Assembly (NCBI GenBank): GCA_023247255.1 | Contig: JAHFGV010000005.1 | Coordinates: 6,067 to 70,066, forward strand | Direction of reading: 5' to 3' | Source: Candidatus Omnitrophota bacterium | Lineage (GTDB): Bacteria; Omnitrophota; Gorgyraeia; Aquiviventales; Aquiviventaceae | DNA: 64,000 nt | Shown here: positions 1-64,000 of the stretch, piece by piece | Layout of the letters: the number at the start of each line of letters is the position of its first letter | Numbering within the stretch: position 1 is the stretch's first letter | Position numbers and translations under genes: made by a program | Notes under the pieces: model-generated | Seen by the model: only the letters and a program-made list of their open reading frames with translations | What the model was told of the DNA's origin: nothing | Databases searched by the model: none

Positions 1-75
1 ATGAGACAGCACGGCAGATCGACCCAGCCACCGGCGACTTCATAAACACAGGGCACAGCTACCCTGATACAGAAA

Positions 76-1071
76 ATGCCTGATCTTCGTGTGAAGATTG
101 GTTCCCTGACGTTACCGAATCCGGTCTTGGTTGCGGCAGGGACCTTTGGTTACGGCCTTGAGTTTACCTCAGCCATCCGCTTGGATCATCTCGGTGCGTT
201 GATTACAAAAACCTTAACCGCAACGCCGCGATCGGGTCATTTGCCCCCCCGTCTTGCCGTTACTCCTTCAGGGATGCTTAACTCTGTTGGGCTGCAGAAC
301 ATTGGACTTGAGGCATTTCTTGAGACGAAGCTTCCACAACTGCGCCGGTATTCGGTGGCAGTGATCGTAAGCGTGTTGGGGGAATCGGCCAAGGAGCTGG
401 CAGAGATGGTCGGACGAATCGATCGTGCCGATGGCGTTTCCGGAGTCGAACTGAATATGTCGTGTCCCAACCTCGAAGAGGGACAGGGGACGGGGGGCGG
501 GGGGCAGGGGGGGGATTCCAGCATTCCCCTGCCCCCTGTCTCGCGCCCCTTGCCCCGTCTTATTGCGCAGGATGCTGAGGCGACGGCTGCGATGGTGCAG
601 GCGGCCCGGGCAAAAACCAGCAAACTTTTGATCGCGAAATTGAGTCCCGACGTCACCGATCTAAGGCCCATCGCGCGAGCGGCCGAGCGGGCAGGGGCCG
701 ATGCCTTGAGCGTGGGGAATACTTTCATCGGGATGAGCCTGGATCCAGAAACCCGTCGGTCCCGTCTGGGTTCCCTCACCGGCGGTTTAAGCGGACCCGC
801 GATTCGTCCGCTTTCACTTTATAGGGTGTGGTATACTGCCCCGGTTGTTCGCATTCCGGTAATCGGTGCAGGGGGTATCGTACAGGCCAAGGATGCCGTT
901 GAGTATTTCCTGGCCGGAGCCAAAGCCGTTGCAGTGGGTACCGCAAACTTTGTGCGACCGGATGCCGCCAGGCAAATCGTCCACGGTATCGAGCGCTACA
1001 TGATTCGACACAAACTAAGCGCCATACACGAACTTTATGGAGCCATCGATTTCCATTCCCCATGGCCGTAA
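76..1071 (+). CDS. pyrD: dihydroorotate dehydrogenase, class 1 catalytic subunit
   Basis: 331-aa track ORF with motifs AAGTFGYG, ELNMSCPN, GGLSGPAIRP and VIGAGGI. Carries an extra Gly/Pro-rich loop encoded by the repeat at 475-560. Confidence 0.85.
   Translation: MPDLRVKIGSLTLPNPVLVAAGTFGYGLEFTSAIRLDHLGALITKTLTATPRSGHLPPRLAVTPSGMLNSVGLQNIGLEAFLETKLPQLRRYSVAVIVSVLGESAKELAEMVGRIDRADGVSGVELNMSCPNLEEGQGTGGGGQGGDSSIPLPPVSRPLPRLIAQDAEATAAMVQAARAKTSKLLIAKLSPDVTDLRPIARAAERAGADALSVGNTFIGMSLDPETRRSRLGSLTGGLSGPAIRPLSLYRVWYTAPVVRIPVIGAGGIVQAKDAVEYFLAGAKAVAVGTANFVRPDAARQIVHGIERYMIRHKLSAIHELYGAIDFHSPWP
475..560. repeat. GC-rich palindromic element, copy P, in frame inside pyrD
   Basis: G-run arm followed by C-run arm. 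Perfect 11-bp stem GGGGGCAGGGG (500-510) / CCCCTGCCCCC (526-536). C-arm 524-556 aligns by eye at ~85% with the C-arm at 15771-15803. Confidence 0.6.
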
Positions 1072-1832
1072 GGCAGCTCAAATCAGGCGTTCCTGTAGAT
1101 TATCGAGGCACGGTTGACCATCCCCGAGTTGCTTCCGACCGTTTGATCGTGGCGTTGGACTCCGCTGATTTGCCATCCGCGCTTGCCATGGCCAGGCGCC
1201 TTAAGGGTATCGTACGGATGGTTAAAATCGGAAGCGTCCTTTTCACCGCTTGTGGGCCTGTGGCGATTCGTAAAATAAAACAGTTGGGCTTCGACGTCAT
1301 GTTGGATTTGAAATTTTTCGATATCCCCTCCACCATCGAGATGAGTTGCCGCGCGGCCGCGCGTCATCGAGTGTCTTTGCTTACGGTGCATGCCACCGGC
1401 CAGCGTCCGATGTTAGAGGCGGCTGTGCGCGGAGCAACCGAGGAGGCTTGGCGTCTTGGCTTGCCTGTTCCAGATGTGCTTGCCGTTACCGTTCTGACCA
1501 GTGTGGGAGAAAACAACCGGCGTTCGATAAGCGCCCAGGTGCTGAGATTGGCTGAGCAAGCAAGACAAGCCCATTGCCCAGGGGTAGTGGCATCCGCACA
1601 GGAAGCGGCGAAGCTTCGCAAGCGTTTTGGCCAGCAGCTGAGGATTCTCTGCCCAGGCATCCGAGCATCCAGCGCTGGAGGGGACGATCAGCACCGGGTG
1701 GCAACACCCAGCCAGGCGCTCTTGGCCGGGGCCGATTGGTTGGTGGTGGGTCGACCCATCACTGCGTCTGTCGATCCGCGTCAGGCTACGAAGCGGATCC
1801 TCAAGGAGATGGAGGCGGCAACGGAATGTTGA
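1062..1832 (+). CDS. pyrF: orotidine 5'-phosphate decarboxylase
   Basis: 256 aa with LIVALD, VKIG, DLKFFDIPST and LTVHA motifs. Overlaps pyrD by 10 nt. Confidence 0.85.
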   Translation: MAVRQLKSGVPVDYRGTVDHPRVASDRLIVALDSADLPSALAMARRLKGIVRMVKIGSVLFTACGPVAIRKIKQLGFDVMLDLKFFDIPSTIEMSCRAAARHRVSLLTVHATGQRPMLEAAVRGATEEAWRLGLPVPDVLAVTVLTSVGENNRRSISAQVLRLAEQARQAHCPGVVASAQEAAKLRKRFGQQLRILCPGIRASSAGGDDQHRVATPSQALLAGADWLVVGRPITASVDPRQATKRILKEMEAATEC

Positions 1833-2422
1833 CACGCGATCAGCTTCTTGCCATCTTTCGCCAGTGCAACGCCCTTCAGCGAGGGCATTTTGAACTCTCT
1901 TCAGGGCTGCATAGTGGGCACTACTTTCAATGCGCGCAGTTTTTGCAACACCCGAAACTAGCTGCTACCGTCTGCCGCGAGCTTGCCCGGCGATTTGTGT
2001 CGCGCAAGCCAACCGTCGTGATCGGTCCGGCGACGGGAGGCATCATCGTGGCGTATGAAGTTGCCCGAGCCCTGAGGGGCAGGGCCCTCTACGCCGAGCG
2101 GGTCGATGCCGAGATGCAATTGCGTCGCGGGTTCACCGTGACGAAGTTGGATCGGGTGCTTTTAGTGGAAGATGTGGTCACAACCGGAGAGTCTGCCCGG
2201 AAGGTGGCGGAGTTGGTAGAGGCTATGGGTGCGAAGGTAGTCGGCATCGGTGCCGTTGTGGATCGCTCCGGCGGCAAGGTTCGTTTCCGAGGCTGTCGTT
2301 ACGAAAAGCTGCTGGAACTGGACTTTGAGCACTTCGGACCGCACGACTGCCCCCTGTGTAACGAGCACATCCCTTTGACCCATCCGGGTCGGCCGAAAAA
2401 AGGCATGTTCCAAGAGAAATAA
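1826..2422 (+). CDS. pyrE: orotate phosphoribosyltransferase
   Basis: ATG 1826 overlaps the pyrF stop (ATGTTGA). GHFELSSGLHS and the PRPP-binding motif LLVEDVVTTGES are present. The track start at 1574 is in-frame read-through over pyrF. Confidence 0.85.
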   Translation: MLTRDQLLAIFRQCNALQRGHFELSSGLHSGHYFQCAQFLQHPKLAATVCRELARRFVSRKPTVVIGPATGGIIVAYEVARALRGRALYAERVDAEMQLRRGFTVTKLDRVLLVEDVVTTGESARKVAELVEAMGAKVVGIGAVVDRSGGKVRFRGCRYEKLLELDFEHFGPHDCPLCNEHIPLTHPGRPKKGMFQEK

Positions 2423-2700
2423 TAATGAGGATTGTGTCCTATTCCAAGAGAAGTAATGAGGATTGTGTCATGTTTCATGAGTCATGTGTCATGAGAGACT
2501 GTTTCATGTGTTATGTGTCATGAAAAAAGCAGAAAATAAACAGGCATCTCAAGCACGGCCAAAGTACGCCTTTTGCTTTCCATGACTCATGACACATAAA
2601 ACATGAAACATGACACAGACGTGAGTACTGGAGCTTAGAACCGTGACTCATGAAACAGACGTGAGCACTGCCACTAACCGCGATGCATTTTGAAAACCCT
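2409..2700. repeat. CATG-rich tandem plus inverted repeat element
   Basis: A ~30-nt tandem duplication spans the pyrE stop (2409-2440 / 2443-2471). A GTCATG-rich arm (2466-2523) is complementary to a CATGAC-rich arm (2579-2627). The terminal 55 nt (2645-2699) recur at 40158-40213. Confidence 0.7.
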
Positions 2701-2719
2701 CAGATCTAAGAGGTTCACC

Positions 2720-3247
2720 ATGCCTCACGAGTCGATCATCCGAGCCACGGTCGGCGTACTCTTAAGCGGCCTGATCCTCACGGCCGCCTTTTGGGTCGTG
2801 GCGTTACGGAATCTTTTTCGCGCCACCCTCAGCTTAGGGCTTGTCTTGGTCGGGGTGGCTTGTGTCTTTCTTTTGCTTGAAGCGGAGTTCTTGGCATTTG
2901 TTCAGATTTTGGTCTATGTGGGTGCGATTCTGACTTTGGTTGTGTTCGCCGTCATGTTAACGGCTCGTCTGCACATCAGCCCCGCCACACGGGTGACTCA
3001 CCGCCAAGATTCCTGGCTCGCGGGTGCGGCAGCCCTAGCCCTGTTTGGATTATTGGTCTGGGCCACGCAATCGTTGACATTTCCCCAGCGCTTGGCCGTG
3101 GAGTCGGTCCGGTTAACCGCTGTGGGCCAGCAATTCATTACGACTCTGATTTTACCCTTTGAGGCGATCTCCCTGATTTTTGTGGCGGCCATGGTAGGTG
3201 CCATTGCTTTGGTGACTCGTCAATTCCCGCCGTCGGCTGAGCCCTAA
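2720..3247 (+). CDS. nuoJ: NADH-quinone oxidoreductase subunit J
   Basis: ATG 2720 follows AAGAGG. Polytopic ND6/NuoJ-like sequence (LLEAEFLAFVQILVYVGAILTLVVF). The track TTG start at 2690 lies inside the repeat. Confidence 0.8.
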   Translation: MPHESIIRATVGVLLSGLILTAAFWVVALRNLFRATLSLGLVLVGVACVFLLLEAEFLAFVQILVYVGAILTLVVFAVMLTARLHISPATRVTHRQDSWLAGAAALALFGLLVWATQSLTFPQRLAVESVRLTAVGQQFITTLILPFEAISLIFVAAMVGAIALVTRQFPPSAEP

Positions 3248-3288
3248 CAGGTTACAGGAAAATGCCCTGTTTGCTCAAAGCTAACAAT

Positions 3289-3549
3289 GGGGGGAACGGG
3301 GTGGGAGACGTGGGGCGTGGGAGAACAGATTACAAGAGATAAAAAGTCCTACAACCGGTTTTAAAAAAGGGTTCTTCTGGTTTTGCAGTGGGTAAAAGGA
3401 GCAACACTTCCCTCTCCCAAAGGGAGAGGGAGAAGGGCATGCCCATATATCCCGGAAGCGCCTAAAAAAGAACGGGCGATGTCTAGCTTTCAAGATTTAT
3501 GGAGTGCTATTCGCACTTCCCTCGCCCCCCGCCCCGTTCCCTTTACCCC
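3289..3549. repeat. GC-rich element, copy K, with G-run/C-run terminal inverted repeats
   Basis: G-arm 3289-3328 (runs G6,G4,G3,G4,G3) and C-arm 3514-3549 are about 21/26 complementary. Internal perfect hairpin CCCTCTCCC-AAA-GGGAGAGGG (3410-3430). Confidence 0.55.
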
Positions 3550-3603
3550 GGATGCGGGTTTTTCAGCAGTCTGCTGATAGCAAGGATATTGAAACGTAAA
3601 CTC

Positions 3604-3903
3604 ATGGAGCTGCGGATTCTACTTTGGTTGTCTTGCGGTTTGTTCTCGATTGGGGTCTACGGGATGCTGACTCGGCGACACGCGATCGGTCTTTTGCTTG
3701 CCCTGGAACTCATGCTCAACGCCGCGGCCTTGAACTTCGTGCTCTTTAGTCGATGGTTCGGCCATGTGCAGGCGCAAGCCTTCGCGCTTTTCATCATCGC
3801 CCTGGCTGCCTGTGAGGCGGTGGTTGGGCTTGCGATTATCATCAGCCTGGCCCGCAGCGCCCACACCGTACTCGTCGATGAAGCGAGCCTCTTAAAAGGA
3901 TGA
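3604..3903 (+). CDS. nuoK: NADH-quinone oxidoreductase subunit K
   Basis: 100 aa from ATG 3604 with ND4L-like LALELMLNAAALNF and AACEAVVGLAII. The stop overlaps the nuoL ATG (ATGA). Confidence 0.85.
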   Translation: MELRILLWLSCGLFSIGVYGMLTRRHAIGLLLALELMLNAAALNFVLFSRWFGHVQAQAFALFIIALAACEAVVGLAIIISLARSAHTVLVDEASLLKG

Positions 3904-5816
3904 AGATGCTTTTGTGGATTCCAGGCCTGCCTTTGTTGGCCGCTGCGATATTGCTGCTCGTTGGCAGACGCTTGGGACGCTGGAGTTCTCATGTGGCGAT
4001 TGCCGCCATGAGTGGTTCGGCGGCGTTGGTCTTCTTGATAGGGAGCTGGATTCTCGATGGTCATCGGTTAGGGGTGCGCTGGATATGGTTGTCCGCGCAA
4101 AAGCCACAGTGGTCGCTGGGTCTGGCCGTCGACGGATTGAGCTGGATCATGCTCGTTGTCGTTACCCTGATCGGTACGATGATTATGGTCTACTCAGTGG
4201 GCTACATGCACGCAGACGCACGGTTCAGTCGGTTTTTCGCCTACCTGTGTCTTTTCTGTGCTTCCATGCTGGGGTTGGTGATGGCCGATCATTTTTTACT
4301 GCTCTATGGCTGCTGGGAGCTCGTCGGGCTGTGTTCCTATTTATTGATCAGCTTCTGGTTTGAAAAGCCGGCTGCAGCCGCCGCGGGCCGGAAGGCTTTT
4401 ATCACGACTCGCATTGGGGATACGGGGCTGTTGCTGGGCATCTTTCTCTTAGCCCTGACGGTTGGCGATCTTCGTCTTCAGAATCTGGAAGTTATCCGTG
4501 CGCAGTTGAGCGAACGTTCCTGGCTCTTGACTCTGATCAGTACATTGATTTTTGTGGGAGCCATGGGCAAGTCCGCGCAAATTCCTCTTCATGTCTGGCT
4601 GCCGGATGCGATGGAGGGTCCGACTGCCGTATCCGCCCTCATCCATGCAGCGACGATGGTAGCGGCCGGGGTGTATCTTGTGGCGCGCAGTTTTGTTTTG
4701 TTCACCCCGCAGAGCCTCCAGGGGGTGTTGATCGTCGGACTGCTTACCCATCTTTTGGCCGGGACCGTCGCCCTGACGATGACCGACATCAAAAAGGTCC
4801 TGGCCTACTCGACCATCAGCCAGTTGGGGTTGATGATGACGGCCCTGGGTCTTGGGGCGCAGGCGGCGGCGATGTTTCACCTGTTCACTCATGCGTTCTT
4901 CAAGGCACTTTTGTTTTTGGCGGCCGGCAGCGTCATCCATGCTACCCATCAACAGGATCTTTCCCAGCTCGGTGGACTCTTCCGAAAGATGCGCGCGACG
5001 GCGATTTTGTTTCTCATCGGCGTTCTGTCGATGAGCGGTTTTCCCTTTCTGAGCGGATTCTGGAGCAAGGATGCAATCTTGGCGGCTGCGTTACACGATG
5101 TGCCGGCGCTCTTCTGGACGTTACTGGCTGGGGCGGTTTTGACAGCGAGTTATACATTCCGGTTGTTTCTGCGGTGCTTTCACGGCGAGTCGGCAGACGC
5201 AAGAGGGCACACAGCACACAGCGTGCATGAATCGCCGGCTATCATGCTTATACCCATGGCGGTCTTGGCTCTTGGAGCGGTCTTCGCCGGTCTTTTAGGA
5301 TCGCCGTGGCTGCATCAGCCGATCTTTCATCTGCTCGGTTCAAAACGCCTGCATGAAGGGATCGATGTGCCGATTTTGCTTTTGTCGAGCGGCGCTGTGG
5401 CTGTCGGATTCGCTCTGGCGTGGCTTTCGGGTTTCAAACGCCAGCTGCACCTGCCTGAATCCTTGCGTCCGTTGGGTCAATTTTTCTATCGGCTTTCGGT
5501 GAACAAATACTATGTGGATGAGGCTTATGACCGCTGGATCGTTCAGCCGTTTCAAGCAGCGACCCGCCGATTGTCCCAGTTTGATCAGCGCGTCATTGAT
5601 GGCAGCGTCAATGGGGTCGCCGAGTTGGGCTGGAAGCTCGGTCAGGGGAAAGAGCGTTTTGACGCCAAGGTTATCGATCGGCTCGTCAACGGCATTGCCA
5701 GTTCCACGCGCCGGATGGCGATGGGGCTTCGGCTGATTCAAACCGGTGTGATTCAAAACTACCTGCTGGCTGTTGTGGTCTCAGTGGTTGTGTTCGCCTG
5801 GCTGTTGCGTCCATAA
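3900..5816 (+). CDS. nuoL: NADH-quinone oxidoreductase subunit L
   Basis: 638 aa with WELVGLCSYLLISFW, TRIGD and GKSAQIPLHVWLPDAMEGPT. Confidence 0.9.
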   Translation: MKMLLWIPGLPLLAAAILLLVGRRLGRWSSHVAIAAMSGSAALVFLIGSWILDGHRLGVRWIWLSAQKPQWSLGLAVDGLSWIMLVVVTLIGTMIMVYSVGYMHADARFSRFFAYLCLFCASMLGLVMADHFLLLYGCWELVGLCSYLLISFWFEKPAAAAAGRKAFITTRIGDTGLLLGIFLLALTVGDLRLQNLEVIRAQLSERSWLLTLISTLIFVGAMGKSAQIPLHVWLPDAMEGPTAVSALIHAATMVAAGVYLVARSFVLFTPQSLQGVLIVGLLTHLLAGTVALTMTDIKKVLAYSTISQLGLMMTALGLGAQAAAMFHLFTHAFFKALLFLAAGSVIHATHQQDLSQLGGLFRKMRATAILFLIGVLSMSGFPFLSGFWSKDAILAAALHDVPALFWTLLAGAVLTASYTFRLFLRCFHGESADARGHTAHSVHESPAIMLIPMAVLALGAVFAGLLGSPWLHQPIFHLLGSKRLHEGIDVPILLLSSGAVAVGFALAWLSGFKRQLHLPESLRPLGQFFYRLSVNKYYVDEAYDRWIVQPFQAATRRLSQFDQRVIDGSVNGVAELGWKLGQGKERFDAKVIDRLVNGIASSTRRMAMGLRLIQTGVIQNYLLAVVVSVVVFAWLLRP

Positions 5817-5826
5817 ATTCCGCAGT

Positions 5827-6325
5827 TTTTAGCAGGATGCTAAAAGACCCACGGGATGCTAGAGTGCCTAACATAATGATCGCATGGTCGCGCTGGGCGT
5901 AATTGCTTCGATGCGCAAGACGCCAGGAGGAAGCCGTACTGATCCATAGAAGTACGGTGACGACGAGCAACGCAGCGCGGCGAAGCAATTCCGCCCAGCC
6001 CTTAGGGTTGCACTGAAAGATGGCCATCTGCTGCGTCGTTCCTCCTCGGCGTAGCGCTCCTTCGGCTACGCCTTCGTCGTCACTCCTTGCATCTGGGCCA
6101 TCTTTCAGTGCAACGCGGCCATGTGCTCATTATGTTAGGCACTCTTAGGCTGCTCAAAAAGGTGCGAGATGCAAGGCGCAGCTCGATTCGGCTGAGTCCT
6201 TTGACTATCGCTCAGGACTCAGCCCTGAGCAACGTCGAAGGGCTGAGGAGGCGCGTACTTTCAAGTACGCTGACGAAGCCGTCAGGCATACAACGCAGCA
6301 GATGTGTCTTTTTCAGCAGCCTGCT
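5827..6325. repeat. multi-hairpin structured spacer (nested inverted repeats)
   Basis: Outer inverted repeat 5861-5893 / 6117-6149, containing an 18-nt perfect core. Inner inverted repeats 5894-5911/5982-5999 (17/18) and 6009-6026/6097-6114 (18/18). Further hairpins lie at 6193-6286. The spacer is bounded by the similar motifs TTTTTAGCAGGATGCT (5827) and TTTTTCAGCAGCCTGCT (6309). Confidence 0.6.
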
Positions 6326-6340
6326 TAGGGAGATGCGCAC

Positions 6341-7792
6341 ATGCTAAGTGTTTTGTTACTGTGTCCACTCATCGGGATGTTGGTGGTCTTGGCCTTGCCC
6401 AAGACAGCCGTGCGGGCCATTCGGTTTGTCGCTTTGCTCGCAAGCGGGCTGGCCTTGGCTTTTGCGATCCAGTTGTTCCAGTTCTTCCGGCCACAAGAGG
6501 CAATCCAGTTAGTCGAGCGGATAGTCTGGATCCCGCAGATGCGCATTTTCTATCACGTCGGTGTGGATGGGCTTAGCCTGCCTCTTGTGTTTTTAACCGT
6601 TCTGTTAGGGTTCATCGCCTGTCTGGCTTCCGCCTCCATCACCGAGCGTCAGAAAGAGTACTACGCCCTGTACCTGCTGTTGGAGATGGGGATGCTGGGC
6701 ACGTTCATGGCATTGGATTTTTTCTTGTTCTATGTCTTCTGGGAAGTGGTGTTGGTGCCGATGTATTTCTTGATCGGCATCTGGGGCGGCGGTCGTCGGG
6801 AATACTCGGCTTTTAAGTTTTTTGTCTACACCCTCGCCGGCAGCCTGGCGATATTGTTGGCCATCTTGATGCTTTATTTCCGCACGGGGACCTTTGATAT
6901 GGTTGCCCTTGCGCAGATGGGACCGTTGCTAGAGCCGGATCTCCAACGACTGCTTTTTGTGGCGTTCTTCTTGGGATTCGCCATCAAGGTTCCGGTTTTT
7001 CCATTCCACACCTGGCTTCCGGATGCGCACGTCGATGCCCCCACCCCGATCAGCGTCCTGTTGGCCGGGGTGTTGCTGAAAATGGGAGGCTACGGCTTTT
7101 TCCGTATCGCCTATCCTATCTGCCCTGAGGGGGCGCAATGGGCAGCAGGGGCGATGGCCGTTTTGGGGATGATCAACATTGTCTACGGCGCTTTCGTTGC
7201 GATGGCCCAGACCGATTTTAAGAAACTCGTCGCCTACTCTTCCGTTTCCCATATGGGATTTGTCCTGCTTGGGCTGGCGAGCCTTCAGACGGAAGGCGTC
7301 AACGGGGCATTGTTGCAGATGTTCAATCACGGCACGATCACCGGTGGCATGTTCTTGTTAGTCGGCGTGCTCTATGATCGGGCGCACACCCGAGACCTCA
7401 ATGCCTTCGGCGGGCTGGGCGCGCACATGCCTAAGTTTTCAGGATTGCTTATTTTTTTCGGGCTGGCTTCTTTAGGGCTTCCGGGTTTGAGTGGATTTGT
7501 GGGGGAATTTTTGTCTCTGCTGGGGGCCTTCGGGGTCTGGCGATGGCAGACGGTCGTCTCAGTGCTAGGAATCGTCGTCGCGGCGGCCTATATCCTCACG
7601 GCGATTCAGCGAGTCTTGCTGGGGCCGCCAAACGAACGCTGGAAAAATCTGCCGGATGTCAATCCGAGAGAGATGGCCAGCTTGATCCCGCTCGTTGTGC
7701 TTATCTTGGCGTTGGGGGTTTATCCTTTGTTATTGATCGATCTTCAGGATGGAGCGGTTCAGCAGTTTATCGCCCACGTCAAAGGACCGTAG
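6341..7792 (+). CDS. nuoM: NADH-quinone oxidoreductase subunit M
   Basis: 483 aa with FAIKVPVFPFHTWLPDAHVDAPT and KMGGYGFFR. Confidence 0.9.
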   Translation: MLSVLLLCPLIGMLVVLALPKTAVRAIRFVALLASGLALAFAIQLFQFFRPQEAIQLVERIVWIPQMRIFYHVGVDGLSLPLVFLTVLLGFIACLASASITERQKEYYALYLLLEMGMLGTFMALDFFLFYVFWEVVLVPMYFLIGIWGGGRREYSAFKFFVYTLAGSLAILLAILMLYFRTGTFDMVALAQMGPLLEPDLQRLLFVAFFLGFAIKVPVFPFHTWLPDAHVDAPTPISVLLAGVLLKMGGYGFFRIAYPICPEGAQWAAGAMAVLGMINIVYGAFVAMAQTDFKKLVAYSSVSHMGFVLLGLASLQTEGVNGALLQMFNHGTITGGMFLLVGVLYDRAHTRDLNAFGGLGAHMPKFSGLLIFFGLASLGLPGLSGFVGEFLSLLGAFGVWRWQTVVSVLGIVVAAAYILTAIQRVLLGPPNERWKNLPDVNPREMASLIPLVVLILALGVYPLLLIDLQDGAVQQFIAHVKGP

Positions 7793-7880
7793 TTTGTCTT
7801 TCGTGAAACACCCCTCGATAAGGATAGACATAAACTATAGAGAGCTTCTCCTTCACGAGATACGCTACGAGCTACGAAAA

Positions 7881-9383
7881 ATGAGTGCTCTGTTACTTGA
7901 GAGTCTACGCGCTTGGTGGCCTGAAACTATCCTAAGCTTCGGGGCATTGGGGGTGTTGCTACTGGGAGCCTGGGTCCGTCCGGCTGGTCCCTCGAAGGCC
8001 ACAAGCAACGGCGGCCTCTTTGCCGCCGAGACGTCTACCACGAGTACCCGTCTATTTTGGATCGCAAGTGGGGTGATCCTCGTTGCCTCAGGGGTGGCGC
8101 TTTGGTTTTCTCCGACGAGCCCGGACAGCGAGACCTTCTTTGGTTTGATCATCTGCGATCCGCTCAGCCGGGTTCTTCGGTGGATTGCCTTGGCAACGAC
8201 GGCTTTGGTTATCCTGATGGTCGTAGATTCCCGTGAGGTTGTTTCCCATCGCAGGGGTGAGTACGTGGGGCTTTTGCTGCTGATCGGTCTGGGGCTCATG
8301 CTCATGGCGGAGGCGAATCATCTGCTGATGGCCTATGTGGCGATGGAGCTGGTCAGTTTGAGTTCTTATGTCTTGGTGGGGTTCTTGGACCAGCGGCGAT
8401 CCGCCGAGGCGGCGCTCAAGTATCTGTTCTTCGGAGCCTTGTCCTCAGCGGTGATGCTTTTCGGGATGTCTCTTCTGTTCGGGCTCACAGGGCAGTTGGG
8501 TTTCCCCGACATCCTTCAAGCGCTGATGCGTCCGGTAGCCGGTTCAGGGGCGCTGATGATGGTGGCCGTGACCTTTCTTCTGGCAGGGCTCGCCTTTAAG
8601 ATTTCCATGGTGCCTTTTCACATGTGGACGCCGGATGCCTACGAAGGGGCTCCGGTGCCTGTGGCTGCTTTTTTGTCCGTAGGTCCTAAAGCGGCGGGGC
8701 TTGCCCTGTTGCTTCGAGTAATGACTGCGCTGGGGCCGAGATGGCCGGATCTGGAGCCGCTTATCCTGAGCCTTACGATTGTGACGATGACTTTAGGCAA
8801 TCTGGTAGCCATTGTGCAGACGAATGTGAAGCGGCTGCTTGCCTATTCGACGATCGCTCAGGTGGGCTATCTTTTGATTGGATTCTCTGTCAATTCCAAC
8901 CTGGGATTGCAAGCCATCCTCGTTTACCTGGTGGCTTACATGTTCATGAATCTGGGGGTTTTTGCTTGTGCGGTGGCGGTCGTGAATGATTCGGGAAACG
9001 AATCCCTGGAGGCCTTTCGAGGGCTGGCGCAACGCTCGCCGGTCCTTGCGTTTTTATGCACGCTGTTTCTCCTTTCCTTGGCGGGCATTCCCCCGCTTCT
9101 GGGATTTTTCGGAAAGTTCCTTCTCTTCGGGGCCGCGGTCGAATCGGGACAGATCGTTCTTGCTATCGCGGGCGTCGTAAACAGCGCGGTGGCGCTCTAC
9201 TACTATATCAACCTGGTACGACTGATGTACCTATTGGATCCTCAACAGGCTCGCCCCCTGCATCTTAAGCTTCCCCTGCGGCTGGCTGTGGTTCTCTGCG
9301 GGGTCGGGACACTATGGCTTGGCTTATTCCCCAACGAGTTGGTGGCGTTGCTTCGAGGGTCTTCGTTCATCAGCTTGTTCTAA
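7881..9383 (+). CDS. nuoN: NADH-quinone oxidoreductase subunit N
   Basis: ATG 7881 (500 aa) with FKISMVPFHMWTPDAYEGAP and LAYSTIAQVGY. The track start at 7749 overlaps the nuoM end. Confidence 0.85.
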   Translation: MSALLLESLRAWWPETILSFGALGVLLLGAWVRPAGPSKATSNGGLFAAETSTTSTRLFWIASGVILVASGVALWFSPTSPDSETFFGLIICDPLSRVLRWIALATTALVILMVVDSREVVSHRRGEYVGLLLLIGLGLMLMAEANHLLMAYVAMELVSLSSYVLVGFLDQRRSAEAALKYLFFGALSSAVMLFGMSLLFGLTGQLGFPDILQALMRPVAGSGALMMVAVTFLLAGLAFKISMVPFHMWTPDAYEGAPVPVAAFLSVGPKAAGLALLLRVMTALGPRWPDLEPLILSLTIVTMTLGNLVAIVQTNVKRLLAYSTIAQVGYLLIGFSVNSNLGLQAILVYLVAYMFMNLGVFACAVAVVNDSGNESLEAFRGLAQRSPVLAFLCTLFLLSLAGIPPLLGFFGKFLLFGAAVESGQIVLAIAGVVNSAVALYYYINLVRLMYLLDPQQARPLHLKLPLRLAVVLCGVGTLWLGLFPNELVALLRGSSFISLF

Positions 9384-9395
9384 GCCGTGAAAATT

Positions 9396-9425
9396 TTCAC
9401 AAAGCGAAGGCTCTTGTGTTATAAT
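9396..9425 (+). promoter_or_regulatory. sigma70-like promoter candidate for the atp operon
   Basis: TTCACA (9396-9401), 18-nt spacer, then TGT-TATAAT (extended -10, hexamer 9420-9425), about 20 nt before the atpZ ATG. Confidence 0.4.
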
Positions 9426-9445
9426 CCCCCCACCTGTGGGGGATC

Positions 9446-9676
9446 ATGCGTGCCGATTGGTCGACTTGGGCCCAGCAAGCGGGATTGTTGACGTCCATTC
9501 CCTTTGTATTGCTAGTCGGTCCCGCGATCGGCTACTCTCTCGGTGCTGCCTTAGATCATCGATGGCCCTATACTCCTTGTGGATTGGTGGGAGGAATTGT
9601 CTTAGGATTTCTCGCAAGTGGTAAGGTAACGATTCAATTGATTCGTCAGGCGCAGAAACTCAATCGCAATGGGTGA
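9446..9676 (+). CDS. atpZ: AtpZ-like small membrane protein of F-ATPase operons
   Basis: 76 aa with two TM helices and the pattern GPAIGYSLGAALD...GLVGGIVLG. Sits at the head of the atp operon. Confidence 0.55.
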   Translation: MRADWSTWAQQAGLLTSIPFVLLVGPAIGYSLGAALDHRWPYTPCGLVGGIVLGFLASGKVTIQLIRQAQKLNRNG

Positions 9677-10073
9677 CGCATTCATTCGACGACTGTGGCG
9701 CTTGGGCAGTACCCTCTTGTTAGTCAGTGGAGGGCTTGCCGGTTCTTTTTACGGTATTCGGGGTGCGCTCGGTGTGCTCTCAGGAGGGTTCTGGAATTTA
9801 ATCAACCTCTGGTGCCTTCAGAATTTGCTCAACGCTTGGTTAGGCACTACGCGCTCTACCCGTCGAGTTGTGGGGTGGATAGTGCTTAAGTTCTTATTCC
9901 TCTATGGGCTCGTAGTGCTCCTGTTGCGCCATCCAGCCATTTCCCTCATGGGGTTTGGTATTGGGTTTACTATTATATTGATCAGCGCCATCGGTATCTT
10001 TGCGGTCCAAGCAAGGGGTTTGATTGTCACTGTTTCCCAAGCAGGTCCCGGTGCAGTCCGTGGCTATCGCTGA
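9669..10073 (+). CDS. atpI: ATP synthase protein I-like membrane protein
   Basis: 134 aa, about 4 TM helices, positioned between atpZ and atpB. Confidence 0.5.
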   Translation: MGDAFIRRLWRLGSTLLLVSGGLAGSFYGIRGALGVLSGGFWNLINLWCLQNLLNAWLGTTRSTRRVVGWIVLKFLFLYGLVVLLLRHPAISLMGFGIGFTIILISAIGIFAVQARGLIVTVSQAGPGAVRGYR

Positions 10074-10076
10074 AAA

Positions 10077-10928
10077 TTGACAGATATGATCGCTGAAGCC
10101 CTCGAACGCGCTTCCCACCCAGTCGAACAAGCGACCGCGCATGCGGCAGCGTCCGCTGGATCTCACGGGACAGAGATTCCGGAACTCGCTAACTGGATCA
10201 GTCTGATAAATCATCGCCTTGCTGACTCAGCCTTTGTTGCGTGGCTTCATCACTGGGAGGATTTAGCTTTTTCACTGTTGGTGGGTCTTATGCTTTGTGC
10301 CATCAGTTGGCTCTATGCGAGAAAACCCTCAATGGTACCGCGGGGCCCGCAAAACCTCCTGGAGCTTTTAGTCGAAAGTATCGACCAATCTGTGCAAGGT
10401 ATCCTGGGTAAGGCAGGACGGCGCTACACACCCTTTATCGGCACGCTGTTTCTATACATCTTGCTTATGAACCTGTCTGTGTTGATTCCTGGTATGAAAT
10501 CCGCAACGTCCCGATTGAACACAACGCTTGGGTTGGCTCTGGTTGTTTTCTGCCACGTGCAGTGGATTGGCATAAAATCCAGAGGGTTCCTTAAGTATCT
10601 CGATCATCTGGCCGGCTCGCCACGAGATGCCGTTGGCTGGACGCTGATACCCCTGATGTTTCCGATCCATCTGTTGGGTGAGATCGTCAAGCCCATGAGC
10701 CTGAGCTTGCGACTCGGCTTCAATGTTTTTGCGGAAGATGTGCTGTTGGCGGTCCTGGTGGGTTTGGGGCTCTCGGCAGGCTTGTTACTCCATTTGCCCG
10801 TTGGCCTGCCGCTTCAGACGTTTGTTGTCCCTTTGGTTTTGATCTTTAGTACGGTGCAGGCTCTGGTATTCAGCCTGCTGAGTACAATTTACATCGCACT
10901 TTTGTTACCTCACGAAGCGCATCATTAG
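10077..10928 (+). CDS. atpB: F0 ATP synthase subunit a
   Basis: 283 aa with the conserved-Arg motif LSLRLGFNVFAED. The start may be TTG 10077 or ATG 10086. Confidence 0.9.
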   Translation: MTDMIAEALERASHPVEQATAHAAASAGSHGTEIPELANWISLINHRLADSAFVAWLHHWEDLAFSLLVGLMLCAISWLYARKPSMVPRGPQNLLELLVESIDQSVQGILGKAGRRYTPFIGTLFLYILLMNLSVLIPGMKSATSRLNTTLGLALVVFCHVQWIGIKSRGFLKYLDHLAGSPRDAVGWTLIPLMFPIHLLGEIVKPMSLSLRLGFNVFAEDVLLAVLVGLGLSAGLLLHLPVGLPLQTFVVPLVLIFSTVQALVFSLLSTIYIALLLPHEAHH

Positions 10929-10956
10929 TACACTAGAAACAAGGAGGAGAATCGCT

Positions 10957-11199
10957 ATGCCACAGACGTATCAAGCGATGTTGGCACTCACTGTGCCGTT
11001 AGCCTTAGGGTTAGCCGCGATGGCCTCGGCGTTCGGCTTGGGCCGAGCAGTGAGTGCTGCCATGGAAGCCATTGCGCGTCAGCCAGAAGCCGGTGGACAG
11101 ATCCAAACCACTATGATCATCGGCTGCGCCCTCATCGAAGCGTTGACGATCTATGTTCTTGTCATCGCCTTCGTCCTTCAAGGCAAGATTACCGTCTAG
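10957..11199 (+). CDS. atpE: F0 ATP synthase subunit c
   Basis: 80-aa hairpin protein with EAIARQPE and the carboxylate in ALIEALTIY. AAGGAGG lies upstream. Confidence 0.9.
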   Translation: MPQTYQAMLALTVPLALGLAAMASAFGLGRAVSAAMEAIARQPEAGGQIQTTMIIGCALIEALTIYVLVIAFVLQGKITV

Positions 11200-11260
11200 A
11201 AAACTGCCTGTTTGTATGCTTTCCAGTCACTGGTCACTGACCACGGATCTCTGAATTTCG

Positions 11261-11773
11261 ATGCCTCCTATTCTGCAACTGGACGTCCAGCAGATTATTT
11301 CACAGGCCATCAGCTTTCTAATCCTGCTGTGGGTGCTTAAGCGTTTTGCCTGGCGTCCGCTGCTTTCGATGCTCGATCAGCGTCGGGAGCGTATCGATCA
11401 GGACTTAGCGCAGGCGGCGGCCAAGAAAGAAGAGCTGACGCGCCTTGAGGAAGACTACCGCAAGCGCTTGGCGGCGATCGACCAGGAAGCCCGGCTAAAG
11501 ATTCAGGAAGCTGTTCAGGAAGGCAAACAGGTGGCTATGGAGATTCAAGGACAGGCGCGTGTTGCGGCTCAAAACATCCTGGCGAAAGCCCAGGAAACGG
11601 TAGAGATGGAACTCTCCAAGGCTAAAGTTACATTGAGGGATCAAGTGGTTGAGATGACTTTAGAGGCGCTCGAACGCATGCTGCGCAAAAAACTCGACGC
11701 CCAGACGGATCGTCTGCTCATCGAAGCGTCCCTCGAAGAGCTGGAGCAGCAACAATCCACGAAGACTTCGTGA
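11261..11773 (+). CDS. atpF: F0 ATP synthase subunit b
   Basis: 170 aa: an N-terminal TM helix followed by a long charged helix. Operon position fits. Confidence 0.8.
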   Translation: MPPILQLDVQQIISQAISFLILLWVLKRFAWRPLLSMLDQRRERIDQDLAQAAAKKEELTRLEEDYRKRLAAIDQEARLKIQEAVQEGKQVAMEIQGQARVAAQNILAKAQETVEMELSKAKVTLRDQVVEMTLEALERMLRKKLDAQTDRLLIEASLEELEQQQSTKTS

Positions 11774-11882
11774 ATTGCCGATTTTCGATTTTGGGCTGAG
11801 AGAATTTTCGATTGTAGATTTTAGATTGTCGATTGGAAAACACGACAAATCGACAATCGAAAATTGACAATCGACGATTCGT
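11772..11882. repeat. CGATTGTCGATT-unit palindromic element, copy A
   Basis: Starts at the atpF stop. The arms TAGATTGTCGATT and AATCGACAATCGA are complementary. Related to copy B at 19280-19363. Confidence 0.6.
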
Positions 11883-11940
11883 TGGGCCTTAAGCCAAAAG
11901 CCTTGAGCAAACAGATATTTTCCGTAGCCTGCTAGTACGA

Positions 11941-12489
11941 ATGGTAATGAATCCCATCGCGAGTCGCTACGCCGAAGCCCTCTTAGAAGTATCCAAGGAT
12001 GCAGATGCGGTTGATGAGACGCTGGGGCAACTCCTCATCATCCGCCAGGCGCTTCAGGAACATCCCGATGCTCGGGGGCTGTTCTACAATCCTGACGTGA
12101 CGCCCAAGGAGAAAGTGGCGGTGTTGGATCGATCGGTGCAAGGTCAATGGACGGGCTTAGTGCGTTCCTTCATCCAAGTGGTCGCTTCCTTTAACCGCGC
12201 CGAATGCCTCGATGAGATCATTGAGGCTTTTGGGCAAGCGGTGGATGCTGCGCAGGGACGTCTGCGAGTCACCGTTCGCTCAGCGTCCGCGATTTCCGAA
12301 GAACTCCTGGAACGTTTGCGCCTGAGCTTGGCTAAGCGGGAAGGCAAGGAGATTCTCCTGCGCAGGGAACTGGACGCGCAGCTTATCGGAGGCTTGCAGA
12401 TCGTTTTGGATCATCGCGTCATCGATGGTTCGCTGCGTCGGCAGTTGACGGAGTTGCGCCAGCGTCTGCGTCGTGTGAGGGTCCACTAA
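11941..12489 (+). CDS. atpH: F1 ATP synthase subunit delta
   Basis: 182 aa with an OSCP-like N-terminus ([11 protein letters not shown]). Operon position fits. Confidence 0.8.
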
Positions 12490-12493
12490 GAAA

Positions 12494-14038
12494 ATGGCTC
12501 GATTACATCCTGAAGAAGTCTCACTTGCCTTAAAGCAAGAGATTGAACGTTACAAGAGCCAGGTGCGCTTAGATTCTGTTGGGCGCGTCATCCAGGTGGG
12601 GGATGGGATTGCCCGCATCTATGGCCTCGACGATGCGATGGCTGGGGAGCTTTTGGAATTTCCCGGGCAAACGATGGGGATGGTCTTCAACCTGGAAGAA
12701 CATCACGTCGGCGCGGTCATCTTTGGATCCGACAGACACATCAAGGATGGGGATGGGGTTAAACGCACCAACCGCATCGCCTCTGTTCCGGTTGGAGCAG
12801 CCCTTTTGGGACGTGTGGTGGACGCCTTGGGCCGGCCGCTCGATGGGAAAGGGCCGATCGTCACCGATCATTTTCGCCCGATCGAGTCACGATCCCCCAA
12901 CGTGGTGCAGCGTCAGCCGGTCAAGGAACCAGTGCAGACGGGAATCCAGGCGATCGATGCGATGATTCCCATCGGCCGCGGCCAGCGTGAGCTCATCCTC
13001 GGGGACCGTCAGATCGGAAAGACTGCCATTCTCATCGATACCCTGCTCAACCAGAAGGGCAAAGACCTGTTCTGTATTTATGTCGCCATCGGCCAGAAGC
13101 TCTCCAGCGTCGTTGCCGTCGTGGAAACGCTCCAAAAATACGACGCCATGGATTACACGATCGTCGTCGTAGCGTCCGCGGAAGATCCCGCATCCCTGCA
13201 ATACCTCGCTCCCTATGCCGGCTGCGCGATGGGCGAGGAGTTTATGGCCGTCGGCAAACATGCCCTGTGCGTGTACGACGATCTTTCCAAGCACGCCCAG
13301 GCTTATCGGCAACTCTCCTTGCTTCTGCGTCGTCCTCCTGGCCGCGAGGCCTATCCGGGCGACGTCTTCTACCTCCACTCGCGTCTTTTGGAACGCGCGG
13401 CCAAGCTCCGCGAGGATCTGGGTGGGGGCAGCCTCACCGCCATTCCTGTGATCGAAACTCAGGCGGGTGACGTTTCAGCCTATATTCCAACCAACGTCAT
13501 TTCGATTACGGACGGGCAGATCTACCTCGAAGGGGATCTTTTCTACTCCGGCGTGCGTCCGGCCATCAACGTCGGGCTATCCGTCTCGCGTGTCGGGGGA
13601 AGCGCCCAGACAAAGGCCATGAAAAAAGTGGCCGGCCGTTTGCGTCTCAACCTGGCCCAGTACCGGGAACTGGTTGCATTCACGCAATTCGGCTCGGAAC
13701 TCGATCGAGCGACGCAAGCCCAACTGACGCGTGGGGAGCGAATGGTCGAGATCCTCAAGCAAGGCCAGTATGAGCCCATGAGCCTGGCGCATCAGGTGGC
13801 GATCATTTATGTCGGAGGCCAGGGTCATCTCGACGATATCCCCAAAGATCAGGTCAAGCCATTCGAGGAGGCCTTCCACCGTTTTATCGACGAGCACTAC
13901 CCGGACGTCATTCATGAAATCGAAAAGACCAAAGACCTCTCCGAAACGATTGCCAAGCGCTTGGATGAGGCCGCCGTCAAATGCAAGCAACAATTTTTAT
14001 CAGCAATAGCAAATGGCTCGATGGCACATAGCAGATAG
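12494..14038 (+). CDS. atpA: F1 ATP synthase subunit alpha
   Basis: 514 aa with Walker A GDRQIGKT. The last ~13 codons and the stop lie in the repeat block 14001-14142. Confidence 0.95.
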
Positions 14039-14160
14039 TAAAGAGCAAAGAATCCGCGCAACACTTATGGCACAAGAAAAGAGAATTCACGAACGACGTA
14101 CTTTTCTTTGCTATTTGCTATCGAGCTATCTGCTAAGTGCTGTGTGTTGATTGGTGGATT

Positions 14161-15060
14161 ATGGCTTCCTTGCGTCAACTCCGGCAACGCATCAAGAGCG
14201 TTCAAAATAGCTCGCAGATCATGCGGGCGATGCAATTGGTTTCCGCCTCAAAGCTCAAGCGCACGCAGGTGAAACTCCTTCGCTCTCGCGAGGTTATGCA
14301 GTTTCTCGATGATCTACTCCAGCGCGTACTGGCGGCATCTGCCGATCTGTCGCACCCTTTATGCGTCTCGCGCAAGGAAGGCCCTTGTGCCCTGGTTCTG
14401 TTTACATCGGACGCCGGCTTGAGCGGCTCTTACAACACCCGTCTGATTCAATTAGCCGAGGCGCACTTAAGGCGGGACAGTCTATCTCCGACGCAGCTTT
14501 ATTTCATCGGAAAGAAAGGCTACCGTTATTTCACCAAGCGAGGCTTTGCAGCTACGCAGGCCTATACGGATTTGGCGGGCCGGTTTGAGCCGAAAAAGAC
14601 TCTACCCATCGCCCAGGATTTGATGGACCGTTTTCTTTCCGGAAAACTCGCCGCCATCGAGTTCCTCTACTGCCGATTTGTCTCCGCCGCCGTTTATCAT
14701 CCGACTATCGTTTCATGGCTTCCCATCCAATTCAGCAGACAGCACGTAGCAGACAGCACACAGAAAATCAGCAATCAGCGCTCAACGATCAGTGAACCGA
14801 CGGAGTATATCTTCGAGCCATCCCCTCAAGCCATCTTTGAGGATTTGCTGCCGCGCTGGGCGATGGCTAAGTTTCAATGTATTCTGCTTGAGGCTTTTAC
14901 CTCCGAGCACAGCGCCCGCATGATCGCCATGAAAAACGCCACGGAAAACGCGCAAGAAATCCTCAAGACCCTGACGATGCAGCGCAACAAAATCCGCCAA
15001 GCATCCATCACCAAGGAACTGAGCGAAATCGTCGGCACCGCGGAAGCCCTCAAGGAGTGA
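14161..15060 (+). CDS. atpG: F1 ATP synthase subunit gamma
   Basis: ATG 14161 gives MASLRQLRQRIKSVQNSSQIMRAMQLVSASKL. C-terminus reads ITKELSEIVGTAEAL. Confidence 0.9.
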   Translation: MASLRQLRQRIKSVQNSSQIMRAMQLVSASKLKRTQVKLLRSREVMQFLDDLLQRVLAASADLSHPLCVSRKEGPCALVLFTSDAGLSGSYNTRLIQLAEAHLRRDSLSPTQLYFIGKKGYRYFTKRGFAATQAYTDLAGRFEPKKTLPIAQDLMDRFLSGKLAAIEFLYCRFVSAAVYHPTIVSWLPIQFSRQHVADSTQKISNQRSTISEPTEYIFEPSPQAIFEDLLPRWAMAKFQCILLEAFTSEHSARMIAMKNATENAQEILKTLTMQRNKIRQASITKELSEIVGTAEALKE

Positions 15061-15064
15061 GCCG

Positions 15065-15093
15065 TTGACAGGCGTCAAGAAGCAAGGTATCCT
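15065..15093 (+). promoter_or_regulatory. sigma70-like promoter candidate of the TA cassette
   Basis: TTGACA (15065-15070), 17-nt spacer, TATCCT (15088-15093). Begins 5 nt after the atpG stop. Confidence 0.35.
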
Positions 15094-15131
15094 TTTTTAT
15101 GGATTATCCAGAAGAAAGGAGGTGCGGTACG

Positions 15132-15392
15132 ATGACCAAGGGACTGGTGGCGCCGATATCCTCCAAGGGGCAGGTGACACTCCCAAAAGGTGTGCGCGAG
15201 CTCCTTCACGTAGAGCGTGGCGACTATATCCGCTTTGAGCCAAAGGTTGACGGAGTATGGGTCACAAAAATCCGGCTTGAGCCAGAGGGGTTCTCTGAGA
15301 ATGAGTGGAAGACCCTTGAGCGTTTAGCGCGTCAGAAAGGTAAGCGATACACCGATGCAAAGGCCTTTCTCAAAGATCTCGAAGCGCTCTGA
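15132..15392 (+). CDS. AbrB/SpoVT-family antitoxin
   Basis: ATG 15132 follows AAGGAGG. SpoVT/AbrB looped-hinge motif SSKGQVTLPKGVRELL. Confidence 0.7.
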   Translation: MTKGLVAPISSKGQVTLPKGVRELLHVERGDYIRFEPKVDGVWVTKIRLEPEGFSENEWKTLERLARQKGKRYTDAKAFLKDLEAL

Positions 15393-15401
15393 TGCGTTCT
15401 G

Positions 15402-15680
15402 ATGCGTTATGAGCGCAAGCCATCCTTTAGCCGGTCTCTGCGACGTTTGCCCCCTGATCGGAAGGTACGCATCAAAGATGCGATTCGCAACCTTGTGATC
15501 TTCCTCGAAACCAAACAGCAGCCGCATGGGCTTGGCTTAAAACGTCTGCGAGCAGACTACTGGCAGGTGCGGGCAGGATTGGGGGATCGGGTTATCTTCC
15601 GACTGGTCGATGACCTCATTGAGTTTGTGATTGTTGGGAGTCATGATGAGATCCAACGGTTTCTACGTCATTCCGTTTGA
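15402..15680 (+). CDS. RelE/ParE-superfamily toxin
   Basis: 92 aa with YWQVRAGLGDRVIFRLVDDLIEFVIVGSHDE, which fits the RelE/ParE fold pattern. Paired with the upstream antitoxin. Confidence 0.6.
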   Translation: MRYERKPSFSRSLRRLPPDRKVRIKDAIRNLVIFLETKQQPHGLGLKRLRADYWQVRAGLGDRVIFRLVDDLIEFVIVGSHDEIQRFLRHSV

Positions 15681-15710
15681 ATCGTCGGCACGGCCGAGGC
15701 CCTCAAGTGA
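15680..15710 (+). repeat. duplicate of the atpG 3' end
   Basis: AATCGTCGGCACGGCCGAGGCCCTCAAGTGA matches 15027-15060. It would encode IVGTAEALK*, with only synonymous differences from the atpG end. Confidence 0.75.
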
Positions 15711-15715
15711 CATGA

Positions 15716-17239
<1,524 letters not shown>

Positions 17240-17320
17240 CCCCACCCCCTGTCTGCGTGCTGAAGGCACGCCACGTTGTACAGGATCCCCAGGCTGCTGA
17301 TCAGTGAAGAGAGTCAATCC

Positions 17321-17611
17321 ATGACGATGACATTGCGGGTGCTGACGCCGGAAGGCCTCTACATGAAAGAGGAAGCTACAGCCATCCGTGCGCCCGGCAC
17401 TTTGGGTTACCTCGGTGTTCTCCGAAATCACGCGCCGCTGGTCACTACCATTCAACCGGGCAAACTCACCTGGAAGACAACCACCGGAGAGTCTCACGGG
17501 TTGCTCCTCGAGAGCGGTCTGATGGAAGTGATGCGCAACCAGGTGACCCTTCTCGTCGATCGTGTGCGGCCATTCGATTCATCAAAGACCCGCAGCGGGG
17601 CAACGCCATGA
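17321..17611 (+). CDS. atpC: F1 ATP synthase subunit epsilon, beta-sandwich domain only
   Basis: ATG 17321, 96 aa. N-terminal domain motifs are present (LRVLTPEG, GYLGVLRNHAPL). No C-terminal helical hairpin. Confidence 0.8.
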   Translation: MTMTLRVLTPEGLYMKEEATAIRAPGTLGYLGVLRNHAPLVTTIQPGKLTWKTTTGESHGLLLESGLMEVMRNQVTLLVDRVRPFDSSKTRSGATP

Positions 17612-19023
17612 GCAGCGACTGGATTTCCGCCAAGCGAGACTGGATCGGGTACGCCCTTTGCGTCGGGCTCACGCCTGTTTTGCTTTCCCGCCTCGGGCTG
17701 ACGGGGAGGCAAGTCATCGCCGTGGGTGGCTTCTGCACCATCCTGTATGGAGCGATCTTTTTTTGGAAGTGGCGGCTGGCCTTCGCGTGCTTCGGCATCA
17801 GTTTCCTTCTGAGTTTGGGCCTATTGGATGTGCCGCATCTGGTTGAGTTCGCCGGGCTAGACATCATCCTATTTCTCATCGCGATGATGACCGTTATCGG
17901 TTTCTTGGAAGAGAAACATTTTTTCGAGTTCGTGATCGATCGCCTCTTGCTTCTCATCGGCCCGCACCCGAAGCGCATCATGGTGGTGATGATGGTGATG
18001 GCCGCTGTTTCTGCTGCCCTGGTGGATGAGGTCACCTCGATTCTCTTCATGGTCGCGGCGATGCTCAATCTGCTCGGCCGTGCGAAGATCAATCCTGCCC
18101 CGTTTATTCTCATGCTCGTCTTCACGACCAACGTCGGATCCAGCGCAACCGTCGTGGGCAATCCGGTCGGTGTCATCATCGCGCTTCGCAGCGGGCTTAC
18201 CTTCATGGATTTTCTCCGATGGGCAACACCGATCTCTGCACTCTGTCTGGCGTTGACCATCTATCTGTGTCTGCGCCTTTTTAAGCGGGACATCAAAGCC
18301 CTCAAGACGGTCCTGGCCGGCCCCAGAGGGGAGCGTCGGCTCGAAGCGATCGTTGAGGAAGAACATCTCACCAAGCGAGGCGTGCGGCAAGCCGGTTGGT
18401 TGTTTGGGTCGGTAATCGTTGGGCTGGTTCTTCATCATCCTCTGGAGTATCTGTTGCATCTTCCGAACAACACCATGCTTTTGGGAGTTGCCCTCATCGG
18501 TGCAGGGATAGCCCTTGGCCTAATCGGCGACAAAGCCAGGGATCTCGTCGAAAAGCGGGTGGACTGGTGGACGCTTACTTTCTTTATCTTTCTATTTGCC
18601 TCGGTGGGGACACTCAAACAGACTGGTGTCACCAGTGTTATTGCCCGCAGCATCATCGAGCTTTCAGGGGGAAGCATCGCTGTGTTGACGAGTCTGTTTG
18701 CGTGGAGCTCGGGTATTCTTACCTCGGTGATGGACAACGTTCTTGCCGTCGCCACCTTCGTGCCGATTATCAGCGACGTTTCCCAGCAGGGGATTCAAAC
18801 CTTTCCCCTCTGGTGGGCGATGCTGATGGGAGGGACCTTGATGGGAAACGCGACGCTGATTGGTTCAACCGCCAATATCGTGGCTGTAGGGGTCATGGAG
18901 CGTCGAAAGCTCGGGGAAATTACCTTTGCGCAGTGGTTAGGCCCTGGCATGCTCATCGGCATCGCGACACTCCTTCTGGCTAACCTCCTTGTACTTGCGC
19001 AACTTCCGATCATGCCGCAGTGA
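17608..19023 (+). CDS. ArsB/NhaD-superfamily (CitMHS/SLC13-like) ion permease
   Basis: 471 aa, polytopic, with a two-fold repeat architecture and GSSATVVGNP / GSTANIV motifs. The ATG overlaps the atpC stop (ATGA). Confidence 0.65.
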   Translation: MSSDWISAKRDWIGYALCVGLTPVLLSRLGLTGRQVIAVGGFCTILYGAIFFWKWRLAFACFGISFLLSLGLLDVPHLVEFAGLDIILFLIAMMTVIGFLEEKHFFEFVIDRLLLLIGPHPKRIMVVMMVMAAVSAALVDEVTSILFMVAAMLNLLGRAKINPAPFILMLVFTTNVGSSATVVGNPVGVIIALRSGLTFMDFLRWATPISALCLALTIYLCLRLFKRDIKALKTVLAGPRGERRLEAIVEEEHLTKRGVRQAGWLFGSVIVGLVLHHPLEYLLHLPNNTMLLGVALIGAGIALGLIGDKARDLVEKRVDWWTLTFFIFLFASVGTLKQTGVTSVIARSIIELSGGSIAVLTSLFAWSSGILTSVMDNVLAVATFVPIISDVSQQGIQTFPLWWAMLMGGTLMGNATLIGSTANIVAVGVMERRKLGEITFAQWLGPGMLIGIATLLLANLLVLAQLPIMPQ

Positions 19024-19139
19024 CCTGTAGCGCCCACGTCTTTAGTGACGCCGTCTCACACGCCGTCTCTCTAAGTTTGGTTCCATCGCCCACAGCAGGT
19101 ATAATAAAAACTCGTTAACGGCTTTAATCTTAACGCTTC

Positions 19140-19213
19140 GGGCGGTTAGCTCAGTTGGTTAGAGCGTCTGATTTACATTCAGAAGGTCGGGGGTTCGAGT
19201 CCTCCACCGCCCA
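19140..19213 (+). tRNA. tRNA-Val (anticodon TAC)
   Basis: Cloverleaf folded by hand: acceptor GGGCGGT/ACCGCCC, D-arm GCTC..GAGC, anticodon loop TTTACAT, T-loop TTCGAGT. Confidence 0.9.
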
Positions 19214-19279
19214 GGTTTTTAACCTCCTGGTGTGGAGGATTCGAAGGGAGCCGAGCCTTCGGTCAATCAAGAGAGCCGA

Positions 19280-19363
19280 GGGAATTGTCGATTGACGATT
19301 GTCGATTTTTGATTGAACGGCCGTCTTCCAATCGACAATCCAAAATCGACAATCGAAAATTCC
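19280..19363. repeat. CGATTGTCGATT-unit palindromic element, copy B
   Basis: Ends GGGAATTGTCGATT / AATCGAAAATTCCC are 13/14 complementary. Shares AATCGACAATCGAAAATT with copy A. Confidence 0.6.
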
Positions 19364-19433
19364 CAGGCTGTTTCATGATTCCTTAGGCGAGGCGGATGGC
19401 CGACCGGAACGAGCCGAAGGCGAGTGAAGGCGC

Positions 19434-19450
19434 CGAGTCCTCCACCGCCC
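19434..19450 (+). repeat. 17-nt duplicate of the tRNA-Val 3' end
   Basis: CGAGTCCTCCACCGCCC is identical to 19196-19212. Confidence 0.7.
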
Positions 19451-19516
19451 GTATAAATTTTGCTTCGAAATGTGAGTGACCCGTTCATTAGTTTTATAGA
19501 TAAAGGACATTAGGAT

Positions 19517-20803
19517 ATGTGTGCGCGACTTGTTTTATTCGTTATTAGTCTGCTCCTCGGTTGGTTCAGTAGTCACAGGTTTTGTGCCGCTCAATCCCAA
19601 ACATCCGTTGCCCAAGATTCCAGCGGTTCGTACAACGCCGGGCTCACGCTGGTCGATGTTCCTTATCCGTCGGGGCGCGGTGAGGAAGCGATCATCACAA
19701 CGGCGGTGTGGTATCCGACCCGACAAGCCCAGGATGAATACGCCTATCGATTGACCCAAGACTATATCAGCCAAGTCGCACTGGATGCTCCGGTTGCTCC
19801 AGGAGAGCCTTATCCTTTGGTTATCTATATCCACGGTGGTTTCTCCTCCGGATTCGCCTCATCGTTTTTCACGGAGGAGCTGGCCCGTCACGGCTATGTG
19901 GTGGTGGCCCCGGATTATGTGGATACGATCCCACCGGATTATACGCAGTCCTTGGCCTTCAGCCGGATGCGCCAGGGAAAGACTGCCCGGAATATCCAGG
20001 TTCTCAAAGCCGCCAAGCAATGGGTGGCTGACATGAACGCGGATTCAGATTTCTTTCTCTCTTATCTGGCGGCCCATCGGCTTCCGCAGACCTCGTTTAT
20101 CATCGACTGGATGCTCAGGCAGAATGCTCAGTCTAGCTCGATGTTCTACCAGGCTGTTGATTCCCAGGCGATCGGAGCCATTGGCTGGTCTGAGGGAGGC
20201 GTGACTATTTTGGCAAAGATTGGAGCCCATCCCGATCCATCCGTTCAGGATTCCAGGATCCGCGCAGCCCTGTTACTTTCATCTCCCGCCTTTCCGGATC
20301 GGTTTCAGCGGATTCGCATTCCCATCATGCTCATGGCTGGAGACGATGATGCTCCGGCAGTTCACCCTGAGAATCCCAGGCGTTTGATTGTTGACCAAGC
20401 GCCGGCGCAGAAATATCACCTCGTCCTTAAAGACACGAACCACTTTGATTTTGGTAACCGCGTCTGTGGCAACACCCCGTTGTATCTAGCCGTTACCCAA
20501 AAACCCAAGGCTCGGGTGATTTTCCAGTATGGGTATACCTTTTTTCAAAAACATCTACGTGGGGATTCCTCAGCCGACCGACGATTGACGCAAGCGGATT
20601 CTCTTTTAGCGTATTATCTATACGACACGAATCCTGCGGCCGAAGGGGTGGTTGAATTTGGAAAGGAGCCAGTATCCTCGGGCCGATCTTTAGGATTGGG
20701 TCATCGATTGCGTCAGCGGTCTGGATCGCAAGAGCAAGGTGGGGGAGGATCCAGCCGGCCGCTACGTCAGTTATTTCAGCGCTTGCGCAATCGCTCCGAA
20801 TAA
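19517..20803 (+). CDS. secreted alpha/beta hydrolase (dienelactone hydrolase / PAF-acetylhydrolase-like)
   Basis: 428 aa with a signal peptide, the nucleophile elbow GWSEGG, and a later D and H (MAGDDD, TNHFDF). Basic Gly/Ser/Arg tail. Confidence 0.6.
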   Translation: MCARLVLFVISLLLGWFSSHRFCAAQSQTSVAQDSSGSYNAGLTLVDVPYPSGRGEEAIITTAVWYPTRQAQDEYAYRLTQDYISQVALDAPVAPGEPYPLVIYIHGGFSSGFASSFFTEELARHGYVVVAPDYVDTIPPDYTQSLAFSRMRQGKTARNIQVLKAAKQWVADMNADSDFFLSYLAAHRLPQTSFIIDWMLRQNAQSSSMFYQAVDSQAIGAIGWSEGGVTILAKIGAHPDPSVQDSRIRAALLLSSPAFPDRFQRIRIPIMLMAGDDDAPAVHPENPRRLIVDQAPAQKYHLVLKDTNHFDFGNRVCGNTPLYLAVTQKPKARVIFQYGYTFFQKHLRGDSSADRRLTQADSLLAYYLYDTNPAAEGVVEFGKEPVSSGRSLGLGHRLRQRSGSQEQGGGGSSRPLRQLFQRLRNRSE

Positions 20804-20940
20804 ATTTCGCTGCGCGAATCTATCAGTACCGAACACGTTCAAACCGAGGTGGACGGAAGCTGCGATTCACGATACTATCGTCACTCCGACTGAAATCAGA
20901 GATTTTCTCCGTTACGCGTTTCGCATTGCACGGTTTTTCA

Positions 20941-21106
20941 GGAGGCGCAGCTCAATGGGTTAGGCGTAGCCCCCGCAGCTTTGATCTGTCCCTAGAAATC
21001 GCGAAGCGATTTCAGGGATCAAATCCGAAATGCTTTGCATTCCATGGGACGAAGCAAATCAGTGGGAGGTGGCGGCCTATCGAGCCGTAGGTTGCGGGTT
21101 AGAGCC
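20941..21106 (+). pseudogene. disrupted tRNA-Asp paralogue
   Basis: The 5' part 20941-20963 matches the tRNA-Asp 5' half (3 mismatches). About 100 nt of hairpin-rich insert follows. 21069-21106 matches 23793-23830 (2 mismatches; anticodon becomes ATC). The T-arm and acceptor 3' side are missing. Confidence 0.6.
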
Positions 21107-21126
21107 AAGCAGACGGTGGTAAGTAT

Positions 21127-22193
21127 TAGATCTGTTGCACAATTGCCCAATTTGTAGCATCCTATCCTTAACGCAGAGGAGGAACAAAGGCATGCTACGA
21201 TTTGCCAAACTCGTGCACCACCCGAGGAAACTCTACAGAATGACGGGACTTACGCTTGACCAGTTCCAGACGCTGACGAATCGGCTCACCCCGCTGTGGG
21301 AGCAAGCGGAACGGATGTGCCTCTCGCAGCGCAAGCGAAAGCCACGCCATCGGGAAAGAGTACCAAGTACAAGCTCTCCACGATGGCGGACAAACTCCTG
21401 TGCGTGCTCAGCTTCTACCGCTTCTACCTCTACCTTTGAGCTGCTCGGCTATCTCGTCGGCCTGGATGCCAGCAATATCTGTCGGCTAAAGCCTCGGCTC
21501 GAACCGCTCATTGAGCAGGCAGCCGATCCAAGCCTGGGGCTGTCGCTCCGCCGTCGGCTCCCGCCCGGCGTCAAGAGAATCGGCACCTGGGAGGAACTCG
21601 TGGAGCGCTGTCCGGACTTCGCAGACGTGGTCACTGATGCGACCAAGCAGGCACGACTCCGTCCACCGCGACGCACCCAGCGGCGCTGGTACTCCGGCAA
21701 ACGTAAGCGCCACACACTCAAGACGCAGTTGAGCATCACTCGGCAGAGTGGCCGGATCCTCCATATCAGTTCAACCGTCCCGGGCCGTGTCCATGACTAC
21801 GCGCTCTTGAAGCGGACGCGACTGGACGAACGGCTGCCGCCGAAGACGCGCCTCACCCTGGATCGGGGGTATGATGGTGCCATGACGGACTATCCGACTC
21901 CCGCTATCGCGCTGCCCGTCAAGCGTCGAGGCAACCACCAGGTCCTGACGCGCTCGGAGCGGGCATTCAACCGCCTCCAGGCGCGGCAGCGGATCATCGT
22001 GGAGCATGTCCCAAGTTGCGTGAAGAAGTACCAGCTCCTCGCGCAGGTCTACCGCCACCGGATCGCGGACTACAACCACCGCTTTCGCAACATTGCGGCC
22101 TTGACGAACTTCCGCCTAACGCCGACGGTGACGTAACCGAACCCGGACGCGCGGAGCCTTCATCGTGTCAAGGGCAACTGCGCAATAGGTCTA
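21127..22193 (+). mobile_element. IS element (IS5/Harbinger-type DDE_Tnp_4 transposase)
   Basis: Imperfect terminal inverted repeats: TAGATCTGTTGCACAATTGCCC (21127-21148) against the reverse complement of 22172-22193 (about 17/21). One transposase ORF lies inside. Confidence 0.7.
21192..22136 (+). pseudogene. DDE_Tnp_4 transposase with compensating frameshifts
   Basis: ATG 21192 follows GAGGAGG. Core motifs DATKQARLRP, YSGKRKRHTLK, PGRVHDY and DRGYDG are present. The family-typical segment KYKLSTMADKLLCVLSFYRFYL is readable only in the +2 frame between about 21350 and 21431. Confidence 0.6.
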
Positions 22194-22278
22194 TTGAATT
22201 AGCTCATGTTGAAATGTAGTGGAACTTGTAGTGGCTGAGCTAACGTGAAAGTACAGTTTCGTAGATGAGGAGCTAACC

Positions 22279-22812
22279 GTGAAGAAGCTATCGCTGGCAA
22301 TTAGGCTCATAGCGGTCTTGCTAATTCTTAATGGAGCGGGAAGGGTAGCTGTTGTTGCTTTTGGCCTGGTAGTCTTTTCAAGAGCGATGGAACCAATCGA
22401 GCTATCGCCAGAGTGGGAAAAGGTCTTGAGCAGAACAGTCCAACGGGGCGCGATTTCACCCGAAGAAGCTGTGCAAAGGAGAGAGCAGGCTAAAAAGGTA
22501 CGTGAGCAGCAAGGGGCGTTCCCTGAGTTTAGGTCTTGGGGTGCAGTACAGGTGCTTGCGCTCATAACCAGTTTACTTGGCATGGGGAAGCTGATTGCTG
22601 GTATCGGTATCTTAATGCTGAGGGATTGGGCGCGGACGTTAGCCGTGTGGCAGTCTGGATTGTGGATTGCGTTTAGTTTTTCGTTCCAGTTATTGCTCAG
22701 GGTTTCTCAAAAGTTCCATAATGTTATCCTAGGCCATCAACAAGTAGGCCATACGGTTGGTCAATGGGTCATGTTCTTCTGCTGGGTTATCTTGAATGGC
22801 TACCTCATCTAG
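22279..22812 (+). CDS. hypothetical membrane protein
   Basis: 177 aa with a GTG start and 4 predicted TM segments. No family recognised. Confidence 0.4.
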   Translation: MKKLSLAIRLIAVLLILNGAGRVAVVAFGLVVFSRAMEPIELSPEWEKVLSRTVQRGAISPEEAVQRREQAKKVREQQGAFPEFRSWGAVQVLALITSLLGMGKLIAGIGILMLRDWARTLAVWQSGLWIAFSFSFQLLLRVSQKFHNVILGHQQVGHTVGQWVMFFCWVILNGYLI

Positions 22813-22888
22813 CTTTTCCTTCAACCTTCGGTGAAAGCACAGTTTCAAAAGCAAACGTAGCTCGTTTCGTCAGCTTTCACACTTAAAA

Positions 22889-23098
22889 TCACATCCTGCT
22901 CGACACTCCTCCTGACACCGCCACAGGAAATCGGTTAACATCCTTGTCGTACTCAGGTGAGAGATGCGCGTAATGCTCCATCGTAATTCTGGGGTTTGAG
23001 TGTCCCATCCATTTCTGGATTTTGAAAATGCTGACTTCTGCCTGAGCGACTTGGTGGTGAAGCGAAAGAGCTTGACGAATACAATAGAATATAATACA
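22889..23098 (-). pseudogene. tyrosine recombinase (phage integrase) C-terminal remnant
   Basis: A minus-strand frame not listed in the track reads ..LSLHHQVAQAEVSIFKIQKWMGHSNPRITMEHYAHLSPEY... This covers box II with the catalytic His and Tyr context. Only about 69 codons are open. Confidence 0.6.
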
Positions 23099-23123
23099 TT
23101 ATAGATATATTCAGGAGGCTCCC

Positions 23124-23366
23124 ATGGCAAAAGTGGTCACGGTACGGCTTTCGGAGGAGGACTATCGAAAGATTGCAGCCGTCGCAAAACGTGAGCGGCG
23201 CCCGCTTTCGAACTTTATGACGCTGATGGTGATCAAGGGCATCGAGGAGGGCGATTACGTCGATGCCGTGGAGATGGATCAGATCCTCGCGGACAAGTCT
23301 CTGAGGGCTAAGTTACGGGCAGGGCACTACGACGCCAAGCGACGCAAAGGCAAGCTCGTTGGCTGA
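23124..23366 (+). CDS. CopG/RHH-family antitoxin
   Basis: 80 aa with an N-terminal ribbon-helix-helix (KVVTVRLSEEDYRKIAAVAKRERRPLSNFM). GGAGG lies upstream. Confidence 0.75.
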   Translation: MAKVVTVRLSEEDYRKIAAVAKRERRPLSNFMTLMVIKGIEEGDYVDAVEMDQILADKSLRAKLRAGHYDAKRRKGKLVG

Positions 23367-23637
23367 TTTTCGTATCTTCGAGACCTCACAGTTTCAGAAG
23401 GACCTTCAGCAGGACTTCCGAGGGCAACAGGCGCGCATTGAACGCAAGCTCGCCACGTATGTCTATCCCCAGCTGCGAGCGAATTCCTACATCGGGAAGA
23501 ATATCAAGAAACTTCGGGATGCCGTTCCTGAGACCTGGCGGTATCGCATCGGGGATTACCGATTTTTCTACAGGGTCGATGAGCGGCAACGACTCATCTT
23601 TATGCTGACTGCCGACCATCGTGGTCACGCGTATTGA
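23359..23637 (+). CDS. RelE/ParE-family toxin
   Basis: 92 aa with WRYRIGDYRFFYRVDERQRLIFMLTADHR. Overlaps the antitoxin gene by 8 nt. Confidence 0.8.
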   Translation: MADFRIFETSQFQKDLQQDFRGQQARIERKLATYVYPQLRANSYIGKNIKKLRDAVPETWRYRIGDYRFFYRVDERQRLIFMLTADHRGHAY

Positions 23638-23768
23638 ACGATAACCCTGAAGTGATCAGCTTAACAGTTGACGGCAGGAAAAATCCACGATACCATCATC
23701 CCCTCGACGAGAAGCTGGAAGATTTTCTCTCATTACACACTCCACCTTAAACATTACACAGCTTTTCA

Positions 23769-23842
23769 GGGGGCGTAGCTCAATTGGTTAGAGTGGCGGC
23801 CTGTCGAGCCGTAGGTTGCGGGTTCGAGCCCCGTCGCCCCCG
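23769..23842 (+). tRNA. tRNA-Asp (anticodon GTC)
   Basis: Acceptor GGGGGCG/CGCCCCC, D-arm GCTC..GAGT, anticodon loop CTGTCGA, T-loop TTCGAGC. Confidence 0.9.
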
Positions 23843-23927
23843 TTTTTGAACTGACGGAAGCCGTTATCTCGGAAGAGGTGACGGCTTCGTCGTCTTCTGG
23901 GATGAAAAAACGTAACCGGGTTGAAGC

Positions 23928-24068
23928 TGTTTTTATGATGATCCACAGCCAGCTCTTGTACGAAATTCTCAGCCGGTTGATCCATCGGACCGAGAAGTCG
24001 TGGAACGTGTAACCGCAGCGTTTACAGCGGTACCGTTTACCCACGATCCTTTGGTTTTTCAAGCACAC
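23928..24068 (-). pseudogene. IS1595-like transposase N-terminal zinc-ribbon fragment
   Basis: KRYRCKRCGYTFHDFSVRWINRLRISYKSWLWII resembles the IS1595-family N-terminus as I recall it. The rest of track ORF 23766..24068 is antisense to the tRNA and was ignored. Confidence 0.4.
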
Positions 24069-24101
24069 CAGCCGACCGGAGTTTGAGCACAGAAAACTGA
24101 T

Positions 24102-24121
24102 TGCGCAATAGGTCTATTGAA
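24102..24121 (+). repeat. solo copy of the IS right end plus flank
   Basis: TGCGCAATAGGTCTATTGAA is identical to 22179-22198. Confidence 0.6.
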
Positions 24122-24164
24122 GCCCGCGAGAGGGCTGCTCCATTGCGAGTCCTTCTCGTTCTCC

Positions 24165-24193
24165 TTGACGGTTGTGGCGCGTAGGCGTATTCT
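24165..24193 (+). promoter_or_regulatory. sigma70-like promoter candidate for the Crp/Fnr gene
   Basis: TTGACG (24165-24170), 17-nt spacer, TATTCT (24188-24193). This would give a near-leaderless transcript for ATG 24201. Confidence 0.3.
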
Positions 24194-24200
24194 TCATGAG

Positions 24201-24875
24201 ATGGGTGACGAACCAAGAGCCTTCATGGGCCAATTCCTCTCTCGTATGGAGCCTTTCAGACGACTCAGCCAGGCTGAACGGCTACGGCTTGCTGCTGTCG
24301 CCCGTGAGAAACGCTATGACAAAGGCGACACCATCTTCCGCGCAGGTCAGCCAGCCGATGCCGTCTGCGTCGTCAGAGAAGGCCGCGTCCACTTGATGAA
24401 ATTTCTCGAAGGCGGGCAGGCGTCCACGACGTGCGTCATGACGCCCGGGGAAACGTTCTGTTGTCTGCCGGCGCTTGACGGAAAACCGTACCCCGTGGAT
24501 GCCGTCGCTGCAGTGGACTCCACGGTCATTTGCATTCCTACCAGCGCCTTCCATGAGCTCCTGCGCAAGAACCCCGCGTTCCTCCAAGACTCACTCTGCC
24601 TCTTCTGCGATCGGCTGCGCCAGGTCGAGGACAAGAGTTGCATGACCTACGACTCCGTCGAGCGGCGGCTGGCCAAATCACTCCTCATGCTCTCAAAGAA
24701 GTTCGGCCCGACGATTCCGCTGACCAAACAGGAGCTGGCCGAGCTGGCCAATACCACCCAGGAGACCACGATCCGAATTTTAAGCCAACTGAGCAAGCAA
24801 GGGGTGATTCGTTCCGCCCGCGGGAAAACCACGATCCTGCGCCCAGAGAAGCTCTCCGCCTTCCTCGACCCGTAA
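24201..24875 (+). CDS. Crp/Fnr-family transcriptional regulator
   Basis: ATG 24201. cNMP-binding-like barrel (YDKGDTIFRAGQPADAVCVVREGRVHL) plus a C-terminal HTH (LTKQELAELANTTQETTIRILSQL). No N-terminal Cys cluster. Confidence 0.8.
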   Translation: MGDEPRAFMGQFLSRMEPFRRLSQAERLRLAAVAREKRYDKGDTIFRAGQPADAVCVVREGRVHLMKFLEGGQASTTCVMTPGETFCCLPALDGKPYPVDAVAAVDSTVICIPTSAFHELLRKNPAFLQDSLCLFCDRLRQVEDKSCMTYDSVERRLAKSLLMLSKKFGPTIPLTKQELAELANTTQETTIRILSQLSKQGVIRSARGKTTILRPEKLSAFLDP

Positions 24876-24882
24876 GCCCTTC

Positions 24883-24896
24883 CTGACGGACGTCAT
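24883..24896. promoter_or_regulatory. Crp/Fnr-type dyad site 1
   Basis: CTGAC-GGAC-GTCAT, followed by AGAA. Confidence 0.45.
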
Positions 24897-25043
24897 AGAA
24901 ATCCTCTAGACCGCAAGGTATCGTTGCGGGTAGCCACGTCACAGAGGAGGTGACTCCGTCGGTTTTGCAAGACTACACTCATTGGACGACGAGGAGTTGC
25001 GGAAGCCTCCAAGGGAGATCCCACGCAACTCCATCATAATGAC

Positions 25044-25057
25044 ATGACGTACGTCAT
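25044..25057. promoter_or_regulatory. Crp/Fnr-type dyad site 2
   Basis: ATGAC-GTAC-GTCAT, a perfect 14-nt palindrome. TACAGT lies at 25080-25085. Confidence 0.5.
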
Positions 25058-25107
25058 AGAAGGATTCCCTGTTGAGCGCTACAGTTAGATATGAAAGGAG
25101 GCGCAGG

Positions 25108-25761
25108 ATGAACGCGGTCGAGCGTCTGCGGCGGGATCACACGATCCTCAGAGCCAAGCTGAGCGTCTTGGAAGGGGCGCTGACCATGGGGTCGGAGACA
25201 TGGTTCGTGCTCCGGGAAATTTGCCACGCGCTCTCTCGCCAGCTCCAGGATCACATCAAACGTGAAGAGGAGCTGGTCACGGCGTGCAAAGAAGCACTGC
25301 CCGACGACGTGCTGGCCCATCTCACCGTCGGGCATAAGGACGAGCCTGCGTTGCTGCGGACGATCAACCGGCTGTTTATCGAGGAGCAGGGGCATTCTCT
25401 TGCGAGCATCAGGCCGTCGTTGACGAGGCTCATTCTCGGCCTGCGTGGTCACATGGACGAAGAGGAGGCCGAGTTGTTCCCGGCGATTGAAGGGGTCCTG
25501 AGCGACCATGAAGCAGCGGAGGTTCAAGAGCCGCTTCCGCCTGTCAGGCTGCGCGAGGAGATGACGGTCAACCATGTACTCCATACTTACCCGCAAACCA
25601 AACCACTCCTTGAACGGCTCTTCATCAACGTTCCGTATGAGGGCTACGACTGCCTAGATGAAGTCGCCTGGAGACGGGGAATGGACTGCTGCCAATTCAT
25701 CGGGCTGCTTGAGGAGGCGATCAGCGTGGCGTACCACTGTGATGAGATCGTAGCAGCATGA
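25108..25761 (+). CDS. hemerythrin-domain protein with DUF1858/ScdA-N-like C-terminal domain
   Basis: ATG 25108 follows AAAGGAGG. H/E-rich HHE pattern (RRDH, LQDHIKREEE, HMDEEEAELFP). C-terminus reads MTVNHVLHTYPQTKPLLERLF. Confidence 0.65.
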   Translation: MNAVERLRRDHTILRAKLSVLEGALTMGSETWFVLREICHALSRQLQDHIKREEELVTACKEALPDDVLAHLTVGHKDEPALLRTINRLFIEEQGHSLASIRPSLTRLILGLRGHMDEEEAELFPAIEGVLSDHEAAEVQEPLPPVRLREEMTVNHVLHTYPQTKPLLERLFINVPYEGYDCLDEVAWRRGMDCCQFIGLLEEAISVAYHCDEIVAA

Positions 25762-25848
25762 GCTCGCTTTTGACTTGACGAACCACGAGCTTGTTAATAA
25801 GATGAAACACGCGATGGGTCGACAGGGTGTTGTGAGGAGCCGTCCAGC

Positions 25849-26925
25849 GTGAACCTCCTCGTTGTGGGACTCAGTCATCGCACCGCGCCGCTCGAATTGC
25901 GCGAGCTGCTGGCGATCCCGTCACGCGAGTTGCCCGACACACTCGGCGATCTTCATACCCAGTTCGGGATCGATGAAGCGGTGATCCTGTCGACCTGCAA
26001 TCGGGTTGAGATCTACGTCATCACACCAGACCCCTCCGCAACCTCCTACGGCCTCATCGACTTCTTGAGTCATCGAAGCCACGTGGCCCCCGAGGCGTTC
26101 CAATCCCGGATGTATTGCCTAACGGGACCTGACGCGGTGAGACAGCTCTTTGGCGTCACTGCAGGGCTGGATTCGATGGTCCTTGGGGAGTCAGAAATCA
26201 CGGCCCAAGTGAAACAAGCCTATCGGGTGGCACAAACCGAAGAGACAACCGGGCTTGTGCTCCATCGCCTCTTCCAGAAAGCCTTGCACACGGCAAAGGT
26301 CATTCGATCCAAGACACGCTTAGGCTTTGGCCAAGCCTCCATCGGATCAATCGTTGTCGCGCTTGCCAGGAAACTCTTCGAAGGGCAACTTCAAAATTGC
26401 GAAGTCTTGCTTTGGGGAGCCGGAAAGGCGGCGGAATCGACTGCACGGTATCTCATCAAGAACGGGGTGGGCCAGTTGTGGATTGTCAACCGCACACCGC
26501 TCAAAGCGCGGGATCTTGCGACGCTTTGCCAAAGCGGCTGGCTCTCGTGGGAGCAGGCGTTGAAGCACCTCGCCCACGTCGATATTGCCATCGTCTGCAC
26601 CCAAGCGCCGCACTACGTCATCGATCAAGGCGACCTCGATGCGGTTGCGGCTCAGCGCGGCAGCCGCCCCCTGTGTCTCGTTGACCTGGCGGTGCCTCGC
26701 AACGTCGAGCCGTCCCTCGCGCGGCATCCCGGTGTGCGCCTCTACAACATCGATGATCTCCAAACCATTACGCAGGCTGCACAATCGCAGCGTGAACAGG
26801 AACGCGAACGCTCTGACGCGCTCATTCAGGAGCAGGTCAACCATTTCTCTCGTTGGTGGATGGCAGTTTCCCACAAGAAGGAGGATGTTCCATGCCGATC
26901 CGTCGAGGCCTTCTCGTCGGTGTGA
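25849..26925 (+). CDS. hemA: glutamyl-tRNA reductase (short C-terminus)
   Basis: GTG start. Motifs VVGLSHRTAPLELRE, STCNRVEIY, GESEI and GAGKAAE are present. At 358 aa it is shorter than the ~420 aa I recall as typical. Confidence 0.85.
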   Translation: MNLLVVGLSHRTAPLELRELLAIPSRELPDTLGDLHTQFGIDEAVILSTCNRVEIYVITPDPSATSYGLIDFLSHRSHVAPEAFQSRMYCLTGPDAVRQLFGVTAGLDSMVLGESEITAQVKQAYRVAQTEETTGLVLHRLFQKALHTAKVIRSKTRLGFGQASIGSIVVALARKLFEGQLQNCEVLLWGAGKAAESTARYLIKNGVGQLWIVNRTPLKARDLATLCQSGWLSWEQALKHLAHVDIAIVCTQAPHYVIDQGDLDAVAAQRGSRPLCLVDLAVPRNVEPSLARHPGVRLYNIDDLQTITQAAQSQREQERERSDALIQEQVNHFSRWWMAVSHKKEDVPCRSVEAFSSV

Positions 26926-28118
26926 GTCTCGTCGCGGCGCTTACGCTCGGAGAATCAGCGTGGGCAACGATCGAGAACCTCAAAAGCTACAAGGCAGCCT
27001 ATCCCGATAAAGATCCCAAGGCCTATTCGTGCAAGGCCTGCCACGAGGGCCTCATCGGGAAGAAAGACAACCTCAACGCCTATGGTCTCACCTTGCAGAA
27101 GTTCAAAGTGGATGCCGGGGCGAAGAAATTGACCGAAGAAGATTTTCGGGCGTTCGAGGCTGCGGATGCTGATGGGGATGGCGCCTCCAATCTTGATGAG
27201 CTGGACGCGGGCACTGATCTGAATGATCCCACGTCCGTGCCGGAGGGCGCTGGGCAAACGCCAGAAAAAAAAGAAGAAAGCCCAGGCACTGAGCAGCAGA
27301 CAAGCCCTCCAGGCGGCGCGTCGCAACTGAATCCAGGGACACTGAAACAGTTGCAGGCCTACCTGGAGGAGCAGATCGTCCCAGACGTTCAAGCGGCGCC
27401 AGAGGAATCGTCAGTGTCTAGGCGGCATGACGACAAAACAGCGTCCAACGCCAAATCCTCCCAACCCGAACAGGCTGAGTACGTGGGGATGGAGACCTGC
27501 GCGATGTGTCATAACAAGCAGCACCAGGAATTTCTCCACTCAACCCATGCCAGGATCGCAATCCCCGGAGAGACCAAGGCGCAAGGTTGTGAGACCTGTC
27601 ATGGGCCCGGCAGTCTGCACGTTGCTGCCGGTGGCGGTCGTGGCGTCGGTGGGATTATCAATCCGAAGAAGGATCCCGGCGCCTGTTTTGCCTGTCACCT
27701 CGACAAGAAAGCGGAATTTCGTTTGCCCCATCACCATCCCGTGATGGAAGGCAAGATGAGTTGTGCGGATTGCCACAATCCCCACGGTGAGGATGTGCGG
27801 CCGTGGTCAGCGACGACGCTGAAGGATATCAATGAGGCCTGCTTTCGGTGCCACAAGGAACAGCGCGGCCCATTCGCCTGGGAACACGAGGCGCTGCGGG
27901 AAGGTTGCACGACCTGTCACAAGGTTCATGGCTCGATTCACGAGAAGATGCTGCTCGTCCGGGACAACAACTTGTGCCTGCGCTGCCATACGCAGACGAA
28001 CTTCCCGACCATTGGCAGGTCCAGCCATGCTGGCCGGCTTCCCCAAGGGACGTGCTTTAGCGCGGGATGCCATACGGCGGTTCACGGATCGAACTTCGAC
28101 GATCACCTCCGCTACTAA
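26892..28118 (+). CDS. periplasmic multihaem cytochrome c (MtrA/DmsE-like body)
   Basis: ATG 26892 follows AAGGAGG, then a signal peptide. 8 CXXCH motifs plus CFSAGCH (CX4CH). C-terminal motif CHTAVHGSN. TSP3-like motif DADGDGASNLDELDAGTDLNDP. Confidence 0.8.
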   Translation: MPIRRGLLVGVSLVAALTLGESAWATIENLKSYKAAYPDKDPKAYSCKACHEGLIGKKDNLNAYGLTLQKFKVDAGAKKLTEEDFRAFEAADADGDGASNLDELDAGTDLNDPTSVPEGAGQTPEKKEESPGTEQQTSPPGGASQLNPGTLKQLQAYLEEQIVPDVQAAPEESSVSRRHDDKTASNAKSSQPEQAEYVGMETCAMCHNKQHQEFLHSTHARIAIPGETKAQGCETCHGPGSLHVAAGGGRGVGGIINPKKDPGACFACHLDKKAEFRLPHHHPVMEGKMSCADCHNPHGEDVRPWSATTLKDINEACFRCHKEQRGPFAWEHEALREGCTTCHKVHGSIHEKMLLVRDNNLCLRCHTQTNFPTIGRSSHAGRLPQGTCFSAGCHTAVHGSNFDDHLRY

Positions 28119-28130
28119 AGGAGACGCCTC

Positions 28131-30191
28131 ATGCGCGCGATGCTTTGTTGGACGTTGGGAGGAATTCTGGGTGTGAGTCTATGGTTACCCTCACGCCTTG
28201 CTGAGGCTGCGGACCCGGAGGTTTCCCTTTCCCTGGAGCCCATCCGTTATGCGTTCGTCAATGGCGACCGGGATAAGTTTAGCGCCCATCATTGGATGAA
28301 AGACAACTACGTCGGAGGCGTGAAGGAGTTTTCCTTCGACTACGCCCTTGCGGATGGAACGCAGCTCTCCGCAGAAAGCCACGCGCTCATTGATCAAAAC
28401 GATTTGGGCGCTGACGTCTCACTTAAGAAAGACTCACTGGGCTTTTTCAATCTCGGCTACTCCGAATTCCGCAAGTATTACGATAAAACCGGTGGTGTGT
28501 ACTATCCGTTTACCACCCTTCGCAGCAACGATACGTTTAAGGACCTTGCTCTGGACATCGGTCACCTCAGCCTTGAAAGCGGGTTGACCCTGGAAGGCTG
28601 GCCTGACCTGACCTTCGAGTACGAGCGCGAATTCAAGGATGGGGCGAAATCGCGCCTGAGCTGGGTCCCAACGAAGGAAGGGACCACCACCCGGAATATC
28701 GGTCCCTCGTGGCAAGATCTTGATGAGGTCGTCGACTCATTTGGCCTCAAAGCCGATCATGAGATCGCAGGATTCACTCTCAAGGGCGAGCAGCGATGGG
28801 AGTTCGTGCGGACCGAAACCTTTCGGGAGGAGAAATTTCTCGCGACAACAGGTGTCGCAGCAGACACCAAGATTCGACGGCAGGACCAAGCCCCGCAAGC
28901 CACCTTGATGACGACGACGTTAGGCGGGGAGCGTTCGTTCTTCGCTGACAAGATATTTACATCGATGGGCTACCATTTCGCCCACATGGATAATCGGGAA
29001 TTCGAGACAATCGTCGAGTCGAACGCGGCTGGAACCGTAACAAACTTTTCGAATCCGAAGCAGATCCGTAATGCGCGCGCCGATAACGACTACGATACCC
29101 ATACCTGGGTAGGGAACTTCATGATCAACCCCTGGAACTGGCTGAGCCTCGGGACCAAACTCAAGGCTGAAGCGATTCACCGGGAGAGCGACTCAAGCTA
29201 TCCGGCGGATGCCTCGCCGAACTCCACGGGCGGCAGCACCCCGAATGGGGCGATCGACTCTCTCGTGGCCAGTCTCAACAAGAACAAGGCCGTTCGCTGG
29301 GGGGAAGGAGTGTCCCTGCGGTTTTTTGGCATCCCACGCACCGCTCTCTACACTGATTTGGAGTTGGAGCAATCGCGAGTAATCTTGGCAGAGGATCGGA
29401 AAGATTTAGTGACGATCCCGAATGTCAACGAGGATTTCAGCCGCTACACTGTCACCAACGTCCGACGAGGGACGTGGACATTGGGCGGCCATGTCGCGCC
29501 GGGGTCGTTCCTCGATCTGACGACGCAGGTCCGGCGACGTGTCAACAACAACGACTACGATGACCAACGGGAAACCGTCGCCTCAGGGACGGCGCTGTCC
29601 GCATTCGTCGATATGCAGAACATCCATACGGATGAGTTCACCACGCGGGCCACGCTGCGGCCCTCTCGGTGGTTTCGCCCCTCGTTCCGGTACCAGTTCC
29701 GTAACGATAAATATGCGACTCGGACGGAAGCGCAGGATACCGTAAAGACGGGTATGCTCTCGAACATCTACACTTTTGACGTAACGGCACAACCGTTGCG
29801 AGACCTCACGACCACCGCCTCCTTCTCGCGTCAGACGGCCGTCACCACCACTCCCGCGGGTTCGGCGTCGTCAGCAAACGTTCCTGGGTTTCGCGCAAAT
29901 GTCAACACGTGGCTTTTCAGCACCGACTACAGCCCAAGGGCGAATGTGAGTATCACCAACGCGCTGCTCTATTCGCGCGCAAGAAACTTCAACGATTTTA
30001 CCGCCAGCGGGATGCCGTTCGGGACCTCGTTTGATCGGCTGGATGTGACCACAGGTCTGAAGTGGGCGCTGACCGAGGATACGTCTGTTGGCACCGAATA
30101 CGCATTCTACTCGTATCTGCCCAATTCGCTGACCGAAGTGGGCGACTACCATGCCCACGTCATCTGGCTCGAGTTGTCGAAGCAGTTTTGA
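28131..30191 (+). CDS. outer-membrane beta-barrel protein (MtrB/PioB-like porin candidate)
   Basis: 686 aa with a signal peptide (..SRLAEA/AD) and alternating aromatic/Gly-rich strands. The C-terminal ..WLELSKQF ends in Phe. Begins 13 nt after the cytochrome gene. Confidence 0.6.
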   Translation: MRAMLCWTLGGILGVSLWLPSRLAEAADPEVSLSLEPIRYAFVNGDRDKFSAHHWMKDNYVGGVKEFSFDYALADGTQLSAESHALIDQNDLGADVSLKKDSLGFFNLGYSEFRKYYDKTGGVYYPFTTLRSNDTFKDLALDIGHLSLESGLTLEGWPDLTFEYEREFKDGAKSRLSWVPTKEGTTTRNIGPSWQDLDEVVDSFGLKADHEIAGFTLKGEQRWEFVRTETFREEKFLATTGVAADTKIRRQDQAPQATLMTTTLGGERSFFADKIFTSMGYHFAHMDNREFETIVESNAAGTVTNFSNPKQIRNARADNDYDTHTWVGNFMINPWNWLSLGTKLKAEAIHRESDSSYPADASPNSTGGSTPNGAIDSLVASLNKNKAVRWGEGVSLRFFGIPRTALYTDLELEQSRVILAEDRKDLVTIPNVNEDFSRYTVTNVRRGTWTLGGHVAPGSFLDLTTQVRRRVNNNDYDDQRETVASGTALSAFVDMQNIHTDEFTTRATLRPSRWFRPSFRYQFRNDKYATRTEAQDTVKTGMLSNIYTFDVTAQPLRDLTTTASFSRQTAVTTTPAGSASSANVPGFRANVNTWLFSTDYSPRANVSITNALLYSRARNFNDFTASGMPFGTSFDRLDVTTGLKWALTEDTSVGTEYAFYSYLPNSLTEVGDYHAHVIWLELSKQF

Positions 30192-30634
30192 TGTGTCCTC
30201 GTCAGCCCCTCAGTCGCCGGGTTTTCCTGGCGCTTTGCCTCAGGGGTGGTGGGCTTGCCCTGCTTGGGGCTGCGCTCTATCCCATCCTGCGGTATCTCTA
30301 TCCTCCCCGAGGCGTTGAATCCTCCGTCTCCAGCGTTGCGGCGGCGAAGGTGGGGGATCTGGCGACGAATACCGCGAAGATCTTCCGGTTCGGCAGTCGG
30401 CCCGGCCTCCTCATTCGTTCCCCCCAAGGCGAGCTCAAAGCCTTCTCGGCGGTGTGCACCCACCTCAACTGCACCGTTCAGTACGACAGCGACGCGAGCA
30501 TCATCTGGTGCGCCTGCCACAACGGCAAGTATGACTTAAACGGACAGGTCATCTCCGGCCCTCCCCCACGACCACTCGATGCCTACCAGGTGAACGTCCG
30601 CGGAGAAGACATCATCGTCTCCAAGACGTCCTAG
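30191..30634 (+). CDS. Rieske [2Fe-2S] protein
   Basis: ATG 30191 overlaps the porin stop (TGATG). RR-containing N-terminus plus a TM helix. Cluster motifs CTHLNC and CACHNG. Confidence 0.85.
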   Translation: MCPRQPLSRRVFLALCLRGGGLALLGAALYPILRYLYPPRGVESSVSSVAAAKVGDLATNTAKIFRFGSRPGLLIRSPQGELKAFSAVCTHLNCTVQYDSDASIIWCACHNGKYDLNGQVISGPPPRPLDAYQVNVRGEDIIVSKTS

Positions 30635-30638
30635 CCTG

Positions 30639-31709
30639 ATGGGGTACTTCGAGCACCTACGCGCATTCTTGCATGAGCGCTACCGGCTGGGTGGCCTAGT
30701 GGATCTCGCCACGCATAAGACGGTCCCCATCCACCGCCACAGCGTCTGGTACTACTGGGGCGGCATGACGCTCGTGCTCATCGGCATCCAGATCATCAGC
30801 GGTGTGCTGCTGTTGCTGTACTACCGCCCATCAGCCCAGGAAGCCTTCGAGTCGGTTCGCTTCCTCATGACGCGGGTGCAATTCGGGTGGCTGGTGCGCT
30901 CCGTGCACGCGTGGGCGGCGAACCTGGCGATCTTCTGCGCGATGGTGCATCTGGCCAGCGTCTTTTTCCTGAAGGCGTATCGGCCACCCCGTGAACTGAC
31001 CTGGGTGACCGGGGTTGTGTTGTTGTTTCTGCTATTTGGTTTCGGATTTACCGGCTACCTCCTGCCGTGGAATACGCTGGCGTTTTTCGCCACCAAGGTC
31101 GGCACGGAAATCGCGGGGATTGTGCCCGTCGTCGGGCCTGTCGTTCAAATCTTTCTGCGCGGTGGAAGCGACGTTGGGGATGTGACGATCACGCGGTTCT
31201 TTTGGCTTCATGTCGCAATCCTGCCAATCGGCCTGATGACACTCTTAAGCCTTCATCTGCTCATGATCCAGCTCCAGGGCATGAGCAAACCGCCTTGGGT
31301 TAAGAGCAATCGGTCCATGCCGTTCTTTCCGAATTTTTTCCTGCGCGATCTGGTTGCCTGGTCACTCATACTGGGGATAGTGCTGTGTGTGAGCGTGCAC
31401 TGGCCCGCGACGCTCGGCGAAAAGGCCGATCCGTTCGCTCCGACACCCGTGGGCATCCAACCGGAATGGTATTTTCTCTGGATGTTTCAGACGCTCAAGA
31501 TTTTCCCTGGCCACCTGTTTGGTCTCGAGGGTGAGTTAGTCGCGGTGGGATTGACCGGACTGGCGGGTCTTGCGCTGCTACTCGTTCCATGGCTGGATCG
31601 CCCCGCCCGACGGGAGCAATCATCCTGGCTGGTATGGGCTGTTGGCGTGTTGGGCATTGCCTATGTCGTCGGGATGACCGGCTACGCGCTATGGGTGAAA
31701 CCTCACTGA
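30639..31709 (+). CDS. cytochrome b (b6 plus subunit-IV-like, fused)
   Basis: 356 aa with WYYWGGMTL, VRSVHAWAANL and GYLLPWN, plus the paired His context. Confidence 0.9.
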   Translation: MGYFEHLRAFLHERYRLGGLVDLATHKTVPIHRHSVWYYWGGMTLVLIGIQIISGVLLLLYYRPSAQEAFESVRFLMTRVQFGWLVRSVHAWAANLAIFCAMVHLASVFFLKAYRPPRELTWVTGVVLLFLLFGFGFTGYLLPWNTLAFFATKVGTEIAGIVPVVGPVVQIFLRGGSDVGDVTITRFFWLHVAILPIGLMTLLSLHLLMIQLQGMSKPPWVKSNRSMPFFPNFFLRDLVAWSLILGIVLCVSVHWPATLGEKADPFAPTPVGIQPEWYFLWMFQTLKIFPGHLFGLEGELVAVGLTGLAGLALLLVPWLDRPARREQSSWLVWAVGVLGIAYVVGMTGYALWVKPH

Positions 31710-32995
31710 TGACAGGGTATCGTCTACGGGTGGCACTCGGACTTCTGCTGTGCCCTGGCTTTGTGTGGTCGGCTGAGAAGCCGAATAGTTGTGTCGAGTG
31801 CCACAAGCAGGTGGAGGGCCAAACGCGAGGGCCGGCCACACTGGCTGCAGAGGACGTGCATTTCCAGCGAGGCTTGTCCTGCGTGGATTGCCATGGCGGC
31901 GATCCAACAGCGATGGATCCTCAAGCCGCGATGGACCCGGCTAAAGGGTTCCTCGGTCGCCCGAGGCGGGAGCAGATTCCCCAGTTTTGCGCCCGGTGCC
32001 ACGCGGATCCGGCCACCATGCGCAAGTACAATCCCAATCTTCCGACTGACCAATACGCGAAGTACCTGACCAGTCAGCACGGGAAGCGCTTCAGTGTTGG
32101 CGATGCCGATGTGCCGGTCTGCATCAGTTGCCACGAGGCGCACGGCATCCGCTCGAAAAAAGACCCAGCCTCGCCGGTCTACCCGACGAACATCCCCGGA
32201 ACCTGCGCGAGCTGCCACAGCGACGCGTCGATCATGGACAAACACGGCTTGCCGGTGAACCAGCACTGGGACTACTCGCAGAGCGTCCACGGCCAGGCGC
32301 TGTTGTTCCGTGGCGATCGTGCGGCTCCCCATTGCGCGAGCTGCCACGGATCGCACGAAGCGGCCAAACCTAGGACGGTCGCAATCGGCAACGTCTGCGC
32401 TCAGTGCCATAGCCTCACGCGCGATCTGTTTGCAAAGAGTCCCCACAAGGCCGCGCATGAAGCCTTAGGGCTTCCGGAGTGCGAGGTCTGCCACGGCAAT
32501 CACCTGATCCGCAAGCCAAGCGACGAGATGCTTGGGACGGGACAAGATGCGGTGTGTGTCAGTTGTCACGAGCCAGGGTCGACCGGCTACGTCACCGCGC
32601 AGCAGATGCGCAGCGCCATCGAGCAACTGAAAACCCACATGGCCAGCGCTGAGGCAGCCGTCAGGCACGCAGCGGAGTTGGGCATGGATGTCGGTGACGC
32701 GGAATTTGAGCTTCGCGAGGCGATGACCCAACTCACGCAAGAGCGCACCTACGTCCACTCTTTCTCCGCCGCAACCATGGAACCCATTGCCGAGGAGGGA
32801 ACTCACCACGCCCTGCGGGCCGAGGGGCAAGCCCGCCAGGCGATCCGTGAGTTTCATTTCCGCCGTCAGGGCTTGTGGGTCACCCTGATCATTCTCGCCC
32901 TCGTGGTTTCTGGACTCCTTCTGAAGATTCGAGACTTGGAGCGATCGGACTCGACAGACAAGATGGACGACACATCCCCTCGCGACTCCTCGTAA
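31709..32995 (+). CDS. nonahaem cytochrome c with C-terminal membrane anchor
   Basis: ATG 31709 overlaps the cyt b stop (TGATG). Signal peptide, 9 CXXCH motifs, a helical region and a C-terminal TM (LWVTLIILALVVSGLLL). Confidence 0.8.
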   Translation: MTGYRLRVALGLLLCPGFVWSAEKPNSCVECHKQVEGQTRGPATLAAEDVHFQRGLSCVDCHGGDPTAMDPQAAMDPAKGFLGRPRREQIPQFCARCHADPATMRKYNPNLPTDQYAKYLTSQHGKRFSVGDADVPVCISCHEAHGIRSKKDPASPVYPTNIPGTCASCHSDASIMDKHGLPVNQHWDYSQSVHGQALLFRGDRAAPHCASCHGSHEAAKPRTVAIGNVCAQCHSLTRDLFAKSPHKAAHEALGLPECEVCHGNHLIRKPSDEMLGTGQDAVCVSCHEPGSTGYVTAQQMRSAIEQLKTHMASAEAAVRHAAELGMDVGDAEFELREAMTQLTQERTYVHSFSAATMEPIAEEGTHHALRAEGQARQAIREFHFRRQGLWVTLIILALVVSGLLLKIRDLERSDSTDKMDDTSPRDSS

Positions 32996-33032
32996 AATCT
33001 GCCATTTCCGGCTATGATATCTGCGGAGCATC

Positions 33033-34550
33033 ATGAACCACACATCGATGCCAAAACCCCCCAGCCTCTTGCGCAACCCGCTGAGCTTTTTCGGCCTCGC
33101 CGTCGCCATCACGAGCACGGCGTTTGGCCTGCCCATGATGTTCGTCGACATGTTCAGTCGACGCACGCATCCGTATCTTGCTGTGCTCGTTTATCTCGTG
33201 CTGCCGTTCGTTGCAGCAGGCGGCGTCGGCTTAGTCCTGCTTGGAGCATTGTGGGAACGCCGTCGAAGACGCCGACGGCCTGGCATGGTAGTGCCACCCC
33301 TGCCATCCATCGATCTCAATCGAAGCGCCCACCAGATTGCTGTGGCTGGAGCACTCACAACGTTCATGACTATTGTGGCCATGCTCTCCGTGACCGGCTA
33401 CCGGGCGTACCACTTTACGGAGTCGGTCAAATTCTGCGGCCTGGTCTGTCACCAGGTGATGAAACCGGAGTATACGGCGTATCAGTATTCTCCGCATGCG
33501 CGCGTGGCCTGCACCCAGTGCCATGTCGGGCCTGGTGCAAGCTGGTTCGTGCGCTCAAAGATCACAGGAGCGTATCAGGTTTACGCGGTTACATTCAACA
33601 AGTACCCGCGCCCGATTCCCACACCCGTGAAGAGCCTGCGTCCGGCGCAAGAAACTTGCGAGCAATGCCACTGGCCGGCGAAGTTTTTTGGCGCGCAGCA
33701 GAAAACCTTCACGCACTACATGGCGGATGAGCACAACAGCCCGTGGCAGATTCAGATGCTGCTGAAAATCGGCGGCGGCGATCCGTCGGTTGGCGCTCCT
33801 GCGGGCATTCACTGGCACATGAACATCAAGAACGATATTTATTACATTGCCTCAGATGAGCAGCGGGAAACCATTCCGTGGGTGCGCGTGGTCGAGCCGC
33901 AGGGACGCATCGCCGAATATATGTCGATGGAAAGTCCGCTCTCGCCGGAGCAGATCGTAAAGAGCGAAGTGCGCCGCATGGACTGCGTGGATTGCCACAA
34001 CCGGCCCTCCCACATCTTTCGACCGCCGGATCGTGCGGTGGAGGAGGCCTTCGAGACCGGCCGGCTAGAGCGGTCCCTGCCGTATCTGAAGCGCGAAGCC
34101 ATAAGGTTGTTGGCGCAAGAGTACCCCTCGGAGGAGCAGGCGTTATCAGCCATCCTGAAAGGCTTGGCCGAGTTCTACCAGAAGGACTATCCAGAGGTGT
34201 ATCGCGAACAGGCAGTCGCTATTCAACAGGCCACAGCTGAGTTGCAACGCATCTATTCGAGGAATTTCTTTCCCGAGATGCGCGCCGATTGGCGCGCCCA
34301 TCCCAACCACATGGGCCATCTAAATGCCGAAGGCTGCTTCCGCTGCCACGATGGGCTGCACAAAAACCGCGAGGGCAAGGTGCTAACCAAAGACTGTACC
34401 GCCTGTCACACGATCTTGGCCCAGGGGCCACCTGAGGAGGTGGCGCAAGCCAAGCTTGAAGCGCAGCCGTTTCGCCACCCGGTCGACGTGGGGATGGACG
34501 TGACGGAATTTAAGTGCAGCCAGTGTCATACCGGCACGAGCGGTCTCTAG
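33033..34550 (+). CDS. membrane-anchored multihaem cytochrome (NapC/NirT-related, ImcH-like architecture)
   Basis: 505 aa with N-terminal TM helices. CGLVCH (CX3CH) followed by 6 CXXCH motifs. Confidence 0.7.
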   Translation: MNHTSMPKPPSLLRNPLSFFGLAVAITSTAFGLPMMFVDMFSRRTHPYLAVLVYLVLPFVAAGGVGLVLLGALWERRRRRRRPGMVVPPLPSIDLNRSAHQIAVAGALTTFMTIVAMLSVTGYRAYHFTESVKFCGLVCHQVMKPEYTAYQYSPHARVACTQCHVGPGASWFVRSKITGAYQVYAVTFNKYPRPIPTPVKSLRPAQETCEQCHWPAKFFGAQQKTFTHYMADEHNSPWQIQMLLKIGGGDPSVGAPAGIHWHMNIKNDIYYIASDEQRETIPWVRVVEPQGRIAEYMSMESPLSPEQIVKSEVRRMDCVDCHNRPSHIFRPPDRAVEEAFETGRLERSLPYLKREAIRLLAQEYPSEEQALSAILKGLAEFYQKDYPEVYREQAVAIQQATAELQRIYSRNFFPEMRADWRAHPNHMGHLNAEGCFRCHDGLHKNREGKVLTKDCTACHTILAQGPPEEVAQAKLEAQPFRHPVDVGMDVTEFKCSQCHTGTSGL

Positions 34551-34627
34551 GCCTGCCCGCCTGTCGTCCAAAAGTGTGATCTGGGTCATAGTTCGTCTCC
34601 CTGCGTTCTGAGAAGATTACTTAGGCG

Positions 34628-36183
34628 ATGGGGGAGGCTCTGACGAGAAACGGCGGACGGATACGGCGCGTAGCGCTCTGCGCGCTCTTCACGTGCTGGA
34701 CCTGGGCGCCGCGGGCCATGGGAGAGGGCAGCGTCTCTCCAGCCGCGCAAGAGATCGACAACGCTGCCTGTCTGGCTTGCCATGGTGATCCCTCGGCAAT
34801 CCGCTTTGTGGACCACGCGAAGTTCGAGGCTTCCGTCCATGGGAGTTTTTCCTGCACTACCTGCCACGCGGATGTCGTCACCATTCCCCATGACGTGCCG
34901 CTGGAGTCGATCAGTCAGTCGCAGATCCCCCTCACGTGCGGCCAGTGCCATGAAGACATCAAGGCTGCCTACCAGCGGAGTATCCACGCTCAGGCGGTCG
35001 CCGCCGGCAAGCGCCATGCGCCCGTCTGCACCGACTGCCATGGTGAGCACTATGTGGCCCCGGTGAAAACGGAGGCGTCGAAAGTGTTTCCCTCGCACAT
35101 CCCGCAGACGTGCGCACAGTGCCACGCGGCGGAGCGCATCGTTACGAAGTATCGGTTGCCGGCGTACGTGGTCGATACGTACATGAGCAGCTTCCACGGC
35201 CTCATACACCAACTGGGATCCGTGACGGCCGCGAACTGCGCCTCCTGCCACGGGGCGCATGACATTCTCCCCGCGAACGACGAGCGTTCCTCGGTCAATC
35301 CGAAGAACCTGCCGAAAACCTGTGGCTCCTGCCATCCGGGCGTCGGCGCGTTCGTCGCACAGGGAAAGATTCACTCCGGCACACAGCCCGGAGCGGAACA
35401 TCCTGCGGTGACATTCGTTCGCCGGTTCTACCTCATCCTCATCGGTTTGGTCATTGGGGGCATGCTGATTCACAACGGTCTCGATTTCCGCAAAAAACTC
35501 TCGATCCATTACCAACGGATGGCCGCCAGCAGCGCGGTACAACGGATGAGTCTTAATGAGCGCCTTCAACATGGCGTGCTCTTGATCGCCTTTGCGACGC
35601 TCGCCTATACCGGATTTGCGTTAAAGTTCCCGCATGTCTGGTGGGCACGCCCCTTCATGGGCCGCGTCGACTGGCGCCGCCTGGGGCATCGGGGAGCGGC
35701 GGTCGTCTTCTGCCTGCTCGCCGGCTACCACCTCTGGTTCATGACGTGCACGAAACGGGGGCGGAGCGAGTTGCGCGCCTTGCGACCCGAACGAGCCGAC
35801 TTCACGCACCTGAGACGGATGCTCGGCTTCTATCTGGGTAGGAGCCGGGAGCAGCCGCGCGCGGCGCGGTACAGCTACGTGGAGAAAGCGGAGTATTGGG
35901 CGCGGTCTGGGGTTCAGTCATCATGGTGCTCACCGGCGGTCTGATGACCTGGCAGAATTGGACATTGCGCTTCCTGCCCAAGTGGGCGTTCGATGTTTTT
36001 ATCACGGTGCATTTTTATGAAGCACTCCTCGCATGCTTGGCGATCCTTATTTGGCACCTCTACTTCGTCATGTACGATCCCGATGAATACCCGATGAAGT
36101 GGACGTGGATCAGCGGCAAGGCCTCACCCACCGACGAGGCACATCGGCATCCAGGCGACGCCGAGGAAGGCAATCCAGGCTGA
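34628..36183 (+). pseudogene. CbcL-like fusion of a heptahaem cytochrome c to an FdnI/HydC-type cytochrome b membrane domain, frameshifted
   Basis: Signal peptide, 7 CXXCH motifs, then TM helices. The reading frame breaks near 35899-35905 (..KAEYWA / VWGSVIMVLTG..). The track shows two ORFs, 34628..35944 and 35896..36183. Confidence 0.65.
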
Positions 36184-36269
36184 ATCCTCTAAGACTTAAC
36201 GCCGTGTTGGCGCAAAAACATACCTCGGAGGCGCAAACGTCCTCTGTATGATAAAATAGAAACCTTGCC

Positions 36270-38051
36270 ATGACACCCTTCGTCCGATTCCTTGGATCGC
36301 TGAGCATCGCGGTGCCGCTGCTGATCGTGATTGCCCTGGTGCTCGCATGGGGCACCATCTATGAAACCCGCTTTGGCACGGCGGCGGTTCAGCGCTTTGT
36401 CTACCACGCGTGGTGGTTTCAAGCGCTCCTCGGCTTTCTGGCGATCAACCTCGCCGTGGCTGCGCTCGAGCGCTATCCGTGGCAGCGTCGACACCTGCCG
36501 TTTGTCCTGGCCCACATCGGCATCATCCTCATCCTGATTGGGGGGATTATCGGAGCCCGATTCGGCATCGAGGGTCAGATGATCATTCCGGAAGCTCAGG
36601 CCGAGCGCGTCCTCGAGCAGCCAGGCAATGTCCTTGTAGTGCGCCAGCCAAACCCGGGTCTATCTATCATCATCCCCACGCAGTTTGAAACGCAGGCCTG
36701 GGTGCATGAGCCGAACGCGACCTTTCCCGTGACTCTCGATGGCCGGACGATTGCGCTCACCGTCGACCGCTACTATCCCGACGCGGTGACGGATGAAGAA
36801 ATCACAAGCGGTGGCGCTGAGGACAATCCGGCTCTCCACATGCTGCTTACGCACAACGAGCAGCAGGATGCGGTGTGGCTCATGAGCAGGGACTCTGAGC
36901 GTTTTGGTATGGGCTGGGGTGAGGCGCACGTGCTCTTCCTTGAACCAAGAACTGCTTCTGAAGTCGATCGGCTTACTGGGGCTGGGCGCTCACCTGGCGT
37001 CGCGTCTGCGCGAGGCGTGATCGTTATCCGCCTACCCGGGATGCATGCGCCACGCGAGATTCCGGTTCCCGATGAGCGCAACCGATCCGTCGACGTCACA
37101 GGCACGCCCTATCAGATCATCTTCAAGGATTACTTTCCCGATTTTGCGATTACCGAACAGGGGATCGTGAGCCGCTCGCTTGAGGCCAATAACCCTGCGG
37201 TTTCTTTCATCATCACCGGACCCGAGGGAACCGATGCGTATTTGCTGTTTGCGCTCCATCCCGATTTTCAAACGATCCATGGCTTCGAACATAAGATCGA
37301 CGCCCAGGTGAGTTATACCCACACCGCCAGCGCTGCGCTGCCTCCCAATTGTATCGGGCTCATCCGTGCACCATCAGGAACCTTAATCGGTATCTTGACC
37401 GGCAGCGGGACCGATCGATCCGTGATCAATCCGCTGGAACTTGGCAAACGGTACACCCACCCTTCGCTCGGCTATCAGTTTGAAGTCGCCACGTACTATC
37501 CCCGTGCGGTTCTCACGCAGCACGTCACCAACCGAGGAGATGAAATCAAAGCCGAAACGCTTCATCTCGTGGGACGTGAAGGTGATCAGAGCGCAGAGGC
37601 GTGGTTGGGTTTGCGCGGCTCGGCAGAATTCGCGTTGGGAAAGGAGCCGGTTACGATTGAGTACCGACCGGCCCGATGGGAGCTGCCGTTTACCATCAAG
37701 CTCTTGGACTTTCGCAAGATCGACTATCCAGGAACGCAGATGGCCTCGGCGTTTGAAAGCGACGTGGAGCTCACCGATTCTCAGCGGGGTGTCATCCTGA
37801 TGCGCAAGATTACGATGAACAACCCCCTGCGCTACCGCGGGTTTAGCGTGTACCAATCCAGCTACATCGAAGGCCCGACGGAAACCACAGTGCTCTCGGT
37901 GCGCAATGATCCAGGAACCCCATTTGTTTATGCGGGGTTCATCATTGTGATCGCCGGCGTCGTCAGTATGTTTGTGCTCGGCACCCCCTCCACGACCGCA
38001 ACCCCTCCGCCTTCGATCCGGCGAGTACGCAGAAGGAGCCGCTCTTCATGA
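36270..38051 (+). CDS. ccsB: cytochrome c biogenesis protein CcsB/ResB (System II)
   Basis: 593 aa with the ResB-like N-terminus (SIAVPLLIVIALVLAWGTIYE), a large periplasmic domain and a C-terminal TM. Confidence 0.85.
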   Translation: MTPFVRFLGSLSIAVPLLIVIALVLAWGTIYETRFGTAAVQRFVYHAWWFQALLGFLAINLAVAALERYPWQRRHLPFVLAHIGIILILIGGIIGARFGIEGQMIIPEAQAERVLEQPGNVLVVRQPNPGLSIIIPTQFETQAWVHEPNATFPVTLDGRTIALTVDRYYPDAVTDEEITSGGAEDNPALHMLLTHNEQQDAVWLMSRDSERFGMGWGEAHVLFLEPRTASEVDRLTGAGRSPGVASARGVIVIRLPGMHAPREIPVPDERNRSVDVTGTPYQIIFKDYFPDFAITEQGIVSRSLEANNPAVSFIITGPEGTDAYLLFALHPDFQTIHGFEHKIDAQVSYTHTASAALPPNCIGLIRAPSGTLIGILTGSGTDRSVINPLELGKRYTHPSLGYQFEVATYYPRAVLTQHVTNRGDEIKAETLHLVGREGDQSAEAWLGLRGSAEFALGKEPVTIEYRPARWELPFTIKLLDFRKIDYPGTQMASAFESDVELTDSQRGVILMRKITMNNPLRYRGFSVYQSSYIEGPTETTVLSVRNDPGTPFVYAGFIIVIAGVVSMFVLGTPSTTATPPPSIRRVRRRSRSS

Positions 38052-39709
38052 AACGCGCCTTTATGACGATTATGACGATGGCGTTATTGTTCGGAGCCTT
38101 GGCGAGATTTATGAGCGTATTCGCAGATCAGCCCGTTGCCCTGCCGCGCGAGGCGCTCGAGACCATACGTCGCATGGCCATCCAACACAATGGACGCAAC
38201 AAACCCTTCGACAGCTTTGCGCGAGAAACCCTCCGACTCATCACCGGCTCAGCGCGCGTGGGAAATGAAGATCCTGTCGAAACCATCTTGACCCTCATGG
38301 CCAGTCCCGACCATGGGCAGCAGTTGCTGCTTGTGTCGGTTCCATTTATCCCTCTGCGAAAGGCTCTGGGCATGGATCCCAAGGCGACGCAGGTGTCCTA
38401 CAACGATTTGGTTGCGACACGCAAGCTCATGCGGCTGCTGCCCCCGATTGTCCAAAAGCAGCAGCGCGAAGAGAAACTTTCGATGCTGGAAGAAGAGACG
38501 ATGGATGTCTTCCAGCGATTTGCCACCCTGAGCACTCTGCTCGAGCAAAAGCTCAACCTCGTGCCTCCACCTGTTGGATCTGCAGAGCGTGTGTGGCAGC
38601 TTGTTGAGGAGCCGTCGGGCTATGCGCCAGCGCAGCAAGAGACCATTCGTACCGCATGGTCCGGGCTGATCGGTGCGGTGCAAGCTGGGCGGGGCGATGC
38701 GGTGATTACCTCAGCGCGTCATGCGGCAGATGCGCTGCGAGATCTGAGCCCTTCTCGCTATCCTCCTCGGTGGCGATTAGCGTTCGAGGTGTTCTACAAC
38801 CACGTCGCGCCATTTCGAATCGCCCAAGGGTTCTATCTGCTCTCAGCGATCCTGTTGTTTCTGAGCCTTGGCGCATTGAAGAAATTCCGGCCAGCGCTTT
38901 TGGGATTTGTCGCTTGCTGCTTCGCGTTTCTCGCGCATGGATCAGGTATCCTGATGCGCGTTGTTCTGGGTGAGCGTCCGCCGGTCTCGAATTTTTTTGA
39001 GACCACGCTGTGGCTGCCGTTCGTCGCAGTCGCCATTGCGCTCATCCTGGAACGTGTGTACCGGACTCGTTACATCGCCCTGGCTGCGGCGATCCTTGCG
39101 ACAATCACCCTGGTTCTCGCGGATCATCTGCCGCTGGACTCGAGCATCTCTCCGGTGGTCGCCGTGCTCCACAGCAATCTCTGGTTGACGATTCACGTGT
39201 TGACCATCGTGGCGAGCTACGGCGCGCTGACCCTGGCGATTGTGCTGGCGCACATGTATGGGGGGATGTACCTGAGTCGCCGCACGAGCGGCTCAACGTT
39301 AGATGCGTTGGGGACATTTCTCTATCGCGTCATCCAAGTCGGCGTCGTGTTATTGGCGGCGGGGATCATGCTGGGCGCCGTGTGGGCCAACGCCTCTTGG
39401 GGCCGTTACTGGGGCTGGGATCCGAAAGAGACCTGGGCGTTGATTACCCTCATCTGGTTCCTGGCGCTGCTGCACGGACGCTTCGCCGGATGGATCAGCG
39501 GTGTTGGCGTAGCCCTGTGCACCGTCGGCGGATTTTTTCTGCTGCTGATGACCTACTACGGTGTCAGCTTCTATCTCGTCGGTCTGCACAGCTATGCCGG
39601 TGCTCATGCCAAGCCCTTGCCCCCAGTTCTCATCGCCTACCTCATCGCTGAACTGGCGTTCATCATCGTGGTGAGCGTCTCAGCCATACTCCGCAGGCGG
39701 CCAGCGTAG
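38048..39709 (+). CDS. ccsA: cytochrome c biogenesis protein CcsA/ResC with N-terminal extension
   Basis: The ATG overlaps the ccsB stop (ATGA). W-rich motif WGRYWGWDPKETWALITLIW. About 240 extra N-terminal residues. Confidence 0.85.
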   Translation: MKRAFMTIMTMALLFGALARFMSVFADQPVALPREALETIRRMAIQHNGRNKPFDSFARETLRLITGSARVGNEDPVETILTLMASPDHGQQLLLVSVPFIPLRKALGMDPKATQVSYNDLVATRKLMRLLPPIVQKQQREEKLSMLEEETMDVFQRFATLSTLLEQKLNLVPPPVGSAERVWQLVEEPSGYAPAQQETIRTAWSGLIGAVQAGRGDAVITSARHAADALRDLSPSRYPPRWRLAFEVFYNHVAPFRIAQGFYLLSAILLFLSLGALKKFRPALLGFVACCFAFLAHGSGILMRVVLGERPPVSNFFETTLWLPFVAVAIALILERVYRTRYIALAAAILATITLVLADHLPLDSSISPVVAVLHSNLWLTIHVLTIVASYGALTLAIVLAHMYGGMYLSRRTSGSTLDALGTFLYRVIQVGVVLLAAGIMLGAVWANASWGRYWGWDPKETWALITLIWFLALLHGRFAGWISGVGVALCTVGGFFLLLMTYYGVSFYLVGLHSYAGAHAKPLPPVLIAYLIAELAFIIVVSVSAILRRRPA

Positions 39710-39820
39710 CGTTCTCGCCTTCTTCCCTAAGGGATCATGCGCCCAAGGAATTCTCATCTCCTCTTTATCCTTGACCTCCTCTACGGCACATCTTAGTTGT
39801 CCAGCCGACAAAAGGTCTCC

Positions 39821-39834
39821 ATGACGTTCGTCAT
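39821..39834. promoter_or_regulatory. Crp/Fnr-type dyad site 3
   Basis: CC-ATGAC-GTTC-GTCAT-GGAAGA. Confidence 0.5.
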
Positions 39835-39929
39835 GGAAGACTCTTATCCGGAGCCGCTATCCTCTTTTTCATGACACATCCGTGAATCACGGCTACAAAT
39901 GGCCGACTTGCTGACGATAAGGTCGTTTC

Positions 39930-39960
39930 TCACAAAGTTCACACCCTGTGAACATTGTGA
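39930..39960. promoter_or_regulatory. 31-nt near-perfect palindrome (operator or hairpin candidate)
   Basis: TCACAAAGTTCACA-CCC-TGTGAACATTGTGA. Arms are 13/14 complementary. Confidence 0.35.
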
Positions 39961-40157
39961 GAGGTACGTTACCGTCGACGAAGCGTGAAATTCCCGCCAG
40001 GTTTGCAACGGAGCTGTCCGGGAAGCGAGGCCGCTCCGACGAGACAGCGGTTGCCTTCGAACTCAATGTTCCCGGTTCCGTACGGTTTTGCAACACTTCT
40101 CGCTCCGCCATCGACGAGGAGCAGCGTAACTCAGACGCGATTCAGGACATAACACAG

Positions 40158-40213
40158 GACTCATGAAACAGACGTGAGCACTGCCACTAACCTCGATGCA
40201 TTTTGTAAAACCC
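40158..40213 (+). repeat. 55-nt satellite copy of the 2645-2699 element end
   Basis: GACTCATGAAACAGACGTGAGCACTGCCACTAACC is identical in both copies. CGATGCATTTTG..AAAACCC follows with 2 differences. Confidence 0.8.
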
Positions 40214-42250
40214 CAGTTACGACTGACGCCTTCCAAGTCTTCTTGCACCTGCTGTAGTGAATCCATCTGCTGCAGCGAATCTCGCGAAAGGTTGACAGGC
40301 TTGTCTGGCCAGCGTCACACGCCGAGCCTCATCGTAACCGGCAACCCCAACGTCGGGAAAAGCGTCATCTTCCAGCTCCTCACCGGCCGCTACGCCACCG
40401 TGTCGAACTATCCGGGCACCACGGTTGCAGTTACCCGAGGATCGGCTTCGTTAGACGGCCGGGTGGTTCGCGTCTACGACACGCCAGGAATCAATAGCTT
40501 GTTCGCCGCCTCAGAAGATGAGCTGGTCGCACGCGATCTGCTGCTGGGTGAACGAACCACCGTGGTGCAGGTTAGCGATGCCAAGAACCTGCTACGTGCC
40601 CTCACACTGACCTTGGAACTGGCTGAAGCTGGACTTCCATCCGTCCTGGATCTGAACATGATGGACGAAGCCAGGGAACGTCGAATCAGCATTGATACGA
40701 AGAAGCTCTCAGGGTTACTTGGGATCTCGGTTGTGCCGACCATTGCAACGCAGCGGTGGGGTATCGAGCGGTTGCGTCGAGTGATCCTGCAGGCACAGCA
40801 GGCTCGGGTTGGCGTTTGCTACCCCAAAGTGATTGAAGATGCCATTGCCAAGATGGTGGAGGTCCTACCAAAGACGCTGGGCGTACGGAAAGCCCTGGCG
40901 TTGTTCTGGCTTGCTGGGGATCGGAACATCATCGAGCAGCTCAAGAAGCAATTCGACCCATCAATCATCGAGGCGCTGACGGCAATCGCTGCGCAGGCTC
41001 AAGAACAGACCTCTGGCCCATTAGGGTTGCTGATCAGTCAAGCCCGACTCCGCGAGGCCGAGCGACTCGTCAAGCAGGTGATGACGACTGCACCTCTGGA
41101 GCGCCAGCGGTGGTTTTACCGCCTGGGTGATTGGGCGATGCACCCGGTTTGGGGGGTGCCCATCCTCGTTGGCGTCCTGGTCATGATGTACTTCCTCGTC
41201 GGAAATCTCGCAGCTCAGCGTGGCGTAGATTTCCTAGAAGACGTGGTCTTTGGGCGCTACCTCACCCCAGTCTTTCAGTGGGTTGTTCAAGGGGCGATCC
41301 CTTGGGGGTGGCTCAAGGCGCTCTTCATCGGTGAGTACGGCCTGCTGACGATGGCTCTGCCCTACGCTTTTGCGATCATCCTGCCCATCGTGGGGATGTT
41401 CTTTCTCTGCTTCGGATTGCTTGAGGATGTGGGCTACCTTCCTCGACTAGCCGTGATGGCCAATCGCTTTTGTCGGCTCCTGGGTCTCAACGGCAAGGCG
41501 GTGCTCCCACTCGTGCTGGGGTTGGGATGCGACACAATGGCCACGATGACCGCCCGCATCCTCGACTCGGATCGGGATCGGATCATCACAACGCTCTTGT
41601 TGGCACTCGGCATCCCTTGTTCCGCTCAACTGGGCGTCATCCTAGCGATGCTGGCGGGCCGCCCGCCGTTGGCCCTGGGGATTTGGCTTGGCGTGTTACT
41701 CATGGTGATCATTGTGGTTGGTCAAGCCGCGTCAAGAATCCTGCCGGGCGAGGAGAGCCCGTTTCTCTACGAGATCCCACCGCTTCGCACGCCGAAGCTG
41801 TCGAATGTGCTGATCAAGACGCTGGGTCGCATCGAGTGGTATGTGAAAGAAGCCGTCCCGCTGTTCTTCCTGGGAACCCTGGTGTTATTCCTCCTCGATG
41901 TGACAGGAGCCCTGGCGGTCTTCGAGCGAATCGGGACCCCGCTCATTGTCTCGTGGCTCGGGCTGCCAGCCAAAGCGACCAGTGCATTTCTGGTGGGATT
42001 TCTCCGACGGGATTTTGGTGCGGCCGGGCTCTTCGCGCTTCAGCGAAACGGAATGTTATCTGGAGTCCAGACCGTCGTCAGCCTCGTTACCATCACGCTG
42101 TTTGTCCCCTGCATCGCCCAGTACTTCATGATGGTCAAAGAGCGCGGCTGGAAACTCGCAAATCTGATGGCGGGGTTTGTCTTCGGGATGGCGCTGCTTG
42201 TTGGAGGTCTCCTCTTGCGCGTTCTCACCCTGTTGCGAGTTACCCTATGA
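40196..42250 (+). CDS. feoB: ferrous iron transporter FeoB
   Basis: G-domain motifs GNPNVGKS and NYPGTTV, followed by a polytopic permease. The ATG at 40196 lies in the repeat, so the true start is uncertain (TTG near 40293 is possible). Confidence 0.9.
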   Translation: MHFVKPQLRLTPSKSSCTCCSESICCSESRERLTGLSGQRHTPSLIVTGNPNVGKSVIFQLLTGRYATVSNYPGTTVAVTRGSASLDGRVVRVYDTPGINSLFAASEDELVARDLLLGERTTVVQVSDAKNLLRALTLTLELAEAGLPSVLDLNMMDEARERRISIDTKKLSGLLGISVVPTIATQRWGIERLRRVILQAQQARVGVCYPKVIEDAIAKMVEVLPKTLGVRKALALFWLAGDRNIIEQLKKQFDPSIIEALTAIAAQAQEQTSGPLGLLISQARLREAERLVKQVMTTAPLERQRWFYRLGDWAMHPVWGVPILVGVLVMMYFLVGNLAAQRGVDFLEDVVFGRYLTPVFQWVVQGAIPWGWLKALFIGEYGLLTMALPYAFAIILPIVGMFFLCFGLLEDVGYLPRLAVMANRFCRLLGLNGKAVLPLVLGLGCDTMATMTARILDSDRDRIITTLLLALGIPCSAQLGVILAMLAGRPPLALGIWLGVLLMVIIVVGQAASRILPGEESPFLYEIPPLRTPKLSNVLIKTLGRIEWYVKEAVPLFFLGTLVLFLLDVTGALAVFERIGTPLIVSWLGLPAKATSAFLVGFLRRDFGAAGLFALQRNGMLSGVQTVVSLVTITLFVPCIAQYFMMVKERGWKLANLMAGFVFGMALLVGGLLLRVLTLLRVTL

Positions 42251-42323
42251 TTCCACCACCTGTGTGTTGGCCGCAGGCCGGGCGCTGGCGTGGCACGCGG
42301 CCCCCTCGATGGAGCCAGCGACC

Positions 42324-42344
42324 GGTTTCGCCTTCGGCGAAACC
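42324..42344 (+). terminator. stem-loop after feoB (weak terminator candidate)
   Basis: GGTTTCGCC-TTC-GGCGAAACC, a perfect 9-bp stem. No clear U-tract. Confidence 0.3.
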
Positions 42345-42359
42345 ATATAGTGTGGTAGG

Positions 42360-42563
42360 ATGACCTGTCCGCTCTGCGGCTTTGCCTTCGGAGAGAGGGA
42401 GCAAACCTGGGCTTGTCAGCGTTGCCCCTTGGCGTCCGGCTGTCGACTTACCCGCTGCCCACGATGCGGCTATGAGTGGGCAGAGGAATCACGGTTGGTG
42501 AACTGGCTCAAAGAGCGCTGGCGTATCCTCGAACGCCCCAACGGTCATGACGATCCATCGTGA
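42360..42563 (+). CDS. small Cys-rich zinc-ribbon protein
   Basis: 67 aa with three CXXC pairs (CPLC, CQRC, CPRC) plus one extra Cys. Overlaps the downstream regulator gene. Confidence 0.45.
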   Translation: MTCPLCGFAFGEREQTWACQRCPLASGCRLTRCPRCGYEWAEESRLVNWLKERWRILERPNGHDDPS

Positions 42564-43254
42564 GCAGATTGAAGAGTTGCTGGAGCTGTGCTGGACAGCG
42601 GCAGAGGACGGCCTGGCGCCGCTTGATCGCCACCAGTTGCCGACGCAGCTTCTGTGTTTTCTTCCGCACCCCATTGAGCCAAACGGCGATGTCCAACAGG
42701 AAACTATCGATGTGATGGTTCAGGAAGGACTCCTGTTGAGTGACGGTCGGCGCATCCGATTAAGTGCGACGGGAACGCCCCAGGCCAAAGAGGTGGTCCG
42801 TCGGCATCGCCTTACCGAGGTGCTCCTCCATACCCTCCTTGACATCTCCGAAGAATCTATGGAGTCGACCGCTTGCCAAGTGGAGCATATCCTCAATGCC
42901 GAGGTGACCGAAGCGGTGTGCACATTCCTGGGTCATCCCCCGATCTGCCCGCATGGCCGTGCCATCCCACAGGGCCATTGCTGTGAAACTTCGCGCGCGA
43001 GGCTAGAGCCACTCATTGTTCCTTTAGCTCGCTTAACGATTGGCGAGACAGCGAGCGTCGCGTTTGTACACACCACGCGACACGCCTATCTTCAGCGTCT
43101 GAGCACGTTGGGGCTTGCACCCGGACGGCCCATTCGATTGCGTCAAACGCAACCTGCGCTTGTTGTGCAAGTGGGAGAAACCGAGCTCGCCTTAGATAAC
43201 GAGGCTGGCCAAGAAATCTTCGTGAGGCGAAACCCACACAACACCCCTGCGTAG
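42547..43254 (+). CDS. DtxR/MntR-family metalloregulator with C-terminal FeoA (SH3-like) domain
   Basis: VVRRHRLTEVLLHTLL...ACQVEHIL...GHPPICPHGRAIP (metal-site and dimerisation region). The C-terminus is FeoA-like. Confidence 0.7.
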   Translation: MTIHREQIEELLELCWTAAEDGLAPLDRHQLPTQLLCFLPHPIEPNGDVQQETIDVMVQEGLLLSDGRRIRLSATGTPQAKEVVRRHRLTEVLLHTLLDISEESMESTACQVEHILNAEVTEAVCTFLGHPPICPHGRAIPQGHCCETSRARLEPLIVPLARLTIGETASVAFVHTTRHAYLQRLSTLGLAPGRPIRLRQTQPALVVQVGETELALDNEAGQEIFVRRNPHNTPA

Positions 43255-43308
43255 CCTTCCACACGACCCAAGTCCCCTGGACGCCGTGTAATCAGAATCT
43301 ATCCATCC

Positions 43309-43322
43309 ATGACTCCCGTCAT
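43309..43322. promoter_or_regulatory. Crp/Fnr-type dyad site 4
   Basis: CC-ATGAC-TCCC-GTCAT-GGAAGA. Flanks are identical to site 3. Confidence 0.5.
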
Positions 43323-43581
43323 GGAAGAGCCTAGAGCAGATGCTGTAGGCTTTGATGTGCAGATGGACACAGTGACGGTCCGTGAGAAAATTAAGCGGCT
43401 GAAGACTACTCGACAGGCGCTGAGCTGGTCCGAGGAGGTCTGTGCCTATCACCTGGGCGTGACGTACTCGACCTTGAACCGTTGGGAGCGCGGCGAGTCC
43501 TTGCCGAAGAGCCGCGCGGTGCTCAAAGCGATTGACCAGTTCATTGCCCGGCACAGCAAGGAACAAGTCGGAAGGAGGTAA
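43309..43581 (+). CDS. XRE-family helix-turn-helix protein
   Basis: HTH sequence [29 protein letters not shown]. The track ATG at 43309 is part of the dyad, so ATG 43363 is the more likely start. Confidence 0.55.
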
Positions 43582-43586
43582 CAGGC

Positions 43587-43760
43587 ATGTTTGGGAATAT
43601 TGGGTTTCCAGAGCTGTTGGTGATTTTGTCGATCGTGCTCCTCCTCTTTGGGGCCAAGCGGCTGCCGGAGATTGCGCGTGGCTTGGGGAAGTCGCTCTCT
43701 GAATTCAAGAAGGGACTGAAGGAGATCGAGCACGACGTCAACGATGTCAAGAAGGTCTGA
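43587..43760 (+). CDS. tatA: twin-arginine translocase subunit TatA/E
   Basis: 57 aa, below the track cutoff. [42 protein letters not shown] lies upstream. Confidence 0.85.
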
Positions 43761-43766
43761 GCGAAG

Positions 43767-45365
43767 GTGGCGGCTCCGGTCAACCGGCCGATGACGGAAG
43801 CGTTGAGGATGCGTCTCGGTATGCTGATTGCGGTGGTTGCGCTAGGCTCAGGGTGCGCCAAGGAGCCATCCGCAACACTCTCGAGCGCGAAACCGTCTGT
43901 GACCCCGCAGATCGTTGAAATGGGCCGGCGGCTTTACAACAAGCAGTGCGCGGTCTGTCATGGCCCGAAGGGCGCGGGCGACGGCCAGGCAGCTTACCTC
44001 CTCTATCCTAAGCCGCGCGATTTCACACAAAACGAATTCCGACTTGTCTCGACCAGCACGATGCAGGCCACCGATGAAGATCTGTTTCTCACCATTACCC
44101 GTGGGACGCCCGGCTCCGCGATGCCCTCCTGGGAGACGCTGACGTCGGAGCAGCGCTGGGCGTTGGTGTATTACGTTCGCCACCTCACGGGTGCGAGCGA
44201 ATCCATTGATCCAGCCTCAATCATCCACGTCCCTCCAGAGACGCCGAAGACCCCCGAGAGCATCGCGCGTGGCCGCCAAATTTTTGTCCAGGCGTGCGCG
44301 TCCTGCCATGGGCCACAAGGCCGCGGTGATGGGCAGCAGGTCATGGCGGACAACGCCGGATATCCTATCAAGCCACGCGATCTCACCGCAGGCGTCTTTA
44401 AGGGGTCGTCTGAGAGCAACGATTTGTATTACCGAATTGTCGCTGGATTGCCGGGCAGCCCGATGCCAAGTTACGCTGACGTCTACACCGACGAGCAGTT
44501 GTGGGATCTCATCCACTACGTTCAATCGCTCGTACCGTCGGGAGTCGAGGATCGCGTCCGCATGCATGCACGGAGCATCCGCGCCCATCGGGTCAGAGGC
44601 GACATCCCATTAGAACCGACAGCGAAAATCTGGAGCACGAGACAACCGGTCTCTATCGCCCTCACACCATTGTGGTGGCGCGATCACCGAGTCGAAGGGG
44701 TCGAGGTCAAAGCGTTGCACAACGGCAAAGAGCTCGCGCTTCAATTGTCATGGAACGACCAGACGCGTGACAACTCGACCCTCACCCCGCAGGCGTTTTC
44801 CGATGGTGTCGCGGTAGAATTCTCCTTAGAACAGGACCCGCCGTTCTTTGGGATGGGTGACGCAAACGGAGTCGTGCAGATATGGCACTGGAAAGCCTCC
44901 TGGCAGGAGGACCTCAAGGGCTGGCAGGACGTGGAGACCGCCTACCCCAATGCTGCCGTGGATTGGTATCCCGCACAGCGTGACTATCAGCACGGTGAAC
45001 CCTCCGAGGTGAGCCAGTCGAGGACGGCCTCGCAGGACCCACGGTTCATGGGCGGATGGGGAGCGGGCAATCCCCTCTCCGATCCGAATCGAACGTCAGC
45101 GGCTGAGGAAGCGATGGCCAAGGGATTGGGGACGCTGACCTCACGCGCACCTTCGATGCAACGGATCCAAGCGGATGGTCTCTGGCAAGACGGTCGGTGG
45201 CAGGTCGTGCTGCATCGACCGCTTGCGCCCAACGAGGAGGGGGATCTGAGGCTGAAGCCTGGGCAGCAAGTCAGCGCGGCGTTTGCGATCTGGGATGGCC
45301 ATGCCGGGGATCGCAACGGCCAAAAGAGCGTGTCGATTTGGAACATCTTGGAGCTGGAGCGATAG
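43767..45365 (+). CDS. NxrC/EbdC-like gamma subunit candidate: lipoprotein with two class-I cytochrome c domains plus an EB_dh haem-b domain
   Basis: Lipobox VALGSGC. CAVCH and CASCH, each with a downstream MP(S). C-terminal EB_dh-like region FSDGVAVEF..FFGMG..VQIWHWKASW. GTG start, with ATG 43791 or 43809 as alternatives. Confidence 0.7.
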   Translation: MAAPVNRPMTEALRMRLGMLIAVVALGSGCAKEPSATLSSAKPSVTPQIVEMGRRLYNKQCAVCHGPKGAGDGQAAYLLYPKPRDFTQNEFRLVSTSTMQATDEDLFLTITRGTPGSAMPSWETLTSEQRWALVYYVRHLTGASESIDPASIIHVPPETPKTPESIARGRQIFVQACASCHGPQGRGDGQQVMADNAGYPIKPRDLTAGVFKGSSESNDLYYRIVAGLPGSPMPSYADVYTDEQLWDLIHYVQSLVPSGVEDRVRMHARSIRAHRVRGDIPLEPTAKIWSTRQPVSIALTPLWWRDHRVEGVEVKALHNGKELALQLSWNDQTRDNSTLTPQAFSDGVAVEFSLEQDPPFFGMGDANGVVQIWHWKASWQEDLKGWQDVETAYPNAAVDWYPAQRDYQHGEPSEVSQSRTASQDPRFMGGWGAGNPLSDPNRTSAAEEAMAKGLGTLTSRAPSMQRIQADGLWQDGRWQVVLHRPLAPNEEGDLRLKPGQQVSAAFAIWDGHAGDRNGQKSVSIWNILELER

Positions 45366-45367
45366 CC

Positions 45368-48300
45368 ATGTATCTGACGCGTCGTCAGTTTTTAAAACTC
45401 TCAGGAGCTACTGGAATCGGGTTGTATCTCGCCTCACGCGAGGTCTCGCTCTGGGCGCTGGAGCCGGTGAGCGAGATAGAGAATCCGCTCGCCTACTATC
45501 CTTCGCGAGACTGGGAGAAGCTCTACCGCGACCAGTACCGGTATGACAGCACCTTCTCCTGGGTCTGCTCGCCCAACGACACGCACGCCTGCCGGGTCCT
45601 GGCGTACGTGAGAAACGGCGTCGTGGTGCGTCTTGGCTCAGAGTACAACTATGAAACCTACGCCGACCTGTACGGAAACAAGGCCACTCCCAACTGGAAC
45701 CCGCGCCAGTGCGCCAAAGGTTTCACCTTTCATCGGCTCATCTACGGTCCTTACCGCTTGAAACATCCCATCATCCGTAACGGTTGGAAGCGCTGGGCCG
45801 ACGACGGATTCCCAACGCTGACCCCTGAGAAAAAGACACAATACAAGTTTGACTCGCGCGGCACAGACACTTTTGAAAAAATCAGTTGGGAGGATATCTA
45901 CGGCTACATTGCCCGCGGCCTCATCGCTATCGCTACGCGCTACAGCGGCGAGCCGGGCATAACACTCCTGCGCGCACAGGGCTATCCCGAGGAAATGATC
46001 CAAGCGATGGGTGGGGCCGGGACACGGACCTTGAAGTTCCGCGGCGGGATGGGCCTGCTTGGGGTGTTTGGCAAGTACGGCATGTACCGACTGGCGAACA
46101 CGATGGCGCTTCTCGATGTCCACCTGCGCGGTGTCAAGCCTGAGGAGGCGAAGGCCGGACGGACGTGGTCCAACTACACGTGGCACGGCGATCAGGCGCC
46201 GGGGCATCCCTGGGTGCATGGATTGCAGAACGCCGACTGCGATTTCAACGACCTTCGTTTTTCCAAGCTGATCATCCAGGACGGCAAGAACCTCTGCGAG
46301 AACAAGATGACCGACTCGCACTGGTTCATTGAATGTATGGAGCGTGGGGCAAAGCTGGTGACGATCGCGCCCGAATACAGCCCGCCGGCGTCGAAGTCGG
46401 ACTATTGGATTCCGATTCGCCCGCAGACCGATGCCGCGCTCTTCTTGGGTATCACGCGCCTCATGATCGACCGAGGCTGGTACGACCGGGAGTTTATCCT
46501 GAACTTCACCGACTTTCCGCTCTTGGTGCGAACCGACACCCTGCGGCGCCTTCGAGCGAATGAGATCCTGCCGGGCTACCAAGGGCAGTTGTCCAAGGAC
46601 GGCCCAAGCTACAAGCTCCAGGGATTGAAGGACGAGCAGTATGCCAAGTTGGGGGACTTCGTCGTCTGGGATGAATCCTCCGGAGCGCCCGCCGCAATCA
46701 CACGCGACGACGTCGGCAAGCGTCTCGTACAGAAAGGCGTCCACCCCGCGCTTGAAGGGACGTTTACACTCAACACGGTGGATGGGAAGCGTATTGAGGT
46801 GATGACGCTCTTTTCGCTCTATCAACTCCACCTCAAGGACTACGACCTTGATACCGTGCATGAGATCACTCGCGCGCCGAGAGAGCAGATCGAACAACTC
46901 GCGAAGGACATCGCCACTATCTCGCCAGTCGCGATCCACCAAGGCGAGGGCATCAACCACTACTTCCACGCCACCGAGGCCAATCGCGCCGCCTATCTGC
47001 CGCTGATGCTGACCGGCAACATCGGCCAACGCGGTGCTGGCTGCTACGGATGGGCCGGCAACTACAAGGCTGCGCTTTTCCAAGGCTCTCCATGGACCGG
47101 TCCGGGATTCAAAGGCTGGGTGGCCGAGGATCCGTTTGAGCCTAACCTTGACCCCAACGCGCACGGGAAAGACATCCACGCGCACGCCTACTTCAAGGAC
47201 GAAGAGCCGGCTTATTGGAACCACGGGGATAAGCCGCTGATCGTCGAGACGCCCAAGGGCGGCCGCAAGGTCTTCACCGGCAACACTCACATGCCCACAC
47301 CCACAAAGGCGATGCTTTTCACCAACGTGAACCTCATCAACAATGCCAAGTGGGTCTATGAGATGCTCAAGAACGTCAACCCGAATGTCGAGATGATCCT
47401 TTCTATCGACATCCAAATGACCGCTTCGATCGAATACGCGGACTTAGCACTGCCGGCGAATAGCTGGCTTGAGTTCGAGGGGCTGGAGGTTACGGCGTCA
47501 TGCTCCAACCCTTTCCTCCAGATCTGGAAGGGCGGGATTCCGCCTGTGTTCGACAGCCGGGATGATCTGGTGATTCTCGCCCAGATCGCCGAAGCGCTCG
47601 GCAAGGAAATCGGCGATACGCGCTGCAGCGACTACTGGAAGTTTGCGCTCGAGGGCAAGCGCGAAGTCTACATCCAGCGGCTGCTGGATTCCTGCACGAC
47701 GACGGTTGGCTATCGTCTGGAGGACATCATGGCGGGCAAGTACGGGCCGCCGGGGGCGGCACTCATGCTCTTTCGCACCTATCCCCGGATCCCCTTCTGG
47801 GAGCAGGTGCACGAGGACTTACCTTTCTACACCGACCACGGGAGGCTTTCGGCCTACACCGATGTGCCCGAGGCGATCGAGTACGGCGAGAATTTCATCG
47901 TCCACCGTGAAGGTGCGGAGGCGACACCCTACCTGCCGAACGTCATCGTCAGCAGCAACCCGTACATCCGCCCCAACGATTACGGTATTCCCTTATCGGC
48001 GGAGCACTGGGATGACCGCACGGTGCGCAACGTGAAGATGCCGTGGGATCAGGTCAAAGGCACAAAGAATTTCCTCTGGGAAAAGGGCTTTCAGTTTTAC
48101 TGTCTAACTCCCAAGAGCCGCCATCGCGTCCACTCGCTTTGGAGCAACGTGGACTGGCACCAAATCTGGGACTCCAACTTCGGCGATCCCTACCGGATGG
48201 ACAAACGCAGCCCTGGTGTTGGCGAACACCAGGTTCACATGAATCCCCAGGCGGCAAAGGATTTAGGGATCAATGACGGCGATTACGCCTATGTCGATGC

Positions 48301-48820
48301 GAATCCAGCAGATCGTCCCTACATTGGGGCGAAACCTGACGATCCGTTCTATCGGGTGGCGCGGCTGATGCTGCGTGTCAAGTACAACGCAGCCTACCCG
48401 TACAACGTCGTCATGATGAAGCACGGGACCTATATTGCCACCGAGAAATCTGTGAAGGCCCACGAGACGCGCAAGGATGGACGGGCCCTCTCCGCTGACA
48501 CCGGCTACCAGGCGAACTTCCGCTACGGGTCGCAGCAGAGTGTCACGCGCAACTGGCACATGCCGATGCACCAGACCGACTCACTCTTCCACAAGGCGAA
48601 GGTCTTCATGGGCTTTCTCTTCGGCGGCGAGGCGGACAATCACGCGGTCAACACGGTTCCGAAAGAGACGCTGGTGCGCGTGACGAAAGCGGAAGACGGC
48701 GGGTTGGGTGGCCAGGGCGTGTGGGCTCCGGCGACGACCGGCTATACCCCGGCCAACGAGAACGACACGATGAAGAAGTACCTCGAAGGCCGGTTCGTTG
48801 AGGAGAGCAAGAAATGGTAA
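45368..48820 (+). CDS. nxrA: periplasmic NxrA/NarG-type molybdopterin (bis-MGD) oxidoreductase alpha subunit
   Basis: ATG 45368, 1150 aa. TAT signal MYLTRRQFLKLSG. The N-terminal FeS region WVCSPNDTHACRV...RQCAKG resembles Nitrospira/anammox NxrA as I recall it. Confidence 0.85.
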   Translation: MYLTRRQFLKLSGATGIGLYLASREVSLWALEPVSEIENPLAYYPSRDWEKLYRDQYRYDSTFSWVCSPNDTHACRVLAYVRNGVVVRLGSEYNYETYADLYGNKATPNWNPRQCAKGFTFHRLIYGPYRLKHPIIRNGWKRWADDGFPTLTPEKKTQYKFDSRGTDTFEKISWEDIYGYIARGLIAIATRYSGEPGITLLRAQGYPEEMIQAMGGAGTRTLKFRGGMGLLGVFGKYGMYRLANTMALLDVHLRGVKPEEAKAGRTWSNYTWHGDQAPGHPWVHGLQNADCDFNDLRFSKLIIQDGKNLCENKMTDSHWFIECMERGAKLVTIAPEYSPPASKSDYWIPIRPQTDAALFLGITRLMIDRGWYDREFILNFTDFPLLVRTDTLRRLRANEILPGYQGQLSKDGPSYKLQGLKDEQYAKLGDFVVWDESSGAPAAITRDDVGKRLVQKGVHPALEGTFTLNTVDGKRIEVMTLFSLYQLHLKDYDLDTVHEITRAPREQIEQLAKDIATISPVAIHQGEGINHYFHATEANRAAYLPLMLTGNIGQRGAGCYGWAGNYKAALFQGSPWTGPGFKGWVAEDPFEPNLDPNAHGKDIHAHAYFKDEEPAYWNHGDKPLIVETPKGGRKVFTGNTHMPTPTKAMLFTNVNLINNAKWVYEMLKNVNPNVEMILSIDIQMTASIEYADLALPANSWLEFEGLEVTASCSNPFLQIWKGGIPPVFDSRDDLVILAQIAEALGKEIGDTRCSDYWKFALEGKREVYIQRLLDSCTTTVGYRLEDIMAGKYGPPGAALMLFRTYPRIPFWEQVHEDLPFYTDHGRLSAYTDVPEAIEYGENFIVHREGAEATPYLPNVIVSSNPYIRPNDYGIPLSAEHWDDRTVRNVKMPWDQVKGTKNFLWEKGFQFYCLTPKSRHRVHSLWSNVDWHQIWDSNFGDPYRMDKRSPGVGEHQVHMNPQAAKDLGINDGDYAYVDANPADRPYIGAKPDDPFYRVARLMLRVKYNAAYPYNVVMMKHGTYIATEKSVKAHETRKDGRALSADTGYQANFRYGSQQSVTRNWHMPMHQTDSLFHKAKVFMGFLFGGEADNHAVNTVPKETLVRVTKAEDGGLGGQGVWAPATTGYTPANENDTMKKYLEGRFVEESKKW

Positions 48821-49521
48821 ACGAGAGCCGCGCTTACCGCAATCGATGGAAATATCTATGTGCAGGGCTTACGAGCGTCATGCTCGTTCTAGGACTCACT
48901 CCAATGAGCTGGGCGAGGGATGATCTCCAGGTGTGGAATACCATCGAGCTCAGCAAGCGGCTCGGTCCACATTGGGAGGTGTTTTTCCTTCCGGAGATAC
49001 GGATACGCGATGATGCGGGCGAGTTCTTTTACCACGAGTACCGCCAGGGTGTGCGCTACAAGCCCTCCAAACACTGGCAACTCGGGCTCAATTACCTATT
49101 CGTTCGCAACGAGTCCTCCGGCAAACCGCTCGAGGAGCATACCGGCGAGCTCGACCTCACGCCTAAAACGACGCTAGGCCCCCTCGAGGTCTCTCTGCGA
49201 GGGCGGCTGGCGCTGCGGACCATTCAAGGCAGCACCGGCGAGCAGGAATGGCAGTTTCGAGTGATGCCGAAGGTCGCGTATCCGACCCAGTTCGTCGGTC
49301 ACAAGCTCATCCCCTACGCCGCCGATGATCTGTACTACGACTACACCCGCGACGCGTGGAACCAGAACCGGGTGTTCCTTGGTCTTGCCATCCCCATGGG
49401 CAAGGCGCTTGGCGCCGAGACGACGGTGGATGTCTACTACATGCTCCAGAGTCAACTCGGCAAACGGCACGACTGGAGCAGCAGCCACGTCCTGGGGACG
49501 AAACTGAGTGTCAGATTTTGA
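48814..49521 (+). CDS. small outer-membrane beta-barrel protein (DUF2490-like)
   Basis: 235 aa with a signal peptide (..TPMSWA) and amphipathic strand pattern. The C-terminal ..GTKLSVRF ends in Phe. Overlaps the nxrA stop (ATGGTAA). Confidence 0.5.
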   Translation: MVNESRAYRNRWKYLCAGLTSVMLVLGLTPMSWARDDLQVWNTIELSKRLGPHWEVFFLPEIRIRDDAGEFFYHEYRQGVRYKPSKHWQLGLNYLFVRNESSGKPLEEHTGELDLTPKTTLGPLEVSLRGRLALRTIQGSTGEQEWQFRVMPKVAYPTQFVGHKLIPYAADDLYYDYTRDAWNQNRVFLGLAIPMGKALGAETTVDVYYMLQSQLGKRHDWSSSHVLGTKLSVRF

Positions 49522-49541
49522 CGAGATGAGGCGTGTGAGCG

Positions 49542-49818
49542 ATGCCGTATAAGGAACCCGAACCGGATGATCCTTTGGAGCTGACGGGAGTCGTCCTACC
49601 TGCTTCGGACGAGACGTCACTGAAGGAAATGGCCGTGTGTTTCGTCGAAGAGTTCCTGCGCGACGGCTGGTCGGATGAGCAGCTTCGTGCGATGTTCCGC
49701 AATCCCTACTACCGAGGTCCCTACCTCGTGTGGCGGCAGAAGGGCGATGCATACGTGGAGGCTGTGATCCAGGAAGTCCGTCACATCTGGCGCCCCAACG
49801 CAGCCGGAGGAGCGACTC

Positions 49819-49826
<8 letters not shown>
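49542..49826 (+). CDS. hypothetical 94-aa protein
   Basis: Acidic N-terminus and W/Y-rich core, with no signal peptide. The stop overlaps the nxrB start by 8 nt, suggesting co-translation. Confidence 0.35.
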
Positions 49827-51057
<1,231 letters not shown>

Positions 51058-51087
51058 ATTTTGCTGCGCAACATTTATTAACCGGAT

Positions 51088-51867
51088 ATGAATCCTACGA
51101 TAAATCTTCCTTCGGAAAATTTAATTGAGGACCTGCTGGCGAGAAGCGCCGTCTATCATGCGCTGTCGCTGCTGCTGCGCCATCCAGACGCGGCCGCCAT
51201 GAAGTGGCTGTCGATGCGGGAATATCAGCGGCTGGCTGAGGTCGTGGAGATGCTGACGAAGGAACGAAAGGGATCATTGCACGAGGCTGTGCGGTATATG
51301 ATGACGGCGTTCGAGGGGGTGTCGATTGCGGAGTGGACCCGCGACTATGAACGGATCTTCGGACACTCGGTCCAGAGCGCGGCGCCACCCTATGAACTGG
51401 AGTACGGCGAGGAGCACAGCCATCGGCAGCCGCAGGAGCTGGGCGATATCGCGGCATTCTATCGAGCGTTCGGCCTTCGCGTGGCCTTTGCCTCGCATGA
51501 GCGGATCGATCATATCGTCACGGAGTGCGACTTCATGCAGTACCTGCTCTATAAGCAAGCCTGTGCACTTGATGAGGGGAGCGAGGAGCGGGCGGATGTG
51601 TGCGAAACGGCAGCCCAGCAGTTCCTCGCTGATCACCTCGGTCGCTGGGGTCCGGCCTTTGCCCTAAGACTCTCGCGAGCGGCTGAGCAGAGAGTCTTGG
51701 GAGCGCTTGCCGATACGACCCTGGCATGGCTGGTGCAGGATTGCGAGCGTATGCAGGTGCCTACCGGATCACGCGACCTCCCGCTGCGACTGCCCAAGGA
51801 ACGGGATGAGGTGGGATGCGCAGCGTGCGCACCTCAGCAGCTAGGAAATACTGATGGCAAGCGTTGA
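51088..51867 (+). CDS. TorD/NarJ-family redox enzyme maturation chaperone
   Basis: 259 aa with the pattern YHALSLLL...EYERIFG...PPYELEYG...DHI..ECDFMQYL. Confidence 0.7.
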   Translation: MNPTINLPSENLIEDLLARSAVYHALSLLLRHPDAAAMKWLSMREYQRLAEVVEMLTKERKGSLHEAVRYMMTAFEGVSIAEWTRDYERIFGHSVQSAAPPYELEYGEEHSHRQPQELGDIAAFYRAFGLRVAFASHERIDHIVTECDFMQYLLYKQACALDEGSEERADVCETAAQQFLADHLGRWGPAFALRLSRAAEQRVLGALADTTLAWLVQDCERMQVPTGSRDLPLRLPKERDEVGCAACAPQQLGNTDGKR

Positions 51868-52801
51868 TGTCCAGTTTGATCCAGCATTTGTGGAAGAGAC
51901 GGTTTTCCTTGAATTGAGGAACCGGGAAGCCCTCGGCAATTGCGCGATGGCGCAGGCGTTTCATGTACAGCGCAGCGCCCTCTATGACACCACGACCGCA
52001 ACAGGCGAGCGCGAGGCGCGATTTCAGCAGCTGGCAGCCCGCTATTTCCAGGAGCTTGGATTCTCCGAGCTCTTTGCGAAACGGTTCGAAGAGTTTCCGC
52101 TGATCGGAGCGCATGTTCCTGTTGCGCTGGTGCGACGCGCCTGGAGCCGCAAGGAAGAGCGCGTTGAGTTATACGTTCCCCCTACGCCCGGTGGGGGCTC
52201 AAGCCTCAAAGCTTTTCCGACGCTGTGGATCGGTTTTCAGGTCGCCCGGTGCTTAAATCGCGAGCAGCTCGTGGCGTTCCTGCGGCATGAGCTCATGCAC
52301 ATCTCTGATATGTTTGACCCGGCGTTCGGGTACCAACCGCATCCAGACTTCGGCGCGGAGTGTGAAACAGAAGAGGACCTAATCCGTAAGCGCTTCCGAT
52401 TGCTGTGGAACCTCGTTGTGGATGGGCGGATGCGCCGGAAGGGCTGGCCGGCCGTTGACCATGGAACGACACGTCTTCGGGAGTTTGAGCGGGCGTTTGC
52501 CTCCTGGGACCCGCAGCGCCGCGAGGCGGTGTGGCCGGATCTTGGCAACCGAGCATCCTGCACGCAACGTGAGCTCCTGGAACTGGCGAAGGACGAACGT
52601 CTCACCCGGATGCTGGGGCAAGGCGGCGTTCGCTGCCCCTTGTGCCATTTTCCGACGCGGGAGGGCGTGTGCGATTGGCGTGGCGAACGCGCGGCTGTTG
52701 CTGAAGCGATCCAAACGGATTACGCCTGGTGGGATCCGGTTCAGGGAGCATGCCGGCAGTGCTTCGAGTTGTATCGCGCAAGGCTACCGGTGATGGGATG
52801 A
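51854..52801 (+). CDS. hypothetical HExxH-motif protein with C-terminal Cys4 zinc ribbon
   Basis: 315 aa with LRHELMHISD (HExxH) and CPLCH..C..CRQC near the C-terminus. Overlaps both neighbouring genes. Confidence 0.45.
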   Translation: MASVDVQFDPAFVEETVFLELRNREALGNCAMAQAFHVQRSALYDTTTATGEREARFQQLAARYFQELGFSELFAKRFEEFPLIGAHVPVALVRRAWSRKEERVELYVPPTPGGGSSLKAFPTLWIGFQVARCLNREQLVAFLRHELMHISDMFDPAFGYQPHPDFGAECETEEDLIRKRFRLLWNLVVDGRMRRKGWPAVDHGTTRLREFERAFASWDPQRREAVWPDLGNRASCTQRELLELAKDERLTRMLGQGGVRCPLCHFPTREGVCDWRGERAAVAEAIQTDYAWWDPVQGACRQCFELYRARLPVMG

Positions 52802-53172
52802 CGCGCGAAGACGCAAATGCGACGAACGGCGAAATCAATCGGCGCACGTTTCTCGCCTCGGCGCCTCGGCACCTGCTGGACGGGCTGAGAGCGCTGATGA
52901 GCGATCTCAGAGGGCTCTCGCCGCCTGTCTTGGATGACCAGGCATGGCCGCTTCCTCGAAAGGTGGCGATGCTGGATGTCTCGCGGTGTCTCGCGTGGGG
53001 AGGAGGGGGCTGTCAGGTGTGTTATCTCCGGTGTCCCCTGCGTGAGCGTGCGATGGTGTTTGAGGATGGCAAACCAACGGTGGTGGCTTCCATGTGCGAC
53101 GGCTGTGGTGTCTGTGTCGAGGCGTGCGAAGCCGTCAATGACCTTGGAGCGATGACGCGTGTGAGTGTATGA
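52798..53172 (+). CDS. TAT-signal 4Fe-4S ferredoxin-like protein
   Basis: ATG 52798 overlaps the upstream stop. NRRTFLAS, then the Cys clusters CLAWGGGGCQVCYLRCP and CDGCGVCVEAC. Confidence 0.6.
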   Translation: MTREDANATNGEINRRTFLASAPRHLLDGLRALMSDLRGLSPPVLDDQAWPLPRKVAMLDVSRCLAWGGGGCQVCYLRCPLRERAMVFEDGKPTVVASMCDGCGVCVEACEAVNDLGAMTRVSV

Positions 53173-53182
53173 CGCGCGTCAG
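53169..53182. promoter_or_regulatory. Crp/Fnr-type dyad site 5
   Basis: ATGAC-GCGC-GTCAG (9/10). TAGGGT lies at 53204-53209. Confidence 0.4.
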
Positions 53183-53347
53183 GGTTCTTTGGGGTGTGAT
53201 CGCGTAGGGTACGTGGTGGGATGACAATTCGAAACGACGCTCCGAGTTCAGCGACCTAAGCTCGCGTGATGGCGGGGATGGTCCCTGAACCCCTGTCCCA
53301 CACGCAACGCCGCGTGTAGGACCGGGCCGGGAAGGAAACGACTCGGC

Positions 53348-53432
53348 CTCCTCGTGTTCGGAAAGGAGACGGCAGGCTGGAGTATCGTCAAGCCAGCTTC
53401 TCTTTCCACACGAGGAGCTGGCTTGTTTCGTC
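53348..53432 (+). promoter_or_regulatory. leader RNA with alternative stems (attenuator or riboswitch candidate)
   Basis: Stem CTCCTCGTGT (53348-57) / ACACGAGGAG (53408-17) competes with the terminator-like stem AAGCCAGCT (53390-98) / AGCTGGCTT (53416-24), which is followed by GTTTCGT. Confidence 0.3.
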
Positions 53433-53450
53433 ACTGAGGGACGGTACCCG

Positions 53451-53732
53451 ATGCAGGAACAACGTGTGACGCTCTGGTGCAAGGTGTTGGGTCGGCTGGT
53501 TGAGGTGGTCATCGCCAGGAATCACCATGCCCAGCCACCAGTCCCAGGGGTCCCTGAAGGCTGGAAGGTAACGGAGTGTCTGGAGAAAGACACGCCGTGT
53601 TTTGGCAAGGGCTGTCCGTTCACTACGGATGGTGGAGAGTCCCCCTTTGGGGAGGCGGGCGAGCTGCCCGATCTCTCCTCTGAGTCGTTCGATCCGCTCG
53701 CTGAACCAGGGTCTGAGGGAAAGGGTAGTTGA
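53451..53732 (+). CDS. hypothetical 93-aa protein
   Basis: Track ORF only. Cys-containing core (WKVTECLEKDTPCFGKGCPF) with an acidic tail. No family recognised. Confidence 0.3.
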   Translation: MQEQRVTLWCKVLGRLVEVVIARNHHAQPPVPGVPEGWKVTECLEKDTPCFGKGCPFTTDGGESPFGEAGELPDLSSESFDPLAEPGSEGKGS

Positions 53733-53888
53733 CCCCACCACCTGTCTGTCAAGGCAGCTCCGTTGTTCCACGCTGACAGGATGCCTTGATGGACGTGACA
53801 GGGAATCGGACACGATGTTTCGGTATACAGTAAAAAGATTAGTAGGCACGTCCAAGACCGCCGTCTGCGGTTCCAGCCAGGTGGTGCG

Positions 53889-54875
53889 GTGATGGGCGCA
53901 CTCTGCGATCGGTTTGGCCGTCGCATCGAGTACCTGCGCATCTCGGTGACGGATCGGTGTAACCTCCGCTGCATCTATTGCCTGCCGGCGTGCGGAATCA
54001 AGTGGCTGCCGCGCGAGGAGATCCTGCGGTTTGAGGAGATCCGGGAAATCGTTCGCGTTGGGATAGCCCTGGGACTCACCCATGTGCGGCTGACCGGCGG
54101 CGAGCCACTCATCCGCGAAGGCCTTGCCGAGCTCGTCCAGATGCTCGCGGCGATCCCACACCTCGAAGACCTCTCCTTGAGTACGAACGGGGTGTTGCTC
54201 TCGCGAGACGCGAGGACGCTTGCGCGCGCCGGCCTTCGGCGCGTCAACATCAGCCTCGACACGCTAAAGGCTGAGCGGTTTCATGCCATCACGCGCTTCG
54301 GCGCGGTGTCCGATGTCCAGGCGGGGATTGAAGCTGCCTTGGAAGTGGGGCTTGATCCGGTCAAGCTCAATGTCGTGGTCATGCGCGGAATCAACGACGA
54401 TGAACTCGTTGAACTGGGTCGCCTCACAATCGATCGACCACTCCATGTGCGCTTTATCGAGCTGATGCCCATCGGGGATTTCTTCTCACGGGAGCGCCTG
54501 GTGCCGTCCGAGGAAATCCTCGCGTGTCTGGGCGCGTTGGGTGAGCTGTGGCCGAGTAGTGGCCCAGGTGGTTGCGGCCCGGCGAGAACGTTTGCGTTGG
54601 ACAAAGCGCAGGGAACCATCGGCATCATCGGGGCGGTAACGCAGGCCTTCTGTGCGCAGTGCAATCGGCTTCGGCTGACGGCAACCGGCCAGTTGCGGCC
54701 GTGTCTTGATGATACCGCAGCGGTTGATCTCAAACCCGCGCTGCGCCCCGCGATTGATCCCGGGCGGCTCGCTGAGTTGGTGCAACAGGCCGTAGAAGCA
54801 AAACCAGAGCAGCACAGCATGGCGCAACGGGATGCGGGGACCCCCCGCTTCTGCATGGCGGGAGTCGGCGGATGA
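53889..54875 (+). CDS. moaA: GTP 3',8-cyclase (radical SAM)
   Basis: LRISVTDRCNLRCIYC radical-SAM motif and C-terminal CAQCNRLRLTATGQLRPC. The start is GTG 53889 or ATG 53892. Confidence 0.9.
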   Translation: MMGALCDRFGRRIEYLRISVTDRCNLRCIYCLPACGIKWLPREEILRFEEIREIVRVGIALGLTHVRLTGGEPLIREGLAELVQMLAAIPHLEDLSLSTNGVLLSRDARTLARAGLRRVNISLDTLKAERFHAITRFGAVSDVQAGIEAALEVGLDPVKLNVVVMRGINDDELVELGRLTIDRPLHVRFIELMPIGDFFSRERLVPSEEILACLGALGELWPSSGPGGCGPARTFALDKAQGTIGIIGAVTQAFCAQCNRLRLTATGQLRPCLDDTAAVDLKPALRPAIDPGRLAELVQQAVEAKPEQHSMAQRDAGTPRFCMAGVGG

Positions 54876-55348
54876 AGATGGTTTCGACGCAGCGTCGACA
54901 CAACGCGCAGGTGCGCATGGCGGATGTAAGCGCGAAGTCCCCAATCCTCCGGACGGCGGTGGCGCGGTGTGAACTGGTGATGAAGCCAAGGACGCTGGCG
55001 ACCATTAAGGCGGGCAAACTGCCAAAGGGCGATGTATGGCCGGTCGCCCAGGTCGCGGGGATTCTGGCGACGAAGCGAACGGCCGAGCTCATCCCCCTGT
55101 GCCATCCAATTTCAATCAACCATGTCACCTTGCGTCAGGAATTGAATGGGCGATGTGTGACAATTGAAGCTGAGGTCACCACGACGGCGCCCACAGGCCC
55201 GGAAATGGAAGCCCTGACGGCGGCGGCCGTCGCGGCGCTTACGGTCTACGACATGTGCAAAGTCATCGAACGGGGCATCGTGATTCGACAGCTGTATCTG
55301 GTGAGCAAGTCAGGTGGTAAGAGCGGCACGTGGAGGCGACATCAGTAA
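54872..55348 (+). CDS. moaC: cyclic pyranopterin monophosphate synthase
   Basis: 158 aa with KGDVWPVAQVAGILATKRTAELIPLCHP. Confidence 0.9.
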   Translation: MKMVSTQRRHNAQVRMADVSAKSPILRTAVARCELVMKPRTLATIKAGKLPKGDVWPVAQVAGILATKRTAELIPLCHPISINHVTLRQELNGRCVTIEAEVTTTAPTGPEMEALTAAAVAALTVYDMCKVIERGIVIRQLYLVSKSGGKSGTWRRHQ

Positions 55349-55584
55349 TGTGGTCACGCTGTTGGTGGGCGACCTGGGTGTCAGGGTTCTTCGGGATCGC
55401 CGGTGTCTTGCATGTGGCGAGGTTCTTCTTCCGCGTTCCCGTGCGGGTCGGGACGTATGATGTCCCGCTCAGGGTCAGCGTGCTGGTTGGCGTGGTGTTC
55501 GTCAGCATCTCAGCGGGGTTGCTCTGGATCGAGGTCCAGCGTGAGCGAACCAAGCGTCGCTCAGTGGGAGAACAGAAGGCGTAA
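55330..55584 (+). CDS. hypothetical small membrane protein
   Basis: Two hydrophobic segments and a basic tail. The start is uncertain (55330 or 55348). Confidence 0.3.
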   Translation: MEATSVMWSRCWWATWVSGFFGIAGVLHVARFFFRVPVRVGTYDVPLRVSVLVGVVFVSISAGLLWIEVQRERTKRRSVGEQKA

Positions 55585-55585
55585 G

Positions 55586-56068
55586 ATGACGTGGGAGGTG
55601 GGGATTCTGACCGTCAGCGACACGCGCTCTCAAGGCATCCGGGCAGACACGGCGACAGCGCTCATCCGCCAACTCTTGGAGAAGGCCGGGTTTGCGGTGT
55701 GCGAGACCCTCCTGGTTCCAGATGATGTCCGGCAGATTCAAGAGCTGCTCATCGACTTCGCCGATCGGCGGAAGCTTCCACTCGTTATCACAACCGGGGG
55801 GACAGGCTTTGGGCCACGCGACGTGACCCCGGAGGCGACGTGTCGTGTGATCGAACGCGAGGTGCCGGGTTTGCCTGAAGCGATGCGAGTGGCCACGGCA
55901 GAACGAAATCCTCTAGCTTGGTTATCACGTGGCGTGGCGGGACTGCGAGGCCGCACCCTGATCGTCAATCTCCCAGGTAATCCCGATGGCGCAATGGAGT
56001 GCTTAGAGGCGCTCCTGCCGCTATTGCCGCATGCACTTGAGATGGTCAACGGATGCGCTCATGGGTGA
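55586..56068 (+). CDS. moaB: MoaB/Mog-family molybdopterin adenylyltransferase
   Basis: ATG 55586 with ILTVSDT and ITTGGTGFGPRDVTPEA. Confidence 0.85.
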   Translation: MTWEVGILTVSDTRSQGIRADTATALIRQLLEKAGFAVCETLLVPDDVRQIQELLIDFADRRKLPLVITTGGTGFGPRDVTPEATCRVIEREVPGLPEAMRVATAERNPLAWLSRGVAGLRGRTLIVNLPGNPDGAMECLEALLPLLPHALEMVNGCAHG

Positions 56069-56705
56069 CCATCAGCACCACGCGCAGACCATTCGGCACT
56101 TTGGGCACCTGGCCGCCCACTACGACCATCGGCATCGGCACTATAACCAGGTGACCTTGAGCCGGGCGGTGGAAGCGCTAAAGCTCTCTCCGGCGGGATG
56201 TGTGCTCGACGTGGGGTGTGGGACCGGGGAGCTGATGCGGCTCGTGCAGAGTCACCATCCGCAGGCAACCCTCGTCGGGATCGGTGTGACGCCTGAGATG
56301 ATTGCGGTCACACGGGAGAAATTTCAGCACGTGCCTCGGGTGAGGTTGTGCCTCGCGGAAGCCGAGGCGCTGCCGTTTGCTGCGGAAAGTTTCGAGGCGG
56401 TCGTCTCCTGTAACATGTTGCATCATGTGCACGCGATCGACCAGTTGTTTCGCGAATGTGCGCGGGTCCTGCGACCCCAGGGTCAATTGGTCGTTGTCGA
56501 CTGGTCCCGGGACTTCTGGCACTGCCAGCTGGCCCACTACTGTCTCCGTCTTGTCAAGCGTAGCTACGTGAAGATGTACCGCGCGTCCGAACTCGTCAAG
56601 CTCGCTGCGCCGCTTGGCCTAGCCGTGGAGGATGTCAGCCGGTTCTTCGTGCCACCCTATTTCGGGATGATGCGGGTGGTGGCCACAAGGCAGGAGACGC
56701 CTTGA
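56061..56705 (+). CDS. class I SAM-dependent methyltransferase
   Basis: ATG 56061. Motif I VLDVGCGTGEL and a His-rich N-terminus. Confidence 0.7.
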   Translation: MGDHQHHAQTIRHFGHLAAHYDHRHRHYNQVTLSRAVEALKLSPAGCVLDVGCGTGELMRLVQSHHPQATLVGIGVTPEMIAVTREKFQHVPRVRLCLAEAEALPFAAESFEAVVSCNMLHHVHAIDQLFRECARVLRPQGQLVVVDWSRDFWHCQLAHYCLRLVKRSYVKMYRASELVKLAAPLGLAVEDVSRFFVPPYFGMMRVVATRQETP

Positions 56706-56706
56706 G

Positions 56707-57440
56707 ATGGACGGCCTGTGGTGGCTTGTCCCTGTGTTTTTTGTGATTGCCCTGGCATACGCTTCGGTGGGGCACGGGGGCGCATCGGGGTATCTGGCGG
56801 CGCTGTCGTTTTTCGCCTTCTGTCCGGATGAAATGGCCACGACGGCGCTCACGTTGAATCTCTTCGTAGCTGGCATAGCCCTGATGAGCTTTGCGCGGGC
56901 AGGCCATTTTGTCGGCCGACTCACGTGGCCGTTTGTCGTCGCGTCGGTCCCAGCCGCTTTTCTGGGAGGGCTCATCCCTGTGTCGGTTCGCTTCTATCAG
57001 GTGCTGCTCGCGATCGCCTTGGGCGTGGCGGCGGTCCGTCTTTCCCTGGATCTCCGTGGCCGAGAAGAGGGTCGTGTCGTGAGGCCCAGCTTGGCGCTCG
57101 CGTTGCCGACCGGCGGCGGAATCGGGTGGCTCTCGGGAGTAGTCGGCGTAGGAGGAGGGATTTTCCTGAGCCCCTTTCTGCTGTTATTGCGCTGGGCTAC
57201 CCCAAAGCAGACAGCCGCCGCTTCAGCCGCGTTCATCCTCATCAATTCAGCCGCCGGTCTTTGCGGGCGGTCAGATCCGGCCTTGAGTATGGAACCCTGT
57301 GGCCGTTGCTCGCAGCCGCCCTGATCGGTGGATGGGTTGGCGCACACCTGGGCGCGAACCATTTCTCTGGACAGATACTAAAACGGCTCCTGGCGGTCAT
57401 ACTTCTCATCGCAGCTGCCAAGTTGCTTATCAGCCAATGA
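56707..57440 (+). pseudogene. TauE/SafE (DUF81) family membrane transporter, frameshifted
   Basis: The two track ORFs (56707..57324, 56925..57440) join as ..INSAAGLCG / AVRSGLEYGTLWPLL.. across a G-run at 57265-57267. GGASGY and GVGGGIF motifs are present. Confidence 0.6.
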
Positions 57441-58690
57441 GCGCACACAGGACACAGGTTCACGTTTCGGCACCCCGCCTCACCCGTGTTGACGAAGCCA
57501 GACGCATCGTGCTGGCGCAGGCCACGACGCTTGGCCCAGAACGGGTGCGGTTGGAGGATGGCATCGGCCGGGTCCTTGCGCAAGACGTCATCGCCGAGGC
57601 GAGCTTACCTCCCTTTGACAACTCGGCGATGGATGGCTATACCGTTCGATCCGCCGATACGGCTGGTGCGTCACGAGAACAACCCGTGAGGCTGAAGCTT
57701 GTCGGTAAGGTGGCTGCTGGTCAGACGCTGGAACGTGAGGTCAACCGAGGCGAGGCGGCCAAGATCATGACCGGGGCGCCGCTTCCGATCGGGGCCGATA
57801 GCGTCGTGATGTTAGAAGAAGCGCGGTTCCGTGATGGGATCGTCGAGATCCGAAGTCCCGTGGCGCCTGGGAGCCACATCCGCAAAGTAGGTGAGGATAT
57901 CCCGGCGGGCAACAGCGTCCTCACGGCGGGGTCCCGGATTCGCCTCCAGCATCTCGGTCTGCTCGCTGGGTTGGGATATGCGACGCTTCCGGTCTATCGC
58001 TCGCCCACCGTCGTGGTCCTGGCGACCGGCAGCGAACTCGTGAACATCGACGAGCCACTGGCGCCAGGAAAGATCCGCAACTCCAACGGCTTGGTGCTGG
58101 CTGCCCTCCTGCGCCAGCTTGGGATCCAGCCCCTTGATCTGGGCACGGCGGTTGATGAACGAGTGCGCATCCAGCGAAAGCTCCAGGAAGCTGCCGCGTC
58201 TGACGTCATCCTGATTTCTGGAGGCGTGTCAGTTGGCGAACACGATCTCGTGAAGCGCATTCTGCGGGATCTGGGGATGGAGATATTCTTCTGGCGGGTC
58301 AACATGAAACCCGGAAAGCCGCTGCTCTTCGGGCGCTGGCGAGGCAAAGTGATATTTGGGTTGCCAGGCAATCCCATTTCCTGTGTGGTGTGTTTTCTGG
58401 AATTCATCAGTCCGTTTCTGAGAAAAGTGATGGGGGAACGGGACGTGGATCAGGGACGGGTTCACGCACGGCTCACTCAGTCGATCAGGAAGAAAGAGCC
58501 ACGTAGGCAACTCTTCACGGCGAAGCTCGAAGAGGATCAGGGCGGGCTTTCGGTGACGCCGACACCGCAGCAGGGCTCAGGGATGCTCAACAGCCTTGCG
58601 CAGGCGAATGCCTTCATCGTCGTTCCTGAGGAAACGATGCGACTTGAGGCCAGTGATCTCGTCGAAGTCCTACCACTGTGGGGTGACTGA
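57437..58690 (+). CDS. moeA: molybdopterin molybdotransferase
   Basis: ATG 57437 overlaps the upstream stop (ATGA). LPPFDNSAMDGY and a GGVSVG-like motif. Confidence 0.9.
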   Translation: MSAHRTQVHVSAPRLTRVDEARRIVLAQATTLGPERVRLEDGIGRVLAQDVIAEASLPPFDNSAMDGYTVRSADTAGASREQPVRLKLVGKVAAGQTLEREVNRGEAAKIMTGAPLPIGADSVVMLEEARFRDGIVEIRSPVAPGSHIRKVGEDIPAGNSVLTAGSRIRLQHLGLLAGLGYATLPVYRSPTVVVLATGSELVNIDEPLAPGKIRNSNGLVLAALLRQLGIQPLDLGTAVDERVRIQRKLQEAAASDVILISGGVSVGEHDLVKRILRDLGMEIFFWRVNMKPGKPLLFGRWRGKVIFGLPGNPISCVVCFLEFISPFLRKVMGERDVDQGRVHARLTQSIRKKEPRRQLFTAKLEEDQGGLSVTPTPQQGSGMLNSLAQANAFIVVPEETMRLEASDLVEVLPLWGD

Positions 58691-59172
58691 TGGCGCTCGT
58701 GGTGAGTATCTATGGCCCGTCAGGCAGCGGTAAGACGACGCTGATCGAACGTTTGATCCCTCGGCTTGTGGCACGTGGCCTCAAGATCGGTGTGATCAAG
58801 CATACTCACCACGGCCTTACGGTGGATCCTCAAGGGAAGGATAGCTGGCGAATATGGCAGGCTGGCGCGCAGGCGGTGCTTCTGGCTGCGCCACAGGAAA
58901 TTCTACTGAGGCAGCGGAGTTCGGAACCTTCCTTTGGCAGCGCACTGGCACTGATGCCCGGTGATCTGGATTGCATTTTTGTCGAGGGGTTTGCAGGTGA
59001 CACCACAGCACCGCAAGCGAATGTGCAATTACGGCTGGCCGTTTCTCATGAGGGTGTGTGGCTCAACGGGAGGCAGCGATCTCGCGATGATCTTGCCGCT
59101 GTTGAAGAAGCCATCATTGAGTTGATGAAGGGTTCTACGGGTGCCGACCTGATCAGAATGATGCAGGGATGA
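58690..59172 (+). CDS. mobB: molybdopterin-guanine dinucleotide biosynthesis adaptor MobB
   Basis: P-loop GPSGSGKTT followed by GVIKHTHHG. Confidence 0.85.
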   Translation: MALVVSIYGPSGSGKTTLIERLIPRLVARGLKIGVIKHTHHGLTVDPQGKDSWRIWQAGAQAVLLAAPQEILLRQRSSEPSFGSALALMPGDLDCIFVEGFAGDTTAPQANVQLRLAVSHEGVWLNGRQRSRDDLAAVEEAIIELMKGSTGADLIRMMQG

Positions 59173-59195
59173 CCGTTTCGAGCATAGCAGTCCAA

Positions 59196-59441
59196 ATGTC
59201 CGTCCGAGTTCTGTCGTTTGCCCAGTTACGGGGGCTGTTTGGAGCCGACGAGCTGGTCGTGTCCCTGCCGGGTGGATCGACTGGTCGGGACGTGATGAGA
59301 TGGTTTGTCCAACGCAACCCTAAGGTGGAAGATTTGCTTTCGGTTTCGCGGCTGGCGGTCAACGGTGAGTACGTGTCGTTGGAGCAGGTATTGAAGGATC
59401 GGGATGAGGTCGTGATCATCCCTCCGGTGAGCGGAGGCTGA
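59196..59441 (+). CDS. moaD: molybdopterin synthase sulfur-carrier subunit
   Basis: 81 aa from ATG 59196 (alternative start 59169), ending ..IIPPVSGG. Confidence 0.8.
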   Translation: MSVRVLSFAQLRGLFGADELVVSLPGGSTGRDVMRWFVQRNPKVEDLLSVSRLAVNGEYVSLEQVLKDRDEVVIIPPVSGG

Positions 59442-59443
59442 CG

Positions 59444-59872
59444 ATGGCCTTTTTGACGCATGACCCCATTTCAGTGACCGAGTGGCACGACATTACTGTT
59501 GATCAGCGCAACGGTGCCTCTGTGGAGTTTCTGGGGATTGTGCGCGGACACGAGGGGAATCGAGCGATCGTCTATCTCGAGTATGAGGCGTATGAGCCGA
59601 TGGCAGAGCGGCTCATCGCCCAGTTTGTTAAGGAAGCTAAAACGCGCTGGCCTCTTCACCAGGTCTACGCGCGTCATCGCTTGGGCCGAGTGGATGTGGG
59701 AGAGATTGCCGTGCTGATCGGCGTCCAGGCGCCACACCGGGACCAAGTGTTTGAAGCGTGCCGCTTCCTCATCGACGCCATCAAACGTGATGCGCCGATC
59801 TGGAAGATAGCCTATGACGCAACCGGCGAAGTCGCCCAGGAATACCATGTCTACGAAGGCCGAAATCACTGA
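59444..59872 (+). CDS. moaE: molybdopterin synthase catalytic subunit
   Basis: 142 aa with GASVEFLGIVR, YEAYEPMAE and APIWK. Confidence 0.85.
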   Translation: MAFLTHDPISVTEWHDITVDQRNGASVEFLGIVRGHEGNRAIVYLEYEAYEPMAERLIAQFVKEAKTRWPLHQVYARHRLGRVDVGEIAVLIGVQAPHRDQVFEACRFLIDAIKRDAPIWKIAYDATGEVAQEYHVYEGRNH

Positions 59873-60644
59873 CACAATCGCACACCCAGCGCCTGCAACA
59901 TTAGCAGAAGATCGACTACTTTCAACTGAAGATCGTAAGCTCTCGATCCTTGGGCACCTCGAAGAACTCAGGCGGCGTCTGTGGGTCTGCCTGCTCGCCG
60001 TCGCTGGGGCGTCGGCGGTGAGCTTCACATGGGTCGGGCAACTCATCGAGTGGCTGAAACGGCCGGCTGGTGCGGCATTGCCAAAGCTGGCGTTCTTCAG
60101 CCCTCCTGAGGCGCTCCTCGCCTACATGAAGGTGGCTGTGACGGCGGGGCTGTTCCTTTGCATGCCGGTCGTGCTCTATGAGCTGTGGGCTTTTGTGAAA
60201 CCTGGCCTGAGCCGTCAGGAGGGCCGCTACGGCGTGGCGTTTGTCTGGTGGGGCAGCGTGCTCTTTCTGGCAGGTGGTGCCTTTGCCTATTGGGTACTCC
60301 TGCCTGTATCGCTGAAGTTCCTGCTCGGCTTTGGCGGGGGGACCCTTGAGCCGATCATCTCGATCAGCAAGTACCTGTCGTTCACCGTGGCGGTCATTCT
60401 GGCCTGTGGGATGGTGTTCCAGCTTCCGCTATTGATCTTCCTGCTGGCGAAACTGGATCTGGTGAAGCCGCGCACGCTCCGGAGCAAGTGGCGCCATGCC
60501 GTGGTGGCGATGGTGGTTGCCGCAGCCCTGCTGACGCCGACCACCGATGTTGCCACGATGCTGCTGCTGGTCGTGCCGATGCTCGCACTCTACGAAGTCT
60601 CAATCTGGATCGCGGGCGTTGCAACACCCAAAGGACGGATGTAA
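59847..60644 (+). CDS. tatC: twin-arginine translocase subunit TatC
   Basis: LSILGHLEELRRRL followed by 6 TM helices. The start is 59847 or 59814; both overlap moaE. Confidence 0.85.
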   Translation: MSTKAEITDTIAHPAPATLAEDRLLSTEDRKLSILGHLEELRRRLWVCLLAVAGASAVSFTWVGQLIEWLKRPAGAALPKLAFFSPPEALLAYMKVAVTAGLFLCMPVVLYELWAFVKPGLSRQEGRYGVAFVWWGSVLFLAGGAFAYWVLLPVSLKFLLGFGGGTLEPIISISKYLSFTVAVILACGMVFQLPLLIFLLAKLDLVKPRTLRSKWRHAVVAMVVAAALLTPTTDVATMLLLVVPMLALYEVSIWIAGVATPKGRM

Positions 60645-61435
60645 TGGCAGCCGGAGTGACTGGAATCATCCTGGCAGGGGGTGAGAGCCGGCGCATGGGC
60701 CGGAACAAAGCGTTCCTGCCGTGGGGAGACACCACGCTCATCGAACATCTGCTTGAGCGGCTTAAGCCCGTGACGGATGAGCTGATCGTGGCGGTGAAGG
60801 ATGCGCGGGCGTTCCGGAATCTCAAGGCGAGGGTCGTGGAGGATTGCGTGCCGGATGCGCATGCGCTCGGCGGGCTTTACACCGGTTTGCGGACGGCATC
60901 GCATGAGCTGTGCTTCGTGTGTGGATGCGACGCGCCGTTCGTCAGCCCAGGACTGGTGTCTGCGCTGGCCGGACTCAGTGACGGCCATGATCTTGTCATC
61001 CCTCGGAGCCCACGCGGACTCGAGCCGCTTCACGCAGTCTATGCACGCTCATCGTCGCTGCCGGCGATCGAATGGCAACTACGGCGGCAGGTGTGGGATC
61101 TGCTGGTTCTGGTCTCGCGGCTTCGCGTGCGCATCGTGGAAGGCGAGGCGCTTCGGCGGATCGATCCGGCGGGACGCTGCTTCGTGAACCTCAACACCGA
61201 GGCGGACTACGCGATGGCGGAGGCCGTGAGGGTCAGACTTGCGCGGCGCGGGCAAGCAGCGGATGAGAGGTCAGCAGCGCGATCCAGACGCGACGAGCCT
61301 CCCTGCACGCCAGGCGTTTGGCCGCAACCTGTTCCTTCAAGGTCAGCAGGGATGTTTGGGAAGCTTCGGAGAGGGTCTCGCGCAATCGGCGGTACTCCTT
61401 CTCCCAGCGTTCCCATTCGTACAGGGCGGCCTTGA
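60644..61435 (+). CDS. mobA: molybdenum cofactor guanylyltransferase with ~65-aa tail
   Basis: ATG 60644 overlaps the tatC stop (TAATG). GIILAGGESRRMGRNKAFL. The tail runs antisense into the desaturase 3' end. Confidence 0.8.
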   Translation: MAAGVTGIILAGGESRRMGRNKAFLPWGDTTLIEHLLERLKPVTDELIVAVKDARAFRNLKARVVEDCVPDAHALGGLYTGLRTASHELCFVCGCDAPFVSPGLVSALAGLSDGHDLVIPRSPRGLEPLHAVYARSSSLPAIEWQLRRQVWDLLVLVSRLRVRIVEGEALRRIDPAGRCFVNLNTEADYAMAEAVRVRLARRGQAADERSAARSRRDEPPCTPGVWPQPVPSRSAGMFGKLRRGSRAIGGTPSPSVPIRTGRP

Positions 61436-62384
61436 GCGTCGCATACCGCTCACGAACCAGCTCCAGCAAGCGAGGGCCTTCGGTTACACGCTGGCCTCCC
61501 AGGGTCCGCTCAATCCGCTGGTGTTCCGCGGCCGCCTTCGCCGCCAGGATGGCATGCTGGGGTGTCCGGTAGAGCTTCCGTGCAAGGCCGCACCACCTCA
61601 TGGCCGCGATGAGCCATTTGCTGGGATCCCAGTGATACCACCGCACCCCGTTGCGGTAGTCGCTGGCGAAGCGATGGTGGAAGTTGTGGTAGCCTTCGCC
61701 GTTGGTGATGAGCGCCACCAGCCAGTGATCGCGGGCCGTGGCGTCGATGTCATAGGTGGCTCTGCCGAAGACGTGGCAGACGGAATTGATGCACCAGGTG
61801 GAGTGGTGGACGAAGGTGAGCCTCCCCACAACCCCCAAGAGGAAGGCGCCTAAGAGATGATCCGTCGCGGCGCCGATGGCCAGTGGCACCAGCACCCCGG
61901 CGGTGATGGCCCATAACAAGTAGTAGCGGTGCTGATGCATGACCAGGGCGTCGGCCTGGAGGTCCTTGACGTTGCTGTAGTCGGGCGCGGAGCGCCAGAA
62001 CAGGAGCCACCCCCAATGGGCGTGCCAAAAGCCCTGCTTGATGTTGTAGGGATCACGTTCCGTGTCGACATAGCGGTGATGATCGCGATGAAGGGACGAC
62101 CACCACAGGGCTGACTGCTCGAAGGCGGCCGCCCCGAAGAAGAGGTTCAGGAGCGTCACGAGGGGATGGGCCTGGAACGAGCGATGGGCGAACAGACGGT
62201 GGTAGCCGACGGTGATACTGCAGCCCGTCAGGATGACGAACGCTAGAAATAAGCCCCACTCCGCGCGGGAAATGCCGACCCGCATGGCGTACCACGGCAG
62301 CGCGGTGAGGCTTACCAGCAGCAACGTCCCAAAGAAGCAGAGGTTGACCACATTGACTGTTCGAACCATACGAACGGGTGACAT
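61233..62384 (-). CDS. acyl-CoA/acyl-lipid delta-9-type fatty acid desaturase
   Basis: 383 aa with His boxes HRLFAH, HRDHH and HNFHH, plus a C-terminal helical extension. Confidence 0.85.
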   Translation of the reverse strand: MSPVRMVRTVNVVNLCFFGTLLLVSLTALPWYAMRVGISRAEWGLFLAFVILTGCSITVGYHRLFAHRSFQAHPLVTLLNLFFGAAAFEQSALWWSSLHRDHHRYVDTERDPYNIKQGFWHAHWGWLLFWRSAPDYSNVKDLQADALVMHQHRYYLLWAITAGVLVPLAIGAATDHLLGAFLLGVVGRLTFVHHSTWCINSVCHVFGRATYDIDATARDHWLVALITNGEGYHNFHHRFASDYRNGVRWYHWDPSKWLIAAMRWCGLARKLYRTPQHAILAAKAAAEHQRIERTLGGQRVTEGPRLLELVRERYATLKAALYEWERWEKEYRRLRETLSEASQTSLLTLKEQVAAKRLACREARRVWIALLTSHPLLARAAQV

Positions 62385-62468
62385 CTCTCTGGGGCCTCCG
62401 GCTGTGGGCCTGATCGGCCGTGTGTTGCGCTTGATCCCACATGTTCTCTGGATCCGCGCATGTTGTCC

Positions 62469-62482
62469 ATGATCGCGGTCAT
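62469..62482. promoter_or_regulatory. Crp/Fnr-type dyad site 6
   Basis: CC-ATGAT-CGCG-GTCAT-GG (9/10), in the divergent desaturase/cupredoxin-like spacer. GACAAT lies at 62505-62510. Confidence 0.4.
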
Positions 62483-62532
62483 GGTCAGGGCCAACGGCGA
62501 TGGAGACAATCTTTCCGAGAGGAGGATCTTAC

Positions 62533-63255
62533 ATGCGTAGAAACGCTTTACTGGTCGTGGGGGTTGCGGTTGGGATGCTCGGTATCCAACCGGCGGATGC
62601 GGCGGAAGGAGAGGGTGTGGGAGGGACGATCGCCGGGCAGGTGCAGTTTGCAGGAACACCGCCGGCCCGCGCGCCGGTGAAGATGAGCGCGGATCCGACC
62701 TGCCAACAGAAACACGCAGAGCCGGTATTGTCAGAGGACGTTATCGTCAACGATAACGGAACGCTCCGCAACGTGTTCGTCTACGTCAAGGAGGGTCTGG
62801 CTGGATCATTTCCACCATCCACCACGCCCGTTGTGCTAGATCAAGATGGTTGCCGCTATCGACCGCGGGTGGTAGGCCTGCAGGTAAGCCAACCGCTGGA
62901 AATCCGCAATAGCGATTCGACGTTGCACAACGTGAACGCCAAACCCAGCACCAACAAGCCCTTCAACCTGGCTCAGCCGGTGCAAGGAATGAAAACCACC
63001 AAAACCTTCAGCTCTCCAGAAGTGATGGTGGAGTTCAGATGCAACGTCCATCCATGGATGCGGGCCTATGTCGGTGTGGTAGCGTACCCTTTCTTCGCGG
63101 TGTCGGATGAGACCGGCGCATTTGGTATCTCCGGCCTGCCGGCGGGGAGCTACACGCTCGAGGCCTGGCACGAGGTCTACGGCACGCAGTCCCAGACGGT
63201 CACGGTGGCGGCGGGCCAGAGTGCGTCTGTCACGTTTTCGTTTTCCGCCAACTAA
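62533..63255 (+). CDS. secreted cupredoxin-like plus carboxypeptidase-regulatory-like domain protein
   Basis: ATG 62533 follows GAGAGGAGG, then a signal peptide. CNVHPWMRAYVGV and GISGLPAGSYTLEAWHE. Confidence 0.5.
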   Translation: MRRNALLVVGVAVGMLGIQPADAAEGEGVGGTIAGQVQFAGTPPARAPVKMSADPTCQQKHAEPVLSEDVIVNDNGTLRNVFVYVKEGLAGSFPPSTTPVVLDQDGCRYRPRVVGLQVSQPLEIRNSDSTLHNVNAKPSTNKPFNLAQPVQGMKTTKTFSSPEVMVEFRCNVHPWMRAYVGVVAYPFFAVSDETGAFGISGLPAGSYTLEAWHEVYGTQSQTVTVAAGQSASVTFSFSAN

Positions 63256-63283
63256 TCTGGGCTGGCGTAGTCAGCCAACCTCA

Positions 63284-63297
63284 ATGATCTCCATCAT
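63284..63297. promoter_or_regulatory. Crp/Fnr-type dyad site 7 (FNR-like variant)
   Basis: ATGAT-CTCC-ATCAT-GGAAG. TATTAT lies at 63320-63325. Confidence 0.4.
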
Positions 63298-63340
63298 GGA
63301 AGTCCTGGAGGGATAGTTGTATTATGTGAATTTAGCGTAA

Positions 63341-63988
63341 ATGAGCATGGGGGCGTTTCCGAAAGAGACCGCGCCTCTTGAACAGACGGAGGTACGGCGA
63401 ATCGGTCCGGACCTCTACGCGGAGGCTCTGAACCGATTCCGGACGTTGCTTGAGCGCGCACAGCGCTGCGGCCTGCCGGAACCGACGGCCATAACGCTGG
63501 CAACGACCGATGGCCAGGGATACCCATCGGACCGGACCGTGCTGCTGAAAGCTGTCGATGAGCGAGGCTTCGTGTTCTACACGAGCCTGGCGAGCCGGAA
63601 GGCGCGACAGCTTGCCGCCAATCCACAGGCCGCACTGTGCTTCTTCTGGCAACCCCTCATGGAGCAAGTGCTGGTTGAAGGGGCGGTCGAGCAGGTCTCT
63701 GACGAGGAAGCGGATGCGTATTGGGCGTCCCGGCCACGCACGCACCAGCTTGGCGTCTGGGCGTCGTGGCAGTCCAGTCGGTTAGACGGTCCGAGGACCC
63801 TGGACCTGCGTTGGGTGGAGCAAGCGCTGAGATTCTTGGGGCAGCCGGTGCCGCGGCCCGCCTATTGGAGAGGATTTCGCGTCGTGCCGCACCGTATCGA
63901 GTTCTGGAAACGTCGCGCGGCTCGCTTGCACGAGCGCGTGTACGAACGGCACGAGGCTCAGTGGACCAAAGCGTGGCTTGCTCCATGA
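63341..63988 (+). CDS. pdxH: pyridoxamine 5'-phosphate oxidase
   Basis: 215 aa with PSDRTVLLK, FVFYTSLASRKARQL, RIEFW and HERV. Confidence 0.85.
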   Translation: MSMGAFPKETAPLEQTEVRRIGPDLYAEALNRFRTLLERAQRCGLPEPTAITLATTDGQGYPSDRTVLLKAVDERGFVFYTSLASRKARQLAANPQAALCFFWQPLMEQVLVEGAVEQVSDEEADAYWASRPRTHQLGVWASWQSSRLDGPRTLDLRWVEQALRFLGQPVPRPAYWRGFRVVPHRIEFWKRRAARLHERVYERHEAQWTKAWLAP

Positions 63989-64000
63989 GGACGATTTATC

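Follow-up and report, generated by a model that had tools for sequence, protein, structure and literature searches.

The window, i.e., the whole stretch of 64,000 nucleotides analyzed here, comes from an uncultured groundwater member of the Omnitrophota. It contains an island of about ten genes, all on one strand (approximately 14 kb, hemA to ccsA, 25849-39709), in the order hemA, conduit, Rieske/cytochrome b/nonahaem cytochrome, ImcH-like gene, CbcL-like gene, resB and ccsA. An earlier note on this DNA had delimited a five-gene unit and left out the ImcH-like, CbcL-like, haem and cytochrome maturation genes. The genes of the island and two genes upstream of it are as follows.

24117..24875, + strand: Crp/FNR-family transcription regulator (cNMP_binding and HTH_Crp_2)
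25072..25761, + strand: hemerythrin-like di-iron protein (PF01814 in the L001 gene call; weak RIC/ScdA match)
25849..26925, + strand: hemA, glutamyl-tRNA reductase, 358 aa (GlutR_N and Shikimate_DH; 34-nt overlap with the cytA start)
26892..28118, + strand: cytA, multihaem cytochrome, predicted to be periplasmic or barrel-inserted (408 aa, signal peptide, 8 CXXCH and 1 CX4CH)
28131..30191, + strand: outer-membrane beta-barrel, putative MtrB-like sheath for cytA (686 aa, about 28 strands, plug-less, C-terminal Phe)
30191..30634, + strand: Rieske [2Fe-2S] subunit (Tat signal SRRVFL, N-terminal TM anchor, PF00355 E 1.5e-13)
30639..31709, + strand: cytochrome b, b6-like and subunit IV-like parts fused (PF00033 E 2.7e-48, PF00032)
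31709..32995, + strand: cytC, nonahaem c-type cytochrome (signal peptide, 9 CXXCH, C-terminal TM helix 389-407)
33033..34550, + strand: ImcH-like NapC/NirT-family multihaem cytochrome (PF03264, NrfH TIGR03153; 3 TM, 1 CX3CH and 6 CXXCH)
34628..36183, + strand: CbcL/MtoC-like gene (N-terminal 7-haem domain, putative C-terminal b-type membrane domain; 1-nt frameshift near 35893-35900)
36270..38051, + strand: ResB, system II cytochrome c maturation (PF05140 E 9.5e-31)
38048..39709, + strand: CcsA-type cytochrome c assembly protein (PF01578 E 1e-30; overlaps the resB stop)

The true start of the Crp/FNR-family regulator gene is probably internal; the gene caller gives 216 aa. This gene is kept upstream of the conduit in four other loci (L007, L008, L010, L034), and the hemerythrin-like gene in two of them (L007 and L008). 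In 11 other loci, hemA lies directly upstream of cytA, and the locus comparison identifies hemA, resB and ccsA as conserved members of the island. FeoB and a DtxR-like regulator are encoded shortly downstream, as is, at a distance of 10 kb, an NXR/NAR-like molybdoenzyme of the periplasmic type II DMSO-reductase family with a dihaem-c/EB_dh subunit. Complex I and ATP synthase genes are present within the same window. Neither carbon-fixation genes nor a terminal oxidase are visible in it.

ORF and motif checks bore out the overlapping or minimal junctions of the five genes and their haem counts, except that the barrel gene starts after a spacer of 12 nt 3' of cytA, and not 13 nt as claimed earlier. 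The Rieske ATG overlaps the barrel stop (TGATG), the cytC ATG overlaps the cytochrome b stop (TGATG), and the gap between the Rieske and cytochrome b genes is 4 nt. The barrel-Rieske overlap was also found in L007. A promoter-like site was detected upstream of hemA (25775-25803), and intrinsic terminators were not in excess over shuffles (13 observed versus 13.8 expected). Given the overlapping or short junctions and the absence of a terminator excess, the packing is operon-like. The stop/start overlaps point to translational coupling, and the genes are presumably co-transcribed. Such overlaps do not show the "single wire" of the earlier note, nor a supercomplex; the conduit and the bc-type complex may nevertheless be in contact and link the two membranes.

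According to the motif map and composition, cytA consists of a signal peptide, a one-haem module (residues ~26-120) that includes a Ca-binding-like motif rich in Asp, a linker (~119-196) rich in Q/E/S/P, and an MtrA-like eight-haem core. One CXXCH falls in the N-terminal module and 7 CXXCH and 1 CX4CH in the core, so that the motif count does not reach the ten CXXCH of the MtrA/DmsE decahaem type. The earlier assignment to an MtrA/DmsE-like cytochrome was nevertheless confirmed at the level of sequence homology, as residues 197-402 match MtrA (6R2Q chain A) with an E-value of 4.2e-32. For the DmsE family (TIGR03508), the score of 161.9 bits (E 1.9e-47) is under the curated cutoff of 192.2.

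The barrel protein has a signal peptide with the cleavage site between AEA and A, and ends in KQF; AGGAG precedes the start of its gene. The structural model is confident (pLDDT 90) and shows about 28 strands without a plug, within the range of MtrB-like large barrels (~26-28 strands). Among solved structures, MtrB was the top Foldseek match. The proposed MtrB/PioB class thus holds for the fold and not for the Pfam family: the barrel had no Pfam or NCBIfam match (PF11854 none at E<=1), only 1 of 47 members of the barrel family matched PF11854 (P0089, E 3.5e-7), and a profile of the family found no PDB sequence, MtrB included. Relatives of ~800 aa have a c-type cytochrome domain fused to the same barrel. 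The cytA gene is directly upstream of the barrel gene in all 35 informative Omnitrophota loci, and likewise in L002 and L040. Homology and modeled fold together support the view that cytA and the barrel form an MtrAB-type porin-cytochrome module. The island does not encode an extracellular lipoprotein cytochrome of the MtrC or OmcB type.

For the inner membrane, the profile searches found the expected Rieske, cytochrome b (PF00355, PF00033, PF00032) and multihaem domains. The Rieske ligands CTHLNC (89-94) and CACH (107-110), which include the disulfide cysteines, are invariant in 12 orthologues. In cytochrome b, the haem bL/bH ligands H90, H104, H191 and H206 and the Qo-site PEWY motif (P275-Y278) are invariant among orthologues, and all these residues are conserved across two divergent lineages. 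The cytochrome b is a single fused polypeptide of 356 aa and not split into b6 and subunit IV as in b6f proper. What we take to be the position of the b6 haem-ci Cys reads YYWGG, without Cys. The third subunit candidate, cytC, is a membrane-anchored c-type cytochrome with a helix-rich region of ~90 aa and a topology like cytochromes c1 and f, but it is nonahaem and neither c1 nor f. Its 11 free His are enough to give each of the nine haems two His ligands. In the locus comparison, cytC always adjoins Rieske/cytochrome b, and it is read as a subunit of the complex because a natural cytochrome b-cytC fusion exists (P0494 in locus L041). Residue conservation, the fusion and the topology of cytC support an intact bc-type complex with a membrane-anchored nonahaem subunit, which would be catalytically active.

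The ImcH-like protein has TM-like segments at 20-38, 51-69 and 102-120, CGLVCH at 135 followed by 6 CXXCH, and PF03264/NrfH matches at residues 105-214. It has the features listed for ImcH (three TM, CX3CH, NapC/NirT similarity; PMC6295460), and all homologues retrieved for it were either unnamed or labeled "NapC/NirT family". The CbcL-like gene encodes 7 CXXCH and has similarity to FdnI; PF01292 (Ni_hydr_CYTB) scored 27.3 bits versus a cutoff of 30.1, so that a HydC/FdnI-like dihaem b membrane domain fused to the multihaem part is a candidate feature. The orthologue in L007 (16307-18454) is unbroken. The ImcH-like and, putatively, the CbcL-like module carry the domains of quinone-linked cytochromes and would presumably act as such.

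In order to place the locus among known systems, we compared it with described conduit clusters. MtrAB, MtoAB and PioAB (Shewanella, Sideroxydans, Rhodopseudomonas; 6R2Q) likewise have a cytochrome gene immediately upstream of a barrel of ~26-28 strands. Unlike in these systems, the barrel in the window is not detected by PF11854 or a profile-to-PDB search, the core of cytA has 8 instead of 10 haem motifs and is joined by a long linker to an extra one-haem module, the host belongs to the Omnitrophota, and the conduit is followed by a Rieske/cytochrome b complex. MtoAB and PioAB resemble the window in being without an extracellular cytochrome gene, which is the Fe(II)-oxidizing pattern (PMC4245776).

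The earlier claim that the arrangement has no characterized precedent was too strong, as the Geobacter extHIJKLMNOPQS, Mto and PCC3/PCC4 clusters precede it. [quoted passage not shown] The role of the Ext bc-type part is likewise unknown (PMC13591261). Differences concern the porin-like ExtI, which is smaller (45 kDa, ~21 strands) and no analogue of the Mtr or Pcc barrels, the pentahaem selenoprotein and rhodanese lipoprotein of the Ext conduit, and the split ExtP/ExtQ versus the fused cytochrome b. The latter is not an ExtP/ExtQ orthologue, since its scores are below the equivalog cutoffs (ExtP NF040969, 210.1 bits versus 290; ExtQ NF040970, 19.6 bits versus 150).

Mto and PCC3/PCC4 clusters also carry inner-membrane quinone-active partners (PMC5566968, PMC6295460). 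In these and Mtr clusters, the partner is CymA/ImoA, MtoC/MtrH, Cytbc or a b-type inner-membrane protein, so that conduit and quinone enzyme are clustered as here, and Mto clusters share a CbcL/MtoC-like gene with the window. In contrast to all of them, the window has an ImcH-like cytochrome and an entire Rieske/cytochrome b complex among the partners; a 2018 survey reported no case of mtrAB/mtoAB adjoining imcH (PMC6295460). The ImcH-like and CbcL-like genes recall, by their described features, the tiered quinol oxidases ImcH, CbcL and CbcBA of Geobacter (among them GSU3259 and GSU0274), and the idea of several gateways for differing acceptor potentials applies to the window as well, although in Geobacter the ImcH and CbcL genes are not clustered with a conduit. 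In the rus/petI system of Acidithiobacillus ferrooxidans, an outer-membrane entry point is co-organized with inner-membrane complexes and Fe(II) oxidation employs a bc complex in the uphill direction, but the bc1 genes there have an operon of their own, and Cyc2 is a fused, monohaem porin of small size. In anammox bacteria, multihaem c subunits replace c1 or f in the Rieske/cytochrome b complexes, which are not linked to a conduit. The window is thus a variant of described machinery by which bacteria pass electrons to or from extracellular minerals, with an outer-membrane conduit beside three differing quinone-linked cytochrome modules.

The synteny survey proposed earlier showed that the linkage of conduit and Rieske/cytochrome b is conserved and recurrent. 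The gene family belongs to the Omnitrophota, and the hosts guessed earlier (Nitrospirota, NC10) are wrong. The same tight gene order was found in six other species-level genomes, and about 12 of 31 informative loci, i.e., about a third, have Rieske/cytochrome b genes close to the conduit. The arrangement is therefore more than chance. The linkage involves at least two gene orders and at least two divergent Rieske/cytochrome b lineages. Rieske/cytochrome b follows the barrel directly in L004, L006, L007, L008, L010 and L012; a 6.7-kb Qrc/ACIII-like insert separates it from the conduit in L005 and L016; L027, L030 and L037 have the order barrel-cytC-Rieske-cytb; the genes are upstream of the conduit in L039, and L040 has a further order. 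Gene order is thus fluid, and some loci have ResB/CcsA or Qrc-like inserts between conduit and Rieske. The commonest neighbor of the conduit is the ImcH-like gene (about 20 loci), and about 8 loci have no inner-membrane partner near it. On the short contig of L041 (ResB-CcsA-Rieske-cytb/cytC), there is no conduit upstream. The L002 conduit stands between genes for a multicopper-oxidase-like protein and a P-type ATPase, which are immediately upstream, and genes for PFOR and fumarase, which are downstream.

We favor outward, respiratory flow, with the five genes as the core of a ~14-kb respiratory island for extracellular electron transfer, and would give this reading about an even chance. The outward direction is suggested by the complex I and ATP synthase genes in the same window. 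Rieske/cytochrome b complexes usually oxidize quinol in the forward direction, which also counts for it. So do the roles of ImcH and CbcL in Geobacter, where these quinol oxidases serve acceptors of high and mid potential (PMC13591261, PMC6295460), and the metal-reducing cytochromes already noted for 10 of 23 Omnitrophia species (PMC10066038). The reading is weakened by the frameshift in the CbcL-like gene, by the lack of an MtrC/OmcB-type lipoprotein cytochrome in the island, as in Fe(II)-oxidizing clusters, and by the Qrc-like module in the L005 and L016 clusters. Desulfovibrio Qrc reduces quinone, i.e., works inward. Forward flow is also awkward because the free His of cytC permit bis-His ligation of its haems, and bis-His haems usually have potentials below the Rieske centre. 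A dedicated conduit-Rieske connection is made less probable by the linkage of only a third of the conduits and by the loci without an inner-membrane partner.

Possibly, though with a likelihood well short of even, electrons run the other way and enter the conduit from outside the cell, with Fe(II), Mn(II), a mineral or a partner cell as the donor. A periplasmic or terminal reductase, such as the NXR/NAR-like molybdoenzyme, would then receive most of them in a downhill flow, while Rieske/cytochrome b, driven backward by the proton motive force, would reduce quinone for NAD(P)H; the petI bc1 complex of Acidithiobacillus ferrooxidans has been proposed to work in this way. To our knowledge, there are no Fe- or Mn-oxidizing Omnitrophota, which counts against this direction. 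The type II DMSO-reductase-family enzyme, FeoB and DtxR-like regulator downstream would fit it, as would the upstream Crp-family regulator and hemerythrin/RIC-like protein, which hint at O2 or NO control, the genes around the L002 conduit (multicopper-oxidase-like, P-type ATPase, PFOR, fumarase) and the Qrc-like quinone-reducing module of L016. The missing extracellular cytochrome gene, as in MtoAB and PioAB (PMC4245776), and the occurrence of CbcL/MtoC homologues in Fe(II) oxidizers (PMC6295460) point the same way. However, the 2018 survey placed ImcH homologues only in Fe(III) reducers (PMC6295460), carbon-fixation genes and a terminal oxidase are not seen in the window, and published genomics reads respiratory Omnitrophota as organotrophs (PMC10066038).

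The adjacency could also reflect grouping of haem-rich respiratory genes around the haem synthesis gene hemA and the cytochrome c maturation genes resB and ccsA rather than a dedicated electron path. The Rieske/cytochrome b/nonahaem complex would then mainly feed periplasmic nitrate, nitrite or other reductases, and the ImcH-like protein would serve the conduit. The greater frequency of ImcH-like genes (~20 loci versus ~12) at the conduit, the conservation of the three haem-related genes, the inserts and fluid order, and the L041 arrangement are in line with this. We consider it improbable, as neutral clustering does not predict linkage in at least two divergent lineages and three or more gene orders, and stop/start overlaps join barrel and Rieske genes in the window and L007. 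Very improbable indeed is that the 686-aa barrel is a substrate porin or other outer-membrane protein merely adjoining cytochrome genes. The failed family and profile-to-PDB searches, with PF11854 touched by a single relative, would allow it, but the barrel has no plug domain, is invariably paired with an MtrA-homologous cytochrome gene, and has ~800-aa relatives with a fused cytochrome domain.

With electrons flowing outward, as we favor, cytA would be threaded through the MtrB-fold barrel and move electrons across the outer membrane, as homology and fold indicate, and the quinone pool would have three alternative gateways, i.e., the Rieske/cytochrome b/nonahaem complex, the ImcH-like and the CbcL-like cytochrome. 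The first of these, Tat-dependent, would act as a quinol:multihaem-cytochrome oxidoreductase and could run a Q cycle. The path would lead from NADH via complex I, menaquinol, a gateway and the periplasm to cytA and the barrel, with Fe(III), Mn(IV), humic substances or a partner cell as the final acceptor; the cytC nonahaem ectodomain and the linker-tethered N-terminal module of cytA may help to bridge the periplasm, and the haem chain would in principle be reversible. At high acceptor potential, the bc-type complex would add proton translocation, with lower potentials left to the ImcH- and CbcL-like modules, in keeping with the proposal made for Geobacter.

The earlier note had read five same-strand genes in 26892-32995 as a porin-cytochrome conduit coupled to a Rieske/cytochrome b complex. 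Its parts list is borne out by the open reading frames, their junctions and the Pfam/NCBIfam domain matches (Rieske, N- and C-terminal cytochrome b, multihaem), and the gene cluster is real, conserved and intact.

Core genes of the cluster
26892-28118, + strand: cytA, MtrA-like multihaem cytochrome, 408 aa, signal peptide, eight CXXCH and one CX4CH
28131-30191, + strand: barrel, outer-membrane protein, 686 aa, signal peptide, C-terminal Phe
30191-30634, + strand: Rieske protein, Tat motif SRRVFL, one TM helix
30639-31709, + strand: cytochrome b, beginning 4 nt past the Rieske stop
31709-32995, + strand: cytC, c-type cytochrome with nine CXXCH, TM helix at residues 389-407

The barrel start is preceded by a 12-nt spacer with AGGAG, the Rieske ATG overlaps the barrel stop (TGATG), and the cytC ATG overlaps the stop of cytochrome b. 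The five-gene extent proposed earlier is too short and the context is richer, as the true unit (here the island) runs from hemA (25849) through ccsA (39709) on a single strand, with all junctions being overlaps or gaps of at most 86 nt. The end of hemA overlaps the start of cytA by 34 nt, and hemA is found immediately upstream of the conduit (cytA plus barrel) in 11 further loci. The hemA gene itself (25849-26925) encodes only 358 aa, with N-terminal and NADP-binding domains detected and no match to the dimerisation domain.

Downstream of cytC, a 505-aa cytochrome has three TM helices, one CX3CH, six CXXCH and similarity to NapC/NirT, which are the published hallmarks of ImcH (PMC6295460); none of the 8000 homologue matches returned for it is informatively named. 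Next comes a CbcL/MtoC-like gene for a multihaem and b-type protein, which a one-base frameshift splits in the window.

34628-36183: CbcL/MtoC-like gene, two overlapping ORFs, shift near 35893-35900

A single base appears to be deleted (gcgcggtctgg is one base short of the orthologue frame), and the L007 orthologue (16307-18454) is uninterrupted; the frameshift either arose in assembly or marks a recently formed pseudogene. ResB and then CcsA close the island. Terminator and promoter scans of the region gave no more sites than shuffled sequence.

As expected from the earlier note, the 686-aa protein is a predicted beta-barrel. The model, built from a 47-sequence alignment, is all-beta and plug-less with about 28 strands (pLDDT 90, pTM 0.79). 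Its top Foldseek match in the PDB is MtrB (6r2q_B, E 4.7e-13, TM 0.63/0.67), followed by TonB-dependent receptors with TM of about 0.4. The suggested membership in PF11854 (MtrB/PioB) did not hold: the HMM matched neither the window protein nor more than 1 of 47 relatives, and the family profile had zero matches among PDB sequences, so that the protein is ruled out as an MtrB/PioB member by sequence. Since Pfam, NCBIfam and profile-to-PDB searches were all empty, fold and gene context carry the assignment, and the conduit is best called Mtr-like, of a distinct, unannotated barrel family. None of the 143 close homologues is named, and the family comprises 892 cluster representatives (50% identity) at E<=0.001. 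In some distant relatives of about 800-900 aa (P0326, P0329, P0337, P0347, P0353, P0357, P0370, P0382, P0385), a monohaem "Planctomycete cytochrome C" (PSCyt1) domain precedes the barrel in the same polypeptide; these form a large-barrel fused cytochrome-porin class.

In cytA, homology to MtrA as seen in the MtrCAB structure (6R2Q chain A, E 4.2e-32) covers the C-terminal 210 residues. This stretch also matches the DmsE decahaem family in NCBIfam (E 1.9e-47), yet under the curated cutoff, and the MtrA-like core has eight haem motifs versus ten. The conduit would work like MtrAB/MtoAB, yet its two proteins fall outside the MtrB/PioB and DmsE sequence models. Ahead of the core, and joined to it by some 75 residues of Q/E/S/P-rich linker, lies an extra N-terminal module (residues ~26-120, window 26967-27250) that has a single CXXCH and a Ca-binding-like motif rich in Asp (DADGDG...DELD). 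Outside its CXXCH, this module has no His or Met to serve as distal haem ligand. In three relatives, it is also present as a separate small gene right after hemA (L010 8761-9105, L012 8481-8771, L016 6397-6687). Its role may be that of a periplasmic shuttle, tethered or free, by analogy with MtoD.

Among 12 orthologues, the Rieske ligands (CTHLxC...CxCH) are invariant, as are the four haem-b histidines and PEWY of cytochrome b, which argues that a working Rieske/cytochrome b complex is under selection. Cytochromes c1 and f consist of a signal peptide, a periplasmic domain and a C-terminal anchor. CytC has this same layout, it adjoins Rieske/cytochrome b without exception in the mapped loci, and the 741-aa P0494 (L041 3612-5837) is a natural fusion of cytochrome b with a nonahaem cytC-like cytochrome; cytC is therefore read as the c-type subunit of the complex. 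Upstream of P0494, the 7-kb L041 contig encodes ResB, CcsA and Rieske, and no conduit. CytC is also rich in free histidines, suggesting bis-His, low-potential haems, which would make simple forward flow from the Rieske centre difficult. Membership in the b6f group was ruled out by the fused cytochrome b, the missing haem-ci Cys and the nonahaem c subunit, and orthology with Geobacter ExtOPQ by scores under the model cutoffs. The linked Rieske/cytochrome b genes form at least two divergent lineages, of CACHNGK and CPCHAGL type, with about 40-48% identity between them.

One-genome-per-species data contain 36 loci of the barrel family, most of them from groundwater and nearly all carrying an Omnitrophota label. 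Genome matches are almost all to Omnitrophota MAGs, ruling out the Nitrospirota or NC10 origin that the earlier note had guessed; another assembly holds a 100% identical copy of the region. Window proteins were mapped onto the loci by tblastn.

Gene order around the conduit
cytA directly upstream of barrel: 35/35 informative loci
Rieske-cytb-cytC <=250 nt from barrel: L004, L006, L007, L008, L010, L012
Rieske-cytb-cytC behind a 6.7-kb insert: L005, L016
Order barrel-cytC-Rieske-cytb: L027, L030, L037
Rieske/cytochrome b upstream of conduit: L039
ImcH-like gene adjoining conduit: ~20 loci
Without inner-membrane partner in the available sequence: ~8 loci

In the metagenome contig L040, the order is cytA, barrel, small cytochrome, ResB, CcsA, Rieske, cytochrome b, cytC, ImcH-like and CbcL-like. 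As the linkage recurs in several orders and lineages, the gene neighbourhoods argue for a functional connection between conduit and Rieske/cytochrome b, though a facultative one and not the dominant partnership. The 6.7-kb insert carries a Qrc/ACIII-like module, a fourth kind of quinone-pool gateway within the same island. Its genes, between barrel and Rieske in L005 and at 12286-18237 in L016, specify a multihaem c-type protein (cytochrome c3/c7-like), a Tat-signal Mo-pterin-like subunit, a 4Fe-4S protein and the NrfD membrane subunit, and also a Band 7/SPFH protein. In L002 (4313-12431), which has no linked Rieske/cytochrome b, four genes on the strand of the conduit lie ahead of it (P-type ATPase, multicopper-oxidase-like, CarboxypepD_reg-like and Aq_1264-like membrane protein), and genes for PFOR and fumarase come after it; this setting may point to metal oxidation.

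The claim that such coupling is without precedent goes too far. In Geobacter, the conserved extHIJKLMNOPQS cluster has the porin-like conduit ExtI beside multihaem cytochromes, the Rieske protein ExtO and cytochrome b ExtP/ExtQ (PMC5877670, PMC6148476), and a quinone-active protein of the inner membrane is common in Mto, PCC3/4 and Mtr clusters (PMC6295460, PMC5566968). Our literature search did not find a description of direct coupling between an MtrAB-fold conduit and a complete Rieske/cytochrome b complex, or of a conduit beside an ImcH-like gene; a 2018 survey reported a conduit next to imcH as not occurring (PMC6295460). For Omnitrophota, the search returned coarse mentions only, the main phylum-wide study noting "metal-reducing cytochromes" in 10/23 Omnitrophia species (PMC10066038).

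Elsewhere in the window, complex I subunits and an F-type ATP synthase are encoded upstream. A DDE transposase (21135-22136) and a ribbon-helix-helix/ParE-type toxin-antitoxin pair (23124-23637) sit between the ATP synthase/transporter region and the island regulator, and this stretch (21135-23637) may mark an insertion boundary. FeoB, a ferrous iron transporter, and a DtxR-type repressor that also contains a FeoA domain, as a fusion, (40196-43254) come straight after the cytochrome maturation genes, followed at 43767-52801 by the genes of a periplasmic enzyme of the type II DMSO-reductase family (NAR/NXR/Ebd-like).

43767-45365: dihaem cytochrome c fused to EB_dh haem-b domain
45197-48820: Tat-signal Mo subunit, ~1150 aa
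48814-49521: DUF2490 protein, between alpha and beta
49819-51057: Fe-S beta subunit
51088-51867: NarJ/TorD-type chaperone
After the chaperone: 315-aa protein, then Moco biosynthesis genes

The idea of a conduit wired to a quinone-reactive complex is reasonable but unproven. CytA would be seated in the barrel as MtrA is in MtrB, the three inner-membrane modules (ImcH-like, CbcL-like, Rieske/cytochrome b) would link the conduit with the quinone pool, and the cytC ectodomain and the tethered cytA N-terminal module may help to span the periplasm. Rieske/cytochrome b complexes normally work in the forward direction, oxidising quinol. Geobacter uses ImcH and CbcL as quinol oxidases for acceptors of different potential (PMC13591261), and Omnitrophia have been interpreted as respiratory organotrophs, some with metal-reduction cytochromes (PMC10066038). 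For these reasons we favour outward, respiratory electron flow, at roughly an even chance. Inward flow, with Fe(II) or Mn(II) oxidation and the bc complex running in reverse, is less likely; in its favour are the lack of an extracellular cytochrome gene in the island, the NAR/NXR-like enzyme and iron-uptake genes nearby, the multicopper-oxidase-like gene beside the L002 conduit and the Qrc-like insert in L016. It is quite improbable that the Q-cycle complex touches the MtrAB-type conduit directly, in a hard-wired trans-envelope assembly via a nonahaem stalk and the tethered cytA module. If true, such an assembly would couple extracellular electron transfer of these Omnitrophota to proton translocation and, in reverse, would power lithotrophy on Fe(II) or Mn(II), to our knowledge not a known lifestyle in the phylum.

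Together, these data extend the range of Mtr-type conduits of the outer membrane to Omnitrophota, an uncultured phylum, and are evidence that a sizeable conduit family escapes current marker models; as PF11854 is blind to it, marker-based surveys using this model would likely miss the family. With genes for all three inner-membrane modules able to sit next to a single conduit, the choice that cells make among quinone-pool gateways can be studied in a compact natural system. The main value lies in a natural test case for a Q-cycle complex coupled to extracellular electron transfer, feeding it or fed by it, a question that the Geobacter Cbc complexes pose as well (PMC13591261). For respiratory groundwater Omnitrophota, the arrangement provides a testable hypothesis for their energy metabolism.

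What the first reader, a model, noticed from the sequence alone, without database searches (positions are those of the whole stretch)
26892..53172. Conduit, bc complex, FeoB and NXR-like enzyme co-localised: possible metal-oxidation / N-oxyanion respiratory island
A 26-kb co-directional stretch brings together five elements: an outer-membrane electron conduit; three quinone-interacting cytochrome modules; cytochrome maturation; ferrous-iron uptake with a metalloregulator; and a periplasmic NXR/NAR-type enzyme whose gamma candidate carries extra c-haems. These are linked by copies of the same Crp/Fnr-type dyad, and the Moco pathway follows. One reading is a pathway coupling extracellular or periplasmic metal (Fe(II)/Mn(II)) or mineral redox chemistry to nitrate/nitrite conversion. 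The bc module would then split electrons between energy conservation and reverse flow toward the nuo module. This is a hypothesis drawn from gene content only.
Basis: inference. Interest (0 to 1): 0.6.

Follow-up and report, generated by a model that had tools for sequence, protein, structure and literature searches.

The report
Omnitrophota respiratory gene neighbourhood: conduit, bc, NXR
An uncultured Omnitrophota bacterium keeps genes for an outer-membrane electron conduit, three quinol-linked cytochrome modules, iron uptake and a periplasmic nitrite/nitrate oxidoreductase side by side under one shared regulatory DNA motif; the parts are all known kinds, and no evidence here shows that metal oxidation is coupled to nitrate or nitrite conversion.

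Summary
Window 24.2-60.6 kb carries, on one strand:
- a Crp/Fnr-family regulator, a hemerythrin and hemA;
- an MtrA-like multihaem cytochrome and an MtrB-like beta-barrel;
- Rieske/cytochrome b with an anchored 9-haem cytochrome;
- ImcH-like and CbcL-like quinol modules;
- ResB/CcsA, then FeoB and a DtxR-FeoA protein;
- an NXR cassette whose alpha subunit keeps the Kuenenia NXR-A active-site residues, and whose gamma subunit is fused to a dihaem cytochrome c;
- a Moco riboswitch and the Moco biosynthesis genes.

A dyad, ATGAC-N4-GTCAT, is enriched (7 hits against 1.8 expected). It precedes four of these transcription units, and relatives keep it at the same positions.

The source is a Candidatus Omnitrophota genome. 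The NXR cassette occurs alone in more than ten phyla, and the conduit/bc/ccs operon occurs without NXR in several relatives, so the modules are separable. Even so, bc/ImcH or conduit genes lie within about 26 kb of NXR in four Omnitrophota lineages.

The best reading is a co-regulated, branched anaerobic respiratory chain that shares periplasmic c-type cytochromes. The direction of electron flow (metal oxidation or reduction, nitrite oxidation or nitrate reduction) is undetermined. Feo is most simply assimilatory, and the nuo genes are not part of the cluster.

The parts
24225..24875 (+). Crp/Fnr-family regulator (cNMP-binding domain plus HTH_Crp_2). It lacks the FNR N-terminal Cys cluster.
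   Evidence: Pfam; sequence; NCBIfam FixK/FtrB/FnrL/CRP hits, all far below cutoffs; gene call in L082
24883..24896 (.). Dyad copy with 1 mismatch (CTGACGGACGTCAT), just downstream of the regulator gene
25044..25057 (.). Exact dyad ATGACGTACGTCAT, centred about 57 nt upstream of the hemerythrin start; the likely control site of the hemerythrin-to-ccsA unit
   Evidence: (family D4)
25108..25761 (+). Hemerythrin-domain protein
   Evidence: Pfam; gene call; conserved next to the Crp gene in L085 and L100
25849..26925 (+). hemA (glutamyl-tRNA reductase). It overlaps the MtrA-like gene and is conserved upstream of the conduit in relatives.
   Evidence: Pfam; contexts
26892..28118 (+). MtrA/DmsE-family periplasmic multihaem cytochrome (8 CXXCH plus 1 CX4CH)
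   Evidence: 6R2Q_A, E=4e-32
28131..30191 (+). MtrB-like large outer-membrane beta-barrel (686 aa, signal peptide, C-terminal Phe)
   Evidence: pLDDT 88; top hit MtrB 6R2Q_B, TM 0.62/0.65
30191..30634 (+). Rieske 2Fe-2S subunit; its start overlaps the porin stop codon
30639..31709 (+). Cytochrome b (fused b6 and subunit IV type, about 8 TM helices); resembles Geobacter ExtP/ExtQ
   Evidence: ExtP 210 bits, below the 290 cutoff
31709..32995 (+). 9-haem cytochrome c with a C-terminal TM anchor; the likely c subunit of the Rieske/cyt b complex. The junction of the two ENA contigs lies inside it, at about 32383-32524.
   Evidence: contig ranges; collinear homologues
33033..34550 (+). ImcH-like NapC/NrfH-superfamily cytochrome (3 N-terminal TM helices, CX3CH plus 6 CXXCH)
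   Evidence: family features from PMC6295460
34628..36183 (+). CbcL/MtoC/MtrH-like protein: 7-haem domain fused to a HydC/FdnI-type cytochrome b. In the window it is frameshifted at about 35903 (1-nt deletion relative to the ENA assembly, where it encodes 518 aa).
36270..39709 (+). ResB and CcsA (system II cytochrome c maturation)
39821..39834 (.). Exact dyad ATGACGTTCGTCAT upstream of feoB
   Evidence: the same position is occupied in L103/L122
40196..43254 (+). FeoB (40196-42250) and a DtxR/MntR-family regulator fused to FeoA (42547-43254)
43309..43322 (.). Exact dyad ATGACTCCCGTCAT at the head of the hth-tatA-nxr unit
   Evidence: conserved upstream of hth/nxrC in L005, L121 and L103/L122, and with 1 mismatch in L004
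43309..43760 (+). Small XRE-type HTH protein (the true start is probably internal, about 43363) and TatA (43587-43760)
43767..45365 (+). NxrC of the 'alternative' type: N-terminal dihaem cytochrome c fused to an EB_dh haem-b domain. It has a signal peptide with a possible lipobox and no TM anchor.
   Evidence: (6H5L_B 170 bits; 7B04_C 108 bits)
45368..48820 (+). NxrA (1150 aa), with a Tat signal. Cys67, Asn70, Asp71, Cys75 and Asp275 sit at the same positions as in Kuenenia NXR-A.
   Evidence: residue roles from PMC8387239
48814..49521 (+). DUF2490 outer-membrane beta-barrel family protein inserted between nxrA and the small conserved ORF
   Evidence: same position in L119 (85% identity); 64% homologue between ccsA and nxrC in L105
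49542..49826 (+). Conserved 94-aa protein of unknown function between nxrA and nxrB
   Evidence: present in 74 of 80 loci; no family hit
49819..51057 (+). NxrB (Fe-S subunit)
   Evidence: 7B04_A 625 bits
51088..53172 (+). NarJ/TorD-like chaperone (51088-51867), conserved 315-aa protein of unknown function (51854-52801), and a small Fer4 protein with an RR motif and weak NapG similarity (52798-53172)
53169..53182 (.). Dyad copy with 1 mismatch, centred about 52 nt upstream of the Moco riboswitch
   Evidence: the equivalent site is present in L004 and L121
53228..53385 (+). Moco (molybdenum cofactor) riboswitch aptamer
   Evidence: RF01055, 61.6 bits against gathering score 36
53451..60644 (+). 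Moco biosynthesis and Tat genes: small ORF, moaA, moaC, mog-like, methyltransferase, TauE, moeA, mobB, moaE, tatC

Best explanation
This is a co-regulated anaerobic-respiration gene neighbourhood of an uncultured Candidatus Omnitrophota bacterium. It is assembled from separable, individually known modules.

Transcription units (inferred from gene spacing and site positions):
- hemerythrin-hemA-MtrA-like-MtrB-like-Rieske-cyt b-9-haem c-ImcH-like-CbcL-like-ResB-CcsA
- feoB and dtxR/feoA
- hth-tatA-nxrC-nxrA-DUF2490-p94-nxrB-narJ-p315-fer4
- Moco riboswitch followed by the Moco genes

Each unit is preceded by the dyad ATGAC-N4-GTCAT. This is most likely the site of the adjacent Crp/Fnr-family regulator (inferred).

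Proposed mechanism (inferred): three inner-membrane quinol:cytochrome c modules feed a periplasmic pool of c-type haems. These are Rieske/cyt b with its anchored 9-haem subunit, the ImcH-like protein and the CbcL-like protein. From the pool electrons branch two ways. One branch goes through the dihaem domain of NxrC to the soluble periplasmic NXR, most likely reducing nitrate to nitrite. The other goes through the MtrAB-like porin-cytochrome conduit to extracellular acceptors such as Fe(III), Mn(IV), humics or a partner cell. In this scheme energy would be conserved at the quinol-oxidising step.

hemA, Ccs, Feo, Tat and Moco supply cofactors for this haem-, Fe-S- and Mo-rich machinery.

All of these enzymes are reversible in principle, so inward electron flow is not excluded. 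It is not indicated either.
For: Identities of the parts.

Operon-like packing: the porin and Rieske genes overlap, hemA overlaps the MtrA-like gene, and the gaps are at most 87 nt.

Dyad:
- It is enriched, and 6 of 7 copies lie between genes or at gene boundaries.
- It is conserved at the same positions in relatives.
- The copy before the Moco riboswitch is centred about 52 nt upstream of the aptamer's first modelled base. This fits an activator site about 41 nt upstream of a transcription start just before the aptamer (my reading of coordinates).

NXR and membrane coupling: NxrC has no membrane anchor and carries two c-haem domains, so it must exchange electrons with cytochromes. This is the alt-NxrC idea of PMC3578206.

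bc/ImcH next to NXR:
- In L120 Rieske/cyt b-MHC-ImcH is immediately upstream of nxr.
- In L083+L105 it lies in the same order as in the window.

Hints toward reductive use:
- The ImcH plus CbcL pair is the Geobacter outward electron-transfer signature (PMC6295460).
- A NIR_SIR-type nitrite/sulfite reductase sits between dtxR and nxr in L122.
- Purified Kuenenia NXR reduces nitrate about 25 times faster than it oxidises nitrite, measured with artificial partners (PMC8387239).
- Omnitrophota are described as having patchwork respiratory systems with nitrate, nitrite and metal reductases (PMC10066038).

Precedent for a porin, multihaem cytochromes and Rieske/cyt b in one cluster: Geobacter extHIJKLMNOPQS (PMC5877670).
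Against: - No expression, physiology or biochemistry exists for this organism.
- The direction of electron flow is inferred from weak contextual hints.
- The MtrAB-like pair lacks an MtrC-type surface cytochrome, as do the Fe(II)-oxidising MtoAB and PioAB systems.
- The assignment of the dyad to the neighbouring regulator is untested.
- The CbcL-like gene is frameshifted in this assembly.
- The promoter and terminator scan could not define the operon structure.
Confidence: 0.55

Rival explanations
1. One reading: a dedicated pathway in which extracellular or periplasmic Fe(II) or Mn(II) is oxidised at the MtrAB-like conduit. Electrons then pass through periplasmic cytochromes to the NXR-type enzyme, which reduces nitrate. 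The Rieske/cyt b complex splits the flow between energy conservation and reverse transport to complex I.
For: - The conduit lacks an MtrC-type surface cytochrome, like MtoAB and PioAB.
- CbcL/MtoC homologues occur in Fe(II) oxidisers (PMC6295460).
- NxrC has c-haem entry points.
- Conduit or bc genes lie near NXR in four Omnitrophota lineages.
- The units share a regulatory dyad.
Against: - The modules are found apart in most relatives.
- ImcH homologues are so far known only from metal reducers.
- Periplasmic nitrate reduction fed directly by periplasmic cytochromes conserves no energy unless the electrons pass through the quinone pool (established bioenergetics).
- The nuo genes are distant and sit in a separate context.
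- FeoB is an uptake system and not a respiratory component.
- Mn(II) oxidation with nitrate is thermodynamically marginal.
Confidence: 0.18
2. NXR works in the oxidative direction, turning nitrite into nitrate. The electrons leave through NxrC either to the conduit and a high-potential extracellular acceptor such as Mn(IV) oxide, or to a terminal oxidase encoded elsewhere. The bc complex would run in reverse for biosynthetic reducing power, as in Nitrospira, Nitrospina and anammox bacteria.
For: - NxrA is full-length similar to the Kuenenia nitrite oxidoreductase (1848 bits over residues 1-1145) and keeps its active-site and FS0 residues.
- The alt-NxrC type with c-haems was proposed for electron export in Nitrospina.
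- Periplasmic nitrite oxidation releases protons on the outer side of the membrane.
Against: - The same cassette is spread over at least 590 genome loci in many anaerobic, non-nitrifying lineages.
- No oxidase is present in the window.
- A Crp/Fnr-type regulon and a neighbouring NIR_SIR gene in a relative fit nitrate and nitrite reduction better.
- No nitrite-oxidising Omnitrophota have been reported in the papers read.
Confidence: 0.1
3. The juxtaposition has no functional meaning. It would be either chance adjacency of independently acquired operons or an assembly join in a metagenome-assembled genome.
For: - An independent assembly breaks inside the 9-haem gene at about 32.4-32.5 kb.
- A transposase and two tRNAs lie just upstream.
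- The intervening genes differ in every lineage.
Against: - The 9-haem ORF is intact across the junction, and the gene order cyt b-MHC-ImcH-ResB-CcsA is reproduced in L085 and L107.
- The stretch from ccs through feo to nxr lies on a single ENA contig and recurs in L103/L122.
- Proximity of bc or conduit genes to NXR recurs in four lineages with different spacers.
- The dyad is shared and conserved.
Confidence: 0.07

Closest known systems
Periplasmic nitrite oxidoreductase of Kuenenia stuttgartiensis (NXR-ABC, PDB 7B04), with the Nitrospira and Nitrospina NXR group
   Same: - Tat-exported alpha subunit of the same length, with identical Mo-ligand, substrate and FS0 residues (Asp275, Asn70, Cys67/Asp71/Cys75).
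- A beta subunit that is full-length similar.
- An EB_dh haem-b gamma domain.
- A small ORF between nxrA and nxrB.
- A NarJ/TorD-like chaperone.

   Different: - The gene order is C-A-(DUF2490)-p94-B-J.
- The only gamma subunit is the 'alternative' type, fused to a dihaem cytochrome c that resembles a separate Kuenenia cytochrome (6H5L_B).
- No NXR-T, cupredoxin or bd-like oxidase genes are present in the cassette.
- The host is an Omnitrophota bacterium, and the physiological direction of the enzyme is unknown.
MtrAB of Shewanella (PDB 6R2Q), with MtoAB of Sideroxydans and PioAB of Rhodopseudomonas: porin-cytochrome conduits
   Same: - The periplasmic multihaem cytochrome gene lies directly upstream of a large beta-barrel gene of about 690 aa.
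- The cytochrome matches MtrA by sequence.
- The barrel model is closest to MtrB.
- No surface cytochrome is present, as in MtoAB and PioAB.

   Different: - The cytochrome has 8-9 haem motifs instead of 10, plus an extra N-terminal region.
- The barrel does not match the Pfam MtrB_PioB profile.
- The TIGR03508 score is below its cutoff.
- The pair is embedded in one operon with hemA and a Rieske/cyt b complex.
Geobacter sulfurreducens extHIJKLMNOPQS cluster (porin-like ExtI, multihaem cytochromes, Rieske ExtO, cytochrome b ExtP/ExtQ)
   Same: An outer-membrane barrel, multihaem cytochromes and a Rieske/cytochrome b complex lie in one conserved cluster. The window's cytochrome b scores 210 bits against the ExtP model and weakly against ExtQ (PMC5877670).
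   Different: - The barrel here is MtrB-like (686 aa), not the 45-kDa phosphate-porin-like ExtI.
- There is no rhodanese or selenocysteine cytochrome.
- The ExtP score is below the family cutoff (290).
ImcH and CbcL inner-membrane quinol oxidases of Geobacter
   Same: - ImcH-like: 3 TM helices, an atypical CX3CH motif and 6 CXXCH motifs.
- CbcL-like: an N-terminal multihaem domain and a C-terminal HydC/FdnI-type b-cytochrome.
- Both were already noted in Omnitrophica.

   Different: - Here both lie in the same operon as an mtrAB-like pair. The survey PMC6295460 found no mtrAB or mtoAB next to imcH.
- The CbcL-like protein has 7 haem motifs instead of 9, and its gene is frameshifted in this assembly.
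   Same: An outer-membrane electron entry point and a bc complex are encoded in respiratory operons.
   Different: There is no Cyc2, rusticyanin or terminal oxidase here. The components are of the Mtr, ImcH and CbcL types. Reverse flow is not indicated by any feature tested.

Membership tests
Periplasmic NXR (Nitrospira/Nitrospina/anammox type; type II DMSO-reductase family) | Tat signal on the catalytic subunit | tested here: met
   The N-terminus reads MYLTRRQFLKLSGATG. The Pfam and TIGR Tat hits are weak.
Periplasmic NXR (Nitrospira/Nitrospina/anammox type; type II DMSO-reductase family) | Asp ligand to Mo, substrate Asn, and FS0 bound by 3 Cys plus 1 Asp, as in KsNXR-A (Asp275, Asn70, Cys67/Asp71) | tested here: met
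   The same residues occur at the same positions in an ungapped alignment over residues 1-343. Residue roles are taken from PMC8387239.
Periplasmic NXR (Nitrospira/Nitrospina/anammox type; type II DMSO-reductase family) | Fe-S beta subunit and a haem-b EB_dh gamma subunit with Met/Lys haem ligands | tested here: inconclusive
   NxrB scores 625 bits to 7B04_A. The EB_dh domain scores 108 bits to 7B04_C. Candidate ligands Met363 and Lys520 lie near the expected offsets, but the alignment was not checked residue by residue.
Periplasmic NXR (Nitrospira/Nitrospina/anammox type; type II DMSO-reductase family) | Nitrite-oxidising (or nitrate-reducing) activity | not testable with these tools
   This needs enzyme assays or physiology.
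MtrAB/MtoAB/PioAB porin-cytochrome conduit | Periplasmic decahaem cytochrome of the MtrA/DmsE family | tested here: inconclusive
   The protein matches 6R2Q_A at E=4e-32. TIGR03508 gives 161.9 bits, below the 192.2 cutoff. It has 8 CXXCH plus 1 CX4CH motifs, not 10.
MtrAB/MtoAB/PioAB porin-cytochrome conduit | Large (about 26-strand) outer-membrane barrel of the MtrB/PioB family | tested here: inconclusive
   By structure: the AlphaFold2 model has pLDDT 88, is all-beta, and its top PDB hit is MtrB with TM 0.62/0.65. By sequence: there is no Pfam PF11854 hit at E<=0.01, and only 1 of 120 homologues carries a precomputed PF11854 hit.
MtrAB/MtoAB/PioAB porin-cytochrome conduit | Cytochrome and barrel genes adjacent and conserved as a pair | tested here: met
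   The cytochrome gene lies directly upstream of the barrel gene in all 7 distinct contexts examined.
MtrAB/MtoAB/PioAB porin-cytochrome conduit | [quoted passage not shown] | not testable with these tools
   This needs proteoliposome or genetic experiments.
ImcH | Three N-terminal TM helices, an atypical CX3CH motif, and 5-9 CXXCH motifs (PMC6295460) | tested here: met
   Hydropathy segments at 19-38, 47-75 and 101-122; CX3CH at residue 135; 6 CXXCH motifs. Direct homology to GSU3259 was not tested; only NrfH/NapC family hits were obtained.
CbcL/MtoC/MtrH | N-terminal multihaem c domain fused to a HydC/FdnI-like dihaem b membrane domain | tested here: met
   7 CXXCH motifs plus Ni_hydr_CYTB and FdnI-gamma similarity. 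The membrane domain is complete only after the frameshift at about 35903 is corrected.
FNR sensu stricto (O2-sensing [4Fe-4S] regulator) | N-terminal Cys cluster and a TTGAT-N4-ATCAA target | tested here: not met
   The regulator has no N-terminal Cys cluster. The canonical box is not enriched. The enriched dyad is ATGAC-N4-GTCAT. Membership of the wider Crp/Fnr superfamily is met.
Geobacter Ext (ExtO/P/Q) bc-type complex | Scores above the NCBIfam ExtP and ExtQ cutoffs | tested here: not met
   ExtP gives 210 bits against a cutoff of 290. ExtQ gives 19.6 bits against a cutoff of 150.

The most novel reading that the evidence does not exclude
A clade of Omnitrophota wires a soluble periplasmic NXR directly to an Mtr-type outer-membrane conduit and a Rieske/cyt b complex, through the c-haems of NxrC. 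This would allow either enzymatic nitrate-dependent oxidation of extracellular Fe(II) or minerals, or anaerobic nitrite oxidation with Mn(IV) oxides as the acceptor. It would be a genetic blueprint for a metabolism with no established enzymology.
Probability: 0.15. Interest if true: 0.8.

Novelty: new variant of a known kind. Interest (0 to 1): 0.42.

Why it matters
How soluble periplasmic NXR enzymes connect to the membrane respiratory chain is unresolved. Whether nitrate-dependent Fe(II) oxidation has a dedicated enzymatic route is debated. This Omnitrophota clade places an NXR with a c-haem-fused gamma subunit next to a Rieske/cyt b-multihaem complex, ImcH-like and CbcL-like modules and an Mtr-like conduit, all preceded by one conserved operator. 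That arrangement names concrete candidate partners to test. It also gives a respiratory blueprint for a phylum with no isolates. If the modules are simply alternative terminal branches, the locus is an ordinary, if tidy, example of clustered anaerobic respiration genes.

Tried and rejected
- Canonical FNR box. TTGAT-N4-ATCAA is not enriched (26 hits against 20.1 expected). TGAC-N6-GTCA is not enriched either.
- Promoter and terminator scan. Counts were at background level and gave no operon boundaries.
- First synteny pass. Windows of +/-10 kb around NxrA and around the porin suggested that the adjacency was not conserved. This was partly an effect of the flank limit. A ResB-anchored metagenome scan and look-ups of closer NxrA relatives then showed recurrence.
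- Contig-length cross-matching. I compared the 'longest_contig' values between the porin and NxrA hit lists as evidence that one gene was absent from the other's contig. I rejected it as negative evidence. The 368-kb and 600-kb contigs that carry both genes (L105, L106) do not appear in those lists.
- Family searches. Pfam and NCBIfam gave nothing for the 686-aa barrel, the 94-aa protein or the 315-aa protein.
- PDB entry 6H5L. A literature search did not identify its function.
- Composition profile. It shows no clear foreign-DNA boundary around the cluster.

Full report
**What is there**

ORF listing, Pfam/NCBIfam scans and an independent public gene call give a co-directional gene series on the + strand:
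- a Crp/Fnr-family regulator (24225-24875), a hemerythrin (25108-25761) and hemA (25849-26925);
- a 408-aa multihaem cytochrome (26892-28118) and a 686-aa secreted protein with no family hit (28131-30191);
- Rieske (30191-30634), cytochrome b (30639-31709) and a 9-haem cytochrome with a C-terminal anchor (31709-32995);
- a NapC/NrfH-superfamily cytochrome (33033-34550) and a multihaem cytochrome fused to a b-type membrane domain (34628-36183);
- ResB/CcsA (36270-39709), FeoB (40196-42250) and a DtxR/MntR-FeoA fusion (42547-43254);
- a small HTH protein and TatA;
- nxrC-nxrA-DUF2490-p94-nxrB-narJ-p315-fer4 (43767-53172);
- a Moco riboswitch (53228-53385) and the Moco/Tat genes up to 60644.

**The conduit**

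- The cytochrome has 8 CXXCH and 1 CX4CH motifs.
- It matches MtrA of the Shewanella Mtr complex (6R2Q_A, E=4e-32).
- It also matches the DmsE-family model, but below the cutoff.
- The 686-aa protein has a signal peptide and ends in Phe.
- It has about 140 full-length homologues, and those with a named source come from Omnitrophica.
- An AlphaFold2 model built from 41 homologues has pLDDT 88 and is a large all-beta barrel.
- The best PDB match is MtrB (6R2Q_B, TM 0.62/0.65), well above the 22-strand TonB receptors.
- In all seven distinct genomic contexts examined, the cytochrome gene sits directly upstream of the barrel gene.

This is an MtrAB/MtoAB-like porin-cytochrome pair without an MtrC-type surface cytochrome.

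**The quinol modules**

- Rieske and cytochrome b are followed by an anchored 9-haem cytochrome, the likely c subunit of the complex.
- The cytochrome b resembles Geobacter ExtP/ExtQ below cutoff. The Geobacter extHIJKLMNOPQS cluster is a precedent for a porin, multihaem cytochromes and a Rieske/cyt b complex in one cluster (PMC5877670).
- The next protein has three N-terminal TM helices, a CX3CH motif and six CXXCH motifs. This is the architecture given for ImcH (PMC6295460).
- The following protein is CbcL/MtoC-like. In the window it carries a 1-nt deletion at about 35903 relative to an independent assembly of the same population, where it encodes 518 aa.

**NXR**

- NxrA (1150 aa, Tat signal) scores 1848 bits over its full length to Kuenenia NXR-A.
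- It has Cys67, Asn70, Asp71, Cys75 and Asp275 at the same positions. The roles of these residues come from PMC8387239.
- NxrB scores 625 bits to NXR-B.
- NxrC is a fusion. Its dihaem cytochrome c part matches 6H5L_B (170 bits) and its EB_dh haem-b part matches 7B04_C (108 bits).
- NxrC has no membrane anchor.
- Gamma subunits that carry c-haems ('alt_NxrC') were described in Nitrospina (PMC3578206). The extra haems are therefore real but not new.

**Organism and distribution of NXR**

- The nearest NxrA sequences in GTDB genomes are Candidatus Omnitrophota MAGs (79-87% identity).
- The enzyme is found in at least 590 genome loci. These include Planctomycetota, Methylomirabilota, Binatia, Acidobacteriota and Desulfobacterota-type lineages, among others.
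- Across 80 species loci the cassette nxrC-nxrA-p94-nxrB-narJ-p315 is conserved (present in 68, 80, 74, 66, 61 and 55 loci).
- None of these loci has the conduit, ImcH, CbcL, Ccs or FeoB within 10 kb.
- The cassette is thus an autonomous module.

**Distribution of the conduit/bc operon**

The series hemA-MtrA-like-barrel-Rieske-cyt b-MHC-ImcH(-ResB-CcsA) recurs in several Omnitrophota lineages:
- L083/84, L085/L102 and L107;
- L086, with a molybdoenzyme/NrfD complex inserted.

In L085/L102 and L107 no NXR follows within about 8-10 kb.

**Recurrence of the neighbourhood**

My first +/-10 kb comparisons understated the conservation. A ResB-anchored metagenome scan and look-ups of closer NxrA relatives show the following.
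- L083 and L105/L106 are the same organism (99.99-100% identity over 7.5 kb). It carries Crp-hemA-MtrAB-like-bc-MHC-ImcH, then a second cytochrome/NHL cluster, then ResB-CcsA-DUF2490-nxr. NxrA is 91% identical, and the porin start lies 20.9 kb from the nxrA start.
- L120 (NxrA 88%) has Rieske-cyt b-MHC-ImcH-tatA-Rrf2-nxr directly adjacent.
- L103/L115/L122 (NxrA 90%) has ResB-CcsA-FeoB-DtxR-NIR_SIR-hth-tatA-nxr, with no conduit within 10 kb upstream.
- L088/L089 (porin 45%, NxrA 81%) appear to lie on one 161.8-kb contig, in the order nxr-Moco-...-MtrAB-like-ImcH, about 26 kb apart.
- L004, L005, L121, L007, L011, L017, L018 and L019 have NXR with other neighbours.

Proximity of the two systems therefore recurs in four lineages with different spacers. 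This is more than chance adjacency would predict, but three of the four are close relatives. The modules are clearly separable.

**Regulation**

- Repeat analysis found the dyad. ATGAC-N4-GTCAT with at most 1 mismatch occurs 7 times against 1.78 expected, and 0 of 100 shuffles reach 7.
- Six of the seven copies lie between genes or at gene boundaries. They sit after the regulator gene, before the hemerythrin gene, before feoB, at the head of hth-tatA-nxr, before the Moco riboswitch, and between two divergent genes at 62.5 kb.
- Equivalent sites are conserved in relatives before nxr, feoB, the Moco genes, the hemerythrin gene and the regulator gene.
- The copy before the riboswitch is centred about 52 nt upstream of the aptamer's first modelled base, as expected for a class II activator site.
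- The regulator lacks the FNR cysteine cluster, and the canonical FNR box is not enriched.
- In relatives the dyad also precedes PEPCK and GGDEF genes. It therefore marks a broad regulon and not a dedicated pathway.

**Interpretation**

The simplest model is a branched anaerobic respiratory chain. Quinol is oxidised by the bc complex, the ImcH-like protein or the CbcL-like protein. Electrons enter periplasmic c-haems and go either to NXR through the dihaem NxrC, or out through the Mtr-like conduit. hemA, Ccs, Feo, Tat and Moco supply cofactors.

Several hints favour reductive use:
- the ImcH/CbcL pair;
- a NIR_SIR gene next to nxr in L122;
- the in-vitro kinetics of Kuenenia NXR;
- the published view of Omnitrophota as patchwork nitrate, nitrite and metal respirers (PMC10066038).

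None of these is decisive. Its nuo link has no support, because nuoJ-N lie more than 17 kb away beyond the ATP synthase genes, an IS element and two tRNAs.

**Verdict**

The specific metabolism is not shown. All parts belong to known kinds. The arrangement is a new variant worth noting for work on NXR-membrane coupling and on Omnitrophota physiology.

Noticed in passing
window 35880-35925 (about 35903): There is a single-base deletion relative to the ENA contig k141_5670910 from the same population. It splits the CbcL-like gene into 438-aa and 95-aa ORFs, whereas the ENA version encodes 518 aa. About 10 further mismatches occur over 23 kb between the two assemblies.
   Followed up: partly
window 48814-49521; L119 6845-7549; L105 13468-14160: A DUF2490 outer-membrane beta-barrel gene travels with the NXR cassette. 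It lies between nxrA and p94 in the window and in L119 (85% identity), and between ccsA and nxrC in L105 (64%). Alginate_exp-type barrels lie next to NXR in L005, L052, L057, L066 and L089, and a Porin_O_P gene in L121. These may be an outer-membrane route for nitrate or nitrite.
   Followed up: partly
window 49542-49826 and 51854-52801: Two proteins with no family assignment are conserved inside the NXR cassette across phyla. The 94-aa protein between nxrA and nxrB is present in 74 of 80 loci. The 315-aa protein after the chaperone is present in 55 of 80 loci.
   Followed up: partly
window 53228-53385: A Moco riboswitch aptamer (RF01055, 61.6 bits) lies between the NXR cassette and the Moco biosynthesis genes, immediately downstream of a dyad copy.
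   Followed up: yes
window 19140-23842: Two tRNA genes (19140-19213 and 23769-23842) bracket a hydrolase gene, a DDE_Tnp_4 transposase (21135-22136) and an unknown ORF, directly upstream of the regulator gene. This could be an integration hotspot at the edge of the cluster.
   Followed up: no
window 32383-32524: Two contigs of an independent ENA assembly (k141_1346962 and k141_5670910) end and begin here, inside the 9-haem cytochrome gene, with about 141 bp of overlap. The 83-kb public contig that carries both the porin (P0001) and NxrA (P0121) spans this point. Synteny in relatives supports the join.
   Followed up: yes
L105 2148-9922 (= L083 16677-22070 and onward): Between ImcH and ResB this relative carries a second putative extracellular electron-transfer cluster. 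It has two NHL beta-propeller proteins, small c7-type cytochromes, a 672-aa protein with no family hit, and a 584-aa multihaem cytochrome with MtrC/MtrF domain II/IV similarity (62 bits).
   Followed up: partly
L122 6188-7903; L086 1-267: A NIR_SIR-type (sirohaem) nitrite/sulfite reductase gene lies between dtxR and hth-nxr in one relative, and upstream of the conduit operon in another.
   Followed up: no
window 1-9383: nuoJ, nuoL, nuoM and nuoN-type genes follow pyrD, pyrF and a phosphoribosyltransferase gene directly, with no nuoA-I upstream in the window. Three antiporter-like subunits are present (3900-5816, 6341-7792, 7749-9383).
   Followed up: no
window 15061-15823: An unusually long gap of 763 bp separates the ATP synthase gamma gene from the beta gene.
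   Followed up: no
L086 13773-18758; L120 1-1929; L121 2665-7772: Psr/Ttr-like molybdoenzyme, Fer4_11 and NrfD complexes recur next to the bc module or next to NXR in relatives. This is another respiratory module in the same neighbourhoods.
   Followed up: no

Follow-up and report, generated by a model that had tools for sequence, protein, structure and literature searches.

An imcH-family gene paired with a CbcL-like cytochrome gene in a putative conduit cluster of an Omnitrophota genome

Do two adjacent multihaem cytochrome genes of an Omnitrophota-type genome correspond to ImcH and CbcL, the inner-membrane cytochromes described in Geobacter, and what could they do next to an outer-membrane conduit? 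Both genes, hereafter gene 1 (33033..34550) and gene 2 (34628..36183), lie in a stretch of 64,000 nucleotides, referred to here as the window. We consider, with a probability of about 0.72, that they encode two different links between the inner-membrane quinone pool and periplasmic cytochromes, within an operon-like conduit cluster. The pair adds a member to known kinds of protein, and the result for the window alone is modest. A cluster in which three quinone-interacting modules would be linked with a conduit in the outer membrane makes this organism a candidate for extracellular electron exchange. The pairing also bears on which proteins work with ImcH and on how far the Geobacter model of a different pathway for each redox potential reaches into other phyla. 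Apart from gene 2, which is listed further below, the cluster contains the following genes:

26853..28118, forward strand: MtrA/DmsE/MtoA-like decahaem cytochrome, the putative periplasm-to-outer-membrane wire of the conduit (TIGR03508 2.2e-47 and NF041028 1.8e-46, both under the curated cut-offs; Paired_CXXCH)
28131..30191, forward strand: 686-aa porin-like putative partner of the decahaem protein, from its position and from homologues that adjoin MtoA-like genes
30191..30634, forward strand: Rieske 2Fe-2S subunit (PF00355 1.5e-13)
30639..31709, forward strand: cytochrome b of the b6/subunit IV fused type (PF00033 2.7e-48; NF002990 and ExtP-like matches)
31709..32995, forward strand: bc-module multihaem cytochrome c, whose start overlaps the cytochrome b stop
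33033..34550, forward strand: imcH-family gene (gene 1), predicted 505-aa inner-membrane heptahaem cytochrome c, from the ORF and its haem motifs
36270..38051, forward strand: ResB/CcsB-like cytochrome c maturation protein, System II (PF05140 9.5e-31)
38048..39709, forward strand: CcsA/ResC-like haem-handling protein, System II (PF01578 1e-30; TIGR03144 1.5e-46)

As originally predicted, the pair follows directly after the conduit and bc genes (26853..32995, then 33033), with spacings of 38 and 78 nt at the pair. Judged by spacing, the same-strand run of conduit, bc genes, pair and System II genes, with its short gaps and overlaps, is consistent with an operon; a promoter and terminator scan gave chance-level matches only. 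Profile searches found no family for the porin-like gene, and its homologues adjoin MtoA-like genes in loci L003, L011 and L095, the homologue in L010 being a fragment at the locus edge. The proposal that the cluster holds three quinone-interacting modules stands at the domain level, but one of the three is frameshifted in the assembly.

Gene 1 had been described as a 505-aa protein with N-terminal transmembrane helices, one CX3CH and six CXXCH motifs, and the ORF, the motifs and hydropathy all agree with this. The CX3CH motif (FCGLVCH) is at C135 and the CXXCH motifs are at 160, 209, 318, 435, 455 and 495. Topology prediction, which had been suggested as a check, gave three N-terminal helices both by hydropathy (approximately 20-38, 51-69 and 102-120) and by AlphaFold (16-41, 47-81 and 98-129, with pLDDT 75-90 there). 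The AlphaFold model is otherwise poor (26-sequence alignment, mean pLDDT 56, haem regions below 50) and the helices alone were used. An Arg-rich loop at 75-82 is compatible with the cytoplasmic side. The protein matches PF03264 (NapC/NirT) with 35.4 bits against a cut-off of 24.1, and NrfH (2J7A) aligns to it over haem 1 and Lys176, the equivalent of NrfH Lys82.

The published features of the ImcH family are a CX3CH directly after helix 3, six CXXCH and a length of 495-519 aa (Levar 2014; Zhong & Shi 2018; Pimenta 2023), with identities of 31.5-49% given for other phyla. Like gene 1, ImcH of Geobacter sulfurreducens (GSU3259, 507 aa) has three N-terminal helices and homology to NapC/NirT, and its motif cysteines (132, 156, 205, 311, 428, 448 and 486) have near-identical spacing. 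Its predicted axial ligands are 13 His and Gln179, with Glu127, Lys173 and Tyr188 near haem 1 (10.1101/2023.05.03.539133). By position and partial alignment against the list in Fig. S2 of that work, all 13 His are found in gene 1 (140, 155, 164, 213, 260, 262, 322, 327, 429, 439, 459, 482 and 499). The same holds for Gln182, Glu130, Lys176 and Tyr191, matching GSU3259 Gln179, Glu127, Lys173 and Tyr188, so that the two proteins share the axial ligands, including the haem 1 Gln, and the Glu, Lys and Tyr of the quinol pocket. Identity to GSU3259 is at least 46% in 266 aligned positions within the first ~275 aa of GSU3259, a lower bound since it comes from a machine-read alignment and published residue numbers and not from the database sequence. 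A Desulfuromonadales ImcH-type protein is 38% identical over 465 aa (E 1e-119), and with the CXXCH motifs of gene 1 masked the match still reaches E 3e-85, shuffled controls giving 22 bits or less. Furthermore, an Omnitrophica protein (P0016) with the same motif positions is 77% identical to gene 1. From its source name ('A3I71_03...') it appears to be A3I71_03655 (OGX46065.1), entered as an ImcH homologue in Table S3 of PMC6295460. Helices, motif spacing, ligands, quinol-site residues and similarity thus all fit the ImcH likeness that had been proposed and, judged by sequence, gene 1 is a full ImcH-family protein, agreeing with the family in every sequence-level trait compared. In contrast to GSU3259, gene 1 comes from another phylum and is not monocistronic, its apparent operon also including genes for a conduit, a bc complex and a b-type fusion. 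In the ImcH literature (Levar 2014; Zhong & Shi 2018; Pimenta 2023) the protein is necessary for reducing acceptors above about -0.1 V and oxidises menaquinol electroneutrally.

Gene 2 had been taken as a single gene at 34628..36183. Its haem and FdnI-type content is as described, but in the window the reading frame is split by a one-base deletion, while the gene is intact on a near-identical contig. Its parts (His numbering of the intact 518-aa protein) are:

34628..35944, forward strand: 5' part of the CbcL-like gene, with signal sequence, seven-haem periplasmic domain, linker helix and two FdnI-type helices (His315, His354)
35903..35904, forward strand: frameshift site, one T missing between these bases in comparison with the 99.94%-identical contig
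35904..36183, forward strand: 3' part of the CbcL-like gene in another frame, with the last two FdnI-type helices (His462, His477) and a short cytoplasmic tail

The ORF at 34628..35944 (438 aa) is out of frame from about 35904, the remainder being read by the ORF at 35896..36183, and a 438-aa stub (P0121) was called on the 83,087-bp source contig. The second contig is 99.94% identical to the window over 12,167 nt, with 6 mismatches and 1 gap. It reads GCGCTGGTC where the window has, at the same place, GCGCGGTC, i.e. one T fewer, and there the intact gene codes for 518 aa. A programmed frameshift was rejected, since the near-identical contig carries a plain in-frame gene. The deletion stems either from an error in the assembly or from an inactivation of the gene in the very recent past.

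The intact protein has seven CXXCH motifs (48, 76, 104, 134, 162, 204 and 232) followed by five membrane helices. The membrane domain matches PF01292 (Ni_hydr_CYTB) above the cut-off (6.9e-13) as well as TIGR01583 (5e-15). His18, 57, 155 and 169 of FdnI (1KQF_C) align to His315, 354, 462 and 477 of gene 2, and these four b-haem His are invariant among 25 homologues. In PDB sequence searches no solved ImcH or CbcL turned up; the matches were NrfH, FdnI and a 278-aa cytochrome c (28pb), which is unrelated. The CbcL orthologue of Desulfuromonas thiophila, which has 9 haems at the GSU0274 positions, is collinear with gene 2 (27% identity in 521 columns, E 3e-48), gene 2 haems 1-7 aligning with CbcL haems 3-9. 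This orthologue, reconstructed across an assembly frameshift, stands in for the GSU0274 database sequence. It was reached from machine-read GSU0274 fragments (supplement of PMC9129911) that gave six short protein fragments, two of them leading to loci. With CXXCH masked, the haem domain still matches CbcL with E 3e-8, and the membrane domain alone with E 4e-17, against 22 bits or less for shuffled controls. The similarity of both genes to their families thus survives the masking and goes beyond generic CXXCH motifs.

The comparison with CbcL supports the proposed CbcL design as an architecture and as homology. In both proteins a linker helix joins a multihaem c domain in the periplasm to a FdnI/HydC-type dihaem b domain; they share all four b-haem His, and the last four haem intervals are very similar (30, 28, 42, 28 in gene 2; 29, 28, 43, 28 in CbcL). 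However, gene 2 has seven haems and CbcL nine; gene 2 has five helices and CbcL six, the sixth coming after the FdnI core; and the tail beyond the last b-His measures 41 aa in gene 2, 88 aa in CbcL and 87-89 aa across the CbcL clade. The 27% identity to the CbcL orthologue also falls outside the published family range of 28.6-100%. In a neighbour-joining tree of membrane domains, midpoint-rooted and without support values, gene 2 belongs to a clade opposite CbcL and the 19-haem proteins, and its clade relatives have mostly 11 or 13 haems. MtoC and MtrH (Gallionella, Dechloromonas, Rhodoferax) are, like gene 2, multihaem-c/dihaem-b fusions encoded beside MtrAB/MtoAB-type conduits. They have 655-673 aa, 9 haems, spacings ending in 31, 25, 30, 28 and 6 helices, and gene 2 is set apart from them by these descriptions only. 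Gene 2 has, then, the design of CbcL and homology to it while falling outside the CbcL/MtoC/MtrH clade proper, probably in a sister clade without the sixth helix. CbcL is needed for acceptors below about -0.1 V and its activity is potential-gated.

That the side-by-side arrangement is rare, as the original prediction implied, found no support in the survey of other genomes. Among 80 species-representative imcH loci from many phyla, a sample that contains no Geobacter locus, a gene with a FdnI-type b domain is found at 400 bp or less from imcH in 54; in 47 of those 54 the adjacent ORF has at least five CXXCH. A Rieske/cytochrome b was also present in 20 of the 80; in total, imcH loci span at least 599 species. 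Of 80 metagenome loci in a reciprocal sample anchored on gene 2, 28 have imcH as the immediate same-strand neighbour. Co-localisation of imcH and a b-type fusion is also known in Desulfuromonadales (PMC4914508), loci of which were found here too. The same gene order recurs in a second Omnitrophota species, where Rieske, cytochrome b and multihaem c genes are followed by imcH and an 11-haem fusion, with ResB-CcsA further along. Far from being peculiar to this Omnitrophota genome, the imcH and b-fusion pair is a conserved gene module of wide occurrence, and Geobacter sulfurreducens, with its genes apart, departs from the common pattern. Outside Geobacter, imcH is usually located beside a CbcL-like fusion of a distinct five-helix clade. 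For Acidobacteria, published surveys list far fewer CbcL-type than ImcH homologues (2 against 19 in PMC6295460), which suggests that the partner family has been overlooked. The closest of the Rifle WOR_2 relatives keep the conduit, the bc genes and imcH and have no gene 2 at that site, so that the cluster can do without the b-fusion.

Under the reading that we prefer, three helices of gene 1 would hold a periplasmic chain of seven haems at the membrane. As judged from the homology to NrfH and Geobacter ImcH, quinol would be oxidised at a periplasm-side pocket by haem 1 (CX3CH with His/Gln ligation; Glu130, Lys176 and Tyr191 near), its protons being released to the periplasm. In intact gene 2 the seven-haem periplasmic domain would lead through one linker helix into a FdnI-type four-helix dihaem cytochrome b, a fold that could connect the periplasmic haems electronically, through the membrane, with a quinone site on the cytoplasmic side. 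We infer that the pair oxidises quinol and sends the electrons outward to extracellular acceptors, as the Geobacter proteins do, and that the modules may work at different driving forces. A further, quite speculative idea is that ImcH and the five-helix fusion are an ancestral, functionally coupled pair, the separate ImcH and six-helix CbcL of Geobacter being derived and uncoupled; we think this rather improbable. [quoted passage not shown]

One alternative, in which the pair would be no more than the NrfH-type subunit of a nitrite reductase and the FdnI-type subunit of a formate dehydrogenase or hydrogenase, has in its favour that the top curated-model matches are NrfH (TIGR03153, 5e-15) and FdnI (TIGR01583, 5e-15). 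Gene 1 resembles NrfH, CymA and NapC in its haem 1 pocket close to the membrane and in the conserved Lys, and its first four haems can be aligned with theirs, but each of those proteins has a single helix and four or five haems within ~160-200 aa, whereas gene 1 combines three helices with seven haems and a CX3CH. Similarly, gene 2 shares with FdnI (E. coli formate dehydrogenase-N gamma, 1KQF chain C) the four-helix dihaem b fold and the cytoplasm-side quinone site but, unlike FdnI, it lacks FdnG/FdnH partners, and electrons would enter or leave through the covalently fused haem-c domain. Sizes, haem numbers and extra helices speak against such subunits, the scores are far under the cut-offs (TIGR03153 55.7 against 134.2 bits; TIGR01583 56 against 116 bits) and no NrfA, FdnGH or hydrogenase genes are nearby. 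We rejected this explanation, which we regard as having almost no chance of being right. The frameshift raises a different doubt, as gene 2 could be a true pseudogene, leaving only bc and ImcH as working quinone modules, like in the Rifle WOR_2 relatives. The deletion lies outside any homopolymer, the stub lacks the helices bearing His462 and His477, and related genomes manage without gene 2. Since the gene is frameshifted in the window, the module may be dead in that strain. Nonetheless, we find a true pseudogene doubtful, although it is a possibility to be taken seriously, because the gene is intact on the 99.94%-identical contig, a single indel in 12 kb comes with no further decay, and a one-base assembly or consensus error is equally likely.

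Two other explanations accept both cytochromes as working quinone modules and connect them differently. Electrons could flow inward, with Fe(II), reduced humics or a partner cell as donor, through the conduit to the fusion or ImcH acting as quinone reductases, with the Rieske/cytochrome b in the same chain. The MtoAB-like conduit shares its apparent operon with the Rieske/cytochrome b, MtoC-type fusions belong to mtoAB clusters of Fe(II) oxidisers (PMC6295460), locus L006 has the arrangement mtoA, mtoB, cytochrome c and fusion, and a periplasmic Nar/Nxr-type enzyme 9 kb downstream is a possible sink. Yet the one role that ImcH homologues have been given so far is quinol oxidation, in metal reducers (PMC6295460, PMC4251993), the route inward through a FdnI-type b domain opposes the membrane potential, and the potential of Fe(II) is usually too positive for menaquinone reduction, all of which makes inward flow unlikely. 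For MtoC and MtrH, which are relatives of CbcL, operation in either direction has been suggested (PMC6295460). A Rieske/cytochrome b complex together with a MtoAB-like conduit, as in this cluster, is typical of Fe(II) oxidisers, which counts against fixing the direction of flow. Alternatively, both cytochromes could mainly feed, from quinol via c-type cytochromes, the neighbouring periplasmic molybdoenzyme instead of the conduit. Its genes are indeed present at 43767..52801 (a dihaem cytochrome c fused to an EB_dh haem-b domain, a 1207-aa molybdopterin subunit, an FeS subunit and a NarJ-like chaperone), and no NarI-type quinol oxidase was found with this set. But ResB, CcsA, FeoB and regulators intervene between the pair and the enzyme genes, the partners that imcH retains from phylum to phylum are the b-fusion, the bc complex and multihaem/porin genes, and the cytochrome c-EB_dh protein appears in just 1 of 171 loci, so that we consider this connection very unlikely. 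The molybdoenzyme set is preceded by TatA.

The imcH-family gene and the CbcL-like fusion gene, which joins a multihaem-c domain to an FdnI-type dihaem-b membrane domain, form the distal part of a same-strand run in which the window ORFs overlap or are separated by gaps of at most 87 nt throughout. The run starts with genes for a Crp-type regulator, a hemerythrin-domain protein and HemA, followed by:

26853..28118, +, MtrA/DmsE-like decahaem cytochrome
28131..30191, +, porin-like protein of 686 aa, no family match
30191..30634, +, Rieske protein
30639..31709, +, cytochrome b
31709..32995, +, multihaem cytochrome c
33033..34550, +, ImcH-family protein of 505 aa (from ORF and haem motifs)
from 34628, +, CbcL-like fusion (ORFs 34628..35944 and 35896..36183, in two frames)
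36270..38051, +, ResB
38048..39709, +, CcsA

Farther downstream of CcsA come FeoB, an iron-dependent repressor/FeoA fusion, TatA and a Nar/Nxr-type molybdoenzyme set. Both the best hits and the synteny indicate that the genome is of Omnitrophota (WOR_2-type) origin. The gene order (26853..32995, then 33033) confirms that the pair stands right after the genes of the conduit (decahaem cytochrome and porin) and of the Rieske/cytochrome b module. Since a consensus scan gave no promoter or terminator signals above chance, it is from gene spacing only that we infer an operon.

Judged from its sequence, the first gene of the pair encodes an ImcH-family protein, as originally predicted. The uninterrupted ORF of 505 aa has a CX3CH motif (FCGLVCH, Cys135) and six CXXCH at 160, 209, 318, 435, 455 and 495, three N-terminal helices on which hydropathy and the confident part of an AlphaFold model (poor outside that helical part) agree, and an N-terminal region matching NapC/NirT above the Pfam cut-off. 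ImcH homologues have been defined by three helices and an atypical CX3CH adjacent to the membrane, those of the Geobacter group having additionally six CXXCH and 495-519 aa (PMC6295460, Zhong and Shi); GSU3259, the Geobacter sulfurreducens ImcH (507 aa), has its motifs at 132, 156, 205, 311, 428, 448 and 486 (PMC6295460 Table S3). The same table contains three Omnitrophica WOR_2 ImcH proteins of 505 aa each with motif positions identical to ours, and a related protein (P0016), 77% identical over the full length, has a source name ('A3I71_03...') that matches the tabulated A3I71_03655. For GSU3259, 13 His and Gln179 are predicted as axial ligands, and Glu127, Lys173 and Tyr188 as conserved protonatable residues of the quinol pocket (10.1101/2023.05.03.539133, Pimenta et al.); each matching position of the window protein holds the same residue type (His, Gln, Glu, Lys or Tyr), with offsets of +3 to +8. 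NrfH, the only PDB relative by sequence, aligned across the first haem motif, and its catalytic Lys82 corresponded to Lys176. Identity to the first ~275 residues of GSU3259 was at least 46% over 266 positions, a minimum value, since the machine reading of the supplementary alignment dropped letters. With a Desulfuromonadales ImcH-type protein (locus L091) it was 38% over 465 residues (E 1e-119, or 3e-85 once every haem motif was masked); as a yardstick, identity between GSU3259 and the accepted ImcH homologue of Desulfuromonas soudanensis is 39% (PMC4914508).

The second gene had been taken as a single reading frame, 34628..36183, which was not borne out. The frame from 34628 stops at 35944 after 438 codons and its continuation (VWGSVIMVLTGG...) is read by the ORF 35896..36183 in another frame. 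A metagenome contig matching window 32384..44549 at 99.94% identity (12,167 nt, with 6 mismatches and 1 gap) has GCGCTGGTC where the window has GCGCGGTC; therefore one T is missing between window positions 35903 and 35904. This contig codes for an intact protein of 518 aa. The 83,087-bp source contig has only the 438-aa stub (P0121) annotated in its public record, and this stub would be without the two helices bearing two of the four haem-b ligands. The one-base deletion lies outside any homopolymer and is either an assembly error or a fresh mutation.

When intact, the fusion has a signal-like N-terminus, seven haems c (CXXCH at 48, 76, 104, 134, 162, 204 and 232), a linker helix, an Arg/Lys-rich loop and four further helices, whose match to Ni_hydr_CYTB passes the cut-off and whose match to FdnI stays under it. 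His18, His57, His155 and His169 of E. coli FdnI (1KQF chain C) correspond to its His315, His354, His462 and His477, the four haem-b His, invariant in 25 homologues. As CbcL comparator we used the Desulfuromonas thiophila orthologue rebuilt from locus L090 across an assembly frameshift, a protein of 614 aa with nine haems at 32, 57, 81, 104, 128, 156, 184, 227 and 255 (34, 57, 82, 105, 129, 158, 186, 229 and 257 in GSU0274, the G. sulfurreducens CbcL). The fusion is collinear with it, starting at the first fusion haem and running through the FdnI core (27% identity, 521 columns, E 3e-48), its seven haems pairing with CbcL haems 3-9. Similarity is not limited to the CXXCH motifs and outlasts their masking (E 3e-8 for the masked haem domain, E 4e-17 for the membrane domain alone, at most 22 bits in shuffled-sequence controls), therefore the homology is real.

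The CbcL design proposed for this protein thus held in architecture and collinear homology but not in haem number, helix number or clade placement. It has seven haems and five helices where CbcL has nine and six, and 41 residues after the last b-type His against 88; in MtoC/MtrH, nine haems with another spacing are combined with six helices. The 146 fusion proteins compared, from related loci (L010-L171), form two cleanly separate groups, which also split in a membrane-domain tree (neighbour-joining, midpoint-rooted, without support values). The large group, which includes the window protein, has mostly 9, 11 or 13 haems, with five helices and tails whose median length is 61 aa; the members sampled are 36-60% identical to the window protein and 25-29% to CbcL. 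The small one comprises the CbcL orthologue and 19-haem proteins of ~920 aa, with six helices and tails of 87-89 aa, one member excepted; two sampled 19-haem members were 38-40% identical to CbcL and 28-30% to the window protein. Because of these two structural differences and its separate clade, the window fusion would fall outside the CbcL family, and on paper it would work like CbcL. Within the large group it belongs to a small 7-haem subset (with P0122-P0124, P0144, P0152 and P0175) without one four-haem repeat found in the common 11-haem form (spacing 28, 21, 30, 29, 43, 28, 30, 28, 42, 28). The haem domains of the fusions are built of a repeated four-haem unit, with spacing of ~30, 28, 42 and 28.

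The side-by-side arrangement, whose rarity the original prediction implied, turned out to be common. An ImcH-profile scan with one genome per species gave at least 599 imcH loci, the best 80 of which were analysed; these are 43-76% identical to the window protein over essentially the full length and come from Omnitrophota, Acidobacteriota, Ignavibacteriota, Bacteroidota, KSB1, Kiritimatiellales, Zixibacteria, Binatia, Dadabacteria, Verrucomicrobia and others. An FdnI-type b-domain gene was found within 400 bp of imcH in 54 of these best 80 loci (53 on the same strand), the adjacent ORF itself having at least five CXXCH in 47 of the 54. Such a gene lay within 10 kb in 8 more, none was near imcH in 6 loci with full flanks, and the flanks of another 12 were too short. 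Reciprocally, among 80 metagenome loci anchored on the fusion family, imcH was directly adjacent on the same strand in 28 and within 6 kb in 8 more, and 16 with full flanks had none nearby; these counts come from a sample biased towards Acidobacteriota and are without phylogenetic correction. The window order, imcH before the fusion, recurs in L010 (another Omnitrophota species), L061 (Kiritimatiellales) and 12 metagenome loci; the opposite order is dominant in Acidobacteriota. L010 repeats the window operon (porin, Rieske, cytochrome b, multihaem c, imcH and an 11-haem fusion, with ResB-CcsA further on), and 20 of the 80 species loci have all three quinone-linked modules within 10 kb.

That the Geobacter genes are encoded apart is true of G. 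sulfurreducens, whose imcH is monocistronic (PMC4251993), but they are co-localised in some Desulfuromonadales: in L091 an imcH-type gene follows cbcL after ~0.6 kb, Geobacteraceae bacterium GWB2_52_12 has imcH A2X80_11560 and cbcL A2X80_11570, and in D. soudanensis the two are seven loci apart. In the Rifle WOR_2 genomes nearest to the window, conduit, bc and imcH are retained and a Crp gene takes the place of the fusion, which agrees with these genomes being missing from the published CbcL table (PMC6295460). Zhong and Shi found no mtrAB/mtoAB next to imcH (PMC6295460); mtrAB/mtoAB-like genes are clustered with imcH in the window (26853..34550) and in loci L003-L006, L008 and L011, which are counter-examples, and in L095 MtrA/MtoA-like and porin genes are clustered with a fusion of the window family. 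Such clusters thus come from several uncultured lineages. ImcH homologues of Omnitrophica WOR_2 had been tabulated before (PMC6295460) and multihaem-b fusions with 3-23 haems were already known, the window adding a member to each kind. The lead offered by these comparisons is that imcH outside Geobacter may usually be paired with a multihaem-b fusion, and that the clade of this partner would be a five-helix one, separate from CbcL, MtoC and MtrH; neither was found stated in the literature searched.

The three quinone-interacting modules predicted for the cluster (ImcH, fusion and Rieske/cytochrome b) are present as judged by their domains, the fusion being frameshifted in the window. By homology, ImcH would oxidise menaquinol next to haem 1, at a site facing the periplasm, releasing protons outside and handing electrons on through its seven haems to cytochromes, either soluble ones or those of the conduit, as the Geobacter protein does. 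In the fusion, the FdnI fold would set the quinone site on the cytoplasm side, and electrons would cross the membrane with a cost or gain of membrane potential depending on direction. Together with Rieske/cytochrome b, such an operon could provide several routes between quinone pool and periplasm with different energy yields. By analogy with Geobacter, outward flow to extracellular acceptors would be the default reading; inward flow from Fe(II) or partner cells is possible, and so is a role of the pair in serving the neighbouring periplasmic molybdoenzyme. The latter, a Nar/Nxr/EBDH-type set (43767..52801) preceded by TatA, is made up of a 532-aa fusion of a dihaem cytochrome c with an EB_dh haem-b domain, a molybdopterin subunit of 1207 aa, a DUF2490 protein, a 4Fe-4S subunit and a NarJ-like chaperone. 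The set contains no NarI-type membrane subunit, so electrons probably reach this enzyme through c-type cytochromes.

The decahaem cytochrome has a long N-terminal extension (26853..27400) ahead of its MtrA-like core, with one CXXCH, an acidic calcium-binding-like stretch and a weak GEGP-dihaem match (TSP3_bac in relatives). The 686-aa porin-like protein matches no Pfam or NCBIfam model, and clear homologues turned up in just a few loci of Omnitrophota type (L003, L010, L011, L095), which suggests a porin family of porin-cytochrome conduits not described before. Just upstream of the cytochrome cluster, which might sit at a variable site, a DDE transposase ORF (21135..22136) lies between tRNA-Val and tRNA-Asp (19140..19213 and 23769..23842). 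NuoL/M/N-type antiporter subunits and F-type ATP synthase alpha, gamma and beta genes are found at 3900..17239, making the region rich in respiratory genes. The cbcL genes of L090 (6697..8540; D. thiophila, 2.9 Mb) and L091 (6635..8511; 686-kb contig) are frameshift-broken and annotated as separate small proteins, probably through assembly errors that hide CbcL from protein-level surveys. At L090 10522..14073, a sigma54-type response regulator adjoins a multihaem cytochrome c and a separate Ni_hydr_CYTB protein, resembling the Geobacter cbcBA locus with its regulator.
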